DNA from: a phage
Direction: 5' to 3' (one strand)
DNA length: 64,000 bases
NCBI GenBank assembly: GCA_018027755.1
Contig: GCA_018027755.1_4098.1
Positions 1 through 64,000 of this stretch are shown here, piece by piece. A program made the position numbers and the translations under genes. The notes below the pieces were generated by a model that made no database searches, was not told where the DNA came from, and saw nothing but the letters and a program-made list of their open reading frames with translations. Positions within the stretch are counted from its first letter, which is position 1; each line of letters opens with the position of its first letter.

Positions 1-254
1 ATTTCAAAGATGGTACTATTCAATCTATCAGTACTGAATATGAATATCAATGGACTGAGTACTTCACTTATGGATCGCGTAATACATTGATGGCTTCACG
101 TAGTAAATTGGAAGAAGTACTGACTCGTATGAATGAACGCGAACGTCAATTTTATGACAAACCAGAAATGTGGAGTTCAACTTACATTGACCGTATTGAC
201 TATGTTATTATGACTCCAATCTTTGACACTGCTTACTATGATTCTTTGAAATAA
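1..254 (+). CDS. hypothetical protein, 3' portion (5' end outside window)
   Basis: Frame open from window edge to TAA at 252-254; co-oriented with downstream genes. Confidence 0.4.
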   Translation, partial: FKDGTIQSISTEYEYQWTEYFTYGSRNTLMASRSKLEEVLTRMNERERQFYDKPEMWSSTYIDRIDYVIMTPIFDTAYYDSLK

Positions 255-265
255 GGATAACTTAT

Positions 266-442
266 ATGAAACTACGTACTCGTAATCGACTGATGGATGC
301 ACTGTACCATGAACAGCTTTCACTGAATGAAGTGAAGCGACAGTTAATGTACACATATCTGTTACCCGCTCGCATTGCAAAACAACGTGCTAAAGAATTG
401 CTGAAAGAAGCAATCGAGTACTGGGAATCTGATTCGTACTAA
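266..442 (+). CDS. hypothetical small protein (58 aa)
   Basis: ATG 266 after AAGGA; below 60-aa track cutoff, read directly from sequence. Confidence 0.4.
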   Translation: MKLRTRNRLMDALYHEQLSLNEVKRQLMYTYLLPARIAKQRAKELLKEAIEYWESDSY

Positions 443-470
443 TTGTCACGTTAATTAAGTGAGGCGATAA

Positions 471-722
471 ATGAAAATTTTATTAGTTCTAATACTACTA
501 ATTGTTTTACCATTTACGTTAGTATCCCCTGAACTTGCATGGAATGTGTTTGTGTACTTACTATGTACTATTGTAGTAAATGGTATCTTGTTCTTAGTTC
601 TATTCATAAATGGAATAGGACACGGTGGAGGATGGACCAGTACTGCTGATATTGTACATAAAACCACTATGTCTTTATTTGTAGTGTGGAATTTATTCTG
701 GACTTGGTTTGTGTTCTTCTAA
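471..722 (+). CDS. small hydrophobic membrane protein (83 aa)
   Basis: ORF track; translation almost entirely L/I/V/F-rich. Confidence 0.5.
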   Translation: MKILLVLILLIVLPFTLVSPELAWNVFVYLLCTIVVNGILFLVLFINGIGHGGGWTSTADIVHKTTMSLFVVWNLFWTWFVFF

Positions 723-733
723 TTAAAAAAAAT

Positions 734-1105
734 ATGAATATAGATTTGAAAGGTGCAACACGAACTGTCATACTCATTGGGGAATATGCTATCAAGATTC
801 CAACCTTTAAAAGTTGGAAGCTATTCTTAACAGGGATGATAGCTAACCTCAATGAACGTTCGTGGATGCAGTACTCCAAGCGTAGTAATAGTGGTATCTG
901 CCCTACGTTGTGGTCATCATGTACTGGACTAGTAACTGTACAGAAACGTTGTAAGCCAGTACAACATAGGGGTTTATTTTGGGTGGAGTTGTGTGCTTTA
1001 GCATTGGATTCAGAGTTAAGTACTGACTTCTTCTATTCAGATGCGAAGCCAGAAAACTTTGGGTATCTGTGTGGTAAGTTGGTTAAACTTGATTATGGAG
1101 ATTAA
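734..1105 (+). CDS. small protein-kinase-like protein
   Basis: Motifs IGEYAIKIP, DAKPENFG, KLVKLDYG resemble kinase Lys/catalytic-loop/DFG-like segments; start placed at internal ATG of track ORF 686..1105. Confidence 0.4.
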   Translation: MNIDLKGATRTVILIGEYAIKIPTFKSWKLFLTGMIANLNERSWMQYSKRSNSGICPTLWSSCTGLVTVQKRCKPVQHRGLFWVELCALALDSELSTDFFYSDAKPENFGYLCGKLVKLDYGD

Positions 1106-1106
1106 T

Positions 1107-1376
1107 ATGTACGCACTGTATAATAAAGAAAAGAAACGATTTGCTAAGGTTGAAATTTCGATTGATACATTTGACATGTTGGAGTACTGTATTGTAACGG
1201 ACTTATATGCTAACTTGTATTACGTTCTTGATGACGTATCAGTACTGCAACGATTGCTTGAGAATTCCAAAAGTCAATGCCAGGACATCCATGATGGTTC
1301 ATCTTATGAAACACCTGAGTGTCCCCACGGGCAACTCGATGGGTATGAGATTGTTAAGTTGGGAATTGTTGAGTAA
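1107..1376 (+). CDS. hypothetical protein
   Basis: ATG 1107 overlaps upstream stop (TAATATG); track ORF 1041..1376 trimmed. Confidence 0.5.
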   Translation: MYALYNKEKKRFAKVEISIDTFDMLEYCIVTDLYANLYYVLDDVSVLQRLLENSKSQCQDIHDGSSYETPECPHGQLDGYEIVKLGIVE

Positions 1377-1382
1377 AAGGTA

Positions 1383-1411
1383 TTGACACCGTACTCATTT
1401 AACTGTATTAT
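1383..1411 (+). promoter_or_regulatory. sigma70-like promoter (TTGACA-N17-TATTAT, TG-extended)
   Basis: -35 at 1383-1388, -10 at 1406-1411, 30 bp upstream of ATG 1442. Confidence 0.5.
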
Positions 1412-1441
1412 GTATGTACACCAACTAATGAGGAATCGGAA

Positions 1442-1801
1442 ATGGCATCTTTATCTGAAATCACTGAACTGAATCCACTGGTAATTAGTACTGTTCAACG
1501 CACCAAGACGTTTTACTTCCGTCCTGCTGATGGATGGAAACGTGGAATGAATGGTGACTATCGAGTACTGGAAGATTCGCTCATCGAGCGTATCAACTCT
1601 GAACTACAGAAGTATGAAGGTGTTAAAGTTGTCCGTTCAACTTCTCGTTATTTTGAGTACTACATTGAGTCTTCAACTGTAAATGAAAACTCATCATTCT
1701 CGGTGGATAACACTGATATTCTTCGCAATGCAGTTGGTTTGCTATGCAACATTGCAGAAGAAATGGGATTAACTATCACCACAATGAGTGAGTTAGAATA
1801 G
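1442..1801 (+). CDS. hypothetical protein (119 aa)
   Basis: ORF track; GAGGAA RBS; promoter upstream. Confidence 0.6.
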   Translation: MASLSEITELNPLVISTVQRTKTFYFRPADGWKRGMNGDYRVLEDSLIERINSELQKYEGVKVVRSTSRYFEYYIESSTVNENSSFSVDNTDILRNAVGLLCNIAEEMGLTITTMSELE

Positions 1802-1805
1802 AATA

Positions 1806-1850
1806 AAAAAAGGGTTGACTTAGGTCGGCCCTTTTGCTATTATATCTATA
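1806..1850 (+). promoter_or_regulatory. composite element: A-run + hairpin overlapping TTGACT-N17-TATTAT promoter
   Basis: AGGGTTGAC..GTCGGCCCT stem between A-run and T-run; -35 1815-1820, -10 1838-1843; same element recurs at 35585, 39262, 42529, 45286. Confidence 0.5.
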
Positions 1851-1871
1851 TCGAAACGAAGGAGACAAACC

Positions 1872-2645
1872 ATGACCCGTCAAGAGAAAGCAATCCAAAT
1901 CGAAAAAAACTTCAATAGCATGATGGCTGCACTGGAATGCCTTCTTGATACACAAGCTAACTCTATCAACTCTCTGATCGTATCAGGTAAAGGTGGTGTT
2001 GGTAAAACTTATAACGTTGACCAACGGTTGCAGAAAGCTGATGATAACTTTGAAATCGACTACAAGAAAATCAGTGGTAAAGTAACTACTTTGGGTCTGT
2101 ACGAAGCACTGTATCGTTCACGTCATGCCGCATCAGTACTGTTACTTGATGACGTTGATATCTTCTCTGACGAGACTAATATTGATTTGCTTAAAGCTGT
2201 GTTGGATACGTCAGAGAAGCGTGTAGTTTCTTACGCGACTTCTGCTAAGTACCTGGAACAGCAGGGTATCCCTAAGCAGTTTGAATTCCGTGGTAAAGTA
2301 ATCTTTCTGACTAACAAAAACCTGTCACAGATTGCTAAAGGTAAAAGCAGCTTAGCACCACACATCGATGCACTGATCACTCGTAGTATCTTTGTTGACC
2401 TGCAACTGTTCACCAACGAAGAAGTGATGATTCACATTGAGAACATCATGAACAAAACTAACATCCTTGAAAACAATGGTGTTAACAAAAATGGTTGTAA
2501 AGCAATCCTGAATTGGATGCTGAACAACGAAGAACGTTTGCGTAGTCCATCACTGCGTATGCCAGTACTGATCGCTGGTTTGTATAATAAATTCCCATAC
2601 GATTGGGAATCAATGGCAGAGAATATGTTCCTTGAGAAAATTTAA
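1872..2645 (+). CDS. P-loop NTPase (deviant Walker A, ParA/MinD-like signature)
   Basis: SGKGGVGKTY Walker A and hydrophobic-LLLDDVD Walker B in translation; GGAGA RBS. Confidence 0.6.
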   Translation: MTRQEKAIQIEKNFNSMMAALECLLDTQANSINSLIVSGKGGVGKTYNVDQRLQKADDNFEIDYKKISGKVTTLGLYEALYRSRHAASVLLLDDVDIFSDETNIDLLKAVLDTSEKRVVSYATSAKYLEQQGIPKQFEFRGKVIFLTNKNLSQIAKGKSSLAPHIDALITRSIFVDLQLFTNEEVMIHIENIMNKTNILENNGVNKNGCKAILNWMLNNEERLRSPSLRMPVLIAGLYNKFPYDWESMAENMFLEKI

Positions 2646-2654
2646 TTACATGTA

Positions 2655-2683
2655 TTGACAGTACTACACTATGGTAGTACTAT
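2655..2683 (+). promoter_or_regulatory. sigma70-like promoter (TTGACA-N17-TACTAT)
   Basis: -35 2655-2660, -10 2678-2683; GGAG RBS then ATG 2713. Confidence 0.45.
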
Positions 2684-2712
2684 AACTTAATATTCACCAC
2701 CGGAGATACGAT

Positions 2713-3051
2713 ATGCTTGAGTTTTTTAATTCAGATACAATGATTAGTATTACTTTGATTTATCTGTTTGGTTTTTTCTTTTATCATGCACTGGTTGTAG
2801 TACTGTGGTATTTTAAAAAGAAAATTGTTTTTAAACTGTATCCAGTAAGGAATTCATCACTAGTTCTTTACACACTAGTTCAAGGTTTGTTTGCAATTGT
2901 TGGTCTTATGGCACACTTAATTTATTGTGCCAATCCTCACTTGAACTCAATCTCACAATATATTGTATTCTTTGGGTTGTTCATTTGGTTAGTTGTATAC
3001 TTAATCCATCTCATTATTCATGGTAGAGATAAAATTCGCGGAGACTTCTAA
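2713..3051 (+). CDS. small polytopic membrane protein, tandem family M
   Basis: ORF track; multiple hydrophobic segments; first of 7 abutting membrane ORFs. Confidence 0.6.
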   Translation: MLEFFNSDTMISITLIYLFGFFFYHALVVVLWYFKKKIVFKLYPVRNSSLVLYTLVQGLFAIVGLMAHLIYCANPHLNSISQYIVFFGLFIWLVVYLIHLIIHGRDKIRGDF

Positions 3052-3398
3052 TGTTTGAAGCTTATCTTGAGTTTTTAAGGAGTAGTTCAGTTGCACATTC
3101 ACTTGCAGGGATTATTCTAACAACTTATGTATCATTTTGGGTAGTTATGTTTCTAGGATGGTATTTTAAACGACAATTCTATAAACGTAATGGTGAAGAT
3201 TTTATGAATTCTGCCATTAATCAATCGTTGTTTGCATCAACATTGATTGCATGTATTGTAGCAACACTCACAGGAAAGGTACTACCAGCTTTTTCCGCAG
3301 TTTACGGCACACTTGGGATGATATGTTTAACTTTTATATTGACCATTAAAATTTGTTGTGTTATGATTGAACTTCGAAATAAGATACCGGAGGAATGA
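3051..3398 (+). CDS. small polytopic membrane protein, tandem family M
   Basis: ORF track; start overlaps upstream stop; hydrophobic segments. Confidence 0.6.
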   Translation: MFEAYLEFLRSSSVAHSLAGIILTTYVSFWVVMFLGWYFKRQFYKRNGEDFMNSAINQSLFASTLIACIVATLTGKVLPAFSAVYGTLGMICLTFILTIKICCVMIELRNKIPEE

Positions 3399-3733
3399 TG
3401 GAGTACTTTATTGATTTACTGCCGTGGTATATGAAAGTTAGTACTTTGTACTATATTATTAGTGCTGGATTCTACTTTCTGATGTGGTTCTTTAAACGAC
3501 CAATTTCAGTATTCATCGCTGATAACATGCTGCAATTAAAATTACACGCATGGTTTGGTATGGCGATGATTATGCCTATTATTCACTACTCAATGATTAG
3601 TAGAGGTTTCCGTTCTAATGGTGAACCAATTGTATTAGTATTCTATTGGGGTTCAACTATTGCATATGTAAGTTTGTTGTTGTTCCCAGTCGTTCATAAG
3701 TTACGTGCTAAAGTTCCTGATGCGAGGTACTAA
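3395..3733 (+). CDS. small polytopic membrane protein, tandem family M
   Basis: ORF track; ATGA overlap with upstream gene; hydrophobic segments. Confidence 0.6.
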   Translation: MMEYFIDLLPWYMKVSTLYYIISAGFYFLMWFFKRPISVFIADNMLQLKLHAWFGMAMIMPIIHYSMISRGFRSNGEPIVLVFYWGSTIAYVSLLLFPVVHKLRAKVPDARY

Positions 3734-4047
3734 TGGATATAGTAACATTGATTTACACGTTGTATTCATTCTATTTCATTATGTGTTGGGTTGGATTTTT
3801 ATTTGTACTCAAGATGTTTGATTATGTTGAAAAACAGATAAAAGAATTTTGTATTCCTTTTATCGGTTCAACCATTATTAGTGTTTCTTGTGTGTATTTT
3901 TTGGTTTTTGATCCACCAGATAACACTGCAATGATTGACTTGATGTTACTACCAACAACTGTTACTTTTTTATGTAGTCTGATGCCGCCGATTAGCCGTG
4001 GACTAACAGAATTTAGACGCAATCAAAAGCGTAAACGAGGGATGTAA
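3733..4047 (+). CDS. small polytopic membrane protein, tandem family M
   Basis: ORF track; C-terminus KRKRG shared with next gene. Confidence 0.6.
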   Translation: MDIVTLIYTLYSFYFIMCWVGFLFVLKMFDYVEKQIKEFCIPFIGSTIISVSCVYFLVFDPPDNTAMIDLMLLPTTVTFLCSLMPPISRGLTEFRRNQKRKRGM

Positions 4048-4415
4048 TGGAAATTGCTCTTATTATCTTAACTGCTATGCTGTTTATTAGTACTGTGGTT
4101 ATAATTGGTAAATTCTTTTGTGTATCATTTTTAGAAACGGTATACGATGAAATTGCTGATGATTATGAATTACAAGCCGGATTTTTCATTACGTATTGGC
4201 TTAGTTTATTTTGTCTAGTCATTGCTTGGATTTTACATATCTTTAAATGGGGTATGGTAGACGGTGATCCTATTATGGCAATTATTGTTCTAGTGTTTGG
4301 TATCCTTGGTGGTGCAGTGCATAATCTAATGGTTATCTGGCAAACTGTTCAATATGTTTTGGTTCCCTATTTCGAAAAGATGCACAGTACAATTAAAAAA
4401 CGTAAACGAGGTTAG
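4047..4415 (+). CDS. small polytopic membrane protein, tandem family M
   Basis: ORF track; C-terminus KKRKRG; hydrophobic segments. Confidence 0.6.
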   Translation: MEIALIILTAMLFISTVVIIGKFFCVSFLETVYDEIADDYELQAGFFITYWLSLFCLVIAWILHIFKWGMVDGDPIMAIIVLVFGILGGAVHNLMVIWQTVQYVLVPYFEKMHSTIKKRKRG

Positions 4416-4416
4416 T

Positions 4417-4779
4417 ATGAACGGGATAGAATTATCTTTCGTTGGTCAATTACTAGTAATGGCGTATACATTTATCTTCTCACTGAATGCATTCGTGTGC
4501 ATTGGGAAGTACTTCCATAAGCGACCATTATCAAATATATATGATGTAATCCAAAAGAGATATAGTCCAGCATATACTGTGTTGGGTACAGTATTCAATT
4601 TTGGTTTTATTGTATTAATAATTGGACTGTTCACATCCTCTTTGAATACAATAACCTTCGGTCTTATGATATGTTCATTGGTATTAGCCGTAATTATATG
4701 TTGTTTAGTACTGCACCTTGTGGTACTATTGTATATAAAGATCTCTGAAATCCACCAACGTTTGGGTATGAGGAAATAA
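4417..4779 (+). CDS. small polytopic membrane protein, tandem family M
   Basis: Track ORF 4354..4779 trimmed to ATG 4417 after CGAGG RBS. Confidence 0.55.
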   Translation: MNGIELSFVGQLLVMAYTFIFSLNAFVCIGKYFHKRPLSNIYDVIQKRYSPAYTVLGTVFNFGFIVLIIGLFTSSLNTITFGLMICSLVLAVIICCLVLHLVVLLYIKISEIHQRLGMRK

Positions 4780-4780
4780 T

Positions 4781-5152
4781 ATGAGTTACCGTGAGATATT
4801 TTCCATTATTTCAATTATTATGTTCAGTACTGGAACACTGGTATGGTTATTATACTTCTTCTGTATTAATCCAGTGTATAATATGTTATGTAATATTAAA
4901 TCAAGTGCCGGATATATCACTTTTATGGTCTTTATGGGATATTATTGTCTAAGCATTTTAGGTGTTGTTTTGGTTGTTATATTTGATGTGGGACCAAATA
5001 GTGATGGTATGGAAATACATGAATTAATAACCATGTTTGGATGTATGATACCAACAGCACTACTGTTTGTAGCTACTTGTAGTGGATTGATAAAATTATA
5101 TAATTATTTAAAATCCATTCATAATTCCATTCATAATAAGCGTATGTCATAA
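4781..5152 (+). CDS. small polytopic membrane protein, tandem family M
   Basis: ORF track; GAGGAA RBS; hydrophobic segments. Confidence 0.6.
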   Translation: MSYREIFSIISIIMFSTGTLVWLLYFFCINPVYNMLCNIKSSAGYITFMVFMGYYCLSILGVVLVVIFDVGPNSDGMEIHELITMFGCMIPTALLFVATCSGLIKLYNYLKSIHNSIHNKRMS

Positions 5153-5158
5153 TAAAAA

Positions 5159-5182
5159 ATCCAGTACTATTAAGTACTGGAT
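5159..5182 (+). other. perfect stem-loop ATCCAGTAC-N6-GTACTGGAT
   Basis: 9-bp inverted repeat built from two AGTACT hexamers between genes; no T-run. Confidence 0.35.
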
Positions 5183-5194
5183 GTATAAGGAGTT

Positions 5195-5857
5195 ATGATG
5201 AAATCAAAATTAGGTTTGTTTTATAAAAACTATTTTGTTAAACAACGTAAATTTATAAAAAAATATTTCTCTGGCGAGAAGTCTAGTCCTATAATCTTTA
5301 AAAGACCAAGTTATAATACTTACTTAGCTGGTGCTAAACAGTCTAAGAAATTTATTACTCTTTTACATAAAAACAAAATTAAAGCTTCTTATGTTGAAAC
5401 GAGAAGAAACTCATCAATAACTCCTGGTGATTTTATTGAGTACGGATGTTTCAATATTAAGTACAATGATAATACATACTTTATGGATATTGATTGTAAT
5501 ACATCCAATCTTTTTAACATTGTAGTAAATCCATTAAAACAATATAATGTTTATGGTGATTCTATTATCAAATTAATCAAAAACAAAGATAGCTTTGATT
5601 TTGAAATAAATGTTTTAGATGATAATTTTGACGAAGTACCAGTAAACCCTGAAATCTGTGATATTTTAAACAGTTTAAAAGGTAGTACCTACAATATATC
5701 ATCTGATTTAATGTTTCAGTACTCATTAATCCATAAAGATATTGAAAAGTATATTGAATGCTCCAGAATTTTGAATTTTCTCTATGATGAATTTAAAAAG
5801 AGTTCTAAAATAACTGCATACACTTTGTACAATATTCCTAAAATGGTGAATCTTTAA
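5195..5857 (+). CDS. hypothetical protein (220 aa), basic N-terminus
   Basis: ORF track; AAGGAG RBS. Confidence 0.6.
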   Translation: MMKSKLGLFYKNYFVKQRKFIKKYFSGEKSSPIIFKRPSYNTYLAGAKQSKKFITLLHKNKIKASYVETRRNSSITPGDFIEYGCFNIKYNDNTYFMDIDCNTSNLFNIVVNPLKQYNVYGDSIIKLIKNKDSFDFEINVLDDNFDEVPVNPEICDILNSLKGSTYNISSDLMFQYSLIHKDIEKYIECSRILNFLYDEFKKSSKITAYTLYNIPKMVNL

Positions 5858-6261
5858 CAAATACAGTACTGGCAACTCCACCGTCTGTAATATATTGTCC
5901 AGTACTGTAAATTTGTATACCATCGGTTAAGTAAGTTCTGTATAAAGTTGCTGTAACATATACGTTATTCATATTCATCTCTATTGGTAGTACACATTTG
6001 GTATAGGCCGACACATCTGTTTGTGTACCTATACCCAATTGACCTGCGTTATCGCCTGTGTTATTACCAGTTGCGTAAACACCCAATGAAGTTATAATAT
6101 GATTAGAAAAATATGAATAACCCAAACTCTTGAGATTCTCTACTGTACAACGTACCATCTGACATAAGGGCAAAAACTGTCGTATCAGATGAAGCTATTT
6201 TTGTAACAGAAGGTTGTATGTTCTTTTTTGATGATGTGATAATTCTTCGAAAGGGTAGCAT
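5838..6261 (-). pseudogene. decayed MLPF-leader RCC1-like paralog (frameshifted, truncated)
   Basis: ATG 6261 after GGAGG gives MLPFRRIITSS..DGTLYSRE then stop after about 53 codons; GQLGIG-containing continuation is in another frame (track ORF 5838..6173). Confidence 0.55.
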
Positions 6262-6353
6262 TGTATCCTCCAAATGTAAATCGTTATTATATTTAGGACA
6301 AAAAAATGCCAGTACAAGGCACTGGCATAAAATCTAAGCAGAAGGCATATCCT

Positions 6354-6464
6354 TCATCTTAATAAATGAAAATTGTGTACCAGTATTTGTGGTTCCAATT
6401 TCTTTATTTCAGGAAGAGTTGGTTTAATATTTCCGTACTTTAACATTCTTCCAAAAGGTAACAT
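6354..6464 (-). pseudogene. MLPF-leader stub (36 codons)
   Basis: Canonical cassette upstream; MLPFGRMLKYGNIKP.. terminates after 36 codons. Confidence 0.5.
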
Positions 6465-6539
6465 AAATCCCTCCTTTATTCATTATACTATATTTAATAC
6501 AAAAAAAAAGAAAAGCCAGTATCAAGTACTGGCCCTATA
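6465..6539 (-). promoter_or_regulatory. array cassette boundary (terminator hairpin + TATAAT + AAGGAGG)
   Basis: Minus-strand reading: GCCAGTA..TACTGGC hairpin, T-run, TATAGTATAATGAATAAAGGAGG, ATG. Confidence 0.55.
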
Positions 6540-7889
6540 TTATTGTAAAGGTATTTCAGTCAAGGTACTATATGTTGTGCCATTATACACACCACGCCAG
6601 TATAATTTACCTTCAGTACTAACCACTAATAATCCATATGTTGTAAACCCAAGAGTACCACCAACATACATAGCATCTTTGATTTTAATACCAATGTCTT
6701 CATATGTAAATGAAGCGACTGCTCCCGCTTGCCATGAAGGACTAGCATAGTAATCACTATAAACACCATGTGCTTTATATATTGATGTTGTTCCGGGTTC
6801 AAAAATTACAGTTCCACAGTAGTTCATTCGTATTTTGGTACTGGATGAAGTTGGTACATTTATACCTACATCATCTTTAATCCCTGTAGTTAGGACGTTA
6901 AAACCACCCGCTACACGGTTGACGTCATTCGCACCGATTAGAAACATACCAACGTTGTAGCCCATATAATACACACTACTTGTACCATTCCAGAAAGAAA
7001 AACCACCACCATTACCACAGCGATATAGTTGTGAATTTGAGCAGTACATCATGCCTTCGTTTGTTGCATCAAAATCATCTGCTGTTCCGATTACAGCCAC
7101 TGTAGTCCACGTTTTAATCACTTGGTTTGTACTAGCTGGTTTTTGTATACCATATCGTATATTATATCCCTTACCTACGATTGTACCATCTTCTAATTTG
7201 GCATAAAGTACAGGTCTATTACCAACAAAATACACATTATTATGTGACATGTCTATTGTGCATCTTAATGAAACTGCTTTTTGTGTCAATTGATTATCTT
7301 TAGTAAAAGAAGTAAAGTAGTAATCTGATGTGGAGTTGTTTATTAAACCTTGAATCGACAAACCCATATACCAGATTTCACCATTAGTGTTCAATGCTGC
7401 CAAAATACAACTATATTTTGAAGTGTATGCTGGGGTTAATGATGTTGCTGGACCTTTATCATATCCACCACAGAATACCATTTCCACAACTTCACCTACG
7501 TTAGAAAAATAAGAAGATACATTTATAAAACCATTTGTTATAAAAGGTGCTGTAGTTATACTTGAATGTGTGAATATTCCATTTGCATATACACCACAAA
7601 AATGATATGAACCATCATTATCTTTAACTATTATTCCATTTGATAGTAGCCAAAAATTGTTTACATTTTTTCGTACTAATTCAATTCCTGTACCATTGGT
7701 TGGTGTTATACCAAAAGAAACATATTTTGTTTGACCAATACCATATAAATTTCCATTTGATGCTAATATTGCACCAAACCAATTACCACCACCATTCCTA
7801 TCATGACCCATACCAATGGAGTCGAATTTCTTCACAGTAGAGGCTTCAACTTTATTTCCGTACTTAACCATTCTCGCAAAAGGTAACAT
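6540..7889 (-). CDS. MLPF-leader RCC1-like beta-propeller repeat protein (449 aa)
   Basis: ORF track; leader MLPFARMVKYGN; G/T/S/N/Y-rich with RCC1-like G-x-N-x-x-G-Q/E/K-L/F-G-x-G repeats. Confidence 0.75.
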   Translation of the reverse strand: MLPFARMVKYGNKVEASTVKKFDSIGMGHDRNGGGNWFGAILASNGNLYGIGQTKYVSFGITPTNGTGIELVRKNVNNFWLLSNGIIVKDNDGSYHFCGVYANGIFTHSSITTAPFITNGFINVSSYFSNVGEVVEMVFCGGYDKGPATSLTPAYTSKYSCILAALNTNGEIWYMGLSIQGLINNSTSDYYFTSFTKDNQLTQKAVSLRCTIDMSHNNVYFVGNRPVLYAKLEDGTIVGKGYNIRYGIQKPASTNQVIKTWTTVAVIGTADDFDATNEGMMYCSNSQLYRCGNGGGFSFWNGTSSVYYMGYNVGMFLIGANDVNRVAGGFNVLTTGIKDDVGINVPTSSSTKIRMNYCGTVIFEPGTTSIYKAHGVYSDYYASPSWQAGAVASFTYEDIGIKIKDAMYVGGTLGFTTYGLLVVSTEGKLYWRGVYNGTTYSTLTEIPLQ

Positions 7890-7959
7890 AATTCCCTCCT
7901 TTATTCATTATACTATATTTAACCAAAAAGAAAAGCCAGTACAGAGTACTGGCATTGTA
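7890..7959 (-). promoter_or_regulatory. array cassette boundary (terminator hairpin + TATAAT + AAGGAGG)
   Basis: Same conserved cassette as at 6465. Confidence 0.55.
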
Positions 7960-9093
7960 TTAAGGTTTATTTTTATAATTAATTTCTACATAGTTACGTT
8001 GTGTTCCAGTATATCCTGGAACATTCCCTATATTTCCATTACCTGCACCAAACAGACGTTCTCCGACTGCAAAATATGTCCCATAGAAACAACCATCAAA
8101 CACAGGAACATCATTATAATTTGATATGTAATTATCCATTGAATCCATTCTAGTGTATGCAGTCAGAGTTACATTTGTACCTATACCATATGCACCATAA
8201 GGGTTAGTACCAGCAACATAATACCCAGTGGGTGTACATATTACTGGTGAATTTGCCCCTGATCTCGTGTGGATAAATCTAAATGTACCTTCAGGTACTG
8301 GTGCTTCTTTACTGAATAATGTTGTAGCTACTACTGGGTAATCAATACCATAACTATTACCACTCAACCACGTTTTACCATCACTATCTTTGAATAATGA
8401 ACAGGATTGTGTGCATCCGAACAGATTCAAATTGGTTACATTTGGAAATTTACTAATTTGTGTATATACCAGAACTGTGGTTGCGGCAGCACTACCAAGT
8501 TGTCCACGACCATTATCACCCGCACTGTACATGTACCCATCGGTCTTTAATATTATACTAGCGTTTCCTAAAATATCAAAATCAACAACATCCGTTTGTG
8601 TTAATGTAGCTATAGGATAACGAAAATTCACTGCCTCACCAGTACCAAATTGACAATTGGTGTTTACCCCACATCCATATAAGTTGCCGTTTTGCATTAA
8701 TATAAACAAACCTGTTGTCATTTTAATTTTCTTAATATTAAGAATATCTATATCTTGGAATATGTGTGTTACATTTACAAATGTGGTTGAGTTAACAGTA
8801 CTTGAACCATAATAAGAACCGTTCCCGCTACCAAAGAATTCATCGCCTTTTCTGTACATTGCACATAGACTGCCACCCCATACATCATCAACTCCAGTGT
8901 CAATTTGAATAACTGAAGTAACACTAGTTGTTGCACCAGTGCCAAGTTCACCACCTGAATTGAATCCAAAACCATACAAATCTCCACTTTCGGTGAGCAC
9001 CAAAACACTGTTATTGGTTGTGCATGAAATCTTTTTGATATTATTAGATGGTCTTTTATTTCCGTACTTAACCATTCTTGCAAAAGGTAACAT
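7960..9093 (-). CDS. MLPF-leader RCC1-like beta-propeller repeat protein (377 aa)
   Basis: ORF track; leader MLPFARMVKYGN; SGDLYGFGFNSGGELGTG-type repeats. Confidence 0.75.
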   Translation of the reverse strand: MLPFARMVKYGNKRPSNNIKKISCTTNNSVLVLTESGDLYGFGFNSGGELGTGATTSVTSVIQIDTGVDDVWGGSLCAMYRKGDEFFGSGNGSYYGSSTVNSTTFVNVTHIFQDIDILNIKKIKMTTGLFILMQNGNLYGCGVNTNCQFGTGEAVNFRYPIATLTQTDVVDFDILGNASIILKTDGYMYSAGDNGRGQLGSAAATTVLVYTQISKFPNVTNLNLFGCTQSCSLFKDSDGKTWLSGNSYGIDYPVVATTLFSKEAPVPEGTFRFIHTRSGANSPVICTPTGYYVAGTNPYGAYGIGTNVTLTAYTRMDSMDNYISNYNDVPVFDGCFYGTYFAVGERLFGAGNGNIGNVPGYTGTQRNYVEINYKNKP

Positions 9094-9166
9094 GATTTCT
9101 CTCCTTTATCCATTATACTATATTTAATACAAATAAGAAAGCCAGTACAGAGTACTGGCTTTTACA
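9094..9166 (-). promoter_or_regulatory. array cassette boundary
   Basis: Conserved hairpin/T-run/TATAAT/AAGGAG cassette. Confidence 0.55.
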
Positions 9167-10357
9167 TTACAATTGTCTAGGTGTATCCAGAACATATCTA
9201 TTTGTTTTAGGACCACCATCATCATAAGTTCCGGTTGAATATATATTTTTCATATCAGCAGTTAGGAAAGTACGTAACGACCCTCGATATATTTTTATTT
9301 TATCATACATAGAATATGTTATTTCTGACGGCAATGGACATGCAGTAAATTTACCAATGGTAACATTAGAACCAACACCCAATGAACCAGCATAACTACT
9401 CGCATTTAAACCTGTTGCATATACACCAGTACTCGTAACTAGTATACTAGATTGTGCTGGGTATCCAGTATGGATTGAATAATAAGTACCGGGTGGTAAT
9501 GTAGCACTATTATTTCCTAAAACTCCATTAACAGTGCTAGATGTAGTTTTATTTCCCCATGCCCCATTATTAGCGTTACCACCTACTAGGAACTGACGTG
9601 CTCCTGTACTTGGATTCTCTACTAAAGCACTGACAGCACCAAATGAACAAACAGTATATTGTAATGTTTTTGTATATGTGGTACTTGGCTTATACAAAGT
9701 ATATTCATTAAATGGTGTCCATGTGGTACTAGTACTTATGCCAGATGTACTACCACCAATATATAAATTATTTTGTGTATCAAAAAACATTGCACAGTAA
9801 TTTGTTGACTGTATTTGTGCAATATCTACATCTGGTGTTACCGCTTTAACAAATGAACCATCTGATATTTGATAAGTAGTTCCTGTACCATCTGCGAATT
9901 GTCTAGCACTATTCCACCCTGTACTCCATATTGTATTATTATCCATTAAGAAAGTAAACCATGTAGTACCTGCATACATCTGTTTAATTGAAGTACTTGA
10001 ACTTTGTTTGTACAATTTTTCAATATATTGGTTATAACTTAAAAATGATGTAGTACTAGTTTCTAAACCAATATGACTACCATATCCACAATAAAAATAA
10101 TTTAAGTCCTTATCTTGAACTAACAAAGTTCCTTGTGTCATCCAGCAATCTTTGACATTTTCTCTAATTAATGTCCACGACCTTACTGCATTATTATTTC
10201 CTCTACCAAACTTCCCAAAACTATTACTGCCTCGTGCGTATAGTTGACCGTCGGTATAAAGTACAACAACCTCAGTATCAGTTGGTATTATTTTCTTAAT
10301 TTGTAGTGGTACAGGCACAATATTCCCATAATTCATCATTCTTGCAAAAGGTAACAT
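9167..10357 (-). CDS. MLPF-leader RCC1-like beta-propeller repeat protein (396 aa)
   Basis: ORF track; leader MLPFARMMNYGN; body near-identical to 13612..14802. Confidence 0.75.
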   Translation of the reverse strand: MLPFARMMNYGNIVPVPLQIKKIIPTDTEVVVLYTDGQLYARGSNSFGKFGRGNNNAVRSWTLIRENVKDCWMTQGTLLVQDKDLNYFYCGYGSHIGLETSTTSFLSYNQYIEKLYKQSSSTSIKQMYAGTTWFTFLMDNNTIWSTGWNSARQFADGTGTTYQISDGSFVKAVTPDVDIAQIQSTNYCAMFFDTQNNLYIGGSTSGISTSTTWTPFNEYTLYKPSTTYTKTLQYTVCSFGAVSALVENPSTGARQFLVGGNANNGAWGNKTTSSTVNGVLGNNSATLPPGTYYSIHTGYPAQSSILVTSTGVYATGLNASSYAGSLGVGSNVTIGKFTACPLPSEITYSMYDKIKIYRGSLRTFLTADMKNIYSTGTYDDGGPKTNRYVLDTPRQL

Positions 10358-10436
10358 AATTCCCCTCCTTATTCATTATACTATATTTAATACAAATAAG
10401 AAAGCCAGTATCAAGTACTGGCATAGTTTTATAGTA
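10358..10436 (-). promoter_or_regulatory. array cassette boundary
   Basis: Conserved cassette. Confidence 0.55.
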
Positions 10437-11546
10437 TCATTTCGGCATTGTAATTGCAGACCATGAGTTCGTGGTAATAGGACCTGGCACATACAAAAAA
10501 GAACCACAAGCATAAATTTGATTATTACCATCAAATACTATACTAAAATGTGCACATGTGTATAATGCTGATTTTTCTGGGTTGTAATTATCTAAAGTTA
10601 GTGTATTGGTGAATCTACTCAAACCACCACCAGAACCATTTCTACCAAATTCACCAGTACTATATATCTTTCCTTCGGTTGTTGCGTACATATTAACATA
10701 TGAAGTTGCACTTGATTTTGATATTTTATGTATCTTACTATCAATAGTAGTGGAGTTAAATGCAAATGGATATACTTGTGTGTTCGTTGTAATACCGTTA
10801 CCAAGTTGACCAACATACTGCCAACCTGCGTTGTATATATTGCTGGCTGAATAAGCAAGAGTACCAGTACTGTTACCACCAAATAGTTTAACACTTGTTA
10901 ACCTTCTTACTAGTGTAGTATACTGTCCGGGACTTACGCCAAGTGAACCATACCCACTGCTCCCGCAACCGAGAAGTTCATTATTTGATGTTAATATTAA
11001 TGTGTTATTCTGTGTACCCAATATATCAAGGACTGTATTAGCTCCGGTATTAACAACTGAAACAAAAGTACTCTGAGCCGTGGAATACCCACCACCGAGT
11101 GAATAGTTACCATTCATGCCTCTACCATAAACAATCGAACCACTAGCATCAACGTAGTGCATTGTATCTGCACCAATTGATATCATTTTAATATTAGATA
11201 TATGTGGAAATGAAGAAGTAACATTCAAACCACCCAACGGAATCATAGTATTTCCTGTGCCTAATTGTGTGGTAACTCCATGCATTATGAATTCTTCACC
11301 CTTGAGATAAAGAATATTGTACGCACCAGCCCATGCATCAGTAACACCTTCTGAAATTAATATCCAAGTATTTCTTGTTGCTGTATTTTCAACGTTTAAC
11401 TGCAAATACGTATTAACCCCACAACCATAAAGTGAGCCATCGCCATAGAGGACGTACAAATTATCAAGACCGCACAGTACTTTCTTTATCTTTGGAGCTT
11501 CAGGTGCAATATTTCCGTACTTAACCATTCTTGCAAAAGGTAACAT
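10437..11546 (-). CDS. MLPF-leader RCC1-like beta-propeller repeat protein (369 aa)
   Basis: Track ORF trimmed to MLPF ATG; AGGAGTG RBS only 8 nt after upstream gene stop. Confidence 0.7.
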   Translation of the reverse strand: MLPFARMVKYGNIAPEAPKIKKVLCGLDNLYVLYGDGSLYGCGVNTYLQLNVENTATRNTWILISEGVTDAWAGAYNILYLKGEEFIMHGVTTQLGTGNTMIPLGGLNVTSSFPHISNIKMISIGADTMHYVDASGSIVYGRGMNGNYSLGGGYSTAQSTFVSVVNTGANTVLDILGTQNNTLILTSNNELLGCGSSGYGSLGVSPGQYTTLVRRLTSVKLFGGNSTGTLAYSASNIYNAGWQYVGQLGNGITTNTQVYPFAFNSTTIDSKIHKISKSSATSYVNMYATTEGKIYSTGEFGRNGSGGGLSRFTNTLTLDNYNPEKSALYTCAHFSIVFDGNNQIYACGSFLYVPGPITTNSWSAITMPK

Positions 11547-11554
11547 ATTCACTC

Positions 11555-12730
11555 CTATTCTGGTAAAATCATTTTCTTCATTTTAACTTGTTGTGTACCT
11601 GGACTCTGTTCCTGAAACATAGACCCGTTACCACACCAGTACACCTCATTAGTACCCACTAACGCGTATAACACACCAGAACCACCTTGTACTGAAAATG
11701 CATTAACATCTGGTGCAACATCCATATCCTCATATTGTACCTGGTGGTAATAAGATCTTTCTGATGCAGTAGTAACAGGCCAACCAAGAGGAACACCACT
11801 ACCACATGTATAAAGTTTACCATTCTGTGTCATTGCCATTATAAAATAATTCAAACTGTGATTGTTCATCGACCCAGCATCTGGTATAATACCACTAATT
11901 GCAGGAGTGGTACTAAATGGACTCATGATAATAGTAGTGTCGCCATACCCTATTCCTAAACAATAATCAGTGTTTTTTCCAGCAGTATATACATTAATCT
12001 TATTTCTATTGGATGTAAGTACTGAAGTGGTTTCAGGAGTACATGAAATACCAATAACTGTTCCAGATATATCAGTACTTACCGTAAATGTCGAAAGTTT
12101 AGAAGAACCTGACCCTAAGTTGTAACTTGCGTTATTCCCACATCTGTAGTATTGATTATTTTTAACATAATGGAAAGCATCCCCAGCCGTTGTTCCCGCA
12201 ATTATAGTAACTCCAGTAGCAATCTGAATTGGCGTTGTTTTTCTACCAGTAACACCCAATGCACCTCCTGTATTACGCCCAATCCCATATAAGTCCCCAT
12301 TACTTAACAAAATCAATAACGCACCATTTGATGCAGTAGTTTCAGTAGCAGCTATATCTACTACTGTAGTAAGTGCTGGTATTGTAGACAATAAAGATGT
12401 GATATTAGTCCATCCAGGAACTGGTGATGCAGATACACCGACATAACCCATTTGACCAGCTAAGTAAAATTCTCCGTCAGTCGTAAGTATAATTGTTGCT
12501 GCAAAGAAGCACCAAACATTAGAAACTTTATATGGACACTGTACCCACCCATTTTGCACATACGCAGTGCTATTATTTCCTAGCATATAGTGTGCACCAT
12601 TTCCACGTAGATATAAGTTACCACTATCAAATAACATACCCATATGTGATGGAGATGTACTTATCTTCATAACACCTGAAGGTGCTGGAACTCTGTTTCC
12701 GTACTTAACCATTCTTGCAAAAGGTAACAT
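11555..12730 (-). CDS. MLPF-leader RCC1-like beta-propeller repeat protein (391 aa)
   Basis: Track ORF trimmed to MLPF ATG after AAGGAGG; leader MLPFARMVKYGN. Confidence 0.7.
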   Translation of the reverse strand: MLPFARMVKYGNRVPAPSGVMKISTSPSHMGMLFDSGNLYLRGNGAHYMLGNNSTAYVQNGWVQCPYKVSNVWCFFAATIILTTDGEFYLAGQMGYVGVSASPVPGWTNITSLLSTIPALTTVVDIAATETTASNGALLILLSNGDLYGIGRNTGGALGVTGRKTTPIQIATGVTIIAGTTAGDAFHYVKNNQYYRCGNNASYNLGSGSSKLSTFTVSTDISGTVIGISCTPETTSVLTSNRNKINVYTAGKNTDYCLGIGYGDTTIIMSPFSTTPAISGIIPDAGSMNNHSLNYFIMAMTQNGKLYTCGSGVPLGWPVTTASERSYYHQVQYEDMDVAPDVNAFSVQGGSGVLYALVGTNEVYWCGNGSMFQEQSPGTQQVKMKKMILPE

Positions 12731-12801
12731 ATTTCCTCCTTTATTCATTATACTATATTTAATACAAAAAGAAATGCCAGTATCAAGTACTGGCCTATAT
12801 T
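12731..12801 (-). promoter_or_regulatory. array cassette boundary
   Basis: Conserved cassette. Confidence 0.55.
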
Positions 12802-13539
12802 TTAGACTGAATTGTTAGGATAATATCTCCCACGTCCCCATATTATTCGCACAGCACCACCACCAGCAGCCGTATAAGAAAAATTATCCCATATACTACC
12901 ACCACCACCATACATCTTACCAGCACCACCACTACCAGCACCACCATTATATGAACCATCGTATCTACCGCCAATACCATTAGCACCTTGAACAATGATA
13001 CCAGTACCACCACCCGTACCAATGAACGAGGTATTATAGAATGCACCACCACCACCGCCGCCGCCAGCACCATTTTCACCAGTGATTGCATCTCCGTTAC
13101 CACCTTTACCAGTGTAGCCACCAGCACCACCACCAATGACTGCACCACCACTTACACCAGCGTTGCCCCCATTACCACCACCATCATTAATAGCGTTAGC
13201 AGCTTTCCCACCTAGTCCACCAACCCTATATTCACCAGTGAAGCTAACACATAGTTTTTCAGTTCCACGATATAAACCGTTTTCAACTGCTGTAGTAGTG
13301 TTGGGATGTGTAAGAGAAACACTTAAGTACTCACCACTAGTAACCGGAATATTATTACGCCACGATAAGCCGCCGCCAGCACCACGTTGACCACCCGGCG
13401 AAATAACACATACTGATATTTCGGTAACGCTAGCAGGAACTGTAAATTGTGTTGTTCCTATTGTCGTGATTAATTGTTCACCATGTGGCTTATATTCAAT
13501 TTCATTCCCGTACTTAATCATTCTTCCAAAAGGTAACAT
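12802..13539 (-). CDS. MLPF-leader glycine-rich protein (245 aa)
   Basis: ORF track; leader MLPFGRMIKYGN but body is Gly-rich (runs of GGG/GxG) and unlike the RCC1-like paralogs. Confidence 0.7.
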   Translation of the reverse strand: MLPFGRMIKYGNEIEYKPHGEQLITTIGTTQFTVPASVTEISVCVISPGGQRGAGGGLSWRNNIPVTSGEYLSVSLTHPNTTTAVENGLYRGTEKLCVSFTGEYRVGGLGGKAANAINDGGGNGGNAGVSGGAVIGGGAGGYTGKGGNGDAITGENGAGGGGGGGAFYNTSFIGTGGGTGIIVQGANGIGGRYDGSYNGGAGSGGAGKMYGGGGSIWDNFSYTAAGGGAVRIIWGRGRYYPNNSV

Positions 13540-13611
13540 AATTCCCTCCTTTATTCATTATAATATATTTAATACAAAAAAGAAAAGCCAGTACAAAGTA
13601 CTGGCATTATA
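13540..13611 (-). promoter_or_regulatory. array cassette boundary
   Basis: Conserved cassette. Confidence 0.55.
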
Positions 13612-14802
13612 TTATAACTGTCTTGGAGTATCCAGTACATATCTATTTGTACGAGGACCACCATCATCATCAGTTCCTGTTGAATATATATTTTTCATAT
13701 CAGCAGTTAGGAAAGTACGATACGAACCGCGATATATTTTAATTTTATCATACATAGAATATGTTATTTCTGACGGCAATGGACATGCAGTAAATTTACC
13801 AATGGTAACATTAGAACCAACACCCAATGTGCCAGCATAACTACTCGCATTTAAACCAGTTGCATATACACCTGCACTCGTAACTAGTATACTAGATTGT
13901 GTTGGGTATCCAGTATGAATTGAATACAAAGTACCGGGTGGTAAGGTTGTACTATTATTTCCTAAAACTCCATTAACAGTGCTAGATGTAGTTTTATTTC
14001 CCCATGCTCCATTATTAGCTAATCCACCAACTAGAAACTGACGTGCTCCTGTATTTGGATTCTCCACCAAAGCACTGACTGAACCCATTGAGCATCCAGT
14101 GTATTGTAACGTTTTTGTGTATGTGGTACTTGGCTGATATAAAGTATATTCATTATATAAAGTCCATGTAGTGCTGGAACTTATACCGGATGTACCACCA
14201 CCAATATATAAATTATTTTGTGTATCAAAAAACATTGCACAGCTATTTGTTGACATTATTTGTGCAATATCAACATCTGGTGTTACAGCTTTAACAAATG
14301 AACCATCGGTTATTTGTTGAGTTTTTCCAGTACCATCAGCGAATTGTTTAGCCCCACTCCACCCAGTACTCCATATTGTATTATTATCCATTAAGAAAGT
14401 AAACCATGTAGTACCTGCATACATCTGTTTAATTGAAGTACTTGAACTTTGTTTGTACAATTTTTCAATATATTGGTTATAACTTAAAAATGATGTAGTA
14501 CTAGTTTCTAAACCAATATAACCACCATAGCCACAATAAAAATAATTTAAGTCCTTATCTTGTACTAACAAAGTTCCTTCTGACATCCAACAATCGTTAA
14601 CGTTTTCTCTAATTAATGTCCATGTTCTTAATGCAGTGTTGTTTCCTCTCCCAAACTTCCCAAAACTATTATTGCCTCGTGCGTATAGTTGACCATCAGT
14701 ATAAAGTACAACAACATCACTATTGATTGGTATTATTTTCTTAATTTGAAGAGGCTCAGGTGTAATATTTCCATAATCAAACATTCTAACAAAAGGTAAC
14801 AT
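13612..14802 (-). CDS. MLPF-leader RCC1-like beta-propeller repeat protein (396 aa)
   Basis: Track ORF 13612..14859 trimmed to MLPF ATG; leader MLPFVRMFDYGN; body near-identical to 9167..10357. Confidence 0.75.
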   Translation of the reverse strand: MLPFVRMFDYGNITPEPLQIKKIIPINSDVVVLYTDGQLYARGNNSFGKFGRGNNTALRTWTLIRENVNDCWMSEGTLLVQDKDLNYFYCGYGGYIGLETSTTSFLSYNQYIEKLYKQSSSTSIKQMYAGTTWFTFLMDNNTIWSTGWSGAKQFADGTGKTQQITDGSFVKAVTPDVDIAQIMSTNSCAMFFDTQNNLYIGGGTSGISSSTTWTLYNEYTLYQPSTTYTKTLQYTGCSMGSVSALVENPNTGARQFLVGGLANNGAWGNKTTSSTVNGVLGNNSTTLPPGTLYSIHTGYPTQSSILVTSAGVYATGLNASSYAGTLGVGSNVTIGKFTACPLPSEITYSMYDKIKIYRGSYRTFLTADMKNIYSTGTDDDGGPRTNRYVLDTPRQL

Positions 14803-14873
14803 ATTTCCTCCTTTATTCATTATACTATATTTAATACAAAAAAGAAAAGCCAGTATCAAGTACTGGCCTATAT
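14803..14873 (-). promoter_or_regulatory. array cassette boundary
   Basis: Conserved cassette. Confidence 0.55.
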
Positions 14874-16043
14874 TTAAACTGGCGAATCTAATATAAATTC
14901 TAAACTACTAATGCCACCATATGTGACATCTGTTCCCGTGCTATATACAAAATTACCATCAGTTATATAAGTTCGGTTATAACTACCTGCCATCTGTGAC
15001 TTACTATAATCAAACCCATCAGGTACGATTGCTTTGGTATATACTAATGCATTAGTAGATGTACCAATACCTAACATACCAGCTTGTGTAGATTGATTGT
15101 AGCCGCAACAATATATACCATCTGTTGTAGCAATAACTTGGTTATAATATGAAGTATTGTTAGCAATGCTTACTACATCACCAGGTGGCATTAGTGATGC
15201 TGTTTGTACCTCAAATGCTCTATAATCTTTGAGAGAACCATCTTTCCCATCTGCTTGTGCACCAAATATTCTTGAACCACCATTTGCGATGATAGTTTTA
15301 CCAGTGGGATCAGTGCCTATTGCCATTGCCATTGAAGTACCATTATTCACATAGTACTTTATATTAATTGTATTACTTAAGCTGGTAGGAGCACCATAAT
15401 ATATATTATATAACTTACTTCCTGAACTTGTAACTGCATTGACTCTTCCTGTATAAAATAACCATCCTTGGTTTGTAACATAACCGTGCATTAAATTACT
15501 TGCAAACAATTTAACAGGTAATTGATTTGCTGCGGTAGGAACAGTACTTTTGACGAATCTACCAGAAACATGGTTAATTGTTGTCCCATCACCCAACTGA
15601 CCATCCGACCCTACTCCAGTACTCCATATTGTTTGGTCTGATAGTAACACACTTGTAGTCTGATAACTAACGGCTATATCTAATATTGGTAATGTTAATG
15701 TATTGAATATAGGCATAGCAGATGTCCATATTGATACTCCTGACCCTTTCATACCAACAGTTGTTGAACTTCCACTGTACCATATTTCATTATTGCTTTT
15801 CTTAACAACTATCGACGTGGCTCCCATCCAAAAATCTTCAACACCAGAAGTACTAAAAGTCCATGTAGTAACAGTATTTTTGTGACCTAAACCCAAAATA
15901 CCATATGCATTATCACCACGCACATATAAATCACCACTGTTTGTTAAAACAGCAACATTATAGTTGTTAGCAAGTATTTTTTTAATATTTGGTTTAGCAG
16001 GTGCAATATTCCCGTAATCAAACAATCTCACAAAAGGTAACAT
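14874..16043 (-). CDS. MLPF-leader RCC1-like beta-propeller repeat protein (389 aa)
   Basis: Track ORF trimmed to MLPF ATG; leader MLPFVRLFDYGN; SGDLYVRGDNAYGILGLG repeats. Confidence 0.7.
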   Translation of the reverse strand: MLPFVRLFDYGNIAPAKPNIKKILANNYNVAVLTNSGDLYVRGDNAYGILGLGHKNTVTTWTFSTSGVEDFWMGATSIVVKKSNNEIWYSGSSTTVGMKGSGVSIWTSAMPIFNTLTLPILDIAVSYQTTSVLLSDQTIWSTGVGSDGQLGDGTTINHVSGRFVKSTVPTAANQLPVKLFASNLMHGYVTNQGWLFYTGRVNAVTSSGSKLYNIYYGAPTSLSNTINIKYYVNNGTSMAMAIGTDPTGKTIIANGGSRIFGAQADGKDGSLKDYRAFEVQTASLMPPGDVVSIANNTSYYNQVIATTDGIYCCGYNQSTQAGMLGIGTSTNALVYTKAIVPDGFDYSKSQMAGSYNRTYITDGNFVYSTGTDVTYGGISSLEFILDSPV

Positions 16044-16114
16044 AATTCCTCCTTTATTCATTATACTATATTTACCCCAAAAAGAAATGCCAGTACTTGA
16101 GTACTGGCATTATG
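16044..16114 (-). promoter_or_regulatory. array cassette boundary
   Basis: Conserved cassette. Confidence 0.55.
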
Positions 16115-17224
16115 TTATTTTGGTAAATCAATTTTAGTAAAGACTGCAACATCTGCACTTGCACCTGGAATGGCGTAATACGATCCAGTACTATATACAT
16201 TCCCGTCTTTGGTTAATAATGATGTTAATCCGTCACTAAAAGCAACATCACTAATCTCACTAACTTCTACAGGTAATTGTAAATTAGCAGCACTATAGAT
16301 AGCACCCGTTTGAGAATTGTTTAATCCCAAACCACGGTTTCCCCCAATACCTTTCTGATATGCACTAGTTAATATAATTTGCGTAGCCGTGCTTGTTGCC
16401 TCTGAATTTGTCATAAACAAAGGTGAATTATTAGGTAAAGTACTTACAGGAACTGCTTTGAATGTAGTTGAATCTGAACTAAGAAAGTTTGGAGTTGTAC
16501 CACATGTGAAATATGATGTACCATTATAGTAATTGAGTGTATGTCCACCAATAGCTGCATCTATTACACCAGAACTACGCAGTCCCCAAATGTTAACTTG
16601 TGTTCTGTTCCCTGTGCCATGTAATCCACGGTCATTCCACCCTGAACTATATAACTTATTATCTATGCTAATATACATACTATCATTAGGAGTAGACATA
16701 ACTTTACGCACATTAGAAGCACATAGTGTTAATGTATATATTGATGAAGAACCAATCCCCAATACACCACGGTATCCATTAGCCCCAGCACCATAGAGTA
16801 CTGAACTTGAACTGAGTACAAATATTACACCACCATTGCATACAATATTAGCAATTTGATTCACAGGAATTGTATTTGTAAACCACTCCGTTCTATCAAC
16901 TAATGTAGTACTGTAAGAAGTTGTTGATGATGATGTGAACCAAAATGTTTCACCTGATGTCCATATCGTATTGTCATTTTTAATAATAACAAGTGTTCGT
17001 CCTCCAGTGAAAAAATTAGAAACATCTGCACTTACTAATGTCCAAGAAGATACCGTGTTTTTATTACCATTTCCAGATTCACCACCTTGATTTCTGCCTA
17101 TGTAATACAATTCATGTGAATCAGTCAATACGAATTGACCTTGAGTAGAAGCACCAACTTTAATTATATTTTTAGGACCAGAGGTAATATTCCCATAATC
17201 AAATAGTCTTACAAAAGGTAACAT
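16115..17224 (-). CDS. MLPF-leader RCC1-like beta-propeller repeat protein (369 aa)
   Basis: Track ORF trimmed to MLPF ATG; leader MLPFVRLFDYGN; RBS 8 nt after upstream gene stop. Confidence 0.7.
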   Translation of the reverse strand: MLPFVRLFDYGNITSGPKNIIKVGASTQGQFVLTDSHELYYIGRNQGGESGNGNKNTVSSWTLVSADVSNFFTGGRTLVIIKNDNTIWTSGETFWFTSSSTTSYSTTLVDRTEWFTNTIPVNQIANIVCNGGVIFVLSSSSVLYGAGANGYRGVLGIGSSSIYTLTLCASNVRKVMSTPNDSMYISIDNKLYSSGWNDRGLHGTGNRTQVNIWGLRSSGVIDAAIGGHTLNYYNGTSYFTCGTTPNFLSSDSTTFKAVPVSTLPNNSPLFMTNSEATSTATQIILTSAYQKGIGGNRGLGLNNSQTGAIYSAANLQLPVEVSEISDVAFSDGLTSLLTKDGNVYSTGSYYAIPGASADVAVFTKIDLPK

Positions 17225-17232
17225 AATTCCTC

Positions 17233-18435
17233 CTATTGTTGCCATAACTGCGTTGGCATTAATGTTAGTGTAGTAATACTATAAGTGCCATCAGGCAATC
17301 TACCACCATTACCATTCCAGCCACCACATGCATATAATTTATAATCTTTAGTAATTATTATGGTTCTGCTCCAATCTTTAGATGCCATAAGAACATTGTC
17401 ATAACCACCACTTATTGCATTAAGATTAAAAATATTCCAAGTCCTAACTAATGTATTAGTTCCATTACCTTCTTGACCGTATCCGTTAGCACCACTACTT
17501 CTAACATATGGTGCGTATTGTGCCATAGGTGCACCAATTGATGCATTTCCCATATTACTTGGACAAATAAAAGTACTGTACTTACTTACATCAACCGTGA
17601 CCGATGTGTTCCTAATTGGTGTTAGCTGATTTACCGATGTAGTCGTACCATTACCAGCTTGTCCAGTACTGTTAGCCCCGCTATAATATACAGGCCCACC
17701 AGTAGTAAACCACCAAGTAACATCGTATGTAGTACTAATATGTTCGACATCACTCATCACATATTTGTTCAAATATATCATAGAACTAGCACCACAACCA
17801 CTTTCACCGAAGTTATCCTTACCACAAAACCATGCCTTTTTATTTGATTTAATATAGTGCGTTCCTTGTAATGAACATGCCATATGTGTAACTTCACCCA
17901 TATTAGTCATAACTGTTAGTGTAGGTATGGAATTTTGATTACCAGACCCACATTCACCATTGGTATTTCTTCCACACGCAATTACTCTACCATCGGTTAA
18001 TAATATTCTAGTACTTTCACCTATATATACACTCTTGATCATATTAGCCATAACACCAATTTTATTAAATGAAGCAGTAACATCAGTCCATGTTCTCAAA
18101 TAACCATTAACAGGTGTTGCATCTCCATAATCAGAAAATGCACCAACCGACCCAGTGTAGTATATTTTATTATCCAAATCAATCATCAATGAACCTTGAA
18201 CACCAAGCCAAAAGGCTGCACATCGCGTTGCAAGTACTGTAAATGACGCAACTGCTGCTGAATTCCCAAGACCAAATTGATAAAAGTTATTACTACCATA
18301 ACCATATAAAGTATTAGTTGGGCTATGTAGATACATACAGTTTGTATAATGTTGTTGTAAAACATCTGAGAACTCTACAGGTTCTGGACCTGGTGCAATA
18401 TTTGCGTACTTAACCATTCGTGCAAAAGGTAACAT
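17233..18435 (-). CDS. MLPF-leader RCC1-like beta-propeller repeat protein (400 aa)
   Basis: ORF track; leader MLPFARMVKYAN. Confidence 0.7.
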   Translation of the reverse strand: MLPFARMVKYANIAPGPEPVEFSDVLQQHYTNCMYLHSPTNTLYGYGSNNFYQFGLGNSAAVASFTVLATRCAAFWLGVQGSLMIDLDNKIYYTGSVGAFSDYGDATPVNGYLRTWTDVTASFNKIGVMANMIKSVYIGESTRILLTDGRVIACGRNTNGECGSGNQNSIPTLTVMTNMGEVTHMACSLQGTHYIKSNKKAWFCGKDNFGESGCGASSMIYLNKYVMSDVEHISTTYDVTWWFTTGGPVYYSGANSTGQAGNGTTTSVNQLTPIRNTSVTVDVSKYSTFICPSNMGNASIGAPMAQYAPYVRSSGANGYGQEGNGTNTLVRTWNIFNLNAISGGYDNVLMASKDWSRTIIITKDYKLYACGGWNGNGGRLPDGTYSITTLTLMPTQLWQQ

Positions 18436-18507
18436 ATTTCCCTCCTTTATTCATTATACTATATTTAATACAAAAAGAAATGCCAGTATCAAGTACTGGC
18501 ATAGTAT
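18436..18507 (-). promoter_or_regulatory. array cassette boundary
   Basis: Conserved cassette. Confidence 0.55.
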
Positions 18508-19635
18508 TCAAAAAGGTAAATCAATTTGCTTAGTAATAATAGTATCTAACGGTATTGAACACAATGAGAAATTCTTTCCACCCGTATTTTTAGGATTATA
18601 TCCATTCATCCATACATTATTACCTTCGTAAAATGTATTCCAGTATAAAGACCCACTATATCGTGTATTCGAATTGAACGATGTAAAATTGAATTCTTGA
18701 AATGCTGTAAAATATGGAAGGGAACTTGAACTACTTCCCGTAAATGGGGTATGCCCAGTTGCTATTAGTTTGTTTGTATCTGCATTAATTAAAAATACAA
18801 CACTAGTCGAATAGTCCAACGAATCAGGATGATATATATTACTCATATCACCTATAGTAAAACCAACATCAAAAACTTTACTATGTGCACCACTACCAGC
18901 AAAAGTAGTTCCAGTTGCATATATTTTATTATCAGATGTTATCATTACAAAACCAACACCAGAAACAAAACTGCATTTTATATCATAAGATATATCATCA
19001 AACAACGGAACAAATGTGGTTGCATCACCCGATGTTGCTTTAACTTGAAAGCTGTTATTTGAACCTGAACCATATACAGTTCCATCGTTTTTAATCTTAA
19101 ACAATGTATCGCCAAGGTAACCGCCAAATATATTATCCACATTAGTGTCAAGTACAGTCCACGCTGAAACATAATTTTTATGTCCTAAACCTAATGCACC
19201 ACTTCGATTCCATCCTCTTCCATAAAGTGTTCCGTCTTTCATTAATATAAATGCTGTATAACCACATAACATTTTTTTAATTTGGGTAACATCTATACCA
19301 GTGAAATACACAGCCCAGTCAGTATATCCTTGTTGGAAAGTATTAGAATTCGTGAATGCATATGTTGAACCTGAACCATATATTTTATCACCTTTAATAA
19401 CAACGGAAAACGATCCTAACCATAAGTCATCAACTTCAGTTGTGATTTGTTGAACTGCTCCTAACGATACAAACTTTGTACTTAAACCCGCATTATAGTT
19501 TGAATCTTCACCGTGTGCATATACAGTGCCATCTTGCATTAGAAACATTTCAAGAGTGTAACTAACAACACTTTTCTTTATATTATTAACTTCGATTATA
19601 TTCCCATAATCAAACATTCTAACAAAAGGTAACAT
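18508..19635 (-). CDS. MLPF-leader RCC1-like beta-propeller repeat protein (375 aa)
   Basis: ORF track; leader MLPFVRMFDYGN. Confidence 0.7.
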   Translation of the reverse strand: MLPFVRMFDYGNIIEVNNIKKSVVSYTLEMFLMQDGTVYAHGEDSNYNAGLSTKFVSLGAVQQITTEVDDLWLGSFSVVIKGDKIYGSGSTYAFTNSNTFQQGYTDWAVYFTGIDVTQIKKMLCGYTAFILMKDGTLYGRGWNRSGALGLGHKNYVSAWTVLDTNVDNIFGGYLGDTLFKIKNDGTVYGSGSNNSFQVKATSGDATTFVPLFDDISYDIKCSFVSGVGFVMITSDNKIYATGTTFAGSGAHSKVFDVGFTIGDMSNIYHPDSLDYSTSVVFLINADTNKLIATGHTPFTGSSSSSLPYFTAFQEFNFTSFNSNTRYSGSLYWNTFYEGNNVWMNGYNPKNTGGKNFSLCSIPLDTIITKQIDLPF

Positions 19636-19707
19636 AATTCCCTCCTTTATTCATTATACTTTATTTAATACAAATAAGAATTCCTGTATCGAGTACTGGC
19701 ATTCAAT
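19636..19707 (-). promoter_or_regulatory. array cassette boundary
   Basis: Conserved cassette. Confidence 0.55.
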
Positions 19708-20856
19708 TTATTGTAAAAAGGACATATCTACTTCTGTATAACTAAGAATGTTTTGACCAGCAATTCCACCCATTACTACTATTGCATACCCACAATAATA
19801 TAATTTCCCAGTGTCCGTAAGTATAAGTGAACCAGAAGGTGTTCTTACCAAATTACACGAACTATTAAAAGAAGTATACGAAGGAGTATAGGAGTACTGA
19901 TTAATATTATTACCAACACCTAATTGACCACCCCTATTCGAACCAGATGCATAAAGTACTTCATCTGCTTTGACAATATGTGATGCCATGTTAGCAACAC
20001 ATGCATATACACCATATACCCCTGTACTCAATAATGTAGGAGTCTTGTATTGAATATCAGTACTAGTAGATGTTCCACCTGTGCCAAATTCATTACCATA
20101 TTGTGCTCCGTACTGCTTCCCACATGCGTACAAATTATTATCCGATTTGATAAAAAATGTACTCTGATAACTTACATCAAAATCTATAACATCCGAAGAA
20201 ATCATCGTTACCCCAGTAATCGAAGTTTGATTACCAGTACCCAACTGGTAGTAATAGTTAAAACCACAACCCCATAAAGTATTATCTTCTCGCAAATAAA
20301 TGTTACCAACAGCCTTTTTAACAGATGTTATAGTACTGACCTTCTTGAATGTATTAAATGAATCAATGTTAGTACCATCTCCAAAGGAGGATATGTTCGA
20401 TGCGTTATTAGCACCACAACAATATAATGTCCCATCCTTCAGTACTAAATTTACCTTCATATCATTAAAACTGCTCATGTACTCAATATCAGATACACTA
20501 ATACCACCTGATGTTATCCACGTAGTACAGTCCGTCCATAACGTCTTCCTATCAGTTACCCCAGTAAATGCCTTCGTGTTACCAGTGATAAACACTTTAC
20601 CAGTACCCTTTTCTTCATACAATTGACAATCACTACTGTTATCTTCCAATAAAACCCTCTGTACATTCTCTGCACAAAGAATAAATTTACTCGAAGCTAC
20701 TCCTGTACCAGTACCCCAATTCGTCGCAGAAGATGCATACAACTTGTGTGTTAGTGTATCATGCAAATACATAGAACCACTAGAATATATTTTAAAACGC
20801 CCTTCTTTCTCAGGTATAATATTCCCATAATCAAACATTCTAACAAAAGGTAACAT
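19708..20856 (-). CDS. MLPF-leader RCC1-like beta-propeller repeat protein (382 aa)
   Basis: Track ORF trimmed to MLPF ATG; leader MLPFVRMFDYGN. Confidence 0.7.
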   Translation of the reverse strand: MLPFVRMFDYGNIIPEKEGRFKIYSSGSMYLHDTLTHKLYASSATNWGTGTGVASSKFILCAENVQRVLLEDNSSDCQLYEEKGTGKVFITGNTKAFTGVTDRKTLWTDCTTWITSGGISVSDIEYMSSFNDMKVNLVLKDGTLYCCGANNASNISSFGDGTNIDSFNTFKKVSTITSVKKAVGNIYLREDNTLWGCGFNYYYQLGTGNQTSITGVTMISSDVIDFDVSYQSTFFIKSDNNLYACGKQYGAQYGNEFGTGGTSTSTDIQYKTPTLLSTGVYGVYACVANMASHIVKADEVLYASGSNRGGQLGVGNNINQYSYTPSYTSFNSSCNLVRTPSGSLILTDTGKLYYCGYAIVVMGGIAGQNILSYTEVDMSFLQ

Positions 20857-20958
20857 ATTTCCTCCTTTATTCATTATATCATATTTACCCCATAAACAAA
20901 ACCCTTGACAACCTTCCAGTACTGATGTACTATAGAAGGAATATAAGGAGAACTACAC
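20857..20958. promoter_or_regulatory. divergent promoter region
   Basis: Minus-strand cassette promoter/RBS for 19708..20856; plus-strand TTGACA-N17-TACTAT and TAAGGAG before ATG 20959. Confidence 0.5.
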
Positions 20959-21186
20959 ATGACAAATACTCTTAAGTACTACCTCAATACTCTAAATGAA
21001 CTAGAGTACGCGAAGTTTCTCGCGGATAGTTCGTGGCTAATTGAGCTAAAAACACATAACAGTACTGGATGTAACCTAATGCTGAACAATGCACTTGATA
21101 CCCTTGTAGTGAGTATTTTACACAGCAACATCTGCGGGGATAGAAACAAACAATTATCAAAAATCTTAGTACTGCTATCTATATGA
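20959..21186 (+). CDS. small protein, tandem family A
   Basis: ORF track; first of a run of 59-75-aa paralogs. Confidence 0.5.
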   Translation: MTNTLKYYLNTLNELEYAKFLADSSWLIELKTHNSTGCNLMLNNALDTLVVSILHSNICGDRNKQLSKILVLLSI

Positions 21187-21386
21187 ATATCGAACAGTAC
21201 TACATCGATGCACTACCAACAAAAGGTCTACGTGAAAGCCTACTGCATACACAAACTAATTTCAAACACCTCAAACGTAGCCCTAAACTCCTGAACTCGT
21301 ACAGGAATAATAACATAAGAAATGCTTTACAAGGGGTAGAATGTATGCAATACTATTACATCCTTACCCTATTAATCGAGTACTAA
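21183..21386 (+). CDS. small protein, tandem family A
   Basis: ORF track; ATGA overlap; C-terminal L-x-L-I-x-Y-like tail. Confidence 0.55.
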   Translation: MNIEQYYIDALPTKGLRESLLHTQTNFKHLKRSPKLLNSYRNNNIRNALQGVECMQYYYILTLLIEY

Positions 21387-21387
21387 T

Positions 21388-21597
21388 ATGAATACTGAAC
21401 ATAAAGAATTCTACACCAAATACCTTAGCAACGAAGAACAATTGTTTCTAAGGAGTGTATCACCTGTAAGTACCAATACTCAATTCGGTAGAGATTGCTT
21501 TAATAATTGTATACGTAGTACTCTAGAAGCAATCGAATGCAATAACAAAAATATTATGTACTCAGGTTTAATAGGACTAATATATTTCTATGAATAA
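21388..21597 (+). CDS. small protein, tandem family A
   Basis: ORF track; MNTEHKEFYTKYLS..; close paralog of 24340..24549. Confidence 0.6.
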   Translation: MNTEHKEFYTKYLSNEEQLFLRSVSPVSTNTQFGRDCFNNCIRSTLEAIECNNKNIMYSGLIGLIYFYE

Positions 21598-21784
21598 TCA
21601 TAAAGATTTCTATTGTAGTAAACTACCCAAACAAGAACAGCTATCATTCTCTTTAGCACCACCTATGAGAAAGGATAATCTGTATTATAATTACGATTTC
21701 AGGATGGTGACACGTTATGCAATAGAACATCAGTTCCCTGAAACTAAGTACCGCTCTATCCTGAACCTCATCTTTAAGTTCTAA
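21590..21784 (+). CDS. small protein, tandem family A
   Basis: ORF track; MNNHKDFY.. N-terminus. Confidence 0.55.
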   Translation: MNNHKDFYCSKLPKQEQLSFSLAPPMRKDNLYYNYDFRMVTRYAIEHQFPETKYRSILNLIFKF

Positions 21785-21836
21785 AAGGTACACCAGGGAC
21801 CGAGTACTTTAATATAGTAAGGCTAATTACATTATA

Positions 21837-22022
21837 ATGAATCATATAAGCTACTACTACCAACAACTATCCGACAGAGACAAGTACAGTCACAACTCCC
21901 ATGTGTGGTACTACAAACGCGGCAGTATAAGAGACAAACAACATTACTTCTGTATTTCTATTAAAGAAGCACTGACAACTAAGTACACGTACCGAGCAGT
22001 ACTTAAACTAATCTCTATTTGA
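21837..22022 (+). CDS. small protein, tandem family A
   Basis: ORF track; ..YTYRAVLKLISI tail. Confidence 0.55.
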   Translation: MNHISYYYQQLSDRDKYSHNSHVWYYKRGSIRDKQHYFCISIKEALTTKYTYRAVLKLISI

Positions 22023-22030
22023 GGTAATAT

Positions 22031-22216
22031 ATGAATACATTTGAGTACTATACCAATAAACTATCTATGCCTGAAAGATCTCATCTCTATGTGTGGAGAA
22101 ATGCGTATAAAAGCGGCAATAAACTTATACAAAGAAATTCCCTTACAGTGTGTACAAATTTAATTAAAGCAGAGTACCGCACATATATTGAAGTACTGAA
22201 GCTGATAGCAATCTAA
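22031..22216 (+). CDS. small protein, tandem family A
   Basis: ORF track; ..YIEVLKLIAI tail. Confidence 0.55.
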   Translation: MNTFEYYTNKLSMPERSHLYVWRNAYKSGNKLIQRNSLTVCTNLIKAEYRTYIEVLKLIAI

Positions 22217-22224
22217 GGTACTCT

Positions 22225-22404
22225 ATGCAAGAATTCTATATCTATAACCTCCAGCACAAAGATAGATACAACTATAATAAATTCCAAAGGTACTACACAG
22301 TCGGGAACAAAAGAGATAAAAAACGATACTTTCTATCATGTACAGTAGAAGCACAAAACGAAAAGTACACGTACAGAGAAGTACTGAAACTCATCTCTAT
22401 GTAA
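22225..22404 (+). CDS. small protein, tandem family A (59 aa)
   Basis: Below track cutoff; MQEFYIYNLQ..YTYREVLKLISM read from sequence. Confidence 0.5.
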   Translation: MQEFYIYNLQHKDRYNYNKFQRYYTVGNKRDKKRYFLSCTVEAQNEKYTYREVLKLISM

Positions 22405-22412
22405 GGAATAAT

Positions 22413-22592
22413 ATGCAAGAATACTATATAGAACACATAAGCATTAAAGACCGTTTCATGTACGACACCTTCGTGAAGTACTACAACCTGGCAACTAACA
22501 GTACTAAAAATATTAATCTCAATAGCTGCATTCATCACGCACTAACAAAAGATAATCCCTTCAGGGAAATCCTCGCACTAGCATCTGTATAA
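22413..22592 (+). CDS. small protein, tandem family A (59 aa)
   Basis: Track ORF 22338..22592 trimmed to MQEYYIEHIS.. Confidence 0.5.
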   Translation: MQEYYIEHISIKDRFMYDTFVKYYNLATNSTKNINLNSCIHHALTKDNPFREILALASV

Positions 22593-22602
22593 AGGAAACC
22601 AA

Positions 22603-23262
22603 ATGAAACTTAATGCACACAGCAAACAATACCTTAAGCACTTTAAGTACCTCAACAGTATTCAAGCAGAATCTTTTACACCAGCATATACGTATCACCC
22701 TAATGTACTAAAGAAACGAAATAAAAAGAAAAAATCCAGAAATGTTCTCGTATCTAAGAACCTCAAATCGTACTTGAAGAAAAATAATATAGCTCTTGCT
22801 TTTATTAATATCTATAATACTGATTTAAAAGTATTGAGTACTAATACCAGCACAAAAGCACTAAAGAATGCATCTATCTATATACACATGGATAATATCC
22901 CGTGCACTATAATTCTATCTTTCGGGAATGTATACTTCTTCGGGAATTGTAATAGCACCCATGATATCAGTACTGCACAATTCCAAATCGGAGATATGTA
23001 CTGCATGGGTTCAGAAAAAATACACGATAACATGCACTTCTTCCAAAAGCAACGTACTAACGAAACTGATACAGTACTGCAATTCCTCAAAGAATTACAA
23101 AACAAAGAATTATCCGAGGAAGAAGAATTCATGTACAGTACTGTAATCGATAATCCAGAACTCTATAAAAACGCGTACAAACTAACAAAACATGTACAGG
23201 AACTTATCAGTACTGATAAGAAATTTCATCACCTCATTACGTATATTTCAAACTATGTATAA
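22603..23262 (+). CDS. hypothetical protein (219 aa)
   Basis: ORF track; GGAAAC RBS; no similarity to flanking family A. Confidence 0.55.
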   Translation: MKLNAHSKQYLKHFKYLNSIQAESFTPAYTYHPNVLKKRNKKKKSRNVLVSKNLKSYLKKNNIALAFINIYNTDLKVLSTNTSTKALKNASIYIHMDNIPCTIILSFGNVYFFGNCNSTHDISTAQFQIGDMYCMGSEKIHDNMHFFQKQRTNETDTVLQFLKELQNKELSEEEEFMYSTVIDNPELYKNAYKLTKHVQELISTDKKFHHLITYISNYV

Positions 23263-23386
23263 AGAATACTAAAATTATCTATAATGAATTAATGAAAGAA
23301 TGTATTAAAGGTGCTATTAACCCTAAAGATACGTATGACTTGTACTATGCAGTACTAACCCTTGTTTTCACGAAATAACACATAAT

Positions 23387-23578
23387 ATGAATAACCACAA
23401 AGAATACTACATAGAGAAACTCCCAATGTATCTCCAACACCTTGTACCAACAGAACCATTGGGTATAGAAAAAAACTACGAAAAAGACTACTTCATTCAG
23501 TGCACTAAATCCTCGATATATATTGAAGACTATAATCGAGTACTGTATCACATCCTTTTACTAATATATAGGTACTAA
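23387..23578 (+). CDS. small protein, tandem family A
   Basis: ORF track; MNNHKEYYIEKLP...LLLIYRY. Confidence 0.6.
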   Translation: MNNHKEYYIEKLPMYLQHLVPTEPLGIEKNYEKDYFIQCTKSSIYIEDYNRVLYHILLLIYRY

Positions 23579-23579
23579 T

Positions 23580-23762
23580 ATGCACAAAGAATACTACACA
23601 CAATTTCTCCCCAGCATTTTTGAACACTACGCCAGATACAAAGTCCCTATGGATAACGATTTGGCAGTACTGGGATTCAATAACTGCATAGAACGAAGTA
23701 TAGAAAATAGTAGTAGTTATGACCAGCTATATAACACTATCCTACTTATATTCAGGTACTAA
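23580..23762 (+). CDS. small protein, tandem family A
   Basis: ORF track; MHKEYYTQFLP...ILLIFRY. Confidence 0.6.
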   Translation: MHKEYYTQFLPSIFEHYARYKVPMDNDLAVLGFNNCIERSIENSSSYDQLYNTILLIFRY

Positions 23763-23763
23763 T

Positions 23764-23952
23764 ATGCATAAAGAATACTACACAAAATATTTCCCAATGT
23801 ACCTCAGTACTAATCTATTAGATAAACCTCGCGGTATCAATGCACAAAACGATAAAGTGTACTTTACTATGTGCACTAAAGCATGTATACTAGATTTTGA
23901 CAGCTATCATCGAGTACTGTATCATACCCTGTACCTAGCTTTCGTATTCTAA
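23764..23952 (+). CDS. small protein, tandem family A
   Basis: Track ORF 23719..23952 trimmed to MHKEYYTKYFP.. Confidence 0.55.
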   Translation: MHKEYYTKYFPMYLSTNLLDKPRGINAQNDKVYFTMCTKACILDFDSYHRVLYHTLYLAFVF

Positions 23953-23961
23953 AAGAACAAT

Positions 23962-24147
23962 ATGCATAAAGAATTCTACTTAAGCCATCTCGATCTAAAC
24001 TCCCAAATGCTTATACCACTAATCCCAATAGATATCAAGGATAAGAAAAATACCGAACAATTCATTTACCATACACAGTGTGCGATCACCCCAAATTACA
24101 TTCCATATGAATTGTACTACATTATCGCCCTAATATATAGGTACTAA
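23962..24147 (+). CDS. small protein, tandem family A
   Basis: ORF track; MHKEFYLSHL...ALIYRY. Confidence 0.6.
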   Translation: MHKEFYLSHLDLNSQMLIPLIPIDIKDKKNTEQFIYHTQCAITPNYIPYELYYIIALIYRY

Positions 24148-24148
24148 T

Positions 24149-24334
24149 ATGCATAGAGAATACTACACACAATTTGTTAAAGGGAACTACAAACATGCCG
24201 TACCCAGAACCCCTTTAAATTCTCATGACCCAAGTACTATATTCTTGTTTAATGACGCAATACGTACAGTACTCAATACTAAAGATGAAGATGTGCAGTA
24301 CGTATTCTTACTATTACTTATATACAGACACTAA
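24149..24334 (+). CDS. small protein, tandem family A
   Basis: ORF track; MHREYYTQFV...LLLIYRH. Confidence 0.6.
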   Translation: MHREYYTQFVKGNYKHAVPRTPLNSHDPSTIFLFNDAIRTVLNTKDEDVQYVFLLLLIYRH

Positions 24335-24339
24335 CTAAT

Positions 24340-24549
24340 ATGAATAAAGAACATAAAGAATTCTACTCCAAATACATAAGCCCCTCAGAACAAATGTTTC
24401 TAAGAACTACTCCACCTTTAAGTACTAATACATTTTTCGGCAGAGTATGCTACAATAATTGTATTCAAATGACTTTAAACGCAAACGAAGATGGTAACAG
24501 TACTAACCTGTACTCAGGTATCATAGGTATACTATTCCTGTATGAATAA
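24340..24549 (+). CDS. small protein, tandem family A
   Basis: ORF track; paralog of 21388..21597. Confidence 0.6.
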   Translation: MNKEHKEFYSKYISPSEQMFLRTTPPLSTNTFFGRVCYNNCIQMTLNANEDGNSTNLYSGIIGILFLYE

Positions 24550-24730
24550 TTTCAAAGACTTCTATTTGAATACACTACCTACTGTACTTTCTCTAAGTGC
24601 TCAATGTAAAATCCCGCTGGATAATGCTTACGCCAGATATAGCTATTCCATAACTGTTAATCGATGTATAGAGAATCATTGCAGTACTAACCAGTACTAT
24701 AACATAATCCTACTTATATTCAGGTACTAA
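24542..24730 (+). CDS. small protein, tandem family A
   Basis: ORF track; MNNFKDFYLNTLP...ILLIFRY. Confidence 0.6.
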   Translation: MNNFKDFYLNTLPTVLSLSAQCKIPLDNAYARYSYSITVNRCIENHCSTNQYYNIILLIFRY

Positions 24731-24731
24731 T

Positions 24732-24914
24732 ATGAATAAAGAACATAAAGAATTCTATATACGAAAACTAACATTCGTCCCCGTAAGAATATATAAAGAA
24801 TGCGACCCAAGATTATACCTATGGCACTTCAATGAGTGCATAAAAGATTCTATATACCATAAGAACTATAAAGAACAATTGTGCTCAGTACTAACACTAG
24901 TACTATCATATTAA
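24732..24914 (+). CDS. small protein, tandem family A
   Basis: ORF track; MNKEHKEFYIRKL.. Confidence 0.6.
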   Translation: MNKEHKEFYIRKLTFVPVRIYKECDPRLYLWHFNECIKDSIYHKNYKEQLCSVLTLVLSY

Positions 24915-24929
24915 TTAATAGAGAATACT

Positions 24930-25121
24930 ATGTATAAAAACTTCTATATAAGTAAACTAAAAGAAAATGAACAAGTATGGATTAGATCTATAATTCCACT
25001 GGCATTTAATAGATATGCATTTAACAGATGTACCGAGATTGCTATAGACCCTTATAATATTAAAGAGAATGTACAGTATAATCAGTACTACTATATCTTA
25101 ATGCTTATATATAGAAAGTAA
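24930..25121 (+). CDS. small protein, tandem family A
   Basis: ORF track; MYKNFYISKL...LMLIYRK. Confidence 0.55.
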   Translation: MYKNFYISKLKENEQVWIRSIIPLAFNRYAFNRCTEIAIDPYNIKENVQYNQYYYILMLIYRK

Positions 25122-25532
25122 TTAAACACATAGAGACAGGGGAAGCTCCTAGTGAACAACCTTTATGTACAGGCGAATTGTTAAAATTCAGCCTGGACAA
25201 ATGCGATCACTAGGATTCTCCCCAGGCTAAACCCCGTAATCATAGGTAGTCATAAGTAATCATATATAAACATTTATATGAGCACCGTAGAATCACAGAA
25301 TGATTATATATGATTCAGTACTGATTAGTATAGACAAGATTGCTCAAGAATGCACGGAAATGTGTGTGAATGATTCAGTACTGATATCCCACTAAGTAGG
25401 CAGAGGAAGTCTGCCGTACTTTGTAGTTTCCAAGCTCCTTTTCCATTTTGCAAATTACATCAAATGTAATCAAAAGTAATCACACAATGATTAGTACTGA
25501 ATTATTACTTTCACCTTAATTACAATTACCCT

Positions 25533-25550
25533 TTTACCCTTCGGGGTAAA
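25533..25550 (+). other. stem-loop with TTCG tetraloop
   Basis: TTTACCC-TTCG-GGGTAAA perfect inverted repeat in ORF-free hub. Confidence 0.35.
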
Positions 25551-26169
25551 ATTCCATTACCCCTTGAGGCTCCAGCAAAAAGTTGGTTAGTACTCCATCC
25601 TAAATCTCGATCCTAAAAATTTTGGAGTACCTATGAAATAAAAGTTGGATCTTCGAAAGTTGAAATTTACGTTGGGACGTTTATGATTTGTGGGATATAA
25701 TGATGTTTGTAGTCGGGTAGTTCTCAAGAATATCAGTACTGAATGATGAAAGAAAGCTATTGACTTTATGATTCAGTACTGTATAATGTTTTACATAGAG
25801 AGATGAGTTGCCGCAAACAATTCATTCACTCTACTTCCTGTCGTGAGACAGTACAGAAAGATAGTTCCTCCTATGGGTGGTACATCTTTTAGAACCTCTT
25901 TTTTCGTAATATGAACAGTACTGATATTAACAGAATGGTGTCAGTACTGATTTTAATTTAATGCATTATGCCACCAGCACAAGCTGGTGGATTCCCTCTA
26001 ACAGTATTCAGTACTACATGATGGTCTTCATCCTCCTAGGGTAACATAGTGAGGGCTATGATGGCAGTACTGAATACTCCCTTTCAAAAGATAGATCTAT
26101 GGTATAGTACTGACGGATTTTGGGCGTAGTTACCCTGGATGGATTTTGGGCGTAGATATGTCTAGCCCT

Positions 26170-26320
26170 CCAGAAGTCTGGAAGTAAAGATGGCTATCCA
26201 TCTAGACGGCTAAACGGCTAGATTTCTGGATGGCTGGATGGCTGGATGGCTGGATGGCTAGACGTTTGGACGGCTAAACGGCTAGATGGTTACACGTCTG
26301 GAAGTATAGACGGCTAAATC
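26170..26320. repeat. iteron-like tandem/symmetric repeat block
   Basis: CTGGATGG x4 in tandem (26226-26258) flanked by repeated GACGGCTAAACGGCTAGA and TCTGGAAGTA-AGA-GGCTA units. Confidence 0.6.
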
Positions 26321-26499
26321 AAAATTTTATTTTGTTTTTTCCAATAGTTCCCCTACCGCGTGGGGATAGTTTCCCCGCAGTATCTGGAGTTAGATTTTTC
26401 TGAATCTGGAATCATTATCTTATAAACTGGGGGCAATGTCAACGACCTGGTCGGATATTTTTAAAAATTTTTTCAGTACTGAATTTTGGGCGTAACTAT

Positions 26500-26514
26500 G
26501 CACCCGGTGGGCTT
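26500..26514 (+). repeat. motif-2 copy (GCACCCGGTGGGyT)
   Basis: Reverse complement of motif-1 core; preceded by GAATTTTGGGCGTAA. Confidence 0.5.
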
Positions 26515-26661
26515 GAGTCTTTCTCGACTTGATGGAACTATTATACAGTACTGAAAAAATAAAGCAATACCCTGGAAGCAAAAAAATTTTAATTAATTTG
26601 CTTGCTATCCTGGGCCGGACTATGGTACTATATTTCAGTACTGAGAAAGTGCGTTTGCCTG

Positions 26662-26681
26662 CTAGGGTGCGGGAGTGTATC
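26662..26681 (+). repeat. motif-1 copy (..AGGGTGCGGGAGTGTATC)
   Basis: Conserved 20-25-nt element, one of 7 copies. Confidence 0.5.
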
Positions 26682-26715
26682 CTTTTTTTATATCTTGAAT
26701 TTTGGGCGTAATTCC

Positions 26716-26730
26716 GCACCCCCTGGGGTT
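26716..26730 (+). repeat. motif-2 copy
   Basis: GCACCCCCTGGGGTT; about 50 nt downstream of motif-1 copy. Confidence 0.45.
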
Positions 26731-26936
26731 TCCGCTTTCTCGCGTCTATGTAGTAATTATACGCTTTTTCAGGATCAAGTCAATACCTAAAAACAAAATA
26801 ATTGAAAATAATTTAACGCGTTTAAACGGCCCGTAAAGCCCTGGAATGATTGGAATGGTGCAAATGTATAGCTTAGGTGTATTAATGCGTTAGAATGCGT
26901 CTGAGGCCGTTTTACGGGGTATAGGGATGATTTAGT

Positions 26937-27031
26937 GGATTGATTCAGTACTGAATAATAGTACTCCTATATAGAAAGATAGTTCCCCTGGATTGATTCA
27001 GTACTGAATAATAGTTCCCCTATATAGAAAG
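26937..27031 (+). repeat. about 42-bp direct repeat x2 containing palindrome TCAGTACTGA
   Basis: GGATTGATTCAGTACTGAATAATAGT.CC.TATATAGAAAG at 26937 and 26990, just upstream of first early promoter. Confidence 0.6.
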
Positions 27032-27063
27032 AAAACTATTTTAAAAGTATTTGTAGAAAGTAC

Positions 27064-27091
27064 TTGCACAGTACTGAAAAAAGCGTATAAT
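27064..27091 (+). promoter_or_regulatory. early promoter (TTGCAC-N16-TATAAT)
   Basis: -35 27064-27069, -10 27086-27091; followed by GTTTTACATC and GGGAA-CAC-TTCCC hairpin. Confidence 0.6.
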
Positions 27092-27145
27092 GTTTTACAT
27101 CGAGAGCGGGAACACTTCCCTACTCACTTTTAAGAGATTAAAACG

Positions 27146-27508
27146 ATGGCGACTCAAATCACTAAAATCATTGCTAACCTGGTTAACTTCCGCGACGATA
27201 TGAAAGATCTTCCGGCGGCAACGGTTAAAACTCACATTGACGCATACCGCGAACTGATTAAAATGCTGCCGCTTAAGCGTGAACAATACGCCGCCACCGT
27301 GATGCTTGATGCGATGATCCATAAGATGATCGCCAGTGATTTGACGATGGTTTATCAGTATATGGGCGAAAATTTCGCGGTGTATAGTAAACCAGTACCA
27401 GGAATGGAAAGTACAGAAGTATTACACGGTTTAAATTTAAAACAAGATGCATGGGATAATATGCCTCGTTTCCTGGTATGGGCTGACAGTGGCAAAATTT
27501 ACGAATAA
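27146..27508 (+). CDS. hypothetical protein (120 aa)
   Basis: ORF track; promoter + 5' hairpin upstream; E. coli-like codons. Confidence 0.65.
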   Translation: MATQITKIIANLVNFRDDMKDLPAATVKTHIDAYRELIKMLPLKREQYAATVMLDAMIHKMIASDLTMVYQYMGENFAVYSKPVPGMESTEVLHGLNLKQDAWDNMPRFLVWADSGKIYE

Positions 27509-27522
27509 GTTTTAGAAAGTAC

Positions 27523-27550
27523 TTGCAAACTAAGTTTAAAAGCGTATAAT
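27523..27550 (+). promoter_or_regulatory. early promoter (TTGCAA-N16-TATAAT)
   Basis: -35 27523-27528, -10 27545-27550. Confidence 0.6.
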
Positions 27551-27564
27551 GTTTTACATCAGGT

Positions 27565-27579
27565 GGGGAATAGTTCCCC
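27565..27579 (+). promoter_or_regulatory. 5'-proximal leader hairpin
   Basis: GGGGAA-TAG-TTCCCC immediately after predicted start site, before AGAGGA RBS. Confidence 0.5.
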
Positions 27580-27600
27580 ACTATATAAGAGGATTAAAAA

Positions 27601-27840
27601 ATGGCTAAATCAAAAATGTTCTTAGGTCACAAAAACAAAACTCATTGGAATGTAAGCCTTTGGATTAATAACGATGAGTCATTGTACCGGTTGGCCCTGG
27701 ACTTTATTGCCGCCAATACTAATCGCAATGATGCGGCCCGTCATATGATGTTATTTTTAGAACAGACTGGACAAGATAAAACACCGGACGGATTCAAATA
27801 TAGCACTACTGCGATCCGTGCGGCGATGGTTGGAATGTAA
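27601..27840 (+). CDS. hypothetical protein (79 aa), paralog of 29645..29884
   Basis: ORF track; shares GHKNKTHWNVSLWINNDESLYR and TPDGFKYSTTAIRAAMVGM with 29645..29884. Confidence 0.7.
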   Translation: MAKSKMFLGHKNKTHWNVSLWINNDESLYRLALDFIAANTNRNDAARHMMLFLEQTGQDKTPDGFKYSTTAIRAAMVGM

Positions 27841-27926
27841 TAGAATTTATTTAAAGTACTATCATTTTTTTGCGATAGTACTTTATAATAGTGTTTTATT
27901 CATACACCAACGATAAGGGCAACAGC

Positions 27927-28193
27927 ATGAATATTAAGTATTTTGCGACGCGTGAACAAGCTCGGATCGCCGCTCGCCAGGACGGGGCAACGTTTAAAGA
28001 TATGGGCGTACAATCGGAACGTGGTAAACGTTGGGCCATTGTAAAGCGTAGTACCGCCAGATCATTACAGTACTGGTTAGCGGCCTTAAAAAGTCCCGAT
28101 AGTGTATCGCGTCGAGTGGTAGAAATAAAGCTCGACCGAAAGGGCAACCGCGTGACCGTGTACCGTACTAAAAAGATTGCAGTACTTGAATAA
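27927..28193 (+). CDS. hypothetical protein (88 aa), paralog of 40612..41016
   Basis: Track ORF trimmed to ATG 27927; KYFATREQARIAAR and DRKGNRVTVY shared with 40612..41016. Confidence 0.6.
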   Translation: MNIKYFATREQARIAARQDGATFKDMGVQSERGKRWAIVKRSTARSLQYWLAALKSPDSVSRRVVEIKLDRKGNRVTVYRTKKIAVLE

Positions 28194-28200
28194 AAAGTAC

Positions 28201-28228
28201 TTGCAAACTATGTTTAATGGCGTATAAT
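28201..28228 (+). promoter_or_regulatory. early promoter (TTGCAA-N16-TATAAT)
   Basis: -35 28201-28206, -10 28223-28228. Confidence 0.6.
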
Positions 28229-28242
28229 GTTTTACATCGAGA

Positions 28243-28259
28243 GCGGGAACACTTCCCGC
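28243..28259 (+). promoter_or_regulatory. 5'-proximal leader hairpin
   Basis: GCGGGAA-CAC-TTCCCGC. Confidence 0.5.
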
Positions 28260-28281
28260 CTATAACCTGGAGTAATAAAAA

Positions 28282-28512
28282 ATGACTAATATGTATATGA
28301 CTGAAGTTAAAACCGTAAAAGATACTACCACGAATAAAACTACTTACTTACAGCGGATCTGCGGTGTATGGCAACGTATCAGCAAATCAAAGTACTTTAA
28401 ATTAACATCATATGCAAATCGTTCGGATTCATTCAGTACTGAAATAAAAGGTAATAAAGTACACCAATACGGCACTTATTATTATTACAGCCTGGACGCG
28501 ATTGCAGTATAA
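28282..28512 (+). CDS. hypothetical protein (76 aa)
   Basis: ORF track; GGAG RBS. Confidence 0.6.
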   Translation: MTNMYMTEVKTVKDTTTNKTTYLQRICGVWQRISKSKYFKLTSYANRSDSFSTEIKGNKVHQYGTYYYYSLDAIAV

Positions 28513-28545
28513 TCATATTTTTTGAAAAATTTACAATTGCCGGTA

Positions 28546-28574
28546 TTGACTTATTTTGTCAGTACTGGCATAAT
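28546..28574 (+). promoter_or_regulatory. promoter (TTGACT-N17-CATAAT) driving an ORF-less unit
   Basis: -35 28546-28551, -10 28569-28574; downstream about 150 nt carries motif-1 and motif-2 and ends in a T-run. Confidence 0.45.
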
Positions 28575-28597
28575 GTATTCATTGGCAGATAAGCCGT

Positions 28598-28622
28598 AGC
28601 CCATAGGGTGCGGGAGTGTATC
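28598..28622 (+). repeat. motif-1 copy
   Basis: AGCCCATAGGGTGCGGGAGTGTATC. Confidence 0.5.
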
Positions 28623-28666
28623 TATAGAAAAATTAGTTTAGTATAGTTACAATTGTGCACCCGGTG

Positions 28667-28680
28667 GGTTAGCTGTTGTC
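28667..28680 (+). repeat. motif-2 copy
   Basis: GCACCCGGTGGGTT. Confidence 0.5.
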
Positions 28681-28764
28681 ATGGGGTATATTATGCCAGT
28701 ACTTGATAATGCTGTCAATACTTTTTTTTAATATTCAGTACTGAAAACTATTTTTAAAAAGTAC

Positions 28765-28792
28765 TTGTAAACTATGTTTAAAGGCGTATAAT
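28765..28792 (+). promoter_or_regulatory. upstream promoter P1 (TTGTAA-N16-TATAAT)
   Basis: First of two tandem promoters before 28943. Confidence 0.5.
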
Positions 28793-28801
28793 GTTTTACA
28801 T

Positions 28802-28881
28802 CAGGACGGGGAACGAAATAAGTAACTTCCCGTTAAGTAGCCCAGGAGTAAGGCACACGAAAAACTCCCCTGATAAAATAG
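28802..28881 (+). ncRNA. candidate about 80-nt leader/small RNA element, copy 1
   Basis: CAGGACGGGGAACGAAATAAG...CTCCCCTGATAAAATAG between promoters P1 and P2; second copy at 39430..39508 before an unrelated gene. Confidence 0.35.
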
Positions 28882-28882
28882 T

Positions 28883-28910
28883 TTGACAATAGAAAGTAAA
28901 AGCGTATAAT
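28883..28910 (+). promoter_or_regulatory. promoter P2 (TTGACA-N16-TATAAT)
   Basis: -35 28883-28888, -10 28905-28910. Confidence 0.6.
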
Positions 28911-28942
28911 ACTTACATCAACTACTGAATGAGGGTTACAAA

Positions 28943-29554
28943 ATGAAAACTATCACTACTACTACTTTTGTTATGGCTTTTTCTGAACTGAACGCAGAAC
29001 AAAAAACGGCGGCTATCGAACTGGTTCGGGATCGTGAGCGTTCATGTGAGGATAATTTCTTTGCTGAGGGCGTTATCGAGTACTATAAAGAAACAGTACT
29101 ACCAGAATACGGCATAGATGAAGCTGAATTGCAATACAGTGGTTTTTGGTCGCAAGGTGACGGTGCATCAATCAGTACTAACCACGTTGACGCTGAGAAG
29201 TTTTTACGCAAGGTTAAGGCGTTAACGAAATATCGTTCAATCCGTCACCTGTTGAACGAGGATGATTTAGAAATGAGTGTAGAACGTTTCCAATCACGCT
29301 ACGCACACGAAAACACGGTAGGCGGTTGCGTTGATACTCGCTACACTGATTTAACTGTAAAACAGGCGGCATTGGCTGAGGATCTGGAAAACTTACTGAC
29401 TGATGCGATCCGTGAATTATCTCGTAAGTTGTACCGTGATTTAGAGAATGCATATGAGGATCAATTCACTACTGAAAACATCGTAGCACTGATTGAGGGT
29501 AACGAATATCAATTCAATGTGATTGATGGCGTAGTAGAATCAATCGAATATTAA
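28943..29554 (+). CDS. hypothetical protein (203 aa), acidic
   Basis: ORF track; GAGGG RBS; only a weak ISTNH motif reminiscent of ArdA, not called. Confidence 0.65.
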   Translation: MKTITTTTFVMAFSELNAEQKTAAIELVRDRERSCEDNFFAEGVIEYYKETVLPEYGIDEAELQYSGFWSQGDGASISTNHVDAEKFLRKVKALTKYRSIRHLLNEDDLEMSVERFQSRYAHENTVGGCVDTRYTDLTVKQAALAEDLENLLTDAIRELSRKLYRDLENAYEDQFTTENIVALIEGNEYQFNVIDGVVESIEY

Positions 29555-29566
29555 TTTAAAAAGTAC

Positions 29567-29594
29567 TTGCATACTAAGTTTAAAAGCGTATAAT
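29567..29594 (+). promoter_or_regulatory. early promoter (TTGCAT-N16-TATAAT)
   Basis: -35 29567-29572, -10 29589-29594. Confidence 0.6.
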
Positions 29595-29607
29595 ACTTTA
29601 TATCGAG

Positions 29608-29626
29608 GCGGGGAGTGGTTCCCCGC
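29608..29626 (+). promoter_or_regulatory. 5'-proximal leader hairpin
   Basis: GCGGGGA-GTGGT-TCCCCGC. Confidence 0.5.
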
Positions 29627-29644
29627 TCAAACGAGGATTTAAAA

Positions 29645-29884
29645 ATGGCTAGTACTAAAACTTATAACGGACACAAAAACAAAACTCATTGGAATGTAAG
29701 CCTTTGGATCAATAACGATGAATCATTATACCGGATTGCTCAAAATTGCATCGCACAAAGTAGAACTAAAGATATTGCTGCGGAATGTATGTACCGCAGA
29801 TTAAAAGCCAACGGTACTACTACAACGCCGGACGGCTTTAAGTATAGCACTACTGCGATCCGTGCTGCAATGGTTGGAATGTAA
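29645..29884 (+). CDS. hypothetical protein (79 aa), paralog of 27601..27840
   Basis: Track ORF trimmed to ATG 29645 after GAGGA RBS. Confidence 0.7.
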   Translation: MASTKTYNGHKNKTHWNVSLWINNDESLYRIAQNCIAQSRTKDIAAECMYRRLKANGTTTTPDGFKYSTTAIRAAMVGM

Positions 29885-29941
29885 TATTCAGTACTGAGAT
29901 AATGGCGGGTAATAGTTCCCGCCTTTACTGAGGGTTATCTA

Positions 29942-30202
29942 ATGAGTAAAGTAATTAGCTATACAGCACTAAGCAAGACATTATCTATTAGCCAGTGCAC
30001 CGATGGTTATTGGCTATTTGATGAAACGCGTGGCATGAATTTAGCCATGCGTGCAAAAACTGCTGAGGCGGCGTATCTTGAAGCATTGGAATACTACCAG
30101 GAACGTTTAAAGGAAGTAGAAGAAGATTATAAAAGCCTCAAAGCGAAAGTAGATCATTTCGTCGGTCAATTCATCGAGGAAGACGACGACAAACAATATT
30201 GA
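29942..30202 (+). CDS. hypothetical protein (86 aa)
   Basis: ORF track; GAGGG RBS; leader hairpin upstream. Confidence 0.6.
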   Translation: MSKVISYTALSKTLSISQCTDGYWLFDETRGMNLAMRAKTAEAAYLEALEYYQERLKEVEEDYKSLKAKVDHFVGQFIEEDDDKQY

Positions 30203-30210
30203 AAAAGTAC

Positions 30211-30238
30211 TTGCAATTAGTTTTCAGTACTGTATAAT
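30211..30238 (+). promoter_or_regulatory. early promoter (TTGCAA-N16-TATAAT, TG-extended)
   Basis: -35 30211-30216, -10 30233-30238. Confidence 0.6.
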
Positions 30239-30250
30239 GGTTTACATCAA

Positions 30251-30270
30251 AGGGAGAAATGGTTCTCCCT
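30251..30270 (+). promoter_or_regulatory. 5'-proximal leader hairpin
   Basis: AGGGAGAA-ATGG-TTCTCCCT. Confidence 0.5.
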
Positions 30271-30288
30271 GGTAATGAGGAAAATAAA

Positions 30289-30510
30289 ATGGCTAATATC
30301 ACTACTCTTTCCCAACTGGAAGCACTGGTGAAATCTATGCGGGAACATGCCGACAAAATCGGCGTACAAGATCCAGCCGTTTGCTTCTGCGACGAATTGA
30401 ATGATGATACCCTGGTAATAGCAGAAGTCCAGGACGTTTCTAACTATTCCTCGCGTTACACTGGCGGCGTAGCAAATAAAGGCGACTTCTGTTTATACCT
30501 TACAAAATAA
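30289..30510 (+). CDS. hypothetical protein (73 aa)
   Basis: Track ORF trimmed to ATG 30289 after GAGGAAAA. Confidence 0.6.
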   Translation: MANITTLSQLEALVKSMREHADKIGVQDPAVCFCDELNDDTLVIAEVQDVSNYSSRYTGGVANKGDFCLYLTK

Positions 30511-30586
30511 CAACGCGGGGAGATAATAACTCCCCGTTACTTTTTCAGTACTGAATCATTTAATAGACGGATCTCGGCACCCGGTG

Positions 30587-30600
30587 GGTTAGTGACTGTT
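30587..30600 (+). repeat. motif-2 copy
   Basis: GCACCCGGTGGGTT. Confidence 0.5.
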
Positions 30601-30678
30601 TCGTCTTGATGTAGTAATTATGCCAGTACTGGATGCACTTGTCAACAACTATTTTTCAAATACTTTTTATTAAAATAC

Positions 30679-30706
30679 TTGCAATTAGTTTTTAAACGCG
30701 TATAAT
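30679..30706 (+). promoter_or_regulatory. early promoter (TTGCAA-N16-TATAAT)
   Basis: -35 30679-30684, -10 30701-30706. Confidence 0.6.
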
Positions 30707-30716
30707 GTTTTGCATA

Positions 30717-30733
30717 GGGGGAGCGGTTCCCCC
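30717..30733 (+). promoter_or_regulatory. 5'-proximal leader hairpin
   Basis: GGGGGA-GCGGT-TCCCCC; identical leader reused at 31039. Confidence 0.5.
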
Positions 30734-30754
30734 TGGTAACTAAGGAATAATAAA

Positions 30755-30991
30755 ATGCTTGAACAAATCAAATCAACGACTTCGAATGTAACGGGAACGG
30801 TAGCACACTTTACTAGTGATGAATCGCGGGGCGTACCCTATTGTGCTGTACATGTAAACACTGATGGCAACTACTGGTTTACTGTTTACGGATCATATTC
30901 CTTTGGACGACCAGGGCATCAAAAAATTCTGGATAAAGTACAGCCAACGGGTAAAAATATCACTGCTGAAATGTTTTATAAAAAATCATAA
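30755..30991 (+). CDS. hypothetical protein (78 aa)
   Basis: ORF track; AAGGAA RBS. Confidence 0.6.
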   Translation: MLEQIKSTTSNVTGTVAHFTSDESRGVPYCAVHVNTDGNYWFTVYGSYSFGRPGHQKILDKVQPTGKNITAEMFYKKS

Positions 30992-30996
30992 AGTAC

Positions 30997-31024
30997 TTGA
31001 TAATAGTTTTTAGTACTGTATAAT
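30997..31024 (+). promoter_or_regulatory. early promoter (TTGATA-N16-TATAAT, TG-extended)
   Basis: -35 30997-31002, -10 31019-31024. Confidence 0.55.
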
Positions 31025-31038
31025 ATTTTACATCGCAA

Positions 31039-31055
31039 GGGGGAGCGGTTCCCCC
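31039..31055 (+). promoter_or_regulatory. 5'-proximal leader hairpin
   Basis: GGGGGA-GCGGT-TCCCCC. Confidence 0.5.
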
Positions 31056-31075
31056 TGGTAACTAAGGATAATCAA

Positions 31076-31375
31076 ATGAAAATTGCAATCATCGCCCTGG
31101 CTTTATCTGTTTCCTCTTTCGCTGTTAATGCGTCATTAGATGTAAGTAGTGAAAAATTCATTCAGTGCACTGTTGCAATGACCGATGAAAGTACTGGCGA
31201 GATTGTATTAAAGGATTTAGAGATCAAGCCGGAAGCATTTAAAAACGGCCCGTTCCATGAAGAAGACGAAAACGGTAGTACAACAATTTATTATGATGCC
31301 AGTACTAAACGCGGTTCGGTCACTGTAATGGATACTGAGAAAGTAACTCATACTGGCGTTATTAATTGCCGTTGA
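31076..31375 (+). CDS. small secreted/periplasmic protein (signal-peptide-like N-terminus)
   Basis: ORF track; MKIAIIALALSVSSFAVNAS.. hydrophobic leader. Confidence 0.6.
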   Translation: MKIAIIALALSVSSFAVNASLDVSSEKFIQCTVAMTDESTGEIVLKDLEIKPEAFKNGPFHEEDENGSTTIYYDASTKRGSVTVMDTEKVTHTGVINCR

Positions 31376-31396
31376 TAGATACTACGGGGTAACATC

Positions 31397-31627
31397 ATGA
31401 CTAAGCGAATTGTTTTACTTAACGAAAGCAGTACTACACAACTACTTAACGCCGTGCATTATGATATTGAAACGAGCGTTAATCTTATCAGTACTGTCGT
31501 ACTGTTGGACACTGGAAAGGTCGCCAATGATAAAGCGATTGCAGGTATACTAACGGATCTTGAGCCTGGTAGCAGTGCACCAATAACGTTAAATGGTAAA
31601 GTGTTTAATATTTTACTCACTGATTAA
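31397..31627 (+). CDS. hypothetical protein (76 aa)
   Basis: ORF track; terminator immediately downstream. Confidence 0.6.
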   Translation: MTKRIVLLNESSTTQLLNAVHYDIETSVNLISTVVLLDTGKVANDKAIAGILTDLEPGSSAPITLNGKVFNILLTD

Positions 31628-31633
31628 GTACAT

Positions 31634-31663
31634 AGCCCACCTGGTGGGCTTTTTTTGTTTTTG
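31634..31663 (+). terminator. intrinsic terminator
   Basis: AGCCCACC-TGGTGGGCT hairpin followed by TTTTTTTGTTTTT. Confidence 0.7.
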
Positions 31664-31861
31664 TAGTATCGTAGTACTGAGATACTTTGAAAATAGTTTT
31701 AAGAAAGTAGTTGACATTACCGCAGAAAAGCGTAGAATGTATTACATCAAGACGGGGAGCACTAAGTAGACCGCCAGTAAGTCGAACGAAAAACTGGACA
31801 CGTCGAGAAAACTTTGATACACTAACCAACGTAAACTAAACTTTAATTGAGGATTTATAAA

Positions 31862-32344
31862 ATGGCTAATGTAAAATCATTCATCAAAGCACTGGTAGCA
31901 AATGAAACTAACGTCGCGGCTGAGATCCTGGCTGAACTGGATAACGATACCATGAAAGCGGTACGCAATAATTTTAACATCGCGTACAGTACTGCGAAAG
32001 AACTACAAGCAAATAAAGCGGCAGAAATTGAAGCGGCAAAGGCGGCCCGTGAAGCAGAACTACAAGCAACAATTGAAAGTATTCAGGCGGCAGTAGTTGG
32101 ATTGGATCTGGAAGTAGTTACAGAGATGGCACAAAAAGCCCTGGCGAAAAAGTACGGTGAAGATAAGCCAGAAGTAAAAGCTAAAAAATGGATTCAAGAA
32201 CGTGTAGCGGTAGTACTTGATAACGGGGAAGAATATCTGATTCCGGTGCGTGGTAACTGCATTGCGGTAGTACTGGATGCGATTAACTCCAGTGGTATGA
32301 CTCGCGAGGAATGGATCGAAGCTCATCGCAAAGTTGAAGCATAA
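31862..32344 (+). CDS. hypothetical protein (160 aa), Ala/Glu-rich coiled-coil-like N-terminus
   Basis: Track ORF trimmed to ATG 31862 after GAGGA RBS. Confidence 0.6.
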   Translation: MANVKSFIKALVANETNVAAEILAELDNDTMKAVRNNFNIAYSTAKELQANKAAEIEAAKAAREAELQATIESIQAAVVGLDLEVVTEMAQKALAKKYGEDKPEVKAKKWIQERVAVVLDNGEEYLIPVRGNCIAVVLDAINSSGMTREEWIEAHRKVEA

Positions 32345-32365
32345 CAATTAAAGTACTGAATCACT

Positions 32366-32392
32366 AGCCCACCTTAAACAGTGGGCTTTTTT
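32366..32392 (+). terminator. intrinsic terminator
   Basis: AGCCCAC-CTTAAACA-GTGGGCT hairpin followed by TTTTTTG. Confidence 0.65.
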
Positions 32393-32619
32393 GTGTCTAT
32401 CGTTTACCAGGCCACCAGCACCGCCTAGAAACGATTCTAACGCATTAAACTGATTATCTGATGCATTGCCCTAGCTGGTGGCGTTAAAGTCGTTAGAATG
32501 CGATTGAGAGCGTTTAAAGTATTTTGCAAAAAGTAATAAAAAGTACTTGCACGATTAAGAGATTAGCGTATAATTAATTACATCAAGGTAAGACACCTTA
32601 ACTAACTGAGGATATAAAG

Positions 32620-32772
32620 ATGAATACTTATGACCTGGATTGTTTTACTTTACAAGTAATGTCAGTATGCAGTAAGAAAGATTGGTCATCAAAGGAATTT
32701 AAAGCAGTTATCGCGTGTGCAAAACACGGCAAGACTATCAATGAAACGGCATCAATCATTGATAAACTTTAA
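32620..32772 (+). CDS. hypothetical small protein (50 aa)
   Basis: Below track cutoff; promoter and GAGGA RBS upstream; read from sequence. Confidence 0.45.
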   Translation: MNTYDLDCFTLQVMSVCSKKDWSSKEFKAVIACAKHGKTINETASIIDKL

Positions 32773-32842
32773 AAAATAGTTTGACAATAGTTTTAAGTAC
32801 TGGCATAATACATACATCAACTACTGAATAGGAATCAAAACA

Positions 32843-33070
32843 ATGGCTATCGTAATCGCTTATGTAACTGGTACTACTGGCACTTCTTCTACTGTTGCTG
32901 TAATTACCAACAAGAAAGGTGCGGAATTACATTCTGCAATGGATACCTGGGCGGTAAATGAGTTCGGTCAGTGGGCAAGTGTAGCATATGTTGAAACCTA
33001 TCAAGTGCCAACCATTAGCTTAACGGATCTCGGTGTAGATCGTATCCTTTGCCTGGATGAATTAAATTAA
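32843..33070 (+). CDS. hypothetical protein (75 aa)
   Basis: ORF track; TAGGAA RBS. Confidence 0.6.
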   Translation: MAIVIAYVTGTTGTSSTVAVITNKKGAELHSAMDTWAVNEFGQWASVAYVETYQVPTISLTDLGVDRILCLDELN

Positions 33071-33157
33071 AAAAGTACTTGCAAAGTAAGTTGGATAAAG
33101 TATAATACATTACATCAAGGGGAGAAAATGGTTCTCCCCACTAAGAGGAAACTAAAA

Positions 33158-33301
33158 ATGAAAACTTGTCAATGTGGTAAAAAATCTATTACTGGTTTGA
33201 AACGGGGCGTTGCTCTTTGTCAGTATCACTATAACGCTCAGGTATGGGGTAAAGAGTGGGCCGACCAGGTGGAAGCAGTAAAGAAAGCAAAAAGTAAGTA
33301 A
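33158..33301 (+). CDS. small Cys-containing protein (47 aa), possible zinc ribbon
   Basis: Below track cutoff; promoter + leader hairpin + AGAGGAAA RBS; MKTCQCGKK...CQYHY. Confidence 0.45.
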   Translation: MKTCQCGKKSITGLKRGVALCQYHYNAQVWGKEWADQVEAVKKAKSK

Positions 33302-33382
33302 AATTATTATCACAGTACTATTGACATAGATTGATAGTACTGGCATAATAGATTTTATCAAGACAACTAAGAGGAAACAATA

Positions 33383-33595
33383 ATGGCTATCATCACAAAA
33401 ATCAAAGTAAACAAATCACTGGTTAAGCTGGAAGAAGTGAAAGAAGGTTATAAAGTATCGTGGTGCGGCATGTATCGGATTTTTACAGATGTTGACGATG
33501 CAATCAATTACTACACTGACACGGTAAAAAACTTTGTTCGTGCTGATGTGGTTATGGCAGTGGCAACACACAAAGCATCGAAAGAAAGTAAGTAA
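33383..33595 (+). CDS. hypothetical protein (70 aa), paralog of 36530..36709
   Basis: ORF track; MAIITKIK..; shared upstream promoter sequence with 33677 and 36530 genes. Confidence 0.6.
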   Translation: MAIITKIKVNKSLVKLEEVKEGYKVSWCGMYRIFTDVDDAINYYTDTVKNFVRADVVMAVATHKASKESK

Positions 33596-33676
33596 AAATA
33601 TTATCACAGTACTATTGACATAGTTTGATAGTACTGGCATAATAGATTTTATCAAGACAACTAAGAGGAAATTAAA

Positions 33677-34021
33677 ATGGCTAATATCAACACTATCGCA
33701 AAACAAAATATCAACCTGTCTTCTGTTGAAGTTGTACATATTGCCGCTCGGCGTTGGTTCCAGGCTTCATATGGTAACACTTATTTCTCTTTAAGTGTAG
33801 ACGTAGAAATTGATGGTAATTTTATTGAAGTAGTAAACGTGCCGTTCCAATATGGATACGGGGATCACTTTGACACTGTAGCAATGGAAGAATTTAGCAA
33901 GGTTATTAATATGGAAGATAAAGAGTTTTTACGCGGTTCTTATCTTTCCCGTTTTTGCCGTGACAATAATATCACTGTTTACAGTTCGGTAACTGATGTT
34001 AAACGCAAAAAAGATCTTTAA
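33677..34021 (+). CDS. hypothetical protein (114 aa), paralog of 40202..40525
   Basis: ORF track; shared GNTY, YGYG and C-terminal DVKRKKD. Confidence 0.65.
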   Translation: MANINTIAKQNINLSSVEVVHIAARRWFQASYGNTYFSLSVDVEIDGNFIEVVNVPFQYGYGDHFDTVAMEEFSKVINMEDKEFLRGSYLSRFCRDNNITVYSSVTDVKRKKDL

Positions 34022-34101
34022 TTAGCTTTACTTTATGCAGATACTTTGATATAGTGTCTGCATAGGGGAAAGAAATTAAATTAACTTAAGAGGATCGTAT
34101 A

Positions 34102-34371
34102 ATGAAAAATATCAGTACTTTAATCGATGCAGGTACTCATGTTCGTCGGTCTATGGTTGCAACCAGTACTACAAAACAAGTAGCGAGCGGTTATCTTGTA
34201 TTTGTGCACGATGGTAAACTCCTGGAACGTTCAATCAATTTTGATGTTAAAAACAATTGCCGTTTTATTATCTTTCGCCGTGAACAATATAAGATCGACA
34301 TTCCAGCGAAGCCCATTAGCGGTGCGTACAACGTGCAATCATTGTTTGAACGTCAACCATACACCTATTAA
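34102..34371 (+). CDS. hypothetical protein (89 aa)
   Basis: ORF track; AGAGGA RBS. Confidence 0.6.
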   Translation: MKNISTLIDAGTHVRRSMVATSTTKQVASGYLVFVHDGKLLERSINFDVKNNCRFIIFRREQYKIDIPAKPISGAYNVQSLFERQPYTY

Positions 34372-34422
34372 TCAAAACATCGTTAGCGGTCGATTTAGGC
34401 CGCTTATATTGGGGATTATACC

Positions 34423-34695
34423 ATGAACGTTAATCAAGTACTGAATGAGATCGAAAGCATCATTAAACCGATGAAGCGTACTGATGCTATGTTAACACCG
34501 GAAGAATGCCGCCTTTATGAGCGTTACAGCGTCGAACAAGTCCAGGCAATGGCTATGGCTACCCCAGCCGTTAAACAGCCTGAGAACGCGTTACAGGACG
34601 TTACAGGGGATTATATCATCAATCCAGTACTAGGGAAGATGGCTGCAATCACCGAAGATCAACAAGACTACTTAAGCCAGTACTTAAAAGGTTAA
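34423..34695 (+). CDS. hypothetical protein (90 aa)
   Basis: ORF track. Confidence 0.55.
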   Translation: MNVNQVLNEIESIIKPMKRTDAMLTPEECRLYERYSVEQVQAMAMATPAVKQPENALQDVTGDYIINPVLGKMAAITEDQQDYLSQYLKG

Positions 34696-34700
34696 TTAAT

Positions 34701-34910
34701 ATGCTTACTGTACAGGATAAGATCGACATCTTAAAGGTTAATATGTATGTGATTGATGCAGTACCTGGTAAAGTATTTGCATACGATGACAGTACTGTAA
34801 GCGATTTCTACTATAGCCAGGACGTGGGGGATCTTTCTGTACAGTCGGTTATTGAAAACGTAGTTAATGCAGCGTATGAGCATTTACTTTCAAATAGTAC
34901 TTGCAATTAG
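34701..34910 (+). CDS. hypothetical protein (69 aa)
   Basis: ORF track; starts 5 nt after upstream stop. Confidence 0.55.
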   Translation: MLTVQDKIDILKVNMYVIDAVPGKVFAYDDSTVSDFYYSQDVGDLSVQSVIENVVNAAYEHLLSNSTCN

Positions 34911-34979
34911 TTTTTAAACGCGTATAATGTTTTACATGAAGGGGAGAAATGATTCTCCCCACTAATTAAGGAATATGAA

Positions 34980-35126
34980 ATGAAAGCATCAAAAAAGAGT
35001 AATACTAAGAAAGCACGTTCAACCTTAGATGGGGTATTCCCTTTACGTTTCGTTGATGAAGTAGTTTCCTACCCGCCGGGCCTTACTCCTGAGATGGTAG
35101 AAAGTTTGCGTAAATCTAAAAAATAG
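34980..35126 (+). CDS. hypothetical small protein (48 aa)
   Basis: Below track cutoff; promoter + leader hairpin upstream. Confidence 0.4.
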   Translation: MKASKKSNTKKARSTLDGVFPLRFVDEVVSYPPGLTPEMVESLRKSKK

Positions 35127-35207
35127 TACTTGCAATTAGTTTTCAGTACTGTATAATAGTTTACATGAAGGGGAGAAATGATTCTCCCCAATAACAGGAG
35201 AAACAAA

Positions 35208-35360
35208 ATGAAACAATACAACGCTCGGTTTGATGTTACTATCGGTAACGGCAAAGGTCAATTCTCTTTCAGTACTCGCCGCAGTTATACAGAAAACTTC
35301 CTGCGTAATTGTGCACTGACCGCCGCACAAATTAAACATTACTTCCAGGCTAAAAAATGA
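35208..35360 (+). CDS. hypothetical small protein (50 aa)
   Basis: Track ORF trimmed to ATG 35208 after CAGGAG RBS. Confidence 0.5.
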   Translation: MKQYNARFDVTIGNGKGQFSFSTRRSYTENFLRNCALTAAQIKHYFQAKK

Positions 35361-35446
35361 AATCATTAGCTTATTACAGTTCAGCGGTGATCGGTGCATT
35401 GATCGCGGCATTGTTAGTAACCTATCTATTCTTTATGGTGATTTAA
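35357..35446 (+). CDS. hydrophobic micro-protein (29 aa)
   Basis: ATGA overlap with upstream gene; MKSLAYYSSAVIGALIAALLVTYLFFMVI single TM-like helix. Confidence 0.35.
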   Translation: MKSLAYYSSAVIGALIAALLVTYLFFMVI

Positions 35447-35581
35447 ATGAATCCTAACGGTTTAATTTACAGTACTCCTAAAACGAAAGCAGATAAAGCG
35501 AAAGCACGTAAAGCGAAAGTAAAGGAGTACATTAAGCAAGGCATGACGCGAAAGGCGGCAGTACTGAAAGCTAAAAAATAA
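35447..35581 (+). CDS. basic micro-protein (44 aa)
   Basis: TAAATGA coupling; Lys/Ala-rich. Confidence 0.35.
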   Translation: MNPNGLIYSTPKTKADKAKARKAKVKEYIKQGMTRKAAVLKAKK

Positions 35582-35584
35582 ATG

Positions 35585-35625
35585 AAAAAAGTGGTTGACT
35601 TCGGTCAGCCATTTTGCTATTATAT
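35585..35625 (+). promoter_or_regulatory. composite element: A-run + hairpin overlapping TTGACT-N17-TATTAT promoter
   Basis: Same element as 1806; followed by motif-1 copy and a second promoter. Confidence 0.5.
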
Positions 35626-35647
35626 ATTCATTGAGAGATAGCTCACT

Positions 35648-35672
35648 AGCCCACCGGGTGCATAAGTGTATC
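35648..35672 (+). repeat. motif-1 copy
   Basis: AGCCCACCGGGTGCATAAGTGTATC. Confidence 0.5.
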
Positions 35673-35795
35673 TATTATATAAGTATTGAGTACTGAAAAC
35701 TATTTTTAAAAAGTACTTGCAAACTATCTCAATTGGCGTATAATGTTTTACATCGCAAGGGGAAACGGTTTCCCCTGGTAATAAGGAAACAAATC

Positions 35796-36137
35796 ATGAC
35801 TATCTCAATTGCTCAATCTAACTTTGAAAATGAAATCATCGCCCAGGCACTGCGTTTAAATGATGGTCGGGCCGAAATTAATTACGGTTTCAATTCAGGC
35901 GGTTGTGAAAACTATCAGTACTTTGTAACGGCTGATGGCGGTGTCCTGGGTATCAATACAGTTATTGTAAACATCCAAAAAATTAATTTCAATGATCCAG
36001 ACGATAGCCAGTTTTACATTGTAGGCGTAGACGTGAACTATGAGGATGACTCACTAACTGATGATCACACTGGCGAGCGGTTAGAAAGTGCATACGGTGA
36101 AGATGATTATCAGTCCGGTCCAGAAGATTTCGAATAA
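35796..36137 (+). CDS. hypothetical protein (113 aa), acidic C-terminus
   Basis: Track ORF trimmed to ATG 35796 after AAGGAAAC. Confidence 0.6.
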   Translation: MTISIAQSNFENEIIAQALRLNDGRAEINYGFNSGGCENYQYFVTADGGVLGINTVIVNIQKINFNDPDDSQFYIVGVDVNYEDDSLTDDHTGERLESAYGEDDYQSGPEDFE

Positions 36138-36233
36138 TATAAAAAAATAGTTTGACAATAGATTATAGTACTGTATAATAGTTTACATCAAGGGGAGAAA
36201 AACTTCTCCCCACTAACAGAGAGAGAAAACAAA

Positions 36234-36446
36234 ATGGCTAATATCCGGTCGAAATTAAAAAATGCAAAACAAGTTTTATTTTCAGATCATGAATACTTTA
36301 ATAAAGATATTACAGGAGTTACAAGTATCAAGGAAGTAAAAGAAAAAACCGGTGTTTTGTGTGATGTGCGATTAGTTGGGACATTTGGGAATAACGTGCT
36401 ATATCGCTGCGGTGATTACAATTTTACACTGACTATCATTAACTAA
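36234..36446 (+). CDS. hypothetical protein (70 aa)
   Basis: ORF track; promoter + leader hairpin upstream. Confidence 0.6.
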   Translation: MANIRSKLKNAKQVLFSDHEYFNKDITGVTSIKEVKEKTGVLCDVRLVGTFGNNVLYRCGDYNFTLTIIN

Positions 36447-36529
36447 AAATATTATCACAGTACTATTGACATAGTTTGATAGTACTGACATAATAACTTT
36501 TATCAACTACACTACTAAGGAATTAAAAA

Positions 36530-36709
36530 ATGGCTATCATCGCAAAAACTGAAATCGTTGGTCTGGATTCTATCATCATGACGTTTGAAGATCAAAAAGG
36601 TATGTATGTAGTTTCCTATGGTGATTATGTTCGGGAGTATGAAACGGTAGACGAAGCCTTTGAAAGTTATATTCGCCAGGTGAATAAAGCATACGACGAC
36701 TACCGCTAA
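36530..36709 (+). CDS. hypothetical protein (59 aa), paralog of 33383..33595
   Basis: Below track cutoff; MAIIAKTEIVGL..; same upstream promoter sequence. Confidence 0.5.
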   Translation: MAIIAKTEIVGLDSIIMTFEDQKGMYVVSYGDYVREYETVDEAFESYIRQVNKAYDDYR

Positions 36710-36810
36710 AATATATTACCAGTACTATTAAATCTATTGACAACGTTTGATAGTACTGTATAATAAGTTTTATAAACAGTAATTAACTTAACCTAAGAGA
36801 GAGAAACAAA

Positions 36811-36954
36811 ATGATCGCACTGGATTCATTCATCGACGCAGTACTGGCAAAAACTGGCGAGGATCTGACCGCAGAACAATACGCGATGATCGAGCAATGT
36901 CAGCAAAACGGTAAATCGGTGAAAGATACTGTTAAGATTATCCGCAAGATGTAA
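36811..36954 (+). CDS. hypothetical small protein (47 aa)
   Basis: Below track cutoff; AGAGAGAGAAAC leader then ATG. Confidence 0.4.
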   Translation: MIALDSFIDAVLAKTGEDLTAEQYAMIEQCQQNGKSVKDTVKIIRKM

Positions 36955-36960
36955 TATTAT

Positions 36961-36986
36961 AGCCCACTGGTTAACGCTGGTGGGCT
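36961..36986 (+). terminator. probable intrinsic terminator (weak T-tract)
   Basis: AGCCCAC-TGGTTAACGC-TGGTGGGCT hairpin; contains a GCTGGTGG octamer. Confidence 0.45.
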
Positions 36987-37059
36987 TTAATCATTTACCC
37001 TATACAATGCCAGTACTAAACCGTTTATCTCGTTAGAATGCGTTACAGGACGTTTAACA

Positions 37060-37257
37060 ATGATTAGCATGAAATCAGTACAAAAACAAATAGAAACATT
37101 ATCAAAAATTAAACGTAAACAGTACTCCTTAGAATATACAATCAATGGTAACTATCATCTAATGAAAGAAAATAATTTTATAGTCATTGATGAATCATTG
37201 CAAATCATTAGTATAGTACTGAAAGCATTAATCAATGACAGAAAAAAATTAAAATAA
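37060..37257 (+). CDS. hypothetical protein (65 aa)
   Basis: ORF track; AT-rich, weak RBS. Confidence 0.4.
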   Translation: MISMKSVQKQIETLSKIKRKQYSLEYTINGNYHLMKENNFIVIDESLQIISIVLKALINDRKKLK

Positions 37258-37317
37258 TCTATTGACAATATCATCCAGTACTGGCATAATACTTACATCA
37301 AGACGAGAACGTCACTA

Positions 37318-37342
37318 ACCCATAGGGTGCACAAATGTAACT
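37318..37342 (+). repeat. motif-1 copy (diverged)
   Basis: AACCCATAGGGTGCACAAATGTAAC. Confidence 0.4.
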
Positions 37343-37586
37343 ATATAATATCGTTCAATAAATGATCAAAAAAGTACTGGATCAATTTAACATAAGGAGT
37401 ATAATTCTGATCAATTCTTGATCAAAGGCAATATACGCAGTTGAATTTATATAGACAATACAAAGGCGTTACTATCCGTGGTAATGCTGGTGGATATGTA
37501 GTATCATATGGTTTGAATAAGATTAGCACTAGTAGTATTATTGTAGCATTACAGTACTATAGTATTTTTATAATGAGGTTAAAATA

Positions 37587-37844
37587 ATGGCAGTAGGATA
37601 CGCGAAAGACGGGGCCGAACAAGACGAGATTCACGCAGTGATTCAGGCCGCCGTTAACCACGCTAGAAAGCAAATTAACGCACAAAGAGAATCACTGGTA
37701 CATTGCCTCGACTGCGGCGATAAAATCCCTGAGAATCGACGCCAGGCCGTTATAGGGTGCATGTATTGTATTACTTGCCAGGAGGATCATGATAGTACTT
37801 TTAAAAGAGATCCGCGTAATTGTTGGCATAGATCTATGAGATAA
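37587..37844 (+). CDS. TraR/DksA-family C4 zinc-finger protein
   Basis: INAQRESLVHCLDCGDKIPENRR....CMYCITCQ matches TraR-type CxxC-N17-CxxC pattern. Confidence 0.65.
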   Translation: MAVGYAKDGAEQDEIHAVIQAAVNHARKQINAQRESLVHCLDCGDKIPENRRQAVIGCMYCITCQEDHDSTFKRDPRNCWHRSMR

Positions 37845-37907
37845 AAAGTATTGACAGTACTGAAAGATAGTGTATAATGTTTTATATCTTAACTGAGGAT
37901 AGTAATC

Positions 37908-38264
37908 ATGGGAATACAACATATCACGCGTACTACTGACAATGGAGAGATCACTGGTTATCAGGTACAGGGCAAAGTAGCACAATTGCAGTACTGGTTT
38001 GTTAAACGTGGAATCATTGCACCGGATCTTGATTATGACCGTGTAGCGTTTATTGATTCTCTTTATGTTGATCCTGATAGTCGGGGCAATGGTGAAGGTA
38101 ACGAATTAATGAATGCCTTTATTGATGCCGCCGGTGATTCAGATTGTATCATCTTAGAATGCGATACGGGAGAAGATAACGCCTTTAATCTTAAAGAATG
38201 GTACGAAGGTTTCGGATTCGAGGTATTGATAGATAGTGAATATCCTATCATGATTTTATCATAG
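37908..38264 (+). CDS. GNAT-family N-acetyltransferase-like protein
   Basis: IDSLYVDPDSRGNGEGNELM resembles GNAT acetyl-CoA motif (V-x-P-x-x-R-G-x-G); promoter upstream. Confidence 0.45.
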   Translation: MGIQHITRTTDNGEITGYQVQGKVAQLQYWFVKRGIIAPDLDYDRVAFIDSLYVDPDSRGNGEGNELMNAFIDAAGDSDCIILECDTGEDNAFNLKEWYEGFGFEVLIDSEYPIMILS

Positions 38265-38336
38265 TACTTGCATTTAGTTTTCAGTACTGTTATAGTACTT
38301 ACATCAAGGGGAAACGTCTTCCCCTACTAAGAGGAA

Positions 38337-38531
38337 ATGAAAATGGAAAACTTATCAAGTATTTTAGTACAAGATGATTTTGGCAATCCTGGTAGTGCTA
38401 TCATTGTTCGGGGTAATAAAGCAACGTTTGTTATTGCTGGTGGGCCAGTACAGCGTAGCATTAAAAATAATGCTGTTACCATTAATAATGTACGCTATCG
38501 CTTAGATAAAGAATTGATTCATAAACTTTAA
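38337..38531 (+). CDS. hypothetical protein (64 aa)
   Basis: ORF track; leader hairpin + AGAGGAAA RBS. Confidence 0.6.
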   Translation: MKMENLSSILVQDDFGNPGSAIIVRGNKATFVIAGGPVQRSIKNNAVTINNVRYRLDKELIHKL

Positions 38532-38615
38532 AAAGTATTTGACAATAGATTATAGTGCTGTATAATAAGTTACATGAAGGGGTGAAATGATTCTCCCCAC
38601 TAAGAGGAAAGAAAA

Positions 38616-38828
38616 ATGCAAGGTCAACTAATCGTTCGTAAATGGTCTGATACTAACGAAAAACCGTGGGATGTACAATACATCGGACCGGATGGGGTAT
38701 CACGTTATCAGCCTGGCGTAACGCATAGTACTGAGCAATTCGCAAACGCTCACCGCGAACGCCTGTTAGAATCCATGAAACAGGGATTCTGTGAAAAATT
38801 CATTCAAGATCATTGGCTGAAAGATTAA
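38616..38828 (+). CDS. hypothetical protein (70 aa)
   Basis: ORF track; leader hairpin + AGAGGAAA RBS. Confidence 0.6.
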   Translation: MQGQLIVRKWSDTNEKPWDVQYIGPDGVSRYQPGVTHSTEQFANAHRERLLESMKQGFCEKFIQDHWLKD

Positions 38829-38845
38829 TATAAGGAGTACAGCTT

Positions 38846-38938
38846 ATGCAAATGAATCCGATGATTATTGTTTTAGCTGTACTTATGATCATTCATGCAA
38901 TAGTAGAAGTATTAACGCAATCAGGAGTAATAAAATGA
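38846..38938 (+). CDS. hydrophobic micro-protein (30 aa)
   Basis: AAGGAG RBS; MQMNPMIIVLAVLMIIHAIVEVL.. Confidence 0.35.
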   Translation: MQMNPMIIVLAVLMIIHAIVEVLTQSGVIK

Positions 38939-39108
38939 TTCAAGTAGAATTATCAGTACTGAAAGATCTGTTTTATCGGTTAGGTACTACTGGCGAGTAT
39001 CCTAAAAGTGATACCGCAAAACTTTTTGTATCACTCGACTTATGGCAACGCGAACAATTAGTAATGTCCTGGCGTAAAGGTAAAGCAGATAGCGAGGTGA
39101 AAGCATGA
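38935..39108 (+). CDS. hypothetical small protein (57 aa)
   Basis: ATGA overlap with upstream micro-ORF. Confidence 0.4.
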   Translation: MIQVELSVLKDLFYRLGTTGEYPKSDTAKLFVSLDLWQREQLVMSWRKGKADSEVKA

Positions 39109-39254
39109 AAGAATTCTTATTCGAAGTAGTGTTTCAAGGTGTCGGTAGTAACCAACTGATTCGCTCAAGTGGTTACAATGTTAACCAGGCATGGAATAAC
39201 ATTAAACAAATGTACCCGAACGCTATCACCTATCGCAACCCGAAACAAGTTTAA
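39105..39254 (+). CDS. hypothetical small protein (49 aa)
   Basis: ATGA overlap; followed by composite terminator/promoter element. Confidence 0.4.
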   Translation: MKEFLFEVVFQGVGSNQLIRSSGYNVNQAWNNIKQMYPNAITYRNPKQV

Positions 39255-39261
39255 AAATAAT

Positions 39262-39303
39262 TGAAAAAGGGATTGACACCGGTCAGTCCCTTTGCTATTA
39301 TAT
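39262..39303 (+). promoter_or_regulatory. composite element: A-run + hairpin overlapping TTGACA-N17-TATTAT promoter
   Basis: AGGGATTGAC-ACCG-GTCAGTCCCT; -35 39273-39278, -10 39296-39301. Confidence 0.5.
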
Positions 39304-39320
39304 ACGCATAGAAACAAATC

Positions 39321-39345
39321 AGCCCACAGGGTGCATAAATGTATC
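39321..39345 (+). repeat. motif-1 copy
   Basis: AGCCCACAGGGTGCATAAATGTATC, followed by a GCTGGTGG octamer. Confidence 0.5.
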
Positions 39346-39429
39346 TATTGTTTGCTGGTGGCTAGTACTGAAAACTATTTTTAAAAAAGTACTTGCATTG
39401 TACTTAGAATCAAGTATAATGTTTTACAT

Positions 39430-39508
39430 CAGGACGGGGAACGAAACAAGTAACCCCGTTAAGTAGTCCAGGAGTAAGACATACGAAAAACTCCCCTGAT
39501 AAAATAGT
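39430..39508 (+). ncRNA. candidate about 80-nt leader/small RNA element, copy 2
   Basis: Near-identical to 28802..28881, again between tandem promoters. Confidence 0.35.
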
Positions 39509-39569
39509 TTGACAATAGAAATTAAACGAGTATAATACTTACATCAACCACTGATAAGGAAACATAAAA

Positions 39570-39845
39570 ATGCGGATTCTACTGACAGCTAACGAAATCG
39601 AACAAGTACTGACTACTAACCTGGAAGACTGGAAACGTGAAGCAGATATCCAGGCGGTTCAATGGCTTAACGATAAGTTAACGCCGGATGACTTAAGCAA
39701 GATTGTAGATCCTCAATTCTACGAAGATATTCACGACACCGCGTTAAGCGTCGAGGATGTACTTGATAAGCACTACATTGATACTGATTTACATGTTTAC
39801 GGTCGTAAAAACTTTATCACTATTCACGACATTTACAATACTTAA
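39570..39845 (+). CDS. hypothetical protein (91 aa)
   Basis: ORF track; AAGGAAAC RBS. Confidence 0.6.
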   Translation: MRILLTANEIEQVLTTNLEDWKREADIQAVQWLNDKLTPDDLSKIVDPQFYEDIHDTALSVEDVLDKHYIDTDLHVYGRKNFITIHDIYNT

Positions 39846-39932
39846 GTATTGACAAAGTATCTTAGTACTGTATAATAGTTTACATCAAGGCGGGGAAATG
39901 GTTCCCCTCCTAACTAAAAGAGAGAAATTAAA

Positions 39933-40115
39933 ATGGCTAAGTGCACTATCTGTAAGAAAGAAATCGTATTAGTTCCAAGTGCCCGTGAACGTGCCGCTCG
40001 GTTCGGTGGCAAAGCGTCAGACTATACAAAAATGTTTACTGCCCATGCAGATTGCCAGGTAGCAAAACGTTCACAAGAAAGCGTAGAATTAATGCGTAAA
40101 CTTTCCAAAAAATAA
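39933..40115 (+). CDS. small Cys-containing protein (60 aa)
   Basis: ORF track; MAKCTICKK...HADC; promoter + leader hairpin. Confidence 0.55.
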   Translation: MAKCTICKKEIVLVPSARERAARFGGKASDYTKMFTAHADCQVAKRSQESVELMRKLSKK

Positions 40116-40201
40116 GTATTGACAAAGTATCTTAGTACTGTATAATAGTTTACATCAAGTGAGGGGAAACGGTTCCCCTCCTAACAGAGAGAGAAATAAA
40201 A

Positions 40202-40525
40202 ATGGCTATGATCCTTACCCAGAAAGTGGAATTGAAAATTGTAACCTCCTTTGACATTAAAGTTAATCGCTGGACTGATCGGAACGGCAATACTTACCAC
40301 TCTTGCTACGTGTCTGCATTGATTGGTGATCGTTGGGAAGACCTGGGACACGAAACTTTTACATACGGTTACGGTACGCAAGGCGAATACACGGGCTTGG
40401 AGATCATTAAAGAAACCGTTATAGGTTTCAACCCGAAAGAAAAAGTTATTCACCGCATCGAAAAAGAGATTAACAAAGAAATAACAGTTCGCTACTACGA
40501 TGTAAAACGTAAGAAAGACATGTAA
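40202..40525 (+). CDS. hypothetical protein (107 aa), paralog of 33677..34021
   Basis: ORF track; C-terminal DVKRKKDM. Confidence 0.65.
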   Translation: MAMILTQKVELKIVTSFDIKVNRWTDRNGNTYHSCYVSALIGDRWEDLGHETFTYGYGTQGEYTGLEIIKETVIGFNPKEKVIHRIEKEINKEITVRYYDVKRKKDM

Positions 40526-40611
40526 TAGAATCCATTTAAAGTACTATTTGACATTACACAGATAGTACTTTATAATAGACTCTAACTTGTAGTACTAACT
40601 CAACTAATAGG

Positions 40612-41016
40612 ATGTATACCATGATTACTAAATTCTACGCTACCCGTGAAGCTGCCCGTATTGTTGCACGCGAGGAAGGAGCAGCATTTAAAGACATGGG
40701 AACGACAGCACCGAAAGGTCAACGCTGGGCCGTACAGTTCAAAGAAATCTCTGATATTGTGAATTCACCTGAGCCAGTACTGACAGCAGCAGAACTAAAA
40801 CGAGCGGATATGCTGGCGGCAATACTTGACGCTCAAGATGAATTTATCGCTGATTCTGATATCAAAGTACAGGTAAACCACACCGCATGGACTCACGCGG
40901 ATCACCTGGCAAACCTTAAGCGTCCAAGTGAACTGATTCGCAACCAGAAAGAGATCCGACACGACCGTAAGGGTAATCGTGTAACAGTATACAGTAAACG
41001 CCGCCAGGTTATCTAA
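40612..41016 (+). CDS. hypothetical protein (134 aa), paralog of 27927..28193
   Basis: ORF track; shared N- and C-terminal blocks with extra central insert. Confidence 0.6.
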   Translation: MYTMITKFYATREAARIVAREEGAAFKDMGTTAPKGQRWAVQFKEISDIVNSPEPVLTAAELKRADMLAAILDAQDEFIADSDIKVQVNHTAWTHADHLANLKRPSELIRNQKEIRHDRKGNRVTVYSKRRQVI

Positions 41017-41038
41017 TAACTTGCAGTACTAACAACAC

Positions 41039-41064
41039 GGCGGGATCAGTTCCCGCCTTTTTTA
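41039..41064 (+). terminator. intrinsic terminator
   Basis: GGCGGGA-TCAGT-TCCCGCC hairpin followed by TTTTTTA. Confidence 0.65.
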
Positions 41065-41077
41065 TAGGACAAACAAA

Positions 41078-41332
41078 ATGATTAAGGTTCAACTATATAA
41101 AGATAACATCTTACGGGTACACTATAAAGCACCGAAGAGAATCATCACAAAGGCCGTACAGCTTGCTAATGAGTTTATTAATGGTAACCTATTACCAAGG
41201 AAGTTAAGCAACGGGAAACTGCGTGTAATCGACGTGGACACTAACAACAGGATAGTAATCGAGAACACAGGAAAAATAAACCTTTATGAACACCAACAAT
41301 ATAATAAGAAAATAAAACTAATATCACGTTGA
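41078..41332 (+). CDS. hypothetical protein (84 aa)
   Basis: ORF track. Confidence 0.55.
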   Translation: MIKVQLYKDNILRVHYKAPKRIITKAVQLANEFINGNLLPRKLSNGKLRVIDVDTNNRIVIENTGKINLYEHQQYNKKIKLISR

Positions 41333-41385
41333 CAGTACTCAAATGTTTTAGTACTATGTACACATACCAACACGGGAGAAACAAA

Positions 41386-41604
41386 ATGAAATTATCTAAA
41401 ATCGAAAAAACAACTATTGATGTAGCAGTTAAGCACGGTTATACCTTTCGTAATGATTCACATTTTACCAATTTTCAACAAGGACAGAGAACTATTAAAA
41501 AACTAATTGACAAAGGCTTATTAGTTAAAGTAGATAACGGTAACGGTGTGGAGTATCAACCAACACAGGACGCATTTTATTTTAAGAAATATAATATTAT
41601 CTAA
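41386..41604 (+). CDS. hypothetical protein (72 aa)
   Basis: Track ORF trimmed to ATG 41386; TTGACA-N17-TACTAT promoter at about 41334. Confidence 0.55.
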   Translation: MKLSKIEKTTIDVAVKHGYTFRNDSHFTNFQQGQRTIKKLIDKGLLVKVDNGNGVEYQPTQDAFYFKKYNII

Positions 41605-41662
41605 TTGACAGTACTCAAATGTTTTAGTACTATATGTACATACCAACACGGGGAAAAACAAA

Positions 41663-41905
41663 ATGATTACTTTAGAAAAACGTATCAAAGAAACTACATC
41701 GCTGGTGGAATTGTTAACAGTACTCAAATGTAAAACAACACCATTCAGCACGCCGGACTTTATTAATATGGTTGATGTTAATGGTCGCTATCGTATCACG
41801 GTCGAACAAGGAGCGGCGAAAGTATTCAGTACTAAAAACACTAAGGAAGTGATCCACGCCGTTAATGTTAAAAAAGTAGTTGCCATTGATAGTAAAGTAC
41901 TGTAA
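41663..41905 (+). CDS. hypothetical protein (80 aa)
   Basis: ORF track; upstream region duplicates that of 41386 gene. Confidence 0.55.
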   Translation: MITLEKRIKETTSLVELLTVLKCKTTPFSTPDFINMVDVNGRYRITVEQGAAKVFSTKNTKEVIHAVNVKKVVAIDSKVL

Positions 41906-41936
41906 GATAGTTTCATTAACTCAAGGAGTAAATGCA

Positions 41937-42521
41937 ATGCGTAATTATACTAAATTCATCCGTACACTGTCAGAAATGGAAACCAACAAAGAGATCCTTT
42001 CAGCTTGTCGGTTAGCTGGCCTGGAGATCATCGGTGCTGGTTCTTCCCGTATAGTATTCGCTTTAAATGATCGGTTAGTGATTAAGGTCGCGAATTGTGA
42101 TGCGGGTGTCGAACAAAATGAAACTGAATGTAAGGTATGGAATTTTTTAGACTATGACCGCCCTCAGTTGAAACAGTACTTTGCAAAGGTGCATATGCAT
42201 TTATGCGATCCTGATAATATGTTTATCGTTATGGATCGGTTGAGTACTGCAAGCAAAGGCAGTGTGAAGCACGTTAACGCGTGCAATGAATTAAAGTACA
42301 ATATTAAACGTAATGCAATCGAACGCCAGCACCGCTTTGCTGATGCACTACAACACGTTGATGATACATTATCAACACTAACGATAAGAGATATCAGAAA
42401 ACAGAATATCGGCCAGGATCGTAATGGCCTTATTAAAGTACTTGATTACGGTTTAACCCGCAATATCTGGAATCAGTACTATAAAAAGCGTGATGTGGCA
42501 GCAAGTAAGGTAACACGATAA
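41937..42521 (+). CDS. protein-kinase-like protein (194 aa)
   Basis: Track ORF trimmed to ATG 41937 after AAGGAG; IIGAGSSRIVF (Gly loop), VIKV, IRDIRKQN, KVLDYG resemble kinase motifs. Confidence 0.45.
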   Translation: MRNYTKFIRTLSEMETNKEILSACRLAGLEIIGAGSSRIVFALNDRLVIKVANCDAGVEQNETECKVWNFLDYDRPQLKQYFAKVHMHLCDPDNMFIVMDRLSTASKGSVKHVNACNELKYNIKRNAIERQHRFADALQHVDDTLSTLTIRDIRKQNIGQDRNGLIKVLDYGLTRNIWNQYYKKRDVAASKVTR

Positions 42522-42528
42522 AAAAGAT

Positions 42529-42570
42529 TAAAAAAGGGATTGACTCCGGTCAGTCCCTTTGCTATTATAT
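42529..42570 (+). promoter_or_regulatory. composite element: A-run + hairpin overlapping TTGACT-N17-TATTAT promoter
   Basis: -35 42540-42545, -10 42563-42568. Confidence 0.5.
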
Positions 42571-42592
42571 ATCCATTGAGAGATAACTCACT

Positions 42593-42617
42593 GACCCATA
42601 GGGTGCGGAAGTGTATC
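42593..42617 (+). repeat. motif-1 copy
   Basis: GACCCATAGGGTGCGGAAGTGTATC. Confidence 0.5.
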
Positions 42618-42742
42618 TATTATATAAGTATTCAGTACTGAAAACTATTTTTAAAAAAGTACTTGCATTGTACTTAGAATCAAGTATAATGTTTTATATC
42701 GAGAGGGGGAAATGGTTCTCCCTGGCAATAAGGAATAAAATC

Positions 42743-42964
42743 ATGACTACAATGACTTGCATTTACGCTTCCAATCGTCTGAATGATGCGGCCTTTAATG
42801 TTGATTCAGAATATCAATGTTATCGGGATGAAAATAAAAAAGTTTTTGTAGTTGATAATAATGGTTTCCATATTGAATTACAATCCGGCTTCACTGGTGT
42901 TGATGGTAAATCAGTATGGGGCGTACAGGATGATAAAGGTACATATCATTTTAAACGTAATTAA
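42743..42964 (+). CDS. hypothetical protein (73 aa)
   Basis: Track ORF 42611..42964 trimmed to ATG after promoter, leader hairpin and AAGGAA RBS. Confidence 0.55.
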   Translation: MTTMTCIYASNRLNDAAFNVDSEYQCYRDENKKVFVVDNNGFHIELQSGFTGVDGKSVWGVQDDKGTYHFKRN

Positions 42965-43048
42965 GTATTTGACAAAGTATCTTAGTACTGTATAATAGTT
43001 TACATCAAGGGGAGAATAGTTCTCCCCGATACTAAAAGGAATAAAATC

Positions 43049-43456
43049 ATGACTACTACCAATCAAGCTCGGAACATCACCAACGATAAAAATCATGCTG
43101 CAATGGTCGCTGGTTACATTGAAGCTATGCAATTCAGTACTGTACACAATGAGAACGGCGAATACCTGGAAGATTATGAATTATCAGAGCAAGCCCATCA
43201 AGCGGCAGTGATTGCATGTTCACGTTTCCTTGCTGTACATGGTGAAGATATGGAAACAGTACAAAAACACCATAATCCTGATTATACTTATAGTCATGCA
43301 GGTCATGATCTCTTTCTTACTCGCGAAGGTCACGGCACTGGTTTTTGGGATCGTGATATCGGTCACTATGATGATATATTCACTAAGTACTGCGAAGAAA
43401 TCAACGTTTGCGATCCCTATGTAGGCGATGATAATCTAATCTATATGGGCGAATAA
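43049..43456 (+). CDS. hypothetical protein (135 aa), His-rich
   Basis: ORF track; leader hairpin + AAGGAA RBS. Confidence 0.6.
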   Translation: MTTTNQARNITNDKNHAAMVAGYIEAMQFSTVHNENGEYLEDYELSEQAHQAAVIACSRFLAVHGEDMETVQKHHNPDYTYSHAGHDLFLTREGHGTGFWDRDIGHYDDIFTKYCEEINVCDPYVGDDNLIYMGE

Positions 43457-43544
43457 AAGTATTTGACAAAGTATATCAGTACTGTATAATAGTTTACATC
43501 AAGGGGAGAATAGTTCTCCCCCACCAATAAAAGGAAACAAAATT

Positions 43545-43817
43545 ATGTCCAGCTACTCCGCTACTATGATCATTAAAGATATGAACGGTAATCCTACTTC
43601 TGCTGGTGGATCATTTGGAAACATTAATTTAGATGGGCGGTTATCCATGCAATCAGCCATCGATACAGCGAAAGAAGTTTTTAAGAATGAATGTACTGTA
43701 AGCAAGCTGGATTATATGGGATTCGCTATCGAGAAAACTAATCGTTTTGTGAACTACAAAAATCCACTGATGATTGATACTAACCTGAAAGCTAACGAAG
43801 TGGAATACTTATTATGA
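43545..43817 (+). CDS. hypothetical protein (90 aa)
   Basis: ORF track. Confidence 0.6.
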   Translation: MSSYSATMIIKDMNGNPTSAGGSFGNINLDGRLSMQSAIDTAKEVFKNECTVSKLDYMGFAIEKTNRFVNYKNPLMIDTNLKANEVEYLL

Positions 43818-44005
43818 CAGTTGAAGAAGTTAAAAAAGTACTGGCAGTACTACGCTATCATAATCATTGCAAGGTGAAGAATGATCCTGATTATCTCGAT
43901 TCATCCCTGGAAGAGGATACACTACAAGCAATAAGCCATATGCAAAAAATGCTTAAGCGTATGACCGAAAAGAATAGACCGGACTATATCGGAAATAAAA
44001 TTTAA
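43814..44005 (+). CDS. hypothetical protein (63 aa)
   Basis: ORF track; ATGA overlap. Confidence 0.55.
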   Translation: MTVEEVKKVLAVLRYHNHCKVKNDPDYLDSSLEEDTLQAISHMQKMLKRMTEKNRPDYIGNKI

Positions 44006-44091
44006 AAAGTACTTGCATTGTAGTTAGATTAACGTATAATGTTTTATATCGAGAGGGGAAATGGTTTCCCCTCAAGTCCAGGAGATACACC

Positions 44092-44355
44092 ATGAACACT
44101 ATCGAAATCACTATCAATGCACACGTATACGACAACGTAGTACTGCAAACTACTATGACCGCTAATGATACCAGTACTTTGCGGAATACTGTTATTAGTG
44201 CCGTATGTGCTGCAATCGGTGATGTTGCCCTGGAAAATGCAGAACATATCAACAACGGTTTCACTATGTGCAAACGTGATAACGCAAAACATATCATCGT
44301 GGAAGGTTACGGCGGTGTAGAATTTAATGTTTATATGAAAAAAGTATTTGCATAA
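44092..44355 (+). CDS. hypothetical protein (87 aa)
   Basis: ORF track. Confidence 0.6.
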   Translation: MNTIEITINAHVYDNVVLQTTMTANDTSTLRNTVISAVCAAIGDVALENAEHINNGFTMCKRDNAKHIIVEGYGGVEFNVYMKKVFA

Positions 44356-44422
44356 TAACTAAAACAAAGTATAATGTTTTGCATAGGGGGAGATATCCTC
44401 CCCCACTAAAAGGAGTAATAAA

Positions 44423-44647
44423 ATGGCTAACTTTGATGAACTGATGCGGGAAGTAGCTACCCTGGCAGAAGAGAAGAAATCATTCGATTCTATCTATAAC
44501 ACCTCTTACCGTGATTCAGTACTGGCATGTACTCAGGATCAAAAAGATGAACTAATCGCCACATATCATGAAGCATGGAAGTACTACCGCCAATGGGAGA
44601 AAGAAGAAAGCGAGTCTACCATCAACGGCATCAATAATCTAATCTAA
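44423..44647 (+). CDS. hypothetical protein (74 aa)
   Basis: ORF track. Confidence 0.6.
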   Translation: MANFDELMREVATLAEEKKSFDSIYNTSYRDSVLACTQDQKDELIATYHEAWKYYRQWEKEESESTINGINNLI

Positions 44648-44723
44648 AAGTTTTATTTCAGTACTATTGACATAGCTTGATAGTACTGATGTAATAACTT
44701 TACTAACTACAAGGGGAAACATA

Positions 44724-44981
44724 ATGGAACAGTTCACACAATATCGGGTAAATCCTCAAGCTATGGCCTACGTAGAAGACCATAAAACGTTACCAGTACT
44801 GCAACCAGTTAAAGGCCATATCTATCGTGCAATGTCGTGGAGTACGGCCCAGGATGGCTATAAAACCGTAGCTGTCGGTATGTACTGCGGTAATGGTGAA
44901 TGGTTTGATCCAAATAATCCGGTCGCCGTTGACAGTACTGAAAAAATGAAATGGGCCGACTACATCGAAGATATTTCATAA
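44724..44981 (+). CDS. hypothetical protein (85 aa)
   Basis: ORF track. Confidence 0.6.
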   Translation: MEQFTQYRVNPQAMAYVEDHKTLPVLQPVKGHIYRAMSWSTAQDGYKTVAVGMYCGNGEWFDPNNPVAVDSTEKMKWADYIEDIS

Positions 44982-45071
44982 AAACTATTTGACAGTACTA
45001 ACCAGTAATGTATAATGTTTTACATAGAGCGGGGGAATAGTTCTCCCGCCAATAGTTTGGAGTAAAACATT

Positions 45072-45272
45072 ATGTCTATCGCTATCGCCCTGGTTGAAGT
45101 ACTGAAAGAAGCTAAAGCCAACCTTATCGATGTACAGATTAAGGAATTGCAAAACGGCTTAATCGGCTGCACTTGTACCGCTGGCGGTGCGGCAGACTAT
45201 CGAGAACACGAATCACTCGAATCACTGGTTCGGTATCTTACCATGATCGTTGATGATTGGAGAATCATCTAA
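45072..45272 (+). CDS. hypothetical protein (66 aa)
   Basis: ORF track. Confidence 0.55.
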   Translation: MSIAIALVEVLKEAKANLIDVQIKELQNGLIGCTCTAGGAADYREHESLESLVRYLTMIVDDWRII

Positions 45273-45285
45273 CAAAAAAAGAATA

Positions 45286-45327
45286 AAAAAAGGGATTGAC
45301 TCCGGTCAGTCCCTTTGCTATTATATA
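45286..45327 (+). promoter_or_regulatory. composite element: A-run + hairpin overlapping TTGACT-N17-TATTAT promoter
   Basis: -35 45297-45302, -10 45320-45325. Confidence 0.5.
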
Positions 45328-45343
45328 CGCATAGACAAAAACT

Positions 45344-45368
45344 AGCCCACAGGGTGCATAAGTGTATC
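45344..45368 (+). repeat. motif-1 copy
   Basis: AGCCCACAGGGTGCATAAGTGTATC, followed by a GCTGGTGG octamer. Confidence 0.5.
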
Positions 45369-45519
45369 CAAAATATATAGTTAATAACGGTGAGTAACTA
45401 TCTGCTGGTGGAGTGAAAACTATTAATAAAAAAAGTATTGACAAAGTATATCAGTACTGCGATAATGTATCTCGTAGGGCGGCAATGGTGCGACGGCCCA
45501 CAAAGTTAGGAGATTCAAA

Positions 45520-45852
45520 ATGACTACTTCAATCGCTATCGTTAAAGCTTTCATCCGTACTAATGTTTCCTCTGTATTCATCGACGGCCTCGACCGTAAC
45601 GTAGAATACTCAATCATTATCGCACAAACGGCAAACGGTTCTCGGTACATCCTTAATGATAGTGAAGCAAATCACTACTACTTCACTAAAGCCACTGGCT
45701 TTAAACGCATCGATGCTGATGTAGTATACGCTAAGATGAATAAGCTGGTAGATAAGATTAACGCTAAAGGTACTATAGATTTACAGTACTGGACCGAAAC
45801 CGATCCAGAATATGGATCTCACCGCTACCTGAATCCAGGTATTAAAATGTAA
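45520..45852 (+). CDS. hypothetical protein (110 aa)
   Basis: ORF track; AGGAG RBS. Confidence 0.6.
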   Translation: MTTSIAIVKAFIRTNVSSVFIDGLDRNVEYSIIIAQTANGSRYILNDSEANHYYFTKATGFKRIDADVVYAKMNKLVDKINAKGTIDLQYWTETDPEYGSHRYLNPGIKM

Positions 45853-45941
45853 AAAGTACTTGCATAGTACTTAGAATCAAGTATAATGTTTTACATAGAG
45901 AGGGGGAAATGGTTCTCCCTCCTAAATTAAGGAGTTTTATC

Positions 45942-46343
45942 ATGACCTTCTCAATCAATTCCTTCGCTGACGTTTTAGTACTGGCTCGGACTTTCGGTAA
46001 AGATGCACTGGAGTACGCTGTAAGTAATGGTACTATCCAACCGGAACAGTGCCGCATCATTGGAAACTGCAAACGTTGGGCGGTATCCAATACTATTGCA
46101 CTGGAAAACTTCCACGATGGCAACAATGAATATTCTGTTGATGTAGTATTCGAAGCCGTTGATCTCGGCGGTATCTATAATACTAACCTGAATGATGTGC
46201 GTATCGTTCGCACGGGGTTCGGTGCTTATGATGTATCTATTCGTGAAGCTATGAACACCGGATACATTAGCAAGGACTTACTTGCTCACATCATGCAGCT
46301 GTGTACGGAACGTAACGAAGCACGTACTATCTTAGGGCTGTAA
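45942..46343 (+). CDS. hypothetical protein (133 aa)
   Basis: Track ORF trimmed to ATG 45942 after AAGGAG. Confidence 0.6.
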   Translation: MTFSINSFADVLVLARTFGKDALEYAVSNGTIQPEQCRIIGNCKRWAVSNTIALENFHDGNNEYSVDVVFEAVDLGGIYNTNLNDVRIVRTGFGAYDVSIREAMNTGYISKDLLAHIMQLCTERNEARTILGL

Positions 46344-46411
46344 GCAATACACATCACCAAACATCATAGGCCGCTCTCTAGCGGCCTTAACTATATCAGG
46401 AGGGCATACAT

Positions 46412-46621
46412 ATGTTCTATACAGTATACAGCGTTCTAGGCACTATTGCAGGCGTACATGATAACGTCAATGATGCTATGCGTACAGTACTGCAACAGGT
46501 TCCACTAAAGCCTAAGACCATTAAGCAGATGACAGCACGACTAACCAGGGCGACCGATGGCGTGGAAGTATGGCAGGACTACGGGGATACACAGATAATC
46601 GTAAGCGTAACGAAGGATTAA
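46412..46621 (+). CDS. hypothetical protein (69 aa)
   Basis: ORF track; AGGAGGG RBS. Confidence 0.6.
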   Translation: MFYTVYSVLGTIAGVHDNVNDAMRTVLQQVPLKPKTIKQMTARLTRATDGVEVWQDYGDTQIIVSVTKD

Positions 46622-46871
46622 TGCGTAAAGGGATCTAGTACTGATTCAGAAAAAAGTCAAGGCGTTTTTAAAATTATGCGTTAAAAAAATGCATAGGTAA
46701 TCCCTTGACTTTTTTGAAATAAAAGGGATTGGACTATGGCAAAATGCGTAGGGGGCTAAAGGGCGGGTAACCTTAGCGACTTCGATAAAGGGGTATTACG
46801 AATAAAATGTTATTGATTTTTTATACGAATCGTATATTATAGGATTGATATTATTTTTTAATGGAGTCCCT

Positions 46872-47069
46872 ATGCGTATTTTAACTAAAGAACAGCACCA
46901 CGAAAGACTTATCAATAACATGGCTATGATAATGTATAAGTCCCATGACCGTGGTATTGCCTATAAGCGTGAATTAATTATGGCACTATTCATTGGAACT
47001 AACTTTCAGGAAAGGTATGTCAACGATTGGATTTGGTATTTAATTGAAGATATAACGAGTAAACTATGA
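46872..47069 (+). CDS. small protein, tandem family B (LGTNYQE motif)
   Basis: Track ORF trimmed to MRILTKEQ; FIGTNFQERYV motif. Confidence 0.6.
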   Translation: MRILTKEQHHERLINNMAMIMYKSHDRGIAYKRELIMALFIGTNFQERYVNDWIWYLIEDITSKL

Positions 47070-47266
47070 AAATGCGTATTTTAAATAAAGAAGAATATCA
47101 ATCACTGTTACGTAAAAACTTCACAAAGATTTATAATACAGACACACACGTAGAACGAATGGAGTTATACCTTTTGATTACTTTGGGAACTAACTATCAG
47201 GAAAGATGGGTGATTCAATATATGGATACATTGAAAAATAAAATATTGTCCACGAGGAAACAATGA
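47066..47266 (+). CDS. small protein, tandem family B
   Basis: ORF track; ATGA overlap; LGTNYQERWV. Confidence 0.65.
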   Translation: MKMRILNKEEYQSLLRKNFTKIYNTDTHVERMELYLLITLGTNYQERWVIQYMDTLKNKILSTRKQ

Positions 47267-47472
47267 AAACTATAACACGAACCCAATCATACGGTCTTAT
47301 CTTGAAATACATGGACTTAATGGTGGATATCAGCAAAGACCTTCCTAAAACTGAAATTGAAGTTGCAAGAGCAGAGATCCGCATGTTGGCTGTACTGAAC
47401 ACAAACCATCAGGAAGATTATGTTGAAGAATGGATTCGATTTTTAATTCAAGATATAAAGAGTAAATTATGA
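47263..47472 (+). CDS. small protein, tandem family B
   Basis: ORF track; LNTNHQEDYV. Confidence 0.6.
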   Translation: MKTITRTQSYGLILKYMDLMVDISKDLPKTEIEVARAEIRMLAVLNTNHQEDYVEEWIRFLIQDIKSKL

Positions 47473-47684
47473 TTATTATAGAAAACTCATATCAATATAC
47501 TGAACGCATCGCTGCCAGACAACTTGAAATCCTCATAATATACGAAGAGACTTCTGATTTAAACTTAGCCGAGGTATTGGAAAATGATATACTATTGGGT
47601 GCATTCTTAGGAACAGACTATCAGAAGTATTATGAGGAAAAGTATTTGTCATCTCTTGAGAAATATATCAGGAGCAAATTATGA
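47469..47684 (+). CDS. small protein, tandem family B
   Basis: ORF track; LGTDYQKYY. Confidence 0.6.
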   Translation: MIIIENSYQYTERIAARQLEILIIYEETSDLNLAEVLENDILLGAFLGTDYQKYYEEKYLSSLEKYIRSKL

Positions 47685-47893
47685 TTTTTTTAACACCAGA
47701 AGAATATAAGAAACGTTTCAATTCCGCACAGGGTGAAATCTTACTTATATACCTTTCAAATGCAGACCTTAACTTATCAAGGGTATTAGAAAAAGATTTA
47801 CTTATGGGTGCATTCCTTGATACAGACTTTCAGGTGTATTATGTAGGGGAATACTTAATTGCACTTCAGAATTATATCAGGAGTAAACTATGA
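47681..47893 (+). CDS. small protein, tandem family B
   Basis: ORF track; close paralog of 47469..47684. Confidence 0.65.
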   Translation: MIFLTPEEYKKRFNSAQGEILLIYLSNADLNLSRVLEKDLLMGAFLDTDFQVYYVGEYLIALQNYIRSKL

Positions 47894-48117
47894 AACATTT
47901 AAGTAACTCCGAGAAGAATAAAATTATCGTTGCTGCAATAAACAAATATTTTACACTTCCTCACAAAGAAGGTTTATGTGTAAGGGAACACAGGATAAAC
48001 ACCACCGATAAACGCATGATGGCTGTACTGGGGACGAACTTCCAGGAAGAGTATGTTATTGCACACATAGTTGCACTCAAGAATTACATTATGGACAAAT
48101 GTAATGAACATCATTAA
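47890..48117 (+). CDS. small protein, tandem family B
   Basis: ORF track; LGTNFQEEYV. Confidence 0.65.
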   Translation: MKHLSNSEKNKIIVAAINKYFTLPHKEGLCVREHRINTTDKRMMAVLGTNFQEEYVIAHIVALKNYIMDKCNEHH

Positions 48118-48328
48118 TAACTTTGAATACGAGGCCCGTGCTAAGAGTGCCAGAAAAAAAGAGAACACCATTTACTTCACTATGATGTACTTACAATGGA
48201 CTGAAATTGAAGAAAAGGTTGCTGAAGTATGGATGTTGGAATTCATGGGGACGCAGTATCAGAATAGGTTTGCGGGTGAGTATATCAATGTTCTTATGAA
48301 ACAAATAGAAAGAAAGGAAAAGAACTAA
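48104..48328 (+). CDS. small protein, tandem family B
   Basis: Track ORF trimmed to MNIINNFEYE; MGTQYQNRF. Confidence 0.55.
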   Translation: MNIINNFEYEARAKSARKKENTIYFTMMYLQWTEIEEKVAEVWMLEFMGTQYQNRFAGEYINVLMKQIERKEKN

Positions 48329-48486
48329 TGGTTTTCATTAACATATCTGACCAACTCGATACTAAACTAGAAGTCGAGCAGAGTGAGGGAGGGATGTTGT
48401 ACTTTCTTGGAACTTCTCATCAGAATTTTTATATCCATGAACACATAGTTGCACTCACAAATCTAATAAGGGATAAATGTAAATGA
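48328..48486 (+). CDS. small protein, tandem family B (52 aa)
   Basis: Below track cutoff; FLGTSHQNFY motif. Confidence 0.5.
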   Translation: MVFINISDQLDTKLEVEQSEGGMLYFLGTSHQNFYIHEHIVALTNLIRDKCK

Positions 48487-48740
48487 AACACTTGACGAAC
48501 GATGAATATTCACTTAGAATTCGAAAGCTCACCCCAGAAGCAAGAGTAATCTACGATGACGATGCACTTTCATGGAACGAGATGAAAGTTAAAGTTCATG
48601 AGCTATGGTTGCTGTACTTTGTGGGAACCCAATATCAAGAGAAATATTGTACCGATTATCTTGAACAACTAATGGATCTTATACAGATAAAACTAAATGA
48701 ACGAATTGTGGAAAAATATGAAAACTTTATCAAGCACTGA
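48483..48740 (+). CDS. small protein, tandem family B
   Basis: ORF track; VGTQYQEKY. Confidence 0.65.
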   Translation: MKHLTNDEYSLRIRKLTPEARVIYDDDALSWNEMKVKVHELWLLYFVGTQYQEKYCTDYLEQLMDLIQIKLNERIVEKYENFIKH

Positions 48741-48969
48741 GTATCAAACTGCCCTCTTCTCCCTTCTAAACACCCTCCGCACGAACAATAAACTTTATAA
48801 TTCCCGTGAAGCTGATATCGTCAACGCTGATGTATATCTTAATAAATTCATAGGGACTAACTATCAAGAACTGTTCACTCTACGATATATCGCTGCATTG
48901 AGAAACGAAATATCAGATAAAACCCGTCAAGCCAGAAGAGAATGGAATAAACAATGCGACACAGACTAA
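48718..48969 (+). CDS. small protein, tandem family B
   Basis: Track ORF trimmed to MKTLSSTEY; IGTNYQELF. Confidence 0.6.
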   Translation: MKTLSSTEYQTALFSLLNTLRTNNKLYNSREADIVNADVYLNKFIGTNYQELFTLRYIAALRNEISDKTRQARREWNKQCDTD

Positions 48970-49205
48970 ATCACAAAATGTATTGTAAACTATTACAGAC
49001 ACTGGCACAGAAACACTATGACACGGTATCTGGAATATTACCCTATGATATCATGCGTTTACTTCACTGTGAGGCCGAGATGCTTGTACTGATGACTGGC
49101 ACAGATAAAAACGCAATTGCCAAATCTATAGATATGTTCATCGATGCACACTGCCAACACATTAGAACCGAGATATGGAGACGTGAGAATGAAAATCCTG
49201 ACTGA
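48954..49205 (+). CDS. small protein, tandem family B (divergent)
   Basis: ORF track; MTGTDKNAIAK in motif position. Confidence 0.5.
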   Translation: MRHRLNHKMYCKLLQTLAQKHYDTVSGILPYDIMRLLHCEAEMLVLMTGTDKNAIAKSIDMFIDAHCQHIRTEIWRRENENPD

Positions 49206-49404
49206 GCATGAGTATTACAATAGGTTAAGAACTATACAAGGAAAAGTCTCGTGGACTTTTTTAGATAATTCTATTGCAGAAGCGGACCGATGTGTTATAA
49301 TAGCTGAAATGAAGCTATTACTCTTCATTGGGACAAACTATCAAAGTATCTACATAGACGCATGGTTAAGCAGCTTACGTCTGAAGTCGGTGAGTTTAAA
49401 ATGA
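49189..49404 (+). CDS. small protein, tandem family B
   Basis: Track ORF trimmed to MKILTEHEY; IGTNYQSIY. Confidence 0.6.
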   Translation: MKILTEHEYYNRLRTIQGKVSWTFLDNSIAEADRCVIIAEMKLLLFIGTNYQSIYIDAWLSSLRLKSVSLK

Positions 49405-49619
49405 GAAAATTAATAGGTTTCGAATATGTTAAGCTTCTACAAACCTGTGGAATCAGAAGGAGAATGATTCAAAAGGATAAAAAAATTGCCGAAGAACGAA
49501 AGTATATAATGATAACTGAACTTTATGTCTTAACACTCTTAGGCACAAACTATCAACACACTTATGTAGACCTATGGATCGATGCACTACAGAAAGAGGT
49601 TAAAAGTAAATGCAAATGA
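49401..49619 (+). CDS. small protein, tandem family B
   Basis: Track ORF trimmed to MRKLIGFEY; LGTNYQHTYV. Confidence 0.6.
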   Translation: MRKLIGFEYVKLLQTCGIRRRMIQKDKKIAEERKYIMITELYVLTLLGTNYQHTYVDLWIDALQKEVKSKCK

Positions 49620-49828
49620 TTAATTTAAGTAAAGATGAATATTATGAACGTCTTGCAAAAACTTATCCAGCACGTAACGCCGTTTATAATAGTAACATTA
49701 TTGAACGCTCAAAGAAGTTGATTGTAGTAAATGAGATTAAGATGCTTTCAGTCTTAGGAACAAACTATCAAGAGAATGCTGTACTGTTGTTAATTGATGC
49801 CCTCCAGAGAGAGATACAAAGTAAATGA
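49610..49828 (+). CDS. small protein, tandem family B
   Basis: ORF track; MQMINLSKDEY; LGTNYQENAV. Confidence 0.65.
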   Translation: MQMINLSKDEYYERLAKTYPARNAVYNSNIIERSKKLIVVNEIKMLSVLGTNYQENAVLLLIDALQREIQSK

Positions 49829-50073
49829 TTCATTTATCTTACCATGATTATCAAAAACGTTTAAATGCATCAAGGGATATAAGGATTCAAATCTTCAATA
49901 ACAAAAAATTGAAACCTGACACCAGAAGAATCAAAATGATAGAAGCAGAGTTATGCAACTTCCTGGGGACGAACTATCAGGCAGGTAAGGTAAAAAACTA
50001 TCTTAGAGAACTAATGATTTGTATCGAAAATAAATGTGAGGTTGATGAACATGCAAATGATCAATTTAAGTAA
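49825..50073 (+). CDS. small protein, tandem family B
   Basis: ORF track; LGTNYQAGKV. Confidence 0.6.
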   Translation: MIHLSYHDYQKRLNASRDIRIQIFNNKKLKPDTRRIKMIEAELCNFLGTNYQAGKVKNYLRELMICIENKCEVDEHANDQFK

Positions 50074-50314
50074 AGATGAATATACCGAGCGTATGACAAA
50101 AATTACGCACAAACGTAATACAATCTATCACAACCCAGAAATCCAACACAGTAAGAAAATGATTATGATGCGTGAGTTAAAGATGGGTGTATTCTTAGGA
50201 ACAAACTATCAAGATACAGAAGTAAATCGCTTAATCGCGGAGTTACTACTGGAAATCAGAGGTAAGCTGTACTTTCATCAAATGACCCAACCACTGAGGT
50301 GTACTGATCGATGA
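50051..50314 (+). CDS. small protein, tandem family B
   Basis: Track ORF trimmed to MQMINLSKDEYTER; paralog of 49610..49828. Confidence 0.6.
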   Translation: MQMINLSKDEYTERMTKITHKRNTIYHNPEIQHSKKMIMMRELKMGVFLGTNYQDTEVNRLIAELLLEIRGKLYFHQMTQPLRCTDR

Positions 50315-50562
50315 ATGCGATGAATATTGTGAATAACATCAGATTAGCAGAAAGATTTGATAGAATTGGGGAAGCACTGAGAAGATACGATAAAGAATAT
50401 GGTCATTTGAGCTTTTCTATAGAAAAGAGATATGAACTTGAAGCAGAGTTTAAAATGCAGAGTCTCTTAGGCACACAGTATCAAAACCAATATATTCAAA
50501 CTTGGATTGATTGTTTAATCCAGACAATTTACGTAAGAAACATTAAATGCAAAATGAAATGA
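50311..50562 (+). CDS. small protein, tandem family B
   Basis: ORF track; LGTQYQNQYI. Confidence 0.6.
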   Translation: MNAMNIVNNIRLAERFDRIGEALRRYDKEYGHLSFSIEKRYELEAEFKMQSLLGTQYQNQYIQTWIDCLIQTIYVRNIKCKMK

Positions 50563-50807
50563 TATACTTAACCTATAATGAATACGTCGAGAGATTAGTT
50601 CGTGCCAAGAGATATACCAATAAACGTCCAATTGACCTAAACCAAACCCCAGCAGAAAGGAGTGCAGAAGTATTATTCCAATCACTACCATATCTTCTGG
50701 GAACTGATAGACAAGAGGAATATGTTGCACGTATGATTAGATATCTTAAAATCACTATTAAGGAAAAAGTAAATGCAAATGCAAATGAAATACTTAACAG
50801 ACGATGA
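50547..50807 (+). CDS. small protein, tandem family B
   Basis: ORF track; LGTDRQEEYV; paralog of next gene. Confidence 0.6.
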   Translation: MQNEMIYLTYNEYVERLVRAKRYTNKRPIDLNQTPAERSAEVLFQSLPYLLGTDRQEEYVARMIRYLKITIKEKVNANANEILNRR

Positions 50808-51030
50808 GTTAAAAGAACGACTAATTAAATCCAGAAAACTTACAAATCAACTTCCAAACGACACAAACAAGTCACATGCCGAAAGGAGTGCAGAAGTTTT
50901 ATACATTCAACTCATGTACTTTCTTGGAACTGACAGACAAGAGTATTACATTGAAAGTATGCTTCGATATCTTAAATTCTCTATAAAGGAAAAGATACAT
51001 GCTCAAGAATTTAAAAATCCTAACAGTTAA
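50773..51030 (+). CDS. small protein, tandem family B
   Basis: ORF track; LGTDRQEYYI. Confidence 0.6.
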   Translation: MQMQMKYLTDDELKERLIKSRKLTNQLPNDTNKSHAERSAEVLYIQLMYFLGTDRQEYYIESMLRYLKFSIKEKIHAQEFKNPNS

Positions 51031-51256
51031 TGAATATCATACGATTGTAATGAAAACTAATAGTGAAATTTCTAAAAAATCAAACCCAAAGTACATACTG
51101 GAACACACATTCGAAGAACGCCAATTAGCTCTAGTTGAAGCAAAACTTCTTGCACTCCTAGGAACAAACTATCAGGAAGAATACATCAGAAAACTAATAT
51201 ACCTTTTAACTAAACACATCAGGAAAAGAAAAAAGCATGAAGCACTTGACAGATGA
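50999..51256 (+). CDS. small protein, tandem family B
   Basis: ORF track; LGTNYQEEYI. Confidence 0.65.
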   Translation: MLKNLKILTVNEYHTIVMKTNSEISKKSNPKYILEHTFEERQLALVEAKLLALLGTNYQEEYIRKLIYLLTKHIRKRKKHEALDR

Positions 51257-51467
51257 TGAACATGGGCTTATAGTAATGGATGTAATCAACATCGAATACA
51301 AAAAGTTGATACGCTACCGTTGTTATGAAGATAAGCAACTCGTTCTAGCAGAACAGAAGTTGTTTCGACTCTTAAACACAAACTTCCAAGCACAATACGA
51401 AGAATCGTATATGTACCTTTTGGCGAGGAAAGCAAAAAGAGATTATGAAAATTTTAAGCAAAGGTGA
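51237..51467 (+). CDS. small protein, tandem family B
   Basis: ORF track; LNTNFQAQY. Confidence 0.6.
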   Translation: MKHLTDDEHGLIVMDVINIEYKKLIRYRCYEDKQLVLAEQKLFRLLNTNFQAQYEESYMYLLARKAKRDYENFKQR

Positions 51468-51660
51468 TTCAGTAATATTACTTATAGAGAGTTCAAGTAA
51501 ATTCTTAAACATAACACTGTCTGATATAGATGAAGATGACAAAGAAGTACTGAGAGCAGATTTAAGAGTACTGTTACATATCGGAACAAACCTACAAGAA
51601 GAATATGTAGAGTGCTACATCAATGAACTTAAAGAATTAGTACTGAGAAAATGCAAATGA
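51445..51660 (+). CDS. small protein, tandem family B
   Basis: ORF track; IGTNLQEEYV. Confidence 0.6.
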   Translation: MKILSKGDSVILLIESSSKFLNITLSDIDEDDKEVLRADLRVLLHIGTNLQEEYVECYINELKELVLRKCK

Positions 51661-51878
51661 AAATCATTACCGATGCAGAATACCTAACAATCATAAATGG
51701 ACTGTTTTTGAAGCTCTTCGTCATTAACACATCAGATATACCAGATATGGATAAAATTATTAAGAGAAATGAAGTCTATGTTCTAGCTACCCTTGGAACG
51801 AACTATCAAGAACACGACATTAAAGATTATATTAATACACTTAAACGAGCGATTGAACTAAAATGCCAAAACCACTAG
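51651..51878 (+). CDS. small protein, tandem family B
   Basis: ORF track; LGTNYQEHDI. Confidence 0.65.
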   Translation: MQMKIITDAEYLTIINGLFLKLFVINTSDIPDMDKIIKRNEVYVLATLGTNYQEHDIKDYINTLKRAIELKCQNH

Positions 51879-52078
51879 GAACAGCAGAATACATTGAACT
51901 AATGGGATTACACTTCTCATCCTTTCAGAAACTTATGCGAGAATCAAAGAATGATTTAGAATATACCATCAGAGGTTCCGATTTAAGAATGCTTCTCACC
52001 CTAGACACAGATTCCCAAGAGCGATTTGTCAATGAGCATATTAGAGCACTTTTAATGGAAATTCAAAGTAAACTATGA
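51863..52078 (+). CDS. small protein, tandem family B
   Basis: ORF track; LDTDSQERFV. Confidence 0.55.
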   Translation: MPKPLGTAEYIELMGLHFSSFQKLMRESKNDLEYTIRGSDLRMLLTLDTDSQERFVNEHIRALLMEIQSKL

Positions 52079-52290
52079 AGGTAATATCAAATCAAGAGTA
52101 CTTGGCACTATTCAGGAAGAATAATCACAAATATATGGCACTTGATTCAAGAACTGATATAAGTGAACTTGAAAAAAATCTTTTGCGTTCAGATATGATA
52201 GTACTGACACTCTTAGGAACACAGCATCAAGAGAGAACTGTTAATTCACACATAGAAATACTTAAGAAGCTTATACAGGAAAAGTTATGA
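52075..52290 (+). CDS. small protein, tandem family B
   Basis: ORF track; LGTQHQERTV. Confidence 0.6.
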   Translation: MKVISNQEYLALFRKNNHKYMALDSRTDISELEKNLLRSDMIVLTLLGTQHQERTVNSHIEILKKLIQEKL

Positions 52291-52508
52291 GAATCATAAC
52301 ACAACAAGATATTCTTAAGTTCACAAGGGTTCATGCATCTGAATTTGATGCTATATTATCAAAAAGTTACAACAACCCTTATACACAAGATGTACACTAC
52401 AATGAATTATGGGTGTATATACTTTTAGGTACAGATCATCAAGAGCAAGCAGTACAGAAGTATTTGTTAGCTTTACGTGATGCTACTGCTAATGGAGTAC
52501 GTGTTTAA
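52287..52508 (+). CDS. small protein, tandem family B
   Basis: ORF track; LGTDHQEQAV. Confidence 0.6.
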   Translation: MRIITQQDILKFTRVHASEFDAILSKSYNNPYTQDVHYNELWVYILLGTDHQEQAVQKYLLALRDATANGVRV

Positions 52509-52509
52509 T

Positions 52510-52752
52510 ATGAAAGTACTGACAGAACTAGAAATGTATCATAGATTTAATAAGTACTATCATTTACTTAAGCCTATACAGAGGATTAAATGTCCATTTG
52601 AAGAGAAACAGGTTTTAATCTATGAGCACAAGTTCTTTGTATCATTAGGTACAGATCAACAAGAGTACTATTTGACGTTGTACTTGATTACATTAATAGA
52701 TTTAATTTACTATAAAACCAAACAAGCTAATAAAGAGAAATATGAAAACTAA
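52510..52752 (+). CDS. small protein, tandem family B
   Basis: Track ORF trimmed to MKVLTELEMY; LGTDQQEYYL. Confidence 0.6.
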   Translation: MKVLTELEMYHRFNKYYHLLKPIQRIKCPFEEKQVLIYEHKFFVSLGTDQQEYYLTLYLITLIDLIYYKTKQANKEKYEN

Positions 52753-53086
52753 TATACAACTCAAGGTATATAAATCATTTGAACATACATATATCAAAAG
52801 TAGTCTATGTAGAGATGTAATGGATTACAAGGGTAAGCCATTCACAATTACTTATGATTCTTATGTTGATGATTTATATATATCATTTGTTAATTACGAA
52901 AATAAAATATACAAGCACGTTGATATTAAAGATTTAAGTACTTTATCTGAAGAGGAATACTTTCAGGAATCATTAGTATGGGATTTAGAGTTTCCTATGC
53001 CATTAGTACATAAGATGATAGTACTAATGAAAGAATCTAAACAGGAGCCTAATGGTGATTATGAAGAACACACAGTTGAGTATTAA
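52742..53086 (+). CDS. tandem family C protein (acidic-aromatic-FQ-x-SL motif)
   Basis: ORF track; SEEEYFQESLVWD. Confidence 0.6.
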   Translation: MKTNIQLKVYKSFEHTYIKSSLCRDVMDYKGKPFTITYDSYVDDLYISFVNYENKIYKHVDIKDLSTLSEEEYFQESLVWDLEFPMPLVHKMIVLMKESKQEPNGDYEEHTVEY

Positions 53087-53456
53087 AAGTACTGATAATA
53101 TTAAGAGTTATACAAGCTCAAGTACTGTGACAATCGAAGTGAATTCTATTAATGCTGGTAATGCAGTAGATAAGTTCTTTATTGCTCAAGGGTACAGGAA
53201 AGATATTCATCAATATTGTTCAGTATATGGGGAGTACAATAGTACTGAAGATATAATTTATTGGTCAACACATCAAGATTATCTAACTAAAATTGGAGTC
53301 CCAGATGTTAGTACTTTATCTGAAGAAGAATACTTTCAGTACAGCTTAATATGTGATGTACCTATACCTTTAGGGTTAATCAAGGGTATACAGGAAGAGG
53401 TTCATAAGCTTAAATCCATGAGTAAAGGTACTTTCATTAGAACAGTGCAATACTAG
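53052..53456 (+). CDS. tandem family C protein
   Basis: ORF track; SEEEYFQYSLICD; paralog of previous. Confidence 0.6.
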   Translation: MVIMKNTQLSIKSTDNIKSYTSSSTVTIEVNSINAGNAVDKFFIAQGYRKDIHQYCSVYGEYNSTEDIIYWSTHQDYLTKIGVPDVSTLSEEEYFQYSLICDVPIPLGLIKGIQEEVHKLKSMSKGTFIRTVQY

Positions 53457-53457
53457 C

Positions 53458-53486
53458 TTGACAGTACTTTTCATTACTGATATAGT
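53458..53486 (+). promoter_or_regulatory. sigma70-like promoter (TTGACA-N17-TATAGT)
   Basis: -35 53458-53463, -10 53481-53486, before ATG 53516. Confidence 0.5.
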
Positions 53487-53515
53487 ACACTAACGTTAAT
53501 CATAGGGTAAAAATT

Positions 53516-53761
53516 ATGTTAAATTTTTTAAATTTCCTTATCGTTTTGTGTATTGTTCTTGGGATTGCACCATTTGTATTGTATTTCATGGATTCAGATG
53601 AAATGCAGAAGATGAATTGCACAAGGACAGGACAGAGTAGAGAAGAGACGATTCTTATGCCTGTTACGGTTATTGTTAACAACATGCCCATTACAAACAT
53701 GGTCCCTACCCTAACGACAACGTACCAGTACTCTTGTGCTGACGGAGAGAGGTGGAGATGA
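53516..53761 (+). CDS. small membrane-anchored protein (81 aa)
   Basis: ORF track; hydrophobic N-terminal helix; own promoter. Confidence 0.55.
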   Translation: MLNFLNFLIVLCIVLGIAPFVLYFMDSDEMQKMNCTRTGQSREETILMPVTVIVNNMPITNMVPTLTTTYQYSCADGERWR

Positions 53762-54078
53762 AATTTAATATAGCAAAAACATCGAGTATATGTATTTTTG
53801 GTTATGCAGAAGAGTTAGGTGATATTGACATTCTTTTGTACAAAAAGGATGGTGTTATGCATTTCAAGTACCAGGATGAAGAGGCAGACAATTATCTTTT
53901 ACCTAATTTAGTACAAATGCAGGAAGAGGAATTATTCCAGTACAGCTTAGTATACGACATTGATATTTGCACGATGCCAGTACTAATTAGTATTCAAAAA
54001 GTGATGCTCGATATGTATGATAAGCTAATACAAGGTACATCAGGGAGAATCATTGAAATCGATATACAAGACAATTAA
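53752..54078 (+). CDS. tandem family C protein
   Basis: ORF track; EEELFQYSLVYD. Confidence 0.6.
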   Translation: MEMKFNIAKTSSICIFGYAEELGDIDILLYKKDGVMHFKYQDEEADNYLLPNLVQMQEEELFQYSLVYDIDICTMPVLISIQKVMLDMYDKLIQGTSGRIIEIDIQDN

Positions 54079-54271
54079 TCAAGAATGGAAGACCCAAAAG
54101 TACAGGGAATTCAACAGGAATTTTACAAAAGATGCATTGAATTTAAAAACAACAGAGTTTGATATGTTTATTTTTCTTGGAACACGTTCACAAGAACAAT
54201 TTGTTCATTATTATATAAATTCGTTGCGAACGGAGATAGTATGCAAAACACAGGGTATTATAAAAAGGTAA
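54053..54271 (+). CDS. small protein, family B-like (embedded in family C array)
   Basis: ORF track; FLGTRSQEQFV motif. Confidence 0.5.
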   Translation: MKSIYKTINQEWKTQKYREFNRNFTKDALNLKTTEFDMFIFLGTRSQEQFVHYYINSLRTEIVCKTQGIIKR

Positions 54272-54507
54272 ACCAATATTTGTACGCTACAAAGTACAGG
54301 GATTTTTGTTTAAAGGGTGGTGATGAAGATTTTTCTTTGCGATTATCAGAATTTAATCTGTTATTTTATCTTGGTACAAAAGAACAAGAAGAAATGGCAC
54401 AGAAATTTATCAAGCACCTTTTACAAAAAATTAATATGCAAATTTTGATGCTTAAGTTACAGAATGAGATAAATGAATATGAATCCAGAAATAGTTCAGG
54501 ATCTTAA
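54241..54507 (+). CDS. small protein, family B-like
   Basis: ORF track; YLGTKEQEEMA motif. Confidence 0.5.
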   Translation: MQNTGYYKKVNQYLYATKYRDFCLKGGDEDFSLRLSEFNLLFYLGTKEQEEMAQKFIKHLLQKINMQILMLKLQNEINEYESRNSSGS

Positions 54508-54865
54508 AAAAGTAATATTTCTTTTGAATACCAGAAGTGAATTGTATACAGAGTTAAAAGAGATTAATGCATTTTATCAGAATTTTGTAATCCAAGAGTT
54601 CAGTGATTTAATTACAGATGCATTATTTGAATTCTCGGAGAAATACAAAGGAACAGAGTTCAGTGTTAAGAATGTTATTCGTCCAAGTACAAGGAAAATT
54701 ATATTATCACATTTTACATTTGACAATAAAGATTTATTCAGTCATAATCCAAGTACAGCTTTATATTTTATTCCTGATTCAGACAAAAATCATCCTATTC
54801 ATTACGGATGGATTTTGTCATATATAGTACAAGGAAAGGAGTATCCTATTAAATGGAAAGATTAG
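54473..54865 (+). CDS. hypothetical protein (130 aa)
   Basis: ORF track; no family motif. Confidence 0.5.
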   Translation: MNMNPEIVQDLKKVIFLLNTRSELYTELKEINAFYQNFVIQEFSDLITDALFEFSEKYKGTEFSVKNVIRPSTRKIILSHFTFDNKDLFSHNPSTALYFIPDSDKNHPIHYGWILSYIVQGKEYPIKWKD

Positions 54866-55013
54866 GGCGATTAGATTATTACACAATTAATACAAATTAT
54901 TTGTTGAGTAATATAAAATCCGATTACAAAATATGGATAAAGAACAGAGATAGCATGTGTTATGAATTTTATTTAGATTATGCTATCAAACGATTTTTAA
55001 GAGAAGAACATTA

Positions 55014-55217
55014 ATGCAAAAGATTAATACGATAACATTAAATGCATTACAGGATTCATTATTAGATAGTATTAAGATGTATTACAATATACATTTGAAG
55101 GGTGGTATTGATAATTACGATTATTATTTGAGTTTAATTACATTTGAGCACCTTTCAGTACAGGACAGGATTATACATCCTACAAATCCTAGGTATCCAT
55201 CGATAGGTAAATTATGA
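55014..55217 (+). CDS. hypothetical protein (67 aa)
   Basis: ORF track. Confidence 0.45.
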   Translation: MQKINTITLNALQDSLLDSIKMYYNIHLKGGIDNYDYYLSLITFEHLSVQDRIIHPTNPRYPSIGKL

Positions 55218-55762
55218 ATGAGATAGATTTATTAGCACACAAGATAAGTACAATAATGCTTATCCTCAATAACAACCATCCTATATCGCAGATAGATGGA
55301 ATCCTGAGTCAGAGGACAGGTGGTAGTTTATATTTGTCCATAAACGCAGATATCGCAAGGAAATACATTGATATTGATGTTGAAATCGAATATGATACAA
55401 CGGGGATTGTTGATGTAGGAGCATTAATCAGTTCAAATCCAGTATCAGCATCCCCATTGACCAAAGATGTTAGTACAGGATTCGAAGGATATTTGTGGTA
55501 CAATACCAATGATGATTATTTTATATATCAGCATTCCAATACAAATTATGATGAAGACAAATTTCAGTTCATAGACCCTTATGATGAAGCTGAAGTATTT
55601 CAAAAATCATTAATCACAAAACCGCATGAGATGATGTATCTAATGTTATTCAGTACAATGCATTTGAATCCATTAATTAAAGGTTTAAAATTTTATATTC
55701 AATTAAATTTAGTCCATGTAGTTTATGATTTATTAATGCAAGGATATAGTTATGAAGTATAA
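55214..55762 (+). CDS. tandem family C protein
   Basis: ORF track; DEAEVFQKSLITKP. Confidence 0.55.
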   Translation: MNEIDLLAHKISTIMLILNNNHPISQIDGILSQRTGGSLYLSINADIARKYIDIDVEIEYDTTGIVDVGALISSNPVSASPLTKDVSTGFEGYLWYNTNDDYFIYQHSNTNYDEDKFQFIDPYDEAEVFQKSLITKPHEMMYLMLFSTMHLNPLIKGLKFYIQLNLVHVVYDLLMQGYSYEV

Positions 55763-56063
55763 AATGATGTATACCCCAGATATGATTTATGTTGAATTAG
55801 AAGATGATGACGATGGGTGGAATTTGATTTATTCAAGAAGTTCAGGTTGGTACATGGCACATTTAAATGATTCGATAGTTACAGATTATTTTGTAGATTT
55901 CAATACATTATCCGATGAAGAATTGTTCCAACAGCAATTAGTGATTGACACGGGTGGTTATGATGTCTTATTATTAAAAAAGATACAAAAAGCTGTTATT
56001 GATTTTAAGCCCATGATATGGCAAAGGAAATATTATGACCTCGAAGTACCATACCAGCAATGA
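55752..56063 (+). CDS. tandem family C protein
   Basis: ORF track; SDEELFQQQLVID. Confidence 0.6.
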   Translation: MKYKMMYTPDMIYVELEDDDDGWNLIYSRSSGWYMAHLNDSIVTDYFVDFNTLSDEELFQQQLVIDTGGYDVLLLKKIQKAVIDFKPMIWQRKYYDLEVPYQQ

Positions 56064-56601
56064 AATTCAGTACACCTACGCTAATGCAATCCTTATGGGA
56101 CAAAAGTTAGCTTGTATTGTTGCAGCCTTATATAATGCCCAGAAAGATTACAAGCGTCATATCCACAAATGTATTGGTATTATTCCATCGAAGTACAATA
56201 CATATATTGCGTGCACGAGTCATTTTGATAAACGATTCAATACACCTGATACCCCAAATGCCAGTAGTGTTATTGGTCTTTTGGATTTCGCACCTGGTGC
56301 TGTTATTGGAAAGAATGATTTAGAGTACACATGGTATAATAAAAATGCCCCGTTAGTAATGGGAAAATATGATACAGAAACGAATAAAACAATAGAGTAC
56401 AATACATATAAATCAGAGGAAGAATTTTTCCAAGGTTCATTGCTTGTACCAGTGCGTTTGTTGTTTTATAATGTCCTTATTAGTACAGTACACAATAGTC
56501 CATTACACAAGAATCACAAAATTAATTTCAATTTTTGTGCTTATGCGATTGATGGTGTGTATGAGTGTTTAATGGAGGTATTGAGTTATGAAGCTGAATA
56601 A
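56035..56601 (+). CDS. tandem family C protein
   Basis: ORF track; SEEEFFQGSLLV. Confidence 0.6.
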   Translation: MTSKYHTSNEIQYTYANAILMGQKLACIVAALYNAQKDYKRHIHKCIGIIPSKYNTYIACTSHFDKRFNTPDTPNASSVIGLLDFAPGAVIGKNDLEYTWYNKNAPLVMGKYDTETNKTIEYNTYKSEEEFFQGSLLVPVRLLFYNVLISTVHNSPLHKNHKINFNFCAYAIDGVYECLMEVLSYEAE

Positions 56602-56929
56602 TACATTTGATATTAATAAGTTAAGAGAATGGTTTTATAGTATTGAAATTGAAGCCATCCCGTATCATAGATATGAACAATATAATTTAACCAGTATTGA
56701 TATCCGTGAGTTGTACGCGTATTATCAAAGTGCATTAGAGATGCATAAGTTATTTTTGAGTACAGATTTTGTTATAAATTACAATTTTGAGGAATTTAAT
56801 AATTATAATTTAGTACAGAAATATGTAGTAGCAAAGTACATGTACCTTCAAGGAATTACAAGTAATTTGGAATTCAATACAGTCCTGGCTTTAGTTGAGG
56901 TAATTTTATGCAGTACATGTATGATTTAG
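56588..56929 (+). CDS. hypothetical protein (113 aa)
   Basis: ORF track; no clear family motif. Confidence 0.5.
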   Translation: MKLNNTFDINKLREWFYSIEIEAIPYHRYEQYNLTSIDIRELYAYYQSALEMHKLFLSTDFVINYNFEEFNNYNLVQKYVVAKYMYLQGITSNLEFNTVLALVEVILCSTCMI

Positions 56930-57414
56930 AGTTTAGTTTAGATGCTGCCTTTAAATTTGTTCACAAGATAGAAACAATATACAGTACATTATGTGCAATA
57001 CAATCAGTATCATCTGAGTTTGATGTTGGTGAAAAATATCAGGTATGGAATAATACATTTCTAAACAAAGAACGTTGCTCTACGGGGTTTAATATTTTAA
57101 CATTTAATCCCAGCAATTGTTACCCAGAGAAGCATGAACGTTATCCGAATGACGACATGTGGTTTGATTACACAAAAGATGGTGATATGTCATCCCTTGT
57201 AGTTCCTGATGATTTTAATGCCGAAGATTTAACGAAAGAGTGGTGGTTTCAACAGAATTTAGTACACGATGATATTGATTTATTTTTTTATGTAGTATTT
57301 AAAATGCTTTACCACAACAATATATTAAAAGATAGTGTGTTTTTTTCATGTCTATATATTGATGATTTGTACAATGAAATCCAAATCAACATGCCCAGAA
57401 CGCCTGTATCGTAA
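56908..57414 (+). CDS. tandem family C protein
   Basis: ORF track; KEWWFQQNLVHDD. Confidence 0.55.
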   Translation: MQYMYDLEFSLDAAFKFVHKIETIYSTLCAIQSVSSEFDVGEKYQVWNNTFLNKERCSTGFNILTFNPSNCYPEKHERYPNDDMWFDYTKDGDMSSLVVPDDFNAEDLTKEWWFQQNLVHDDIDLFFYVVFKMLYHNNILKDSVFFSCLYIDDLYNEIQINMPRTPVS

Positions 57415-57439
57415 GATATGGGCTTTTTTCGTTTTGGTA

Positions 57440-57468
57440 TTGACAAAGAAGTGCAAAGCTGTTATCAT
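57440..57468 (+). promoter_or_regulatory. sigma70-like promoter (TTGACA-N17-TATCAT)
   Basis: -35 57440-57445, -10 57463-57468; T-run just upstream; AAAGGAG RBS downstream. Confidence 0.45.
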
Positions 57469-57496
57469 GTGTAATCATTTTAAAGGAGAACATATA

Positions 57497-58009
57497 GTGA
57501 GTTTCATAATCCCTAGTACATACGAAGATGCATCAAGTGCAGTTCATAAGATTCATTATATTTTTAATTTAATTATTAGATCTGCAAAAATTAAAATGTA
57601 TGCACCTCTTGTGACAAATAATCGAAATGAAGAAATTTTTATTAGCACAGACAAAATTATTTTTCCATATTTCAATGAAGATATATTGTGGTTCATACAT
57701 TTAGCTGCATTACAAAAATATAAAATGTCAATTCGTAATAATTTGGATATACCGTTATATCATCCTGATATTGGAGAGGATGAATATTTTCAGTACAGTA
57801 CAGTACACCGCCATGAAGATATCTTTGTTGCTATGCTTATTGCTAAATTGAACACCGTTGATTTGGAGTACCACAAATACAATAATAAATCATGTAAGAT
57901 CATAATCCCTGCATTCATAGCTCTTTATGATTATGTGGTGCATAACAAAAAAGATGATACATATGCTTTCAATGAAGAGTATTTGAATTTTTTTAAGGAG
58001 AACATATGA
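57497..58009 (+). CDS. tandem family C protein
   Basis: Track ORF 57335..58009 trimmed to GTG 57497 after AAAGGAG; EDEYFQYSTVH. Confidence 0.5.
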   Translation: MSFIIPSTYEDASSAVHKIHYIFNLIIRSAKIKMYAPLVTNNRNEEIFISTDKIIFPYFNEDILWFIHLAALQKYKMSIRNNLDIPLYHPDIGEDEYFQYSTVHRHEDIFVAMLIAKLNTVDLEYHKYNNKSCKIIIPAFIALYDYVVHNKKDDTYAFNEEYLNFFKENI

Positions 58010-58533
58010 GCAGTGAAGTGCAGAAATCAATGACATTCAATGAAATTGGTGCATTTAAAGATAAGATCATTGATTGCATTGAATACATGATTTGTAGTAA
58101 TATCGAAAGTATCGAGATATTTAACAAGACAAATCGCTCTTACCATATGATGTACATTGCAAACAATAATGGTATCATTCCATTTATTTCGGATAGTACA
58201 ATATGGTACGCATGTGATACGAAAAAAACCACAATAGGTTTACATTCATTTGAGACACATTATGATCTAATTATTCCTGAACATTGTATGCAAGAAGAAG
58301 AATATTTTCAAATGCAATGTATACATTCACCATTAGTGTTGTTTAGTTTATATATTATACCTTATATCACCAAATGTGTTCATGAGAATAAAGCTCCGTG
58401 GAATCATGAATTTGTATCGTTGAAGTTATTGTATAATGTATTAGTAGAATATTATGATTACAGGCACAATGGTACAATCAGTGATGTATGGGATTTTGAA
58501 TCGCTAAGGGTGAAAACATACACAGGTGAATGA
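58006..58533 (+). CDS. tandem family C protein
   Basis: ORF track; EEEYFQMQCIH. Confidence 0.6.
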   Translation: MSSEVQKSMTFNEIGAFKDKIIDCIEYMICSNIESIEIFNKTNRSYHMMYIANNNGIIPFISDSTIWYACDTKKTTIGLHSFETHYDLIIPEHCMQEEEYFQMQCIHSPLVLFSLYIIPYITKCVHENKAPWNHEFVSLKLLYNVLVEYYDYRHNGTISDVWDFESLRVKTYTGE

Positions 58534-59149
58534 TATGACCAGAATTAAAATGTATGATTTGATGCAGTACAGTAAAATTGCCATTCCAGTGCTTAATAAA
58601 GTGCTGGATGCATTCATTGCCAAATACCCTGAGAATTCAGTGTTATGTATTCCATTTAGTGTTCCAGATAAAGATGATATATTCCAAGTGAATGTCAGTA
58701 CACGTGGTATTACATTGCAGCAGAAATATATGGATACGGAATATTATGGAATAAAGTTGGATTCAGTACAGGGTTCTAAATCAGCCTATGATTTTTTTGT
58801 TCCTAATAACATCGAGTCATGGGAAACAAACATTTCAAAGAAAGATGAAAATGATGTTCCTATTAGTGGTGTGTTCAACAATAAAGTTTTTTATTATTAC
58901 GAAACCGACAAATTCCCTGAAGAGTTATATTACAATTCAGAAATGAATGAAGATGTAGATGCATTCATGTTTCAATTATCTTTAGTACATGATATCATTG
59001 ATGTTCAAGAGTTAAGAGCAGAAATCAATTTAGCTAAAGAGTTATCGGACATGCTGCCACCGTTTAGTATGCTTTTTTGTGAAGGAGGTTATTTTTCAAA
59101 AGAAGTGTTTGAACATTTCGTAGATGTTGTAAAAGGGTTGGATATATAG
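58526..59149 (+). CDS. tandem family C protein
   Basis: ORF track; DAFMFQLSLVHD. Confidence 0.55.
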   Translation: MNDMTRIKMYDLMQYSKIAIPVLNKVLDAFIAKYPENSVLCIPFSVPDKDDIFQVNVSTRGITLQQKYMDTEYYGIKLDSVQGSKSAYDFFVPNNIESWETNISKKDENDVPISGVFNNKVFYYYETDKFPEELYYNSEMNEDVDAFMFQLSLVHDIIDVQELRAEINLAKELSDMLPPFSMLFCEGGYFSKEVFEHFVDVVKGLDI

Positions 59150-59150
59150 T

Positions 59151-59345
59151 ATGCTTATAATTGATATTAAACAAAAATACCGTAAGTTTGATTGGTTCAC
59201 CGATAGTTTCCAGCTTGAATTATTACATATGAATATCAGTGAAACATTATGTGCAGAAACACAAGATGAATTTGATGATAGAGTGATGAACATAGTAATG
59301 CTTTCTTGCTTTAAACATTTTGGTTATTTTTTCGGACAGAATTGA
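59151..59345 (+). CDS. hypothetical protein (64 aa)
   Basis: ORF track. Confidence 0.45.
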   Translation: MLIIDIKQKYRKFDWFTDSFQLELLHMNISETLCAETQDEFDDRVMNIVMLSCFKHFGYFFGQN

Positions 59346-59353
59346 GGTAAAAA

Positions 59354-59872
59354 ATGCATCAACACAAGCATCATTCATATGATTTTGCAATTAACATTAT
59401 GAAGTTTATTCGAGCGTTGGAGGATGGGAAGCTTAGTCATAAGTACACCAAAGTAGGTGACAATTGGTTCAGAAATGATGATGATGAGTTCAGAAGTCAT
59501 AAGATTGTTTACAGCAATAATTACAGTGCCAATTACCTACAAGATGTAGTGATGTGTTTTGAATACGTGTTGCAGTTCAGGGGTTCAATCCAAGATGAGT
59601 TGATGGAGAACATGTACATCCGATACCTTCCAATGCTCAAAGATGAAAATGTATTATTAAATTCAATATACCAACGAGTTCGTGAAATTGAGTGCAGGGA
59701 TATATTAGATACAGAAGAATCGTATTTCCAGCAATCCCTGATTTATGCACCTGATTTATTACAGGTACATAATTTGTTTAATACATTACGTCAGAACATC
59801 AGTACAGACATATTTTTGTCATTATCGGATTATGATACATTTGTCAAAGATTTAGAGGAAATAGGTTTATGA
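59354..59872 (+). CDS. tandem family C protein
   Basis: ORF track; EESYFQQSLIYAPD. Confidence 0.6.
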   Translation: MHQHKHHSYDFAINIMKFIRALEDGKLSHKYTKVGDNWFRNDDDEFRSHKIVYSNNYSANYLQDVVMCFEYVLQFRGSIQDELMENMYIRYLPMLKDENVLLNSIYQRVREIECRDILDTEESYFQQSLIYAPDLLQVHNLFNTLRQNISTDIFLSLSDYDTFVKDLEEIGL

Positions 59873-60213
59873 GTCGATTTTCGGTTTATATAGTAAACGT
59901 CAGTAAAGATGGTAGTTTAATTGAATTTGATGTAGTTGATAACAATGATAATTCATATGGTATTAAGGTACAGGACAATAATGTACAGTTCAGTACAAGG
60001 ACAAATTTTGAGAATCCAGTCCAAGTTCCGAATTTCATAGAAGATGAAGCTGCACGATTCCAATACGAAACGGCCTTTGATAATATGCATATGCATATTA
60101 TTATGCAACAAAGTTTAGTTCAATTGCTTCAGGTATTCAGACAAAATATATATGTACATGAAGTGTCGATTAATGGCATTCAAAGTTCCGTTTTGTTCGG
60201 TACAAATATGTAA
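59869..60213 (+). CDS. tandem family C-like protein
   Basis: ORF track; degenerate motif (ARFQYETAF..QQSLVQL). Confidence 0.5.
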   Translation: MSRFSVYIVNVSKDGSLIEFDVVDNNDNSYGIKVQDNNVQFSTRTNFENPVQVPNFIEDEAARFQYETAFDNMHMHIIMQQSLVQLLQVFRQNIYVHEVSINGIQSSVLFGTNM

Positions 60214-60223
60214 GGAAAGTACA

Positions 60224-60775
60224 ATGAGTTCAATGAGTTTATTAGATACATTAGAAAAAGACAGAAGTGCAATTAAGCGTTTAAAAGAGCAAGTACAAAA
60301 GATTGTATACAACGTTGATAAGTTTGAGGTTCCCGGAAGATTTGGTGATATTTCCCATACGGAGATCAAATCCCTTAAGTCAGATTTGTTGATTAAAAAT
60401 AAAAATGGGTTGATTTTAGTTTTGAGTTCAGATATGATGGGGGCAACACATAGTTATAATGCCGTATCGGTGCGTTCCGAGTGTGAAGGTATATATCTAT
60501 CACAGGGTTTCAATAGCGAGACACAGGTTTGTTTTTGTGATGCAGTACATGACCCTATGAAGTTCACGAGAAGTGAAGCCCAAGCGTTATTAGAGCTATC
60601 AGACGAGAGTTTGTTTCAGTACAGTACAATGTATGACAATGATAAGCTTCGTTGTATGTACGCTGTAAAGCATTATACACAGGAGTTTTCTGGATTTGCA
60701 TACCTTTTAGTTAGAACCAATACCAGATATATTGATATGTTAGAAGATTACATCGATAAAGTTGTTAATGTATGA
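60224..60775 (+). CDS. tandem family C protein
   Basis: Track ORF trimmed to ATG 60224 after AAGGAAAG; DESLFQYSTMYD. Confidence 0.55.
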   Translation: MSSMSLLDTLEKDRSAIKRLKEQVQKIVYNVDKFEVPGRFGDISHTEIKSLKSDLLIKNKNGLILVLSSDMMGATHSYNAVSVRSECEGIYLSQGFNSETQVCFCDAVHDPMKFTRSEAQALLELSDESLFQYSTMYDNDKLRCMYAVKHYTQEFSGFAYLLVRTNTRYIDMLEDYIDKVVNV

Positions 60776-60965
60776 TGTATTATTATGTGATGGGATAATG
60801 CTGATGAAAGAGTTATTTGAAGATCAGTTCAATACATATGTGGATAATATTCTTTATTCCAGCCGTGCTAGTCAACGAGGAAATCGTGCTTACAATATTG
60901 ATTACCTATTAGTGGTGCTGAGTTCACAGTACACCTACGCTGTACAGAGGACATATTATGAATAA
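60762..60965 (+). CDS. hypothetical protein (67 aa)
   Basis: ORF track. Confidence 0.45.
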   Translation: MLMYDVLLCDGIMLMKELFEDQFNTYVDNILYSSRASQRGNRAYNIDYLLVVLSSQYTYAVQRTYYE

Positions 60966-61161
60966 TTTTAGAGATGTTGCTAAGGAGAAGTTCAAGTGCA
61001 GTTTAGATTTTGGGTTAAATGATTTTCTGACATGCACAATGTACAGGAATGATGATTATGAGCAATCCGTAATTTCGTTGCACAGATATTTCGAAATAAT
61101 TTACGCAAGATATCTTAGAAGGTTAGAGGGAATAGGGGATTGGTATAATGATTACGTTTGA
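60958..61161 (+). CDS. hypothetical protein (67 aa)
   Basis: ORF track. Confidence 0.45.
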   Translation: MNNFRDVAKEKFKCSLDFGLNDFLTCTMYRNDDYEQSVISLHRYFEIIYARYLRRLEGIGDWYNDYV

Positions 61162-61384
61162 AGAACCAGAAACAATGAGTCCATATACGATGAAAGGTTT
61201 TGAATTCATGATGGATTCAATTTTGAAGAGTTCGTGTTTAGTACACAATCCTGAGCGTGCAACAGTGAGGGAATATCAGGACAATGCATTACAGCGTGTA
61301 ATGAATATGTACAGGAATACGAGTCGCAAGCTTTGTGCGTTGAAAAGGATTGAAGAAATCAAGGTTTCTAGGCTGAATAAATAG
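61148..61384 (+). CDS. hypothetical protein (78 aa)
   Basis: ORF track. Confidence 0.45.
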   Translation: MITFEEPETMSPYTMKGFEFMMDSILKSSCLVHNPERATVREYQDNALQRVMNMYRNTSRKLCALKRIEEIKVSRLNK

Positions 61385-61581
61385 AGACGTTTCATTTTGA
61401 CAGGCCGCAGGGGGGGTCAAAAAAATTTCCGCTGAAAAACATGCTAAGGTATATGTTTAATATAAAGTTTTATATTGTGTTTTTCAGAGTACAGTTCATG
61501 TTTCCTGAAACAAAAAATACCCCGCCGCCGAACGTTCTCCTTATATTGGAGTTTACCTTATTAATTATAGTAGAGATTAAG

Positions 61582-61959
61582 ATGGAAATAAAATATAATG
61601 AATTTTGTGCAAGGACATGGATGTACACTGGTGAGTTAGTTACGCACTCTAACTTATACAAGGGTGATTTAAACTACGCTAGGGACAAGATTTTAAAGTA
61701 CTGGAATGCTGACTTTTATTTGATGGATTTTAGTACTGGGTTTAGGGGTAAAGCAACCGAGATGTTGGACTATACAGTACTTGATGATGCTGCACTGTTT
61801 CAGGAGGCATTAGTATTTGATAAGAAGTACATCTGTACATTAGAAGAGATGATTGAATTACAGCGTAGTATTAAATGTATTCACAGGGAATGTATAGATA
61901 TCTGGTGCAGTACTGGTGAAGATAATTTTTGTAATCATTTCAATCTAGGGGAAGTGTGA
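61582..61959 (+). CDS. tandem family C protein
   Basis: Track ORF 61441..61959 trimmed to MEIKYNEF; DAALFQEALVFDKKY. Confidence 0.5.
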   Translation: MEIKYNEFCARTWMYTGELVTHSNLYKGDLNYARDKILKYWNADFYLMDFSTGFRGKATEMLDYTVLDDAALFQEALVFDKKYICTLEEMIELQRSIKCIHRECIDIWCSTGEDNFCNHFNLGEV

Positions 61960-62315
61960 TGGAATTTGATTTTTTAATATCAGTACATACTTTCAAGCAC
62001 AGTTATCAGTACTTTTGTAATTTAAACAAAGGTGATTTAATGCACAGTGCAAATGAGTATATTCATTACACTCAGGGTAAATTTACATTCATTGATTACA
62101 GTTCATTACAGTATCCACACCAAGATATGCCGGACTATACATTAATGGATACCGCAGAACTATTCCAAGAATCATTAGTATTTGATAAGAAGTACTTGTG
62201 TACATTTGAAGAAGTTATTGCAATACAAAATGAAATGAAAGAGTATGCTGCTTTGCATAAACCCAATGCAAGTATTAATCAAGAATACAAATTCAATTTA
62301 GGAATTCAAGAATGA
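61956..62315 (+). CDS. tandem family C protein
   Basis: ORF track; TAELFQESLVFDKKY; close paralog of neighbours. Confidence 0.65.
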   Translation: MMEFDFLISVHTFKHSYQYFCNLNKGDLMHSANEYIHYTQGKFTFIDYSSLQYPHQDMPDYTLMDTAELFQESLVFDKKYLCTFEEVIAIQNEMKEYAALHKPNASINQEYKFNLGIQE

Positions 62316-62671
62316 CATATGATTATTCTATGTACTATTATAAGTTACCTAAAGGATGGGACTTGTGCTGTAATCTTATTAAGGGCGACTCGGAACATGA
62401 GTTGAGTTTATATATGCATTACAAAGATTCTTGTTTTAAATTTATTCATGTATCACATGACGACTATGACTATGAATCTGAGAGTCTTATAGATTATACA
62501 GTACTGGACGATGGTGAACTATTTCAGGCTGCATTAGTGTTTGATAAGAATAAGTACTCCTGTACATTTGAAGAAATGGTTTCTTTGCAAAATGAAATGA
62601 AGAGATTTGAAAAAGAAAACGTATTTAATCCATCCCCATCAAGAACGAATAATTATTATTTCAATATATGA
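62312..62671 (+). CDS. tandem family C protein
   Basis: ORF track; DGELFQAALVFDKNKY. Confidence 0.65.
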   Translation: MTYDYSMYYYKLPKGWDLCCNLIKGDSEHELSLYMHYKDSCFKFIHVSHDDYDYESESLIDYTVLDDGELFQAALVFDKNKYSCTFEEMVSLQNEMKRFEKENVFNPSPSRTNNYYFNI

Positions 62672-62680
62672 GATTATAAA

Positions 62681-63175
62681 ATGACATTACAGAGTTCATT
62701 GGAAAAAGCAAAGAAGATTCATGAGTACATGAATATGGCAAAAGAAGGTTCAGTTTACGGTGTTTTCAAAGACACAAGTACTCAATATTATGTGCCAGAT
62801 AACCTCCTTTATAATGACTGCTCAGATACAGAAACGTGCGTACTGGATACAGAAACGTGCATACTAGATACCGACCCTAATGATTATGAATGTTTCATTG
62901 ATATGCATAATGAGTACATGGTCTATATTAATGATGCAGATATTACCATATACAGTACTGACTGCGATTCCGATGACATTATAATTCCGAGTGAAGTACT
63001 AGAAGGTCAGTGGGATAGTGAAGAGTATTACTTCCAACAAAGTACTGTATACGATGATGAAGTACTTGAAGTATTAGTTATTATGTGGTACTTTAAAAGT
63101 ATTGGTTCTGGGAACTTCTATTTCGATTACAGATACGTAACGAAAACTGTAGATAACGGTATTAACAGGGGTTGA
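62681..63175 (+). CDS. tandem family C protein
   Basis: ORF track; SEEYYFQQSTVYDDEVLEVLVIMWYF. Confidence 0.65.
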   Translation: MTLQSSLEKAKKIHEYMNMAKEGSVYGVFKDTSTQYYVPDNLLYNDCSDTETCVLDTETCILDTDPNDYECFIDMHNEYMVYINDADITIYSTDCDSDDIIIPSEVLEGQWDSEEYYFQQSTVYDDEVLEVLVIMWYFKSIGSGNFYFDYRYVTKTVDNGINRG

Positions 63176-63176
63176 A

Positions 63177-63647
63177 ATGAGTTTAGAAAGAGCATTAGAG
63201 ATTGCGAAGTTAATTGATTTATGCAGCAAAGAAATTGTAGCAAATTGTCTTAATGGATATCTATTCAAGGAAGGTAAATCATATTGTCGAATGAGATACG
63301 ATGACAGTAGTGAGTACATTCACATGTATGAAGAAAACTTAGATTCTTCTGAAACAACACTCAATGGGTGTGATGTTAATTTGGAAGATAATTACATGTA
63401 CTTCTGTCGTGATGCTGATATTTTAATACAAGATTCTGACATTATATCTGGTGCAGCAGAGAAACATCTTCCGTATTCAGTACTGGATAATGACTGGGGA
63501 AGTGAAGAGTACTACTTCCAGCAGAATACTATCTACGAGGAAGATGTACTTGACAAGCTTGTCATTCTGTGGTACTTTAATAATACAGATTGTCCTAGCT
63601 TCTATTTGGACTTGGATCTACTACGAGTTATTAAAGAGGATATATGA
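63177..63647 (+). CDS. tandem family C protein
   Basis: ORF track; SEEYYFQQNTIYEEDVLDKLVILWYF. Confidence 0.65.
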   Translation: MSLERALEIAKLIDLCSKEIVANCLNGYLFKEGKSYCRMRYDDSSEYIHMYEENLDSSETTLNGCDVNLEDNYMYFCRDADILIQDSDIISGAAEKHLPYSVLDNDWGSEEYYFQQNTIYEEDVLDKLVILWYFNNTDCPSFYLDLDLLRVIKEDI

Positions 63648-64000
63648 GTTTAGCAAGTGCACTTGAACTAGCACACAGAATACATCACTTCCACGATAAC
63701 ATAAAAAGTGGGTTCTATGGTGATAAAGTAAGTGCATTTGGTGATGAGTATTATCTATCAGGTATAAAGACATACTCTGATGATATTTTACTTATGGGAC
63801 AGGATAAAGACAATACTATACAGTACTCTTCATGTAGTCAATATACTAATTTTTTTGTATATATTCCAGGTACTAAGATTACTTTTGACACAACAAATAC
63901 ACCTGTTGACTTCGGGGTACTTGATGGCCCGTGGGGTACTGAAGAGTATTACTTCCAACAGAGTCTCATTTTTAACCAAGAAATTCTTGATTCCTTGGTT
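63644..64000 (+). CDS. tandem family C protein, 5' portion (3' end outside window)
   Basis: ATGA overlap at 63644; TEEYYFQQSLIFNQEILDSLV; open to window edge. Confidence 0.55.
   Translation, partial: MSLASALELAHRIHHFHDNIKSGFYGDKVSAFGDEYYLSGIKTYSDDILLMGQDKDNTIQYSSCSQYTNFFVYIPGTKITFDTTNTPVDFGVLDGPWGTEEYYFQQSLIFNQEILDSLV

Follow-up and report, generated by a model that had tools for sequence, protein, structure and literature searches.

Promoter-hairpin cassettes in the early region of a jumbo coliphage and their likeness to PeSL elements

T4-like phages are known to carry PeSL ('promoter-early stem-loop') cassettes, whose recombination moves genes from phage to phage. In described PeSLs, the stem-loop either precedes the promoter or is located within it, and that of phage RB49 has been reported to terminate transcription as strongly as rrnB T1 with no obvious U tract (PMC2839356). 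The cassettes analysed here were found in a 64,000-nucleotide stretch of phage DNA (the window) and carry, in contrast, their stem-loop in what would be the transcribed leader.

Cassettes of a predicted terminal repeat

The window shares 91-95% sequence identity with phAPEC6, SHEFM2K, A4 and UE-S1, and its source is, judged by sequence, an Asteriusvirus, a phAPEC6/121Q-like jumbo coliphage (giant E. coli phage). Comparison with the annotated direct terminal repeat (DTR) of phage vB_Ec-M-J (1-21525), whose first 600 nt map to window positions 25395-25983 and whose end maps to about 46773, predicts the following element:

25395..46773, + strand: predicted direct terminal repeat (homology), an early, host-takeover-type block with all cassettes

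The interval flagged by the original prediction as an early-gene region lies within this predicted 21-kb repeat, and its homology to DNA annotated as direct terminal repeat in relatives agrees with that view. In the Klebsiella relative fENko-Kae01, PhageTerm defined a DTR of 19.7 kb whose genes are in the style of the window's repeat. No transcript data on this phage group were found in the literature searched.

About 45 near-consensus sigma-70 promoters (43 in the curated list) occupy the + strand of the repeat; 12 of the sites found by a promoter scan match TTGACA-N16/17-TATAAT at 12/12 positions, and every one of these is on the + strand at 26.5-46.4 kb. The cassette promoters are probably read by host RNA polymerase, with transcription predicted to start at the A of ATCAA. 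In 23 cases the promoter is followed, 8-15 nt (mode 12) past the -10, by an unbroken G-rich stem of 6-9 bp; two further units (-35 at 27064 and 38539) have a weakened stem. The cassettes are (loops in lower case):

27052..27148, +: -35 at 27064; hairpin 27108-27120, weakened, 5 bp (GGGAA cac TTCCC; 8-bp stems in 121Q and SP27 orthologues); ATG 27146
27511..27603, +: -35 at 27523; hairpin 27562-27582 (GGTGGGGAA tag TTCCCCACT); ATG 27601
28189..28284, +: -35 at 28201; hairpin 28243-28259 (GCGGGAA cac TTCCCGC); ATG 28282
29555..29647, +: -35 at 29567; hairpin 29607-29627 (GGCGGGGAG tgg TTCCCCGCT); ATG 29645
30199..30291, +: -35 at 30211; hairpin 30251-30270 (AGGGAGAA atgg TTCTCCCT); ATG 30289
30667..30757, +: -35 at 30679; hairpin 30715-30735 (TAGGGGGAG cgg TTCCCCCTG); ATG 30755; adjoins a gene missing in 121Q
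30985..31078, +: -35 at 30997; hairpin 31038-31056 (AGGGGGAG cgg TTCCCCCT); ATG 31076
33067..33160, +: -35 at 33079; hairpin 33119-33139 (GGGGAGAA aatgg TTCTCCCC); ATG 33158
34889..34982, +: -35 at 34901; hairpin 34941-34960 (GGGGAGAA atga TTCTCCCC); ATG 34980
35118..35210, +: -35 at 35130; hairpin 35170-35189 (GGGGAGAA atga TTCTCCCC; orthologues GGGGGGAA/TTCTCCCC, an A-U pair changed to G.U); ATG 35208
35705..35798, +: -35 at 35717; hairpin 35758-35776 (AGGGGAAA cgg TTTCCCCT); ATG 35796
36140..36236, +: -35 at 36152; hairpin 36192-36211 (GGGGAGAA aaac TTCTCCCC); ATG 36234
38256..38339, +: -35 at 38268, 17-bp spacer, TATAGT; hairpin 38307-38325 (AGGGGAA acgtc TTCCCCT); ATG 38337
38527..38618, +: -35 at 38539; hairpin 38579-38598, one T.T mismatch (GGGGTGAA atga TTCTCCCC; perfect stem in 3/3 orthologues); ATG 38616
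39837..39935, +: -35 at 39849; hairpin 39892-39907 (GGGGAA atgg TTCCCC), extendable via a C.T mismatch; ATG 39933; gene missing in UE-S1 and 121Q
40107..40204, +: -35 at 40119; hairpin 40161-40180 (GAGGGGAA acgg TTCCCCTC); ATG 40202
42651..42745, +: -35 at 42663; hairpin 42704-42723 (AGGGGGAA atgg TTCTCCCT), internal G.U; ATG 42743
42957..43051, +: -35 at 42969; hairpin 43009-43027 (GGGGAGAA tag TTCTCCCC); ATG 43049; gene 43049-43456 missing in UE-S1, 121Q and SP27
43451..43547, +: -35 at 43463; hairpin 43503-43521 (GGGGAGAA tag TTCTCCCC); ATG 43545
44001..44094, +: -35 at 44013; hairpin 44053-44073 (GAGGGGAAA tgg TTTCCCCTC); ATG 44092
44336..44425, +: -35 at 44348; hairpin 44386-44404 (GGGGGAG atatc CTCCCCC); ATG 44423
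44977..45074, +: -35 at 44989; hairpin 45029-45049 (GCGGGGGAA tag TTCTCCCGC), internal G.U; ATG 45072
45848..45944, +: -35 at 45860; hairpin 45900-45921 (GAGGGGGAA atgg TTCTCCCTC), internal G.U; ATG 45942

The promoter-hairpin units that had been predicted are present at the positions given, and far above chance: the window holds 32 Watson-Crick hairpins (stem of at least 7 bp, at least 4 GC pairs, loop of 3-6 nt) against 1.6 in shuffles. A hairpin-only covariance model gave 24 + strand matches, all at 27.5-46 kb, and no convincing match in the remaining 45 kb of the window; no Rfam match was found for the cassette region. The start-region motif GTTTTACATC (at most 1 mismatch) occurs 23 times in the window compared to 8.4 +/- 3.2 in shuffles, with 17 of the 23 matches on the + strand at 27.0-45.9 kb. 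A conserved start region is therefore real, but the exact decamer occurs 6 times only and the consensus is nnTTTACATC/ATA. The proposed 16-17-bp spacer narrows to 16 bp in 22 of 23 hairpin units, and in 13 of 23 the GTTC placed in a conserved loop runs from the loop into the 3' arm. A hairpin before nearly every gene was an overstatement: of roughly 50-55 genes about 25 have the element in front of them, and of the ~45 promoters about 25 have it behind them.

Some 20 open nucleotides with the Shine-Dalgarno sequence (SD) and ATG lie downstream of the hairpin, and the stem-to-ATG distance is 16-25 nt (109 units, 7 loci). Sixteen leaders are predicted to fold into one hairpin (-11 to -16 kcal/mol) that leaves SD and AUG unpaired. 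Read from 5' to 3', each cassette of ~95 bp begins with upstream DNA that is A/T-rich and contains AGTACT. The near-consensus sigma-70 promoter and the start region come next, followed by the G-rich RNA hairpin (6-9 bp, at about +6 to +25 from the putative start). The last part is a presumably unstructured, A-rich stretch of ~20 nucleotides that includes a strong SD and the ATG, with which a small ORFan opens.

Selection on the RNA structure and related elements

Selection preserves the hairpin as an RNA structure of the sense strand in the 5' leader, as seen from its covariation, an asymmetry between G.U and A.C and its constant position. The covariation expected of the inverted repeats was found as double, compensatory changes at all 9 of 9 stem pairs, although part of this 'compensation' is wholesale cassette conversion and not point covariation. 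The covariation score was 0.524 compared to 0.211 in shuffles (0/500 reach 0.524) and 0.11-0.20 in slid controls, for a hairpin set that was picked for having a stem, so that the percentage paired in part reflects this choice. Non-canonical pairs comprise 25 G.U and 2 U.G, the stem core has six G.T and zero A.C, and without exception it is the 5' arm that is purine-rich on the coding strand. Nine of 13 orthologous leaders with an altered inner stem retain a perfect stem (7 bp or longer), where random substitutions predict 6-29%, and divergence per site is 0.038 in stems, 0.081 in loops and 0.064 at third codon positions. The stem was lost in 4 of 53 orthologous leaders, which makes the constraint moderate.

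Related elements occur in the same block:

29896..29931, + strand: hairpin without recognisable promoter (GGCGGG taatagtt CCCGCC), ~20 nt before ATG 29942; the same element is found in W70
33309..33385, + strand: hairpin-less sister cassette, example (TTGACA-17-CATAAT, leader ATCAAGACAACTAAGAGGAAA)
28883, 32547, 32781, 33615, 36466, 36737, 37851, 39509, 40548, 45438: -35 positions of other hairpin-less cassettes
39266..39301, + strand: composite terminator/promoter, example; -35 inside hairpin AAAGGGATTGACaccgGTCAGTCCCTTT, then T run and TATTAT
35588, 42533, 45289: further copies of the composite element

The hairpin-less cassettes are homologous on both sides of the hairpin insertion point (ATCAA[hairpin]ACTAAGAGGAAA). 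A 5' stem-loop on every early mRNA, as originally proposed, is contradicted by ~20 promoters of the block that lack it and by orthologous genes that switch between the two cassette types. Since these ~20 promoters work without a hairpin, early expression does not depend on it.

Possible roles of the leader hairpin

Most likely, the hairpin serves to separate neighbouring cistrons as an mRNA boundary or insulator. By locking up a pyrimidine-rich (anti-SD-like) segment it could keep the ribosome binding site open in RNA made from the cassette itself as well as in read-through RNA from promoters further upstream; after processing in AU-rich promoter DNA, it may also leave a folded, exonuclease-resistant end. 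The hairpin probably forms in vivo and may then affect stability or translation. Predicted SD accessibility fell from 0.76 to 0.54 on removal of the 5' arm, and a shuffled 3' arm gave 0.56, so that this modelled support for the insulator is non-specific.

An intrinsic terminator is unlikely because the leader hairpins have no U tract; none passed a terminator scan that found 8 canonical terminators in the same block. Given that the RB49 stem-loop was reported to terminate without an obvious U tract, a terminator or attenuator role is still conceivable from sequence alone. The suggested RNase E protection fits poorly: a classical 5'-terminal shield is improbable because ~5 unpaired 5' nucleotides would precede the stem, counted from the putative start site, and simple internal stem-loops are readily bypassed by RNase E (PMC9943677). 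Antitermination, also suggested, finds no support, as no boxA was found in the region, Rfam gave no match and every gene has a promoter of its own.

Cassette exchange and comparison with PeSLs

Recombination between cassettes explains the majority of the genes gained and lost among close relatives. Among 17 unique indel or replacement events compared to UE-S1, 121Q and SP27, 10 have both ends in cassettes where 1.6 are expected (P<5e-5), and a gene replacement relative to 121Q has its right-hand breakpoint at the promoter-less hairpin 29896..29931. Cassettes have also been exchanged ahead of genes that are 97-99% identical, such as the SP27 orthologues of 30985..31078 (AGGGGAAA/TTTCCCCT, gene 99% identical) and 44001..44094 (GCGGGGGAA/TTCTCCCGC, gene 97% identical). 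The ~95-bp unit as a whole is mobile and of PeSL type, a point absent from the original prediction.

The cassette is common, partly at the sequence level, to RB49 (T4-like) and to rV5-like, phAPEC8-like and Klebsiella jumbo phages. Its promoter and start region are homologous to those of RB49 PeSLs, which share AAAAAGT-TTGACA (upstream and -35 region), gCATAAT and, at the same offset, ATCAAGACGAGA. W70 (rV5-like) and inny have the same promoter-hairpin-SD design, and the cassette at 42957..43051 is 85% identical to one in W70. In Klebsiella jumbo phage fENko-Kae01, some hairpins lie in the leader and others overlap the -10. In the cassettes of the window, the stem-loop may have been relocated to the transcribed leader. 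We consider it slightly favoured (probability about 0.55) that the units are PeSL-type mobile early-expression cassettes whose stem-loop has moved into the leader, with a probable boundary or insulator role. Compared to the PeSLs already known from T4-like phages, it is the leader-hairpin layout that is new.

Promoter-hairpin cassettes in a predicted terminal repeat

Over window 27000-35000 the contig is 91-95% identical to phAPEC6, SHEFM2K, A4 and UE-S1, Escherichia jumbo phages of the genus Asteriusvirus, and every gene in the matched region of these relatives is annotated as 'hypothetical protein'. In vB_Ec-M-J the homologous DNA is annotated as a direct terminal repeat (DTR, 1-21525), the first 600 nt of which correspond to window 25395-25983 and the end to about 46773, so that the interval 27064-46000 falls inside a DTR predicted by homology. 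The jumbo phage fENko-Kae01 of Klebsiella (hereafter Kae01) has a PhageTerm-defined DTR of 19.7 kb with 50 small plus-strand genes in the same style. In SPO1 and T5 the first-expressed genes are kept in the terminal repeat region. Among ten block proteins that were tested, Pfam thresholds were passed by a DksA-like and a GNAT protein only.

Block proteins with Pfam matches
37587-37844, DksA/TraR-type zinc finger protein (E 3.7e-9, above threshold)
37908-38264, GNAT acetyltransferase (E 5e-9, above threshold)
41937-42521, protein-kinase-like ORF (weak match, below threshold)

The recognisable proteins would be compatible with an early, host-directed role and can be regarded as candidate host-takeover functions. 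The T-rich discriminator (GTTTTAC) of the block promoters may have a bearing on control of the DksA type. A tandem direct repeat of ~52 bp (ggattgattcagtactgaataatagt.c.cctatatagaaaga) occupies 26935-27045, just upstream of the first hairpin cassette and near the point within the predicted terminal repeat at which the coding strand switches. Small paralogous genes (MRILTKEQ..., MKMRILNKEE...) begin just right of the predicted repeat boundary, at 46845-48000 and beyond, and this series resembles the array that follows the DTR in Kae01.

The recurrent unit, or cassette, measures ~95 bp and is named here by the position of its -35 element. Its 5' part is A/T-rich (AAAAAGTAC(T)), as the definition of the promoter-early stem-loop (PeSL) requires, and ends in AAAGTAC followed by TTGCAA, TTGCAT or TTGACA; a 16-bp spacer leads to TATAAT, gttttac and then ATCAA, ATCGAGA or ATAGA. 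Next comes the hairpin, whose 5' arm is rich in G and whose 3' arm is rich in C and T, with 3-5 nt of loop between them, and an A-rich stretch of 16-25 nt containing the Shine-Dalgarno sequence (SD) separates the stem from the ATG (109 units, 7 loci). The distance from the -35 to the 'ATC' is constant at 35 nt in promoters with a 16-bp spacer and in sister promoters with a 17-bp spacer alike, and it is also 35 nt in the RB49 promoters that have the same start region. From this constancy we take the A of ATCAA as the inferred start of transcription, which would leave an unpaired 5' tail of 5 nt (mode; range 1-9). Stem offsets of 8-10 nt after the -10, with a tail of at most 4 unpaired nt (for example 30679 and 44348), occur in a minority of 22 of the 109 units. 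When 16 leaders were folded from the inferred start to the AUG, each formed a single hairpin (-11 to -16 kcal/mol, z -1.2 to -3.7), and SD and AUG were predicted to be unpaired in all of them. Sister cassettes without a hairpin have homologous flanks (ATCAAg-ACAACTAAGAGGAAA versus ATCAA-hairpin-ACTAAGAGGAAA), which makes the hairpin in effect an optional insert of 20 nt. The downstream genes are annotated as 'hypothetical protein' in UE-S1, 121Q and SP27.

At 30259, 33128, 35178 and 45909 the hairpin loop contains an ATG (aATGg) that in some cases shares the frame of the real start, and mechanical ORF calling then begins the gene inside the hairpin. The loop ATGs were rejected as genuine start codons: they are present in some loops only, and their frame relative to the downstream ATG is inconsistent. 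For annotation, the true start codon should be placed 16-25 nt past the stem and not at the loop ATG.

SD-supported start codons downstream of loop ATGs
30289, plus strand, start downstream of the loop ATG at 30259
33158, plus strand, start downstream of the loop ATG at 33128
35208, plus strand, start downstream of the loop ATG at 35178
45942, plus strand, start downstream of the loop ATG at 45909

A consensus scan returned 12 perfect (12/12) TTGACA-16/17-TATAAT promoters, all on the plus strand of the block, and a regex scan with manual curation yielded 43 curated near-consensus plus-strand promoters, with about 45 in the block. Watson-Crick hairpins with a stem of at least 7 bp and at least 4 GC pairs number 32 in the window versus 1.6 in shuffles (~20-fold), which bears out the promoter-hairpin units of the original prediction at the place where it had put them. 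An uninterrupted 6-9-bp stem stands 8-15 nt (mode 12) past the TATAAT of 23 promoters, and two more (27064 and 38539) have weakened copies. A hairpin-only covariance model (R1), built from a gapless seed, has 24 plus-strand matches, all at 27.5-46 kb, and its search of the remaining 45 kb of the window gave nothing credible. The original prediction had gone too far in seeing a hairpin before nearly every gene and on every early mRNA: it precedes ~25 genes out of roughly 50-55, and ~20 block promoters lack it. The common start decamer exists as a motif (GTTTTACATC, at most one mismatch: 23 matches in the window, 17 of them on the plus strand at 27.0-45.9 kb, versus 8.4 +/- 3.2 in shuffles), but the exact decamer occurs just 6 times. 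The GTTC ascribed to the loop is present in 13 of 23 units but spans the loop and the 3' arm. Whole-unit MAFFT alignments were dropped, the stems being out of register and the RNAalifold consensus meaningless; pairs were counted in an alignment of the arms only. Also dropped was an IMG/VR scan with TATAATGTTTTACATC, the 72 loci of which were mostly chance matches in unrelated contigs and included few jumbo relatives.

A terminator scan called none of 25 leader hairpins, the 3' flanks of which (ACTAAGAGG, TGGTAAC and similar) have no T run. It did find eight canonical terminators (hairpin plus T run) in the block, four of them fused to a -35 that lies within the terminator hairpin, a PeSL-style placement.

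Canonical terminators in the block
30515, terminator
31634, terminator
32366, terminator
35588, terminator fused to a -35
39266, terminator fused to a -35
41039, terminator
42533, terminator fused to a -35
45289, terminator fused to a -35

The terminal repeat contains a second repeat family, consisting of a sigma-70-like promoter, the -35 of which is often inside a terminator hairpin (AAAGGGATTGACnccgGTCAGTCCCTTT), and, ~22 nt past the promoter, CCCAYNGGGTGC and then ataagtgtatct, with no ORF after it. These copies, of which 28600(+) and 28668(-) are convergent, may encode small RNAs of roughly 50 nt; Rfam returned nothing for the family.

Copies of the second repeat family
28600, 35650, 37319, 39323, 42595 and 45346, plus strand
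30588, 28668, 26727 and 26511, minus strand

A long conserved leader (ACATCAGGACGGGGAACGAAATAAGTAACTTCCCGTTAAGTAGCCCAGGAGTAAGGCACACGAAAAACTCCCCTGATAAAATAGT), found at 28793-28880 and 39421-39508 and as a variant at 31739-31850, is transcribed from a hairpin-class promoter, and another promoter, TTGACA-16-TATAAT, comes directly after it. The leader, whose tail is also present in the rV5-like phage W70, is a possible small structured RNA. Left of the terminal repeat, at 5159-18502 on both strands, recurring hairpins based on an AGTACT-related motif (GCCAGTAC-aga-GTACTGGC or GCCAGTA-tcaag-TACTGGC) separate minus-strand paralogous genes that are annotated in UE-S1 as RCC1 or 'chromosome condensation'-like proteins.

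Spread, covariation and shuffling of the cassettes

BLAST of 42600-46400 returned short intergenic matches in W70 (rV5-like, Vequintavirinae) and inny (phAPEC8-like, Justusliebigvirus). At these loci a consensus promoter, an ATC/ATA start, a G-rich hairpin, an SD and an ATG stand in this order ahead of small ORFs, and the stems are more diverse, e.g. GGCGGTGG/CCACCGCC, GGGCGGCA/TGCCGCTC and GCGGGAAG/TTTCCCGC. R1 also matches inny and Kae01, and in Kae01 leader hairpins occur alongside hairpins that overlap the -10, e.g. TTGACAcataacGGGGATATgaTACAATATCCCC. PeSLs have been described in the T4-like phages RB49/phi1, T4/PST and KVP40/nt-1 (Arbiol et al. 2010, PMC2839356; Comeau et al. 2014, PMC4122927). 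RB49 cassettes and the promoters of the window have in common AAAAAGT-TTGACA and TTGACA-17-gCATAAT-6 nt-ATCAAGACGAGA at the same offset, a likeness most pronounced in those block promoters that lack a hairpin or are of the small-RNA type.

At the nucleotide level the 63-codon gene at 43814-44005 is 79-89% identical to genes of many rV5-like phages (of Vequintavirus type and 131-161 kb in size, some of the records being labelled as Campylobacter phages), which indicates recent gene flow between jumbo and rV5-like coliphages. The palindrome AGTACT (a ScaI site) occurs 280 times in the window versus 21.6 expected (13-fold), the top hexamers being CAGTAC and GTACTG. Its density peaks at 20000-48000, with just 3 copies left in 48001-52000 and zero in 56001-60000. 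UE-S1, 121Q and Kae01 are enriched 14-19-fold, and sampled regions of inny and RB49 have none versus 8-16 expected. In W70 all 8 sites lie inside a 1.5-kb block with jumbo-type cassettes, which suggests transfer from a jumbo phage to W70. 'AGTACT' together with 'jumbo' was not found in the searchable literature.

Pairing in the stem was analyzed for 109 promoter-linked hairpins with 50 distinct arm pairs, taken from the window, three Asteriusvirus relatives, Kae01, inny and W70. With the units tabulated, a covariance model built and compensatory changes followed, the inverted repeats proved to covary: in 47 of the 50 arm pairs, aligned arm to arm, all 9 stem pairs have double-sided changes, further pair types number 27 versus 17.6 in shuffles, and the covariation score is 0.524 versus 0.211 in shuffles (0 of 500 as high) and 0.11-0.20 with the partner slid by 1-3 columns. 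The 89.6% of positions that are paired are so partly by construction, the units having been picked for their stem, a bias that does not extend to pair-type diversity, and the covariation data blend point changes with cassette conversion. The purine-rich arm is the 5' arm on the coding strand without exception, and G.U outnumbers U.G by 25 to 2 in the arm-pair alignment. A search that allowed any single mismatch in the stem core found six G.T and no A.C; since A.C is the wobble pair of the antisense strand, this is the signature of a sense-strand RNA.

Mapping of orthologous stem pairs position by position had given 19 broken versus 9 kept, and was replaced by an unbiased, gene-anchored re-folding; the 'broken' calls probably reflect mainly changes of loop length and cassette swaps. 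Among 53 re-folded orthologous leaders of UE-S1, 121Q and SP27 the inner stem has changed in 13, and 9 of these keep a perfect stem of at least 7 bp versus 6-29% under random substitution. Part of this effect is the swap to another intact cassette, e.g. 31076 and 44092 in SP27, where the swapped cassettes precede genes of 97-99% identity. The stem is weakened in 4 of the 53 orthologues and in two copies of the window. Across 52 orthologous cassettes, divergence per site is 0.000 in the -10, 0.029 in the -35, 0.038 in stems, 0.081 in loops and 0.064 at third codon positions. Taken together, these comparisons point to the hairpin as a selected structure of the sense RNA, under a constraint that is real but moderate.

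When 26.8-46.7 kb was chained colinearly by BLAST to UE-S1, 121Q and SP27, 17 distinct indel or replacement events emerged. In a typical event one phage has 'cassette-gene-cassette' versus one cassette in the other, and the alignment blocks overlap by 45-119 bp on the shorter genome.

Window genes in such events
30755-30991, gene
34980-35126, gene
39933-40115, gene
43049-43456, gene
44092-44355, gene

In 10 of the 17 events both ends lie at most 15 bp from a cassette, versus 1.6 expected at random placement with cassettes making up 20% of the region (P<5e-5). Two of the remaining events (33395/33585 and 41389/41583) are at repeated promoter units absent from the cassette list, and whole cassettes have been swapped ahead of genes that are 97-99% identical. 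Hairpin-less cassettes mediate such events too; recombination therefore needs the homology and not the hairpin.

Possible roles of the leader hairpin

It is with modest confidence that we read the hairpin as an intercistronic boundary or insulator element, a reading favoured because it is compatible with all positional variants of the stem-loop. Located at varying points in the interval from the preceding stop codon to the SD that follows, and always as sense RNA, the stem-loop would keep the CU-rich segment paired and leave the RBS open, so that each RBS would be made context-independent on its own transcript and on read-through transcripts; it could also supply a folded end after processing. 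REP, malE-malF and puf-type elements are similar in being GC hairpins that lack a U tract and separate neighbouring cistrons of polycistronic transcripts, where they can bar 3' exonucleases following endonucleolytic processing, but unlike the block hairpins they have no promoter at a fixed distance. An anti-SD switch, in which the 3' arm is freed once the 5' arm is removed, received no specific support: predicted SD accessibility falls, and it falls equally with a shuffled 3' arm.

Protection of the 5' end, by which the hairpin would block RppH and the 5'-end sensor of RNase E and let early mRNAs outlast host mRNAs, is rather unlikely. The highly expressed ompA, papA and T7 gene 10 mRNAs carry 5'-terminal stabilising hairpins; there, as here, a stable GC-rich hairpin near the 5' end is followed by an open RBS, and the T7 phi10 leader (GGGAGACCACAACGGUUUCCC) resembles the block's GGGGAAACGGUUUCCCC. 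Stable stems (-11 to -16 kcal/mol) within about the first 25 nt of the inferred transcript would serve such a role, as would the tails of at most 4 nt in the minority with offsets of 8-10. However, the ompA/papA/T7-type stems begin 0 to ~2-4 nt from the 5' end, and Emory, Bouvet and Belasco reportedly found in 1992 that stabilisation requires a stem ~2-4 nt from the end, whereas the inferred start of the block transcripts would leave a modal single-stranded tail of 5 nt (1-9). T4 Srd stimulates RNase E. That the rV5-type phages sharing the design encode an Srd homologue (PMC3606486) is a further point for protection, yet for RppH-type enzymes 2-3 unpaired nt suffice (PMC3997798), and a simple stem-loop orthogonal to the scanning path of RNase E 'can readily' be bypassed (PMC9943677). 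The latter statement also led us to reject the hairpin as a scanning obstacle to RNase E, and with the tail length it weakens the RNase E protection that had been proposed at the outset. In the homologous RB49 and Kae01 cassettes, moreover, the stem-loop is upstream of the start site and cannot cap the 5' end. The variation of its site by lineage (in the promoter, over the -10, in the leader) would suit a role on RNA coming from upstream, as expected of an attenuator or terminator that damps transcription from the preceding cassette and keeps promoter strengths from summing along the array. This function was the first to be proposed for the PeSL stem-loop, and the stem-loop of RB49 PeSL211/210 cut downstream lacZ as much as rrnB T1 (PMC2839356); in the block, the cassettes follow one another head to tail, and as many as 8 promoters stand between one canonical terminator and the next. 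The leader stems, however, are followed by ACUAAGAGG, UGGUAAC etc. and no U tract, the phage places canonical hairpin-plus-T-run terminators in the block where needed (8), and a terminator past its own promoter would stop its own transcripts ahead of the gene. From their flanks the leader hairpins are unlikely to be terminators, and attenuation as their role is doubtful.

A recognition element, through which an RNA-binding protein or nuclease of phage or host would switch the whole early class in the manner of T4 RegA/RegB or lambda N-boxB, seems quite improbable. The conserved apex (GGGAA-N3-5-UUCCC, with loops mostly G-ended), the constant arm polarity over four phage lineages of the same hosts and the fixed position with respect to promoter and RBS would be expected of it, but the stems of inny have no GGGAA core (e.g. 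GGCGGUGG/CCACCGCC and GGGCGGCA/UGCCGCUC), 24 different loops vary freely and diverge faster than stems, many early genes are without the element, and there is no boxA, Rfam match or candidate binding protein. With its G-rich 5' arm, GGGAA/UUCCC-type apex and fixed distances from start site and RBS, the hairpin is retained in at least four unrelated lineages of large virulent enterobacterial phages. Unlikely too is that it would serve as a handle by which early genes come under a common post-transcriptional control, be it through a host factor or a widely exchanged phage protein timing translation or decay of the whole early class, or as a mark sparing phage early mRNAs from the host mRNA decay that the phage induces. 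At the DNA level, an inverted repeat just past the promoter is where the site of a roadblock repressor is expected, and indel ends gather in cassettes, as they might at a cruciform or hairpin recombination hot spot. It is nevertheless very improbable that the repeat is the operator of a dimeric repressor shutting early promoters or such a hot spot: the half-sites covary rather than hold one sequence, tolerance of G.T and not of A.C is strand-specific, the purine-rich arm is always on the coding strand, and ~95 bp of homology are enough for recombination, with hairpin-less cassettes mediating indels as well. Finally, the hairpin could be a passenger with no function of its own in a cassette that spreads by duplication and gene conversion. 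Cassettes have clearly been copied and converted, neighbouring genes are driven by hairpin-less cassettes, and decay is seen in a handful of copies (27064, 38539 and 4 of 53 orthologues); against this, pairing is retained with different sequences in four lineages, changed orthologues are paired far above random expectation, and the stems have a lower rate of evolution than either the loops or third codon positions, so that we give this explanation hardly any credence.

The antitermination signal put forward in the original prediction finds no counterpart: the search for a boxA or nut-like motif in 25-47 kb was negative, the loops are not conserved, and Rfam gave nothing at the gathering threshold for the whole window and sub-threshold chance matches only at E<=1 on the block. 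A tRNA search found none. The lambda nut (boxA/boxB) and HK022 put elements are likewise small hairpins just past early phage promoters, but these antitermination RNAs occur one per early operon, whereas the block has no boxA, unconserved loops and dozens of copies, each before its own short gene. With stems of 6-9 bp, or at most 11-12 bp if extended through a mismatch, the hairpins do not reach the size of T7-type RNase III processing sites, which comprise ~20 bp or more of duplex.

Cassette exchange and comparison with known early modules

The cassettes widen the PeSL concept, that of portable promoter and stem-loop cassettes shuffling orphan genes, from T4-like to Rak2-like jumbo phages, and also to coliphages of the rV5-like and phAPEC8-like kinds, which have the design and part of the sequence in common with them. 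Such sharing speaks for a pool of early-gene 'expression plugs' on which unrelated phages of one host draw by exchange, and cassette shuffling accounts for the high variability of the early block in the terminal repeat of these jumbo phages. The shift of the hairpin into the transcript raises the question of what the PeSL stem-loop actually does. For use in E. coli, the units would offer compact, very strong and naturally insulated promoter-leader-RBS parts.

No description of PeSLs outside T4-like phages was found in the searchable literature, and in that on phAPEC6, Sharanji, Kae01, rV5 and CBB there was no hairpin or transcript map, host-type promoters being the most that is reported. What appears to be new is the leader position of the stem-loop with clear covariation at the RNA level, its placement within the terminal repeat of a jumbo phage and its occurrence in four phage lineages; the kind of element itself, the PeSL, is already known.

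Among terminal-repeat early or host-takeover modules, the SPO1 terminal redundancy and the T5 pre-early region resemble the block in having many small ORFans, each with a strong host-type promoter and RBS. In the Rak2-like phage CBB, RpoD-like promoters with a UP-like element are clustered ahead of short hypothetical ORFs and lie in part within the terminal repeat (PMC5259590). Unlike the block, neither the CBB description nor those of the terminal-repeat modules report a conserved leader hairpin or cassette-mediated shuffling.

The closest likeness is to the PeSLs. Both have AT-rich DNA upstream, a sigma-70 early promoter close to consensus, a stem-loop of the form G(n)-loop-C(n) and the SD and ATG of a small ORFan; both are units of ~100 bp, present in many copies in a hyperplastic region, with indels between close relatives bounded by the units. 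Excised mini-circles are a further trait of the PeSL class. In the described PeSLs the stem-loop, regarded there as a terminator, is positioned between -35 and -10 or overlaps the -10 (RB49; PMC2839356, also seen in the RB49 sequence itself) or is found just upstream of the promoter (PST, nt-1), whereas the stem of the block stands at about +6 to +25 from the inferred start, in its own transcript and without a U tract, and the array is housed in the predicted DTR of a Rak2-like jumbo phage. With more confidence than we attach to the boundary or insulator role, we conclude that the units belong to the PeSL-type cassette pool, with the stem-loop relocated to the transcribed leader.

Follow-up and report, generated by a model that had tools for sequence, protein, structure and literature searches.

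The early region of the Asteriusvirus-like jumbo coliphage analysed here, represented by a stretch of 64,000 nucleotides (hereafter, the window), contains a non-coding sequence that is repeated in front of unrelated genes, which raises the question of what is being maintained at these loci. The first-pass annotation had described a duplication of about 80 nt, set between tandem promoters, and had suggested a small RNA or a riboregulatory leader. The duplication is real: about 79–80 nt are shared by positions 28802-28881 (copy A) and 39430-39508 (copy B), with 4 substitutions and one 2-nt indel in a pairwise alignment across the element (92.9% identity over 85 nt, E=2.5e-28, in local blastn), and a scan of the window that tolerated 3 mismatches found the 17-mer GTTAAGTAGNCCAGGAG only in these two copies. 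The full repeat is longer than originally noted (about 28736-28928 vs 39365-39555), although what it gains at either end is promoter sequence of a generic type, common to at least 15 cassettes in the window, and the constrained unit is the domain closed by a helix (Table 1).

The promoters claimed on both sides of each copy are present as well, a sigma70-type promoter upstream and a perfect TTGACA-N16-TATAAT promoter downstream, and the proteins encoded next to copies A and B (203 aa and 91 aa, respectively) indeed lack mutual similarity and belong to different PHROGs, both of unknown function. All promoters are consensus matches with start sites that are predicted, not mapped, the start of copy A being placed by the 7-nt spacing and by analogy of AUC(G/A)AG with the T7 A1 start; copies A and B each begin at the predicted +1 of the upstream promoter. 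The flanking promoters belong to a genome-wide cassette system that the first-pass annotation missed: the early region of the window is a mosaic of stereotyped promoter/5'-hairpin/ORF cassettes, in which families D1-D3, D8 and D9 are represented by 14–16 copies from 25.7 to 46 kb (the upstream promoter of copy B belongs to families D2/D3), and 109 promoter-like sites are observed in the window compared to 67 expected.

A search of the window with a covariance model (R1) yielded exactly three matches, at 51–58 bits, the next best site scoring 8 bits. The third match, copy C, is a diverged core at 31760-31801 that was absent from the earlier description. Copy C is part of an ordinary 5' UTR, upstream of a gene with the ATG at 31862, and is followed by just one weak promoter-like site (31814-31842).

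Table 1 Features of the three copies of the element in the window
Feature	Position	Strand	Basis or remark
Copy A, P1 promoter, TTGTAA-16-TATAAT	28765..28792	+	predicted +1 at A28800
Copy A, leader RNA domain	28800..28874	+	predicted fold, covariance model (56.1 bits, E=9.5e-14), covariation across family
Copy A, P1 (closing) helix	28800-28805 with 28869-28874	+	
Copy A, P2 hairpin	28806-28812 with 28827-28833	+	
Copy A, linker UAAGUAG	28834-28840	+	
Copy A, pseudoknot	GCC 28840-28842 with GGC 28852-28854	+	
Copy A, P3	GGAG 28845-28848 with CUCC 28865-28868	+	
Copy A, A-rich loop	28855-28864	+	
Copy A, P2 promoter, TTGACA-16-TATAAT	28883..28910	+	12/12; drives gene 28943-29554
Copy C, promoter TTGACA-16-TAGAAT	31711..31738	+	predicted +1 at A31746
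Copy C	31746..31805	+	covariance model (51.2 bits, E=2.2e-12), sequence, fold
Copy C, weak closing helix	GACG 31751-31754 with CGUC 31801-31804	+	
Copy C, linker UAAGUAG	31763-31769	+	
Copy C, pseudoknot	GAC 31769-31771 with GUC 31781-31783	+	
Copy C, P3	CCAG 31774-31777 with CUGG 31794-31797	+	
Copy B, P1 promoter, TTGCAT-16-TATAAT	39393..39420	+	read from sequence; predicted +1 at A39428
Copy B, leader RNA domain	39428..39500	+	predicted fold, covariance model (58.4 bits, E=2.3e-14), covariation across family
Copy B, P1 (closing) helix	39428-39433 with 39495-39500	+	
Copy B, P2	39434-39439 with 39454-39459	+	
Copy B, linker UAAGUAG	39460-39466	+	
Copy B, pseudoknot	GUC 39466-39468 with GAC 39478-39480	+	
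Copy B, P3	39471-39474 with 39491-39494	+	
Copy B, P2 promoter	39509..39536	+	12/12; drives gene 39570-39845

The core shared by all copies consists of UAAGUAG-N-C followed by a 4–5 bp hairpin (P3) with the loop UAAG-N'-C-NN-ACGAAAA, where one flanking N is possible on each side. The predicted folds of copies A and B are Y-shaped, with both ends held in a helix (z=-2.2 and -3.2, respectively), the closing helix AUCAGG/CCUGAU starting from the first base of the transcript; the predicted fold of copy C is weak (z=-0.5). Indels of 2 and 4 nt and the clustering of changes in the P2 loop point to the non-coding character of the element. When the window is compared with phage 121Q, conservation of the element (91.8% identity) does not stand out from that of the DNA around it (about 90%).

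Compensatory changes support four features of the fold, namely, the P3 hairpin, the closing helix that abuts it, the upstream hairpin and a 3-bp pseudoknot, G-N-C:G-N'-C, so that the structured non-coding unit originally proposed is borne out by helices that covary across families. Across the family, 91% of the P3 cells are paired, compared to 24–47% in slid controls, and double-sided changes occur in 4 of the 5 pairs (GGAG/CUCC, GCCUG/CAGGC, GCUUG/CAAGC and CCAG/CUGG), and a fourth copy in EJP2 adds the variant GGUG/CACC. The 3' strand of the closing helix begins 0–1 nt past the hairpin, as is the case in copies A and B and, weakly, in C; this helix shows double-sided changes in five pairs, none of 500 shuffles reaches the observed value, and its variants include GUCAA/UUGAC, GUCGGU/ACCGAC, GUCAUC/GAUGAC and GAUUAG/CUAAUC. 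Covariation of the closing helix is established in T7-like phages, not within the jumbo-phage copies, where the helix takes the forms AUCAGG/CCUGAU and GCGGC/GUCGC. In the pseudoknot, the central pair, flanked by invariant G-C and C-G pairs, is formed in 22 of 23 cases (A-U in 15, U-A in 4 and C-G in 3, with one mismatch), and the three window copies carry three different versions of it (C-G in A, U-A in B and A-U in C). The upstream hairpin ends 0–2 nt before UAAGUAG in 28 of the 30 unique contexts vs 44% of shuffles. Because G-U pairs are tolerated on the + strand only, an RNA read from this strand is indicated.

Hundreds of T7-like genomes contain the core as well, at a site between the A1 and A2 promoters, and further copies outside the window were found in phi92-like phages and in other jumbo phages of the Rak2-like group. 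In the T7-like phages, the 37-nt core hardly varies, in contrast to the promoter spacers and the remainder of the leader, which diverge. Distant T7-like phages align to a Kayfunavirus leader over the core only. The motif is always located on the gene strand, at about +19 to +57 from a sigma70-type promoter. Among bacteria, the pattern is absent from 185,579 species genomes, save for one phage contig binned in a metagenome-assembled genome. Phages outra and alia differ by a segment of exactly 115 bp that spans from a -10 box to the following one, indicating that the element is gained or lost as a unit. At least six unrelated genes, in three phage lineages, follow the element, in agreement with the claim that its conservation is independent of the gene. 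The element is thus an RNA-strand structure under purifying selection, promoter-proximal and portable and, by its sequence and structure, one domain that recurs in virulent phages of enterobacteria that are unrelated to each other: T7-like, Asteriusvirus, other Rak2-like jumbo and phi92-like.

The identity of the element with the motif of the T7 A1-A2 interval escaped the first-pass annotation. The T7/T3 leader contains the same UAAGUAG-N-C, the hairpin with the UAAG-N-C-NN-ACGAAAA loop and the closing helix, and the model score, 51–58 bits for the window copies, reaches 65 bits for the T7 copy. As in the window, the T7 motif lies at about +54 from a strong sigma70 promoter and just ahead of the next promoter, and the transcripts start alike (AUCGAG in T7 and AUCAGG in the window). 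The differences are in copy number, one per genome in T7-like phages vs three in the window, and in the periphery of the fold: in T7-like phages, the upstream hairpin provides the 5' strand of the closing helix from its loop and, in most of them, the -35 hexamer of A2 serves as the 3' strand, whereas window copies A and B combine P3 GGAG/CUCC with an upstream hairpin that has a loop of 13–17 nt. The T7/T3 A1-A2 leader is part of the untranslated 'initiator' RNA made from promoter A1. T7 mutants with partial deletions of the A1-A3 region remain viable under laboratory conditions. For the T7 sequence, neither a function nor a name was found in the searchable literature, and no paper describing the motif was found there either.

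Among the known phage systems, put of HK022 is one of the closest. The putL and putR sites are about 70 nt long, with two stem-loops and a non-canonical tertiary structure, are located just downstream of the early promoters, in two copies per genome, and act in cis, as nascent RNA, on the host RNA polymerase without any phage protein (PMC9378689). The size, the type of fold and the placement next to early promoters resemble those of the element, but put belongs to a temperate lambdoid phage and is located upstream of terminators; put binds the zinc-binding domain of the RNA polymerase beta' subunit and antiterminates, which for the element is an analogy only. No similarity of sequence or model between the two was seen, a scan of the entire HK022 genome with model R1 giving 9.9 bits (E=0.32) at best. 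Lambda nut and rrn boxB-boxA are similarly hairpins in promoter-proximal leaders that are recognized as RNA, but the loop and the stem of boxB are unrelated to the motif, and no N-like protein is implied. An rrn-type boxA, CGCUCUUUAACAA, is located 21 nt downstream of the motif in the related locus L036, where the two form an ordinary mRNA leader, and rrn-type boxA sequences are also found further downstream of the motif in T7-like leaders; none was detected in the window. In T4-type phages, PeSL cassettes combine a strong sigma70 promoter with a GC stem-loop and are repeated before ORFans in hyperplastic regions, where recombination between cassettes mediates insertion and deletion (PMC2839356, PMC4122927). 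The cassettes of the window, at least 15 in number and likewise placed before ORFans in a hyperplastic region, and the outra/alia indel bounded by cassettes follow the same pattern; however, the phage lineages are different, and the stem-loops of the window follow the promoter at the RNA 5' end and lack a U-tract. PeSL is a generic hairpin, whereas the element is a sequence-specific, pseudoknotted domain without an ORF. A terminator or attenuator role of the PeSL type finds no counterpart here, the hairpins being 3' of the promoter and devoid of a U-tract, and a scan of the window detected neither an intrinsic terminator after any of the copies nor a terminator-like site at the element.

By analogy with these systems, the chances appear to be about even that the element is a cis-encoded structured leader domain, carried by early transcripts of the host polymerase, that binds a host factor. 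The host sigma70 RNA polymerase would make this domain first, as the extreme 5' end of early transcripts, and the fold has five parts: the closing helix, usually an upstream hairpin, the invariant single-stranded UAAGUAG, the pseudoknot and the 4–5 bp hairpin, whose A-rich loop, ACGAAAA, could cross the pseudoknot stem. It would move between genomes and between loci together with the promoter, by recombination inside the promoter boxes. Acting in cis, the nascent or 5'-terminal RNA may bind a host component common to all these infections, the likeliest partners being the RNA decay machinery or, by analogy with HK022 put and nut/boxA, the transcription elongation complex, with anti-pausing or antitermination as the outcome. 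The domain would thereby decide what becomes of RNA initiated at the upstream promoter, whereas the same genes would be transcribed in unmodified form from the downstream promoter. The element cannot act as a simple on/off switch of the gene next to it because the second promoter bypasses it. The need for antitermination is not obvious either since a bypass promoter follows every T7-like and Asteriusvirus copy and each small gene has its own promoter.

The small RNA half of the original suggestion fares less well than the leader half. Under this reading, which seems rather doubtful to us, the upstream promoter would produce a short RNA with the 3' end processed just past the closing helix, a stable, pseudoknotted RNA of 75 nt acting in trans, either by titrating a host protein (a decoy or sponge) or through base-pairing of its conserved loops. 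The promoter and the element form a unit that is gained or lost whole and contains no ORF, the conserved part stops precisely where the closing helix does, the sequence after it being single-stranded and AU-rich, and a new promoter follows in nearly all contexts; moreover, the untranslated leader pieces that RNase III cuts in T7 are discrete RNAs. Nevertheless, a discrete RNA of 80–100 nt is not supported because, although the element has its own promoter, no intrinsic terminator follows any copy; furthermore, at copy C and at locus L036 the element is part of an ordinary mRNA leader, and the T7-like closing helix runs, with its 3' strand, into the next promoter without a spacer. The latter strand and an A-tract at the place of an UP element, at about -45 of A2, make it possible that conservation at this site is partly at the DNA level. 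That the whole element is a DNA feature of tandem promoter arrays, combining UP-element and -35 sequence with homology for cassette recombination and having no RNA function, is improbable. The resemblance of the P2 promoter spacer to the T7 A2 spacer and the ends of the outra/alia indel inside -10 boxes, as in PeSL-type shuffling (PMC2839356), are compatible with this possibility, but not so the four helices kept by compensatory changes, the restriction of G-U pairs to one strand, the distance from the core to the next -35 (2, 13, 16–21 or about 40 nt, or no promoter at all) or the closing helix GAUUAG/CUAAUC of L023, which is no promoter hexamer.

A ligand-sensing, riboswitch-like aptamer or a small ribozyme is suggested by an architecture known from several small aptamers, in which a closing helix encloses an H-type pseudoknot whose third loop is A-rich, by the compactness of this pseudoknot with its invariant unpaired nucleotides, and by peripheral hairpins of variable size. 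We find this quite improbable given the unrelated downstream genes and the lack of an expression platform: there is no terminator, a sequestered ribosome-binding site is lacking in most copies, and the element is followed by a bypass promoter. The comparison with Rfam 15, which covered the pistol, hammerhead, preQ1, mini-ykkC, 6S and tRNA-like families, found nothing in the window at the gathering score, and provided no family for the element at E<=10, the sole match being Lnt at E=9.3, or for the T7-like leaders at E<=1, with nothing at this threshold for the T7, Pkp-1 and L036 loci; no tRNA or tmRNA was found at the window level. Least probable, and highly so, is a decayed cassette, left over from a lost early gene of which the 5' hairpin, the Shine-Dalgarno sequence and the first codons remain, or else a mini-ORF in the leader, which would persist only owing to the youth of the copies. 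In copies A and B, the P2 hairpin does resemble the one that the cassettes generally carry at the 5' end, an ordinary cassette of phage inny begins with the same ACATCAGGACGGGGAACG, and AGGAG is found 8 nt before ACG AAA AAC..., in frame to the TGA of the next -35; in one EJP2 copy, AUG at the place of ACG creates a 12-codon ORF. Yet ACG is the 'start' in every copy except that one, T7-like copies have no Shine-Dalgarno sequence at that place, the flanks diverge among Autographiviridae, jumbo and phi92-like phages but the core stays almost unchanged, and covarying helices are not expected of a dead gene start.

Returning to the leader domain, a bolder form of this explanation, which we regard as unlikely, is that the element is a portable device made of RNA only that, as the first RNA of infection, would fold while the transcript emerges and bind the host RNA polymerase elongation complex or another universal host factor, and that T7-like, phi92-like and Rak2-like jumbo phages would have exchanged horizontally. 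If this is the case, such a device would reprogram early transcription or disarm a host function, and would stand beside HK022 put as a second device of its type, unrelated in structure and overlooked in the best-studied phage promoter region.

Alignment, blastn and a promoter scan bear out the first-pass annotation of an ~80-nt element that occurs twice in the window, with promoters on both sides and unrelated genes downstream. In the pairwise alignment, copies A and B are separated within the element by 4 substitutions and a single 2-nt indel (92.9% identity over 85 nt, E=2.5e-28, in local blastn), and each lies between a sigma70-type promoter (that of copy B was read from the sequence) and a perfect TTGACA-N16-TATAAT promoter. 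The proteins encoded downstream of the two copies show no relation to each other and belong to separate PHROGs, both of unknown function. The similarity between the two loci spans ~190 nt, the outer parts being generic promoter sequence, and the spacers of the upstream promoters differ. In the window, a covariance model of the core detects three copies and no more, each on the plus strand: A, B and a diverged copy C. These score 51-58 bits, the next best match reaching 8 bits.

The window belongs to an Asteriusvirus-like jumbo coliphage and is 90-94% identical to SP27, PBECO4 and 121Q across long stretches, and in related phage records the element region is annotated within the direct terminal repeat. 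From ~25.7 to 46 kb, the plus strand contains dozens of small ORFs, each behind a stereotyped cassette. The cassette opens with an A-rich tract upstream of TTGaca-N16/17-TATAAT, continues with GTTTTAC-ATC and a GC-rich hairpin at the 5' terminus of the RNA, and closes with a Shine-Dalgarno sequence before the ATG. The cassettes make up repeat families D1-D3, D8 and D9, each of which has 14-16 copies, and the scan of the window yields 109 promoter-like sites compared to 67 expected. These cassettes follow the same design principle as the promoter-early stem-loop (PeSL) cassettes described in T4-type phages (PMC2839356, PMC4122927).

The search for further copies proposed in the first-pass annotation, with the covariance model, blastn and a sequence pattern, produced the third window copy as well as copies in other phage groups. 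The element was matched in 45 phage records by blastn. All Asteriusvirus matches have two copies; the count becomes four for records that include the terminal repeat twice, and EJP2 has additional copies. Seven phages of the phi92 group with genomes of ~145 kb (Justusliebigvirus and records labelled Vequintavirinae) carry the element at no less than 90% identity, and there the element is retained amid different promoters on both sides and a different gene downstream. Overall, at least six different genes are found behind it. Phage outra and its relative alia differ by exactly 115 bp, a segment bounded by the -10 boxes of two successive promoters; promoter and element are thus gained or lost together through recombination inside promoter boxes. 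Across the 11 variants compared (the copies from phage CMSTMSU were left out, that record being marked unverified and containing homopolymer-type indels), the variation, including 2- and 4-nt indels, clusters in the first hairpin's loop; the conserved unit extends from the predicted first transcribed base to the last base of the closing helix. Additional copies of the A/B type sought in IMG/VR and metagenomes were limited to further Asteriusvirus sequences and chance matches (L005, L008 and L009). Of the two extra copies in EJP2, one has the P3 stem GGUG/CACC and AUG replacing the loop ACG, giving a 12-codon ORF behind AGGUG, and the other has a different upstream hairpin.

The finding is broader and more interesting than it first appeared, the element being the jumbo-phage member of a well-supported motif family, with a similarly well-supported fold, to which the T7 A1-A2 leader also belongs. 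When one variant was used for permissive blastn, weak matches (E=0.06) appeared in the left-end early region of T7-like Kayfunaviruses, again between two tandem TTGACA promoters, with the linker and the hairpin loop kept and the stem changed. A degenerate pattern retrieved 32 IMG/VR loci, nearly all of them T7-like left ends, and also the third window copy; the A1-to-A2 sequence of one IMG/VR contig (L049, 39,937 bp) we take to be that of T7. With the Kayfunavirus leader as the blastn query, 416 phage records were matched, and the distant ones (T3, phiYeO3-12, phiA1122 and phages of Serratia, Erwinia and Klebsiella) align to it over the 42-nt core only. The motif is also present in Klebsiella phage KPV811 and its relatives and on a contig of 366 kb that has Salmonella phage Munch and Klebsiella phage fENko-Kae01 as relatives. 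Among T7-like phages, a 37-nt core is more conserved than the surrounding promoters; the covariance model finds no second copy in the T7 A2-A3 interval at E<=1. Transcripts of the generic early cassettes of the jumbo phage begin with AUCGAGAG(G/C)GGG, and the initial transcribed sequence of T7 promoter A1, AUCGAGAGGGACACGG, is that of the window cassettes, which suggests a promoter-plus-start design common to different phage families.

The core consists of UAAGUAG-N-C followed by a 4-5 bp hairpin, P3, with the loop (N)UAAG-N'-C-NN-ACGAAAA(N). Among 23 distinct sequences, 91% of the P3 cells are paired and four of the five pairs show changes on both sides; when the structure is shifted by one to three columns, only 24-47% are paired. 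The 3' strand of the closing helix starts 0-1 nt after P3. In T7-like phages this helix is GUCAA/UUGAC, GUCGGU/ACCGAC, GUCAUC/GAUGAC or GAUUAG/CUAAUC, with five pairs showing double-sided changes; the observed values were reached in 0 of 500 shuffles. In jumbo phages it is AUCAGG/CCUGAU or GCGGC/GUCGC. In 28 of 30 unique contexts, compared to 44% in shuffles, an upstream hairpin finishes 0-2 nt short of UAAGUAG; about ten different stems occur in it. The linker N and the loop N' covary (A-U 15, U-A 4, C-G 3, one mismatch) between invariant G-C and C-G pairs, which makes this a 3-bp pseudoknot stem whose third loop is the A-rich ACGAAAA. The plus strand shows G-U pairs, indicating that the folded molecule is the transcript rather than DNA of both strands. 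The two window copies alone, on which the covariation check was originally to be made, vary too little to judge, and it was the family-wide comparison that resolved the pairing. Among closely related copies, apparent linked changes and double insertions (muut G/C insertions, haplotype-linked substitutions) are uninformative on their own; the C/U-G/A linkage turned out to be the pseudoknot pair once compared across the family.

The motif family is absent from Rfam 15, the element matching no known RNA family there, and no tRNA or tmRNA was found. Protein coding was rejected given that the 2- and 4-nt indels break any reading frame, and the start of a 31-aa ORF that overlaps copy A falls inside the -10 box. 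'Hypothetical protein' CDSs are drawn across the element in several Asteriusvirus records and, on the opposite strand, in phage A7_1 (A71_225); in view of the frame-breaking indels and the helix covariation, such GenBank calls are probably spurious. Host mimicry was likewise discarded, the pattern being absent from bacterial genomes, where L051 and L053 are chance matches. The element shows no similarity to the HK022 put antiterminator leader RNA and has no match in HK022. A link to boxA and Nus in the jumbo phage was not upheld, with no boxA above chance within the window. One relative, a single-promoter leader on an IMG/VR contig, has an rrn-type boxA (CGCTCTTTAACAA) 21 nt after the motif, an order reminiscent of boxB-boxA in ribosomal RNA leaders. 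We found no description of the motif in the searchable literature, and older journal work on the T7/T3 left end may hold an earlier remark.

Taken together, these data show that the domain is a portable, promoter-proximal, pseudoknotted RNA under purifying selection that is common to unrelated virulent Enterobacterales phages, the early genes of which are read by the host polymerase. As the host is the only thing that the carrier phages share, the most likely partner of this RNA is a host component. The domain lies where nascent early transcripts begin and no intrinsic terminator follows the element, so that cis action is most likely, and the domain could act on the elongation complex, in a put- or nut-like manner, or on RNA decay. 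The second promoter would yield transcripts lacking the domain, an arrangement that speaks against simple switching of the adjacent gene and agrees with a role linked to whichever polymerase or transcript started upstream.

The original proposal of a structured, gene-independent RNA was largely right, but its designation as a small RNA is unproven: a processed RNA acting in trans has the missing terminator against it. The covarying helices contradict a role confined to DNA, within promoter arrays, as does the varying distance between the element and the promoter that follows. It is unlikely that the conserved fold is a ligand-binding aptamer or that the element derives from a decayed gene start.

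The window contains several other repeats and promoter arrangements. The AAAGGGATTGACNCCGGTCAGTCCCTTT hairpin carries a TTGAC -35 box within its own stem, followed by TGCTATTAT, and thus combines a terminator with a promoter. A conserved stretch of ~50 nt (AGCCCAYAGGGTGC...GTATCTAT) comes after four of its copies, and also after a related promoter at 28546; another promoter comes next. The convergent promoters upstream of copy A could produce a sense/antisense RNA pair, and the 8-bp tandem array looks iteron-like or protein-binding. The minus-strand paralogues, annotated in related records as RCC1-like 'regulator of chromosome condensation', have conserved 5' ends and a promoter-like leader of their own, and the gaps between them have in common the hairpin GCCAGTAC...GTACTGGC (families D4, D5, D7 and D10).

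Coordinates of the element, its relatives and other features (window positions unless another record is named)
Feature	Position	Strand	Remarks
Copy A	28802-28881	+	core 28831-28872
Copy B	39430-39508	+	core 39457-39498
Copy C		+	core 31760-31801
31-aa ORF	28791-28886		rejected as a gene
ORF-less gap	28513-28942		no ORF
Convergent promoters	28546-28574 / 28718-28690	+ / -	TTGAC-N17-TG-CATAAT; ~115 nt non-coding between; just upstream of copy A
Generic early cassettes	27000-46000	+
Terminator-like hairpin AAAGGGATTGACNCCGGTCAGTCCCTTT	1793-1860, 35573-35640, 39251-39318, 42518-42585, 45274-45341		12-bp stem; five copies
8-bp tandem array	26173-26316		~18 units (GGATGGCT / AGACGGCT / AAACGGCT); family D12; just upstream of early cassette region
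Paralogous genes	6400-21000	-	~12 genes, ~1.2 kb period
Direct repeat pair (D14/D19)	9162-9461 and 13607-13906		300 nt, 93%
Direct repeat pair (D14/D19)	21382-21627 and 24334-24579		246 nt, 74%
Extra element copies, EJP2 (L011)	6770-6860, 10487-10575
CDS A71_225, phage A7_1 (L004)	2703-3101		opposite strand to element
T7 A1 locus (L049)	498-515
Leader with boxA, contig 2030936005_000003 (L036)	4040-4190		single promoter

Transcription biochemistry has few templates that are used as much as the T7 A1 promoter with its first 100 transcribed bases, and a covarying pseudoknot in this leader, better conserved than the promoters, would be a testable new phage-host RNA element, with elongation control, RNA stability and decoy action as candidate roles. 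For annotators, the motif provides a signature of early regions transcribed by the host polymerase and explains ORF-less gaps that are filled with spurious 'hypothetical proteins' in several genome records. That 350-kb jumbo phages and phi92-like phages share the domain shows that non-coding regulatory modules, and not only genes, pass between unrelated virulent phages of the same hosts, and such modules travel on promoter cassettes.
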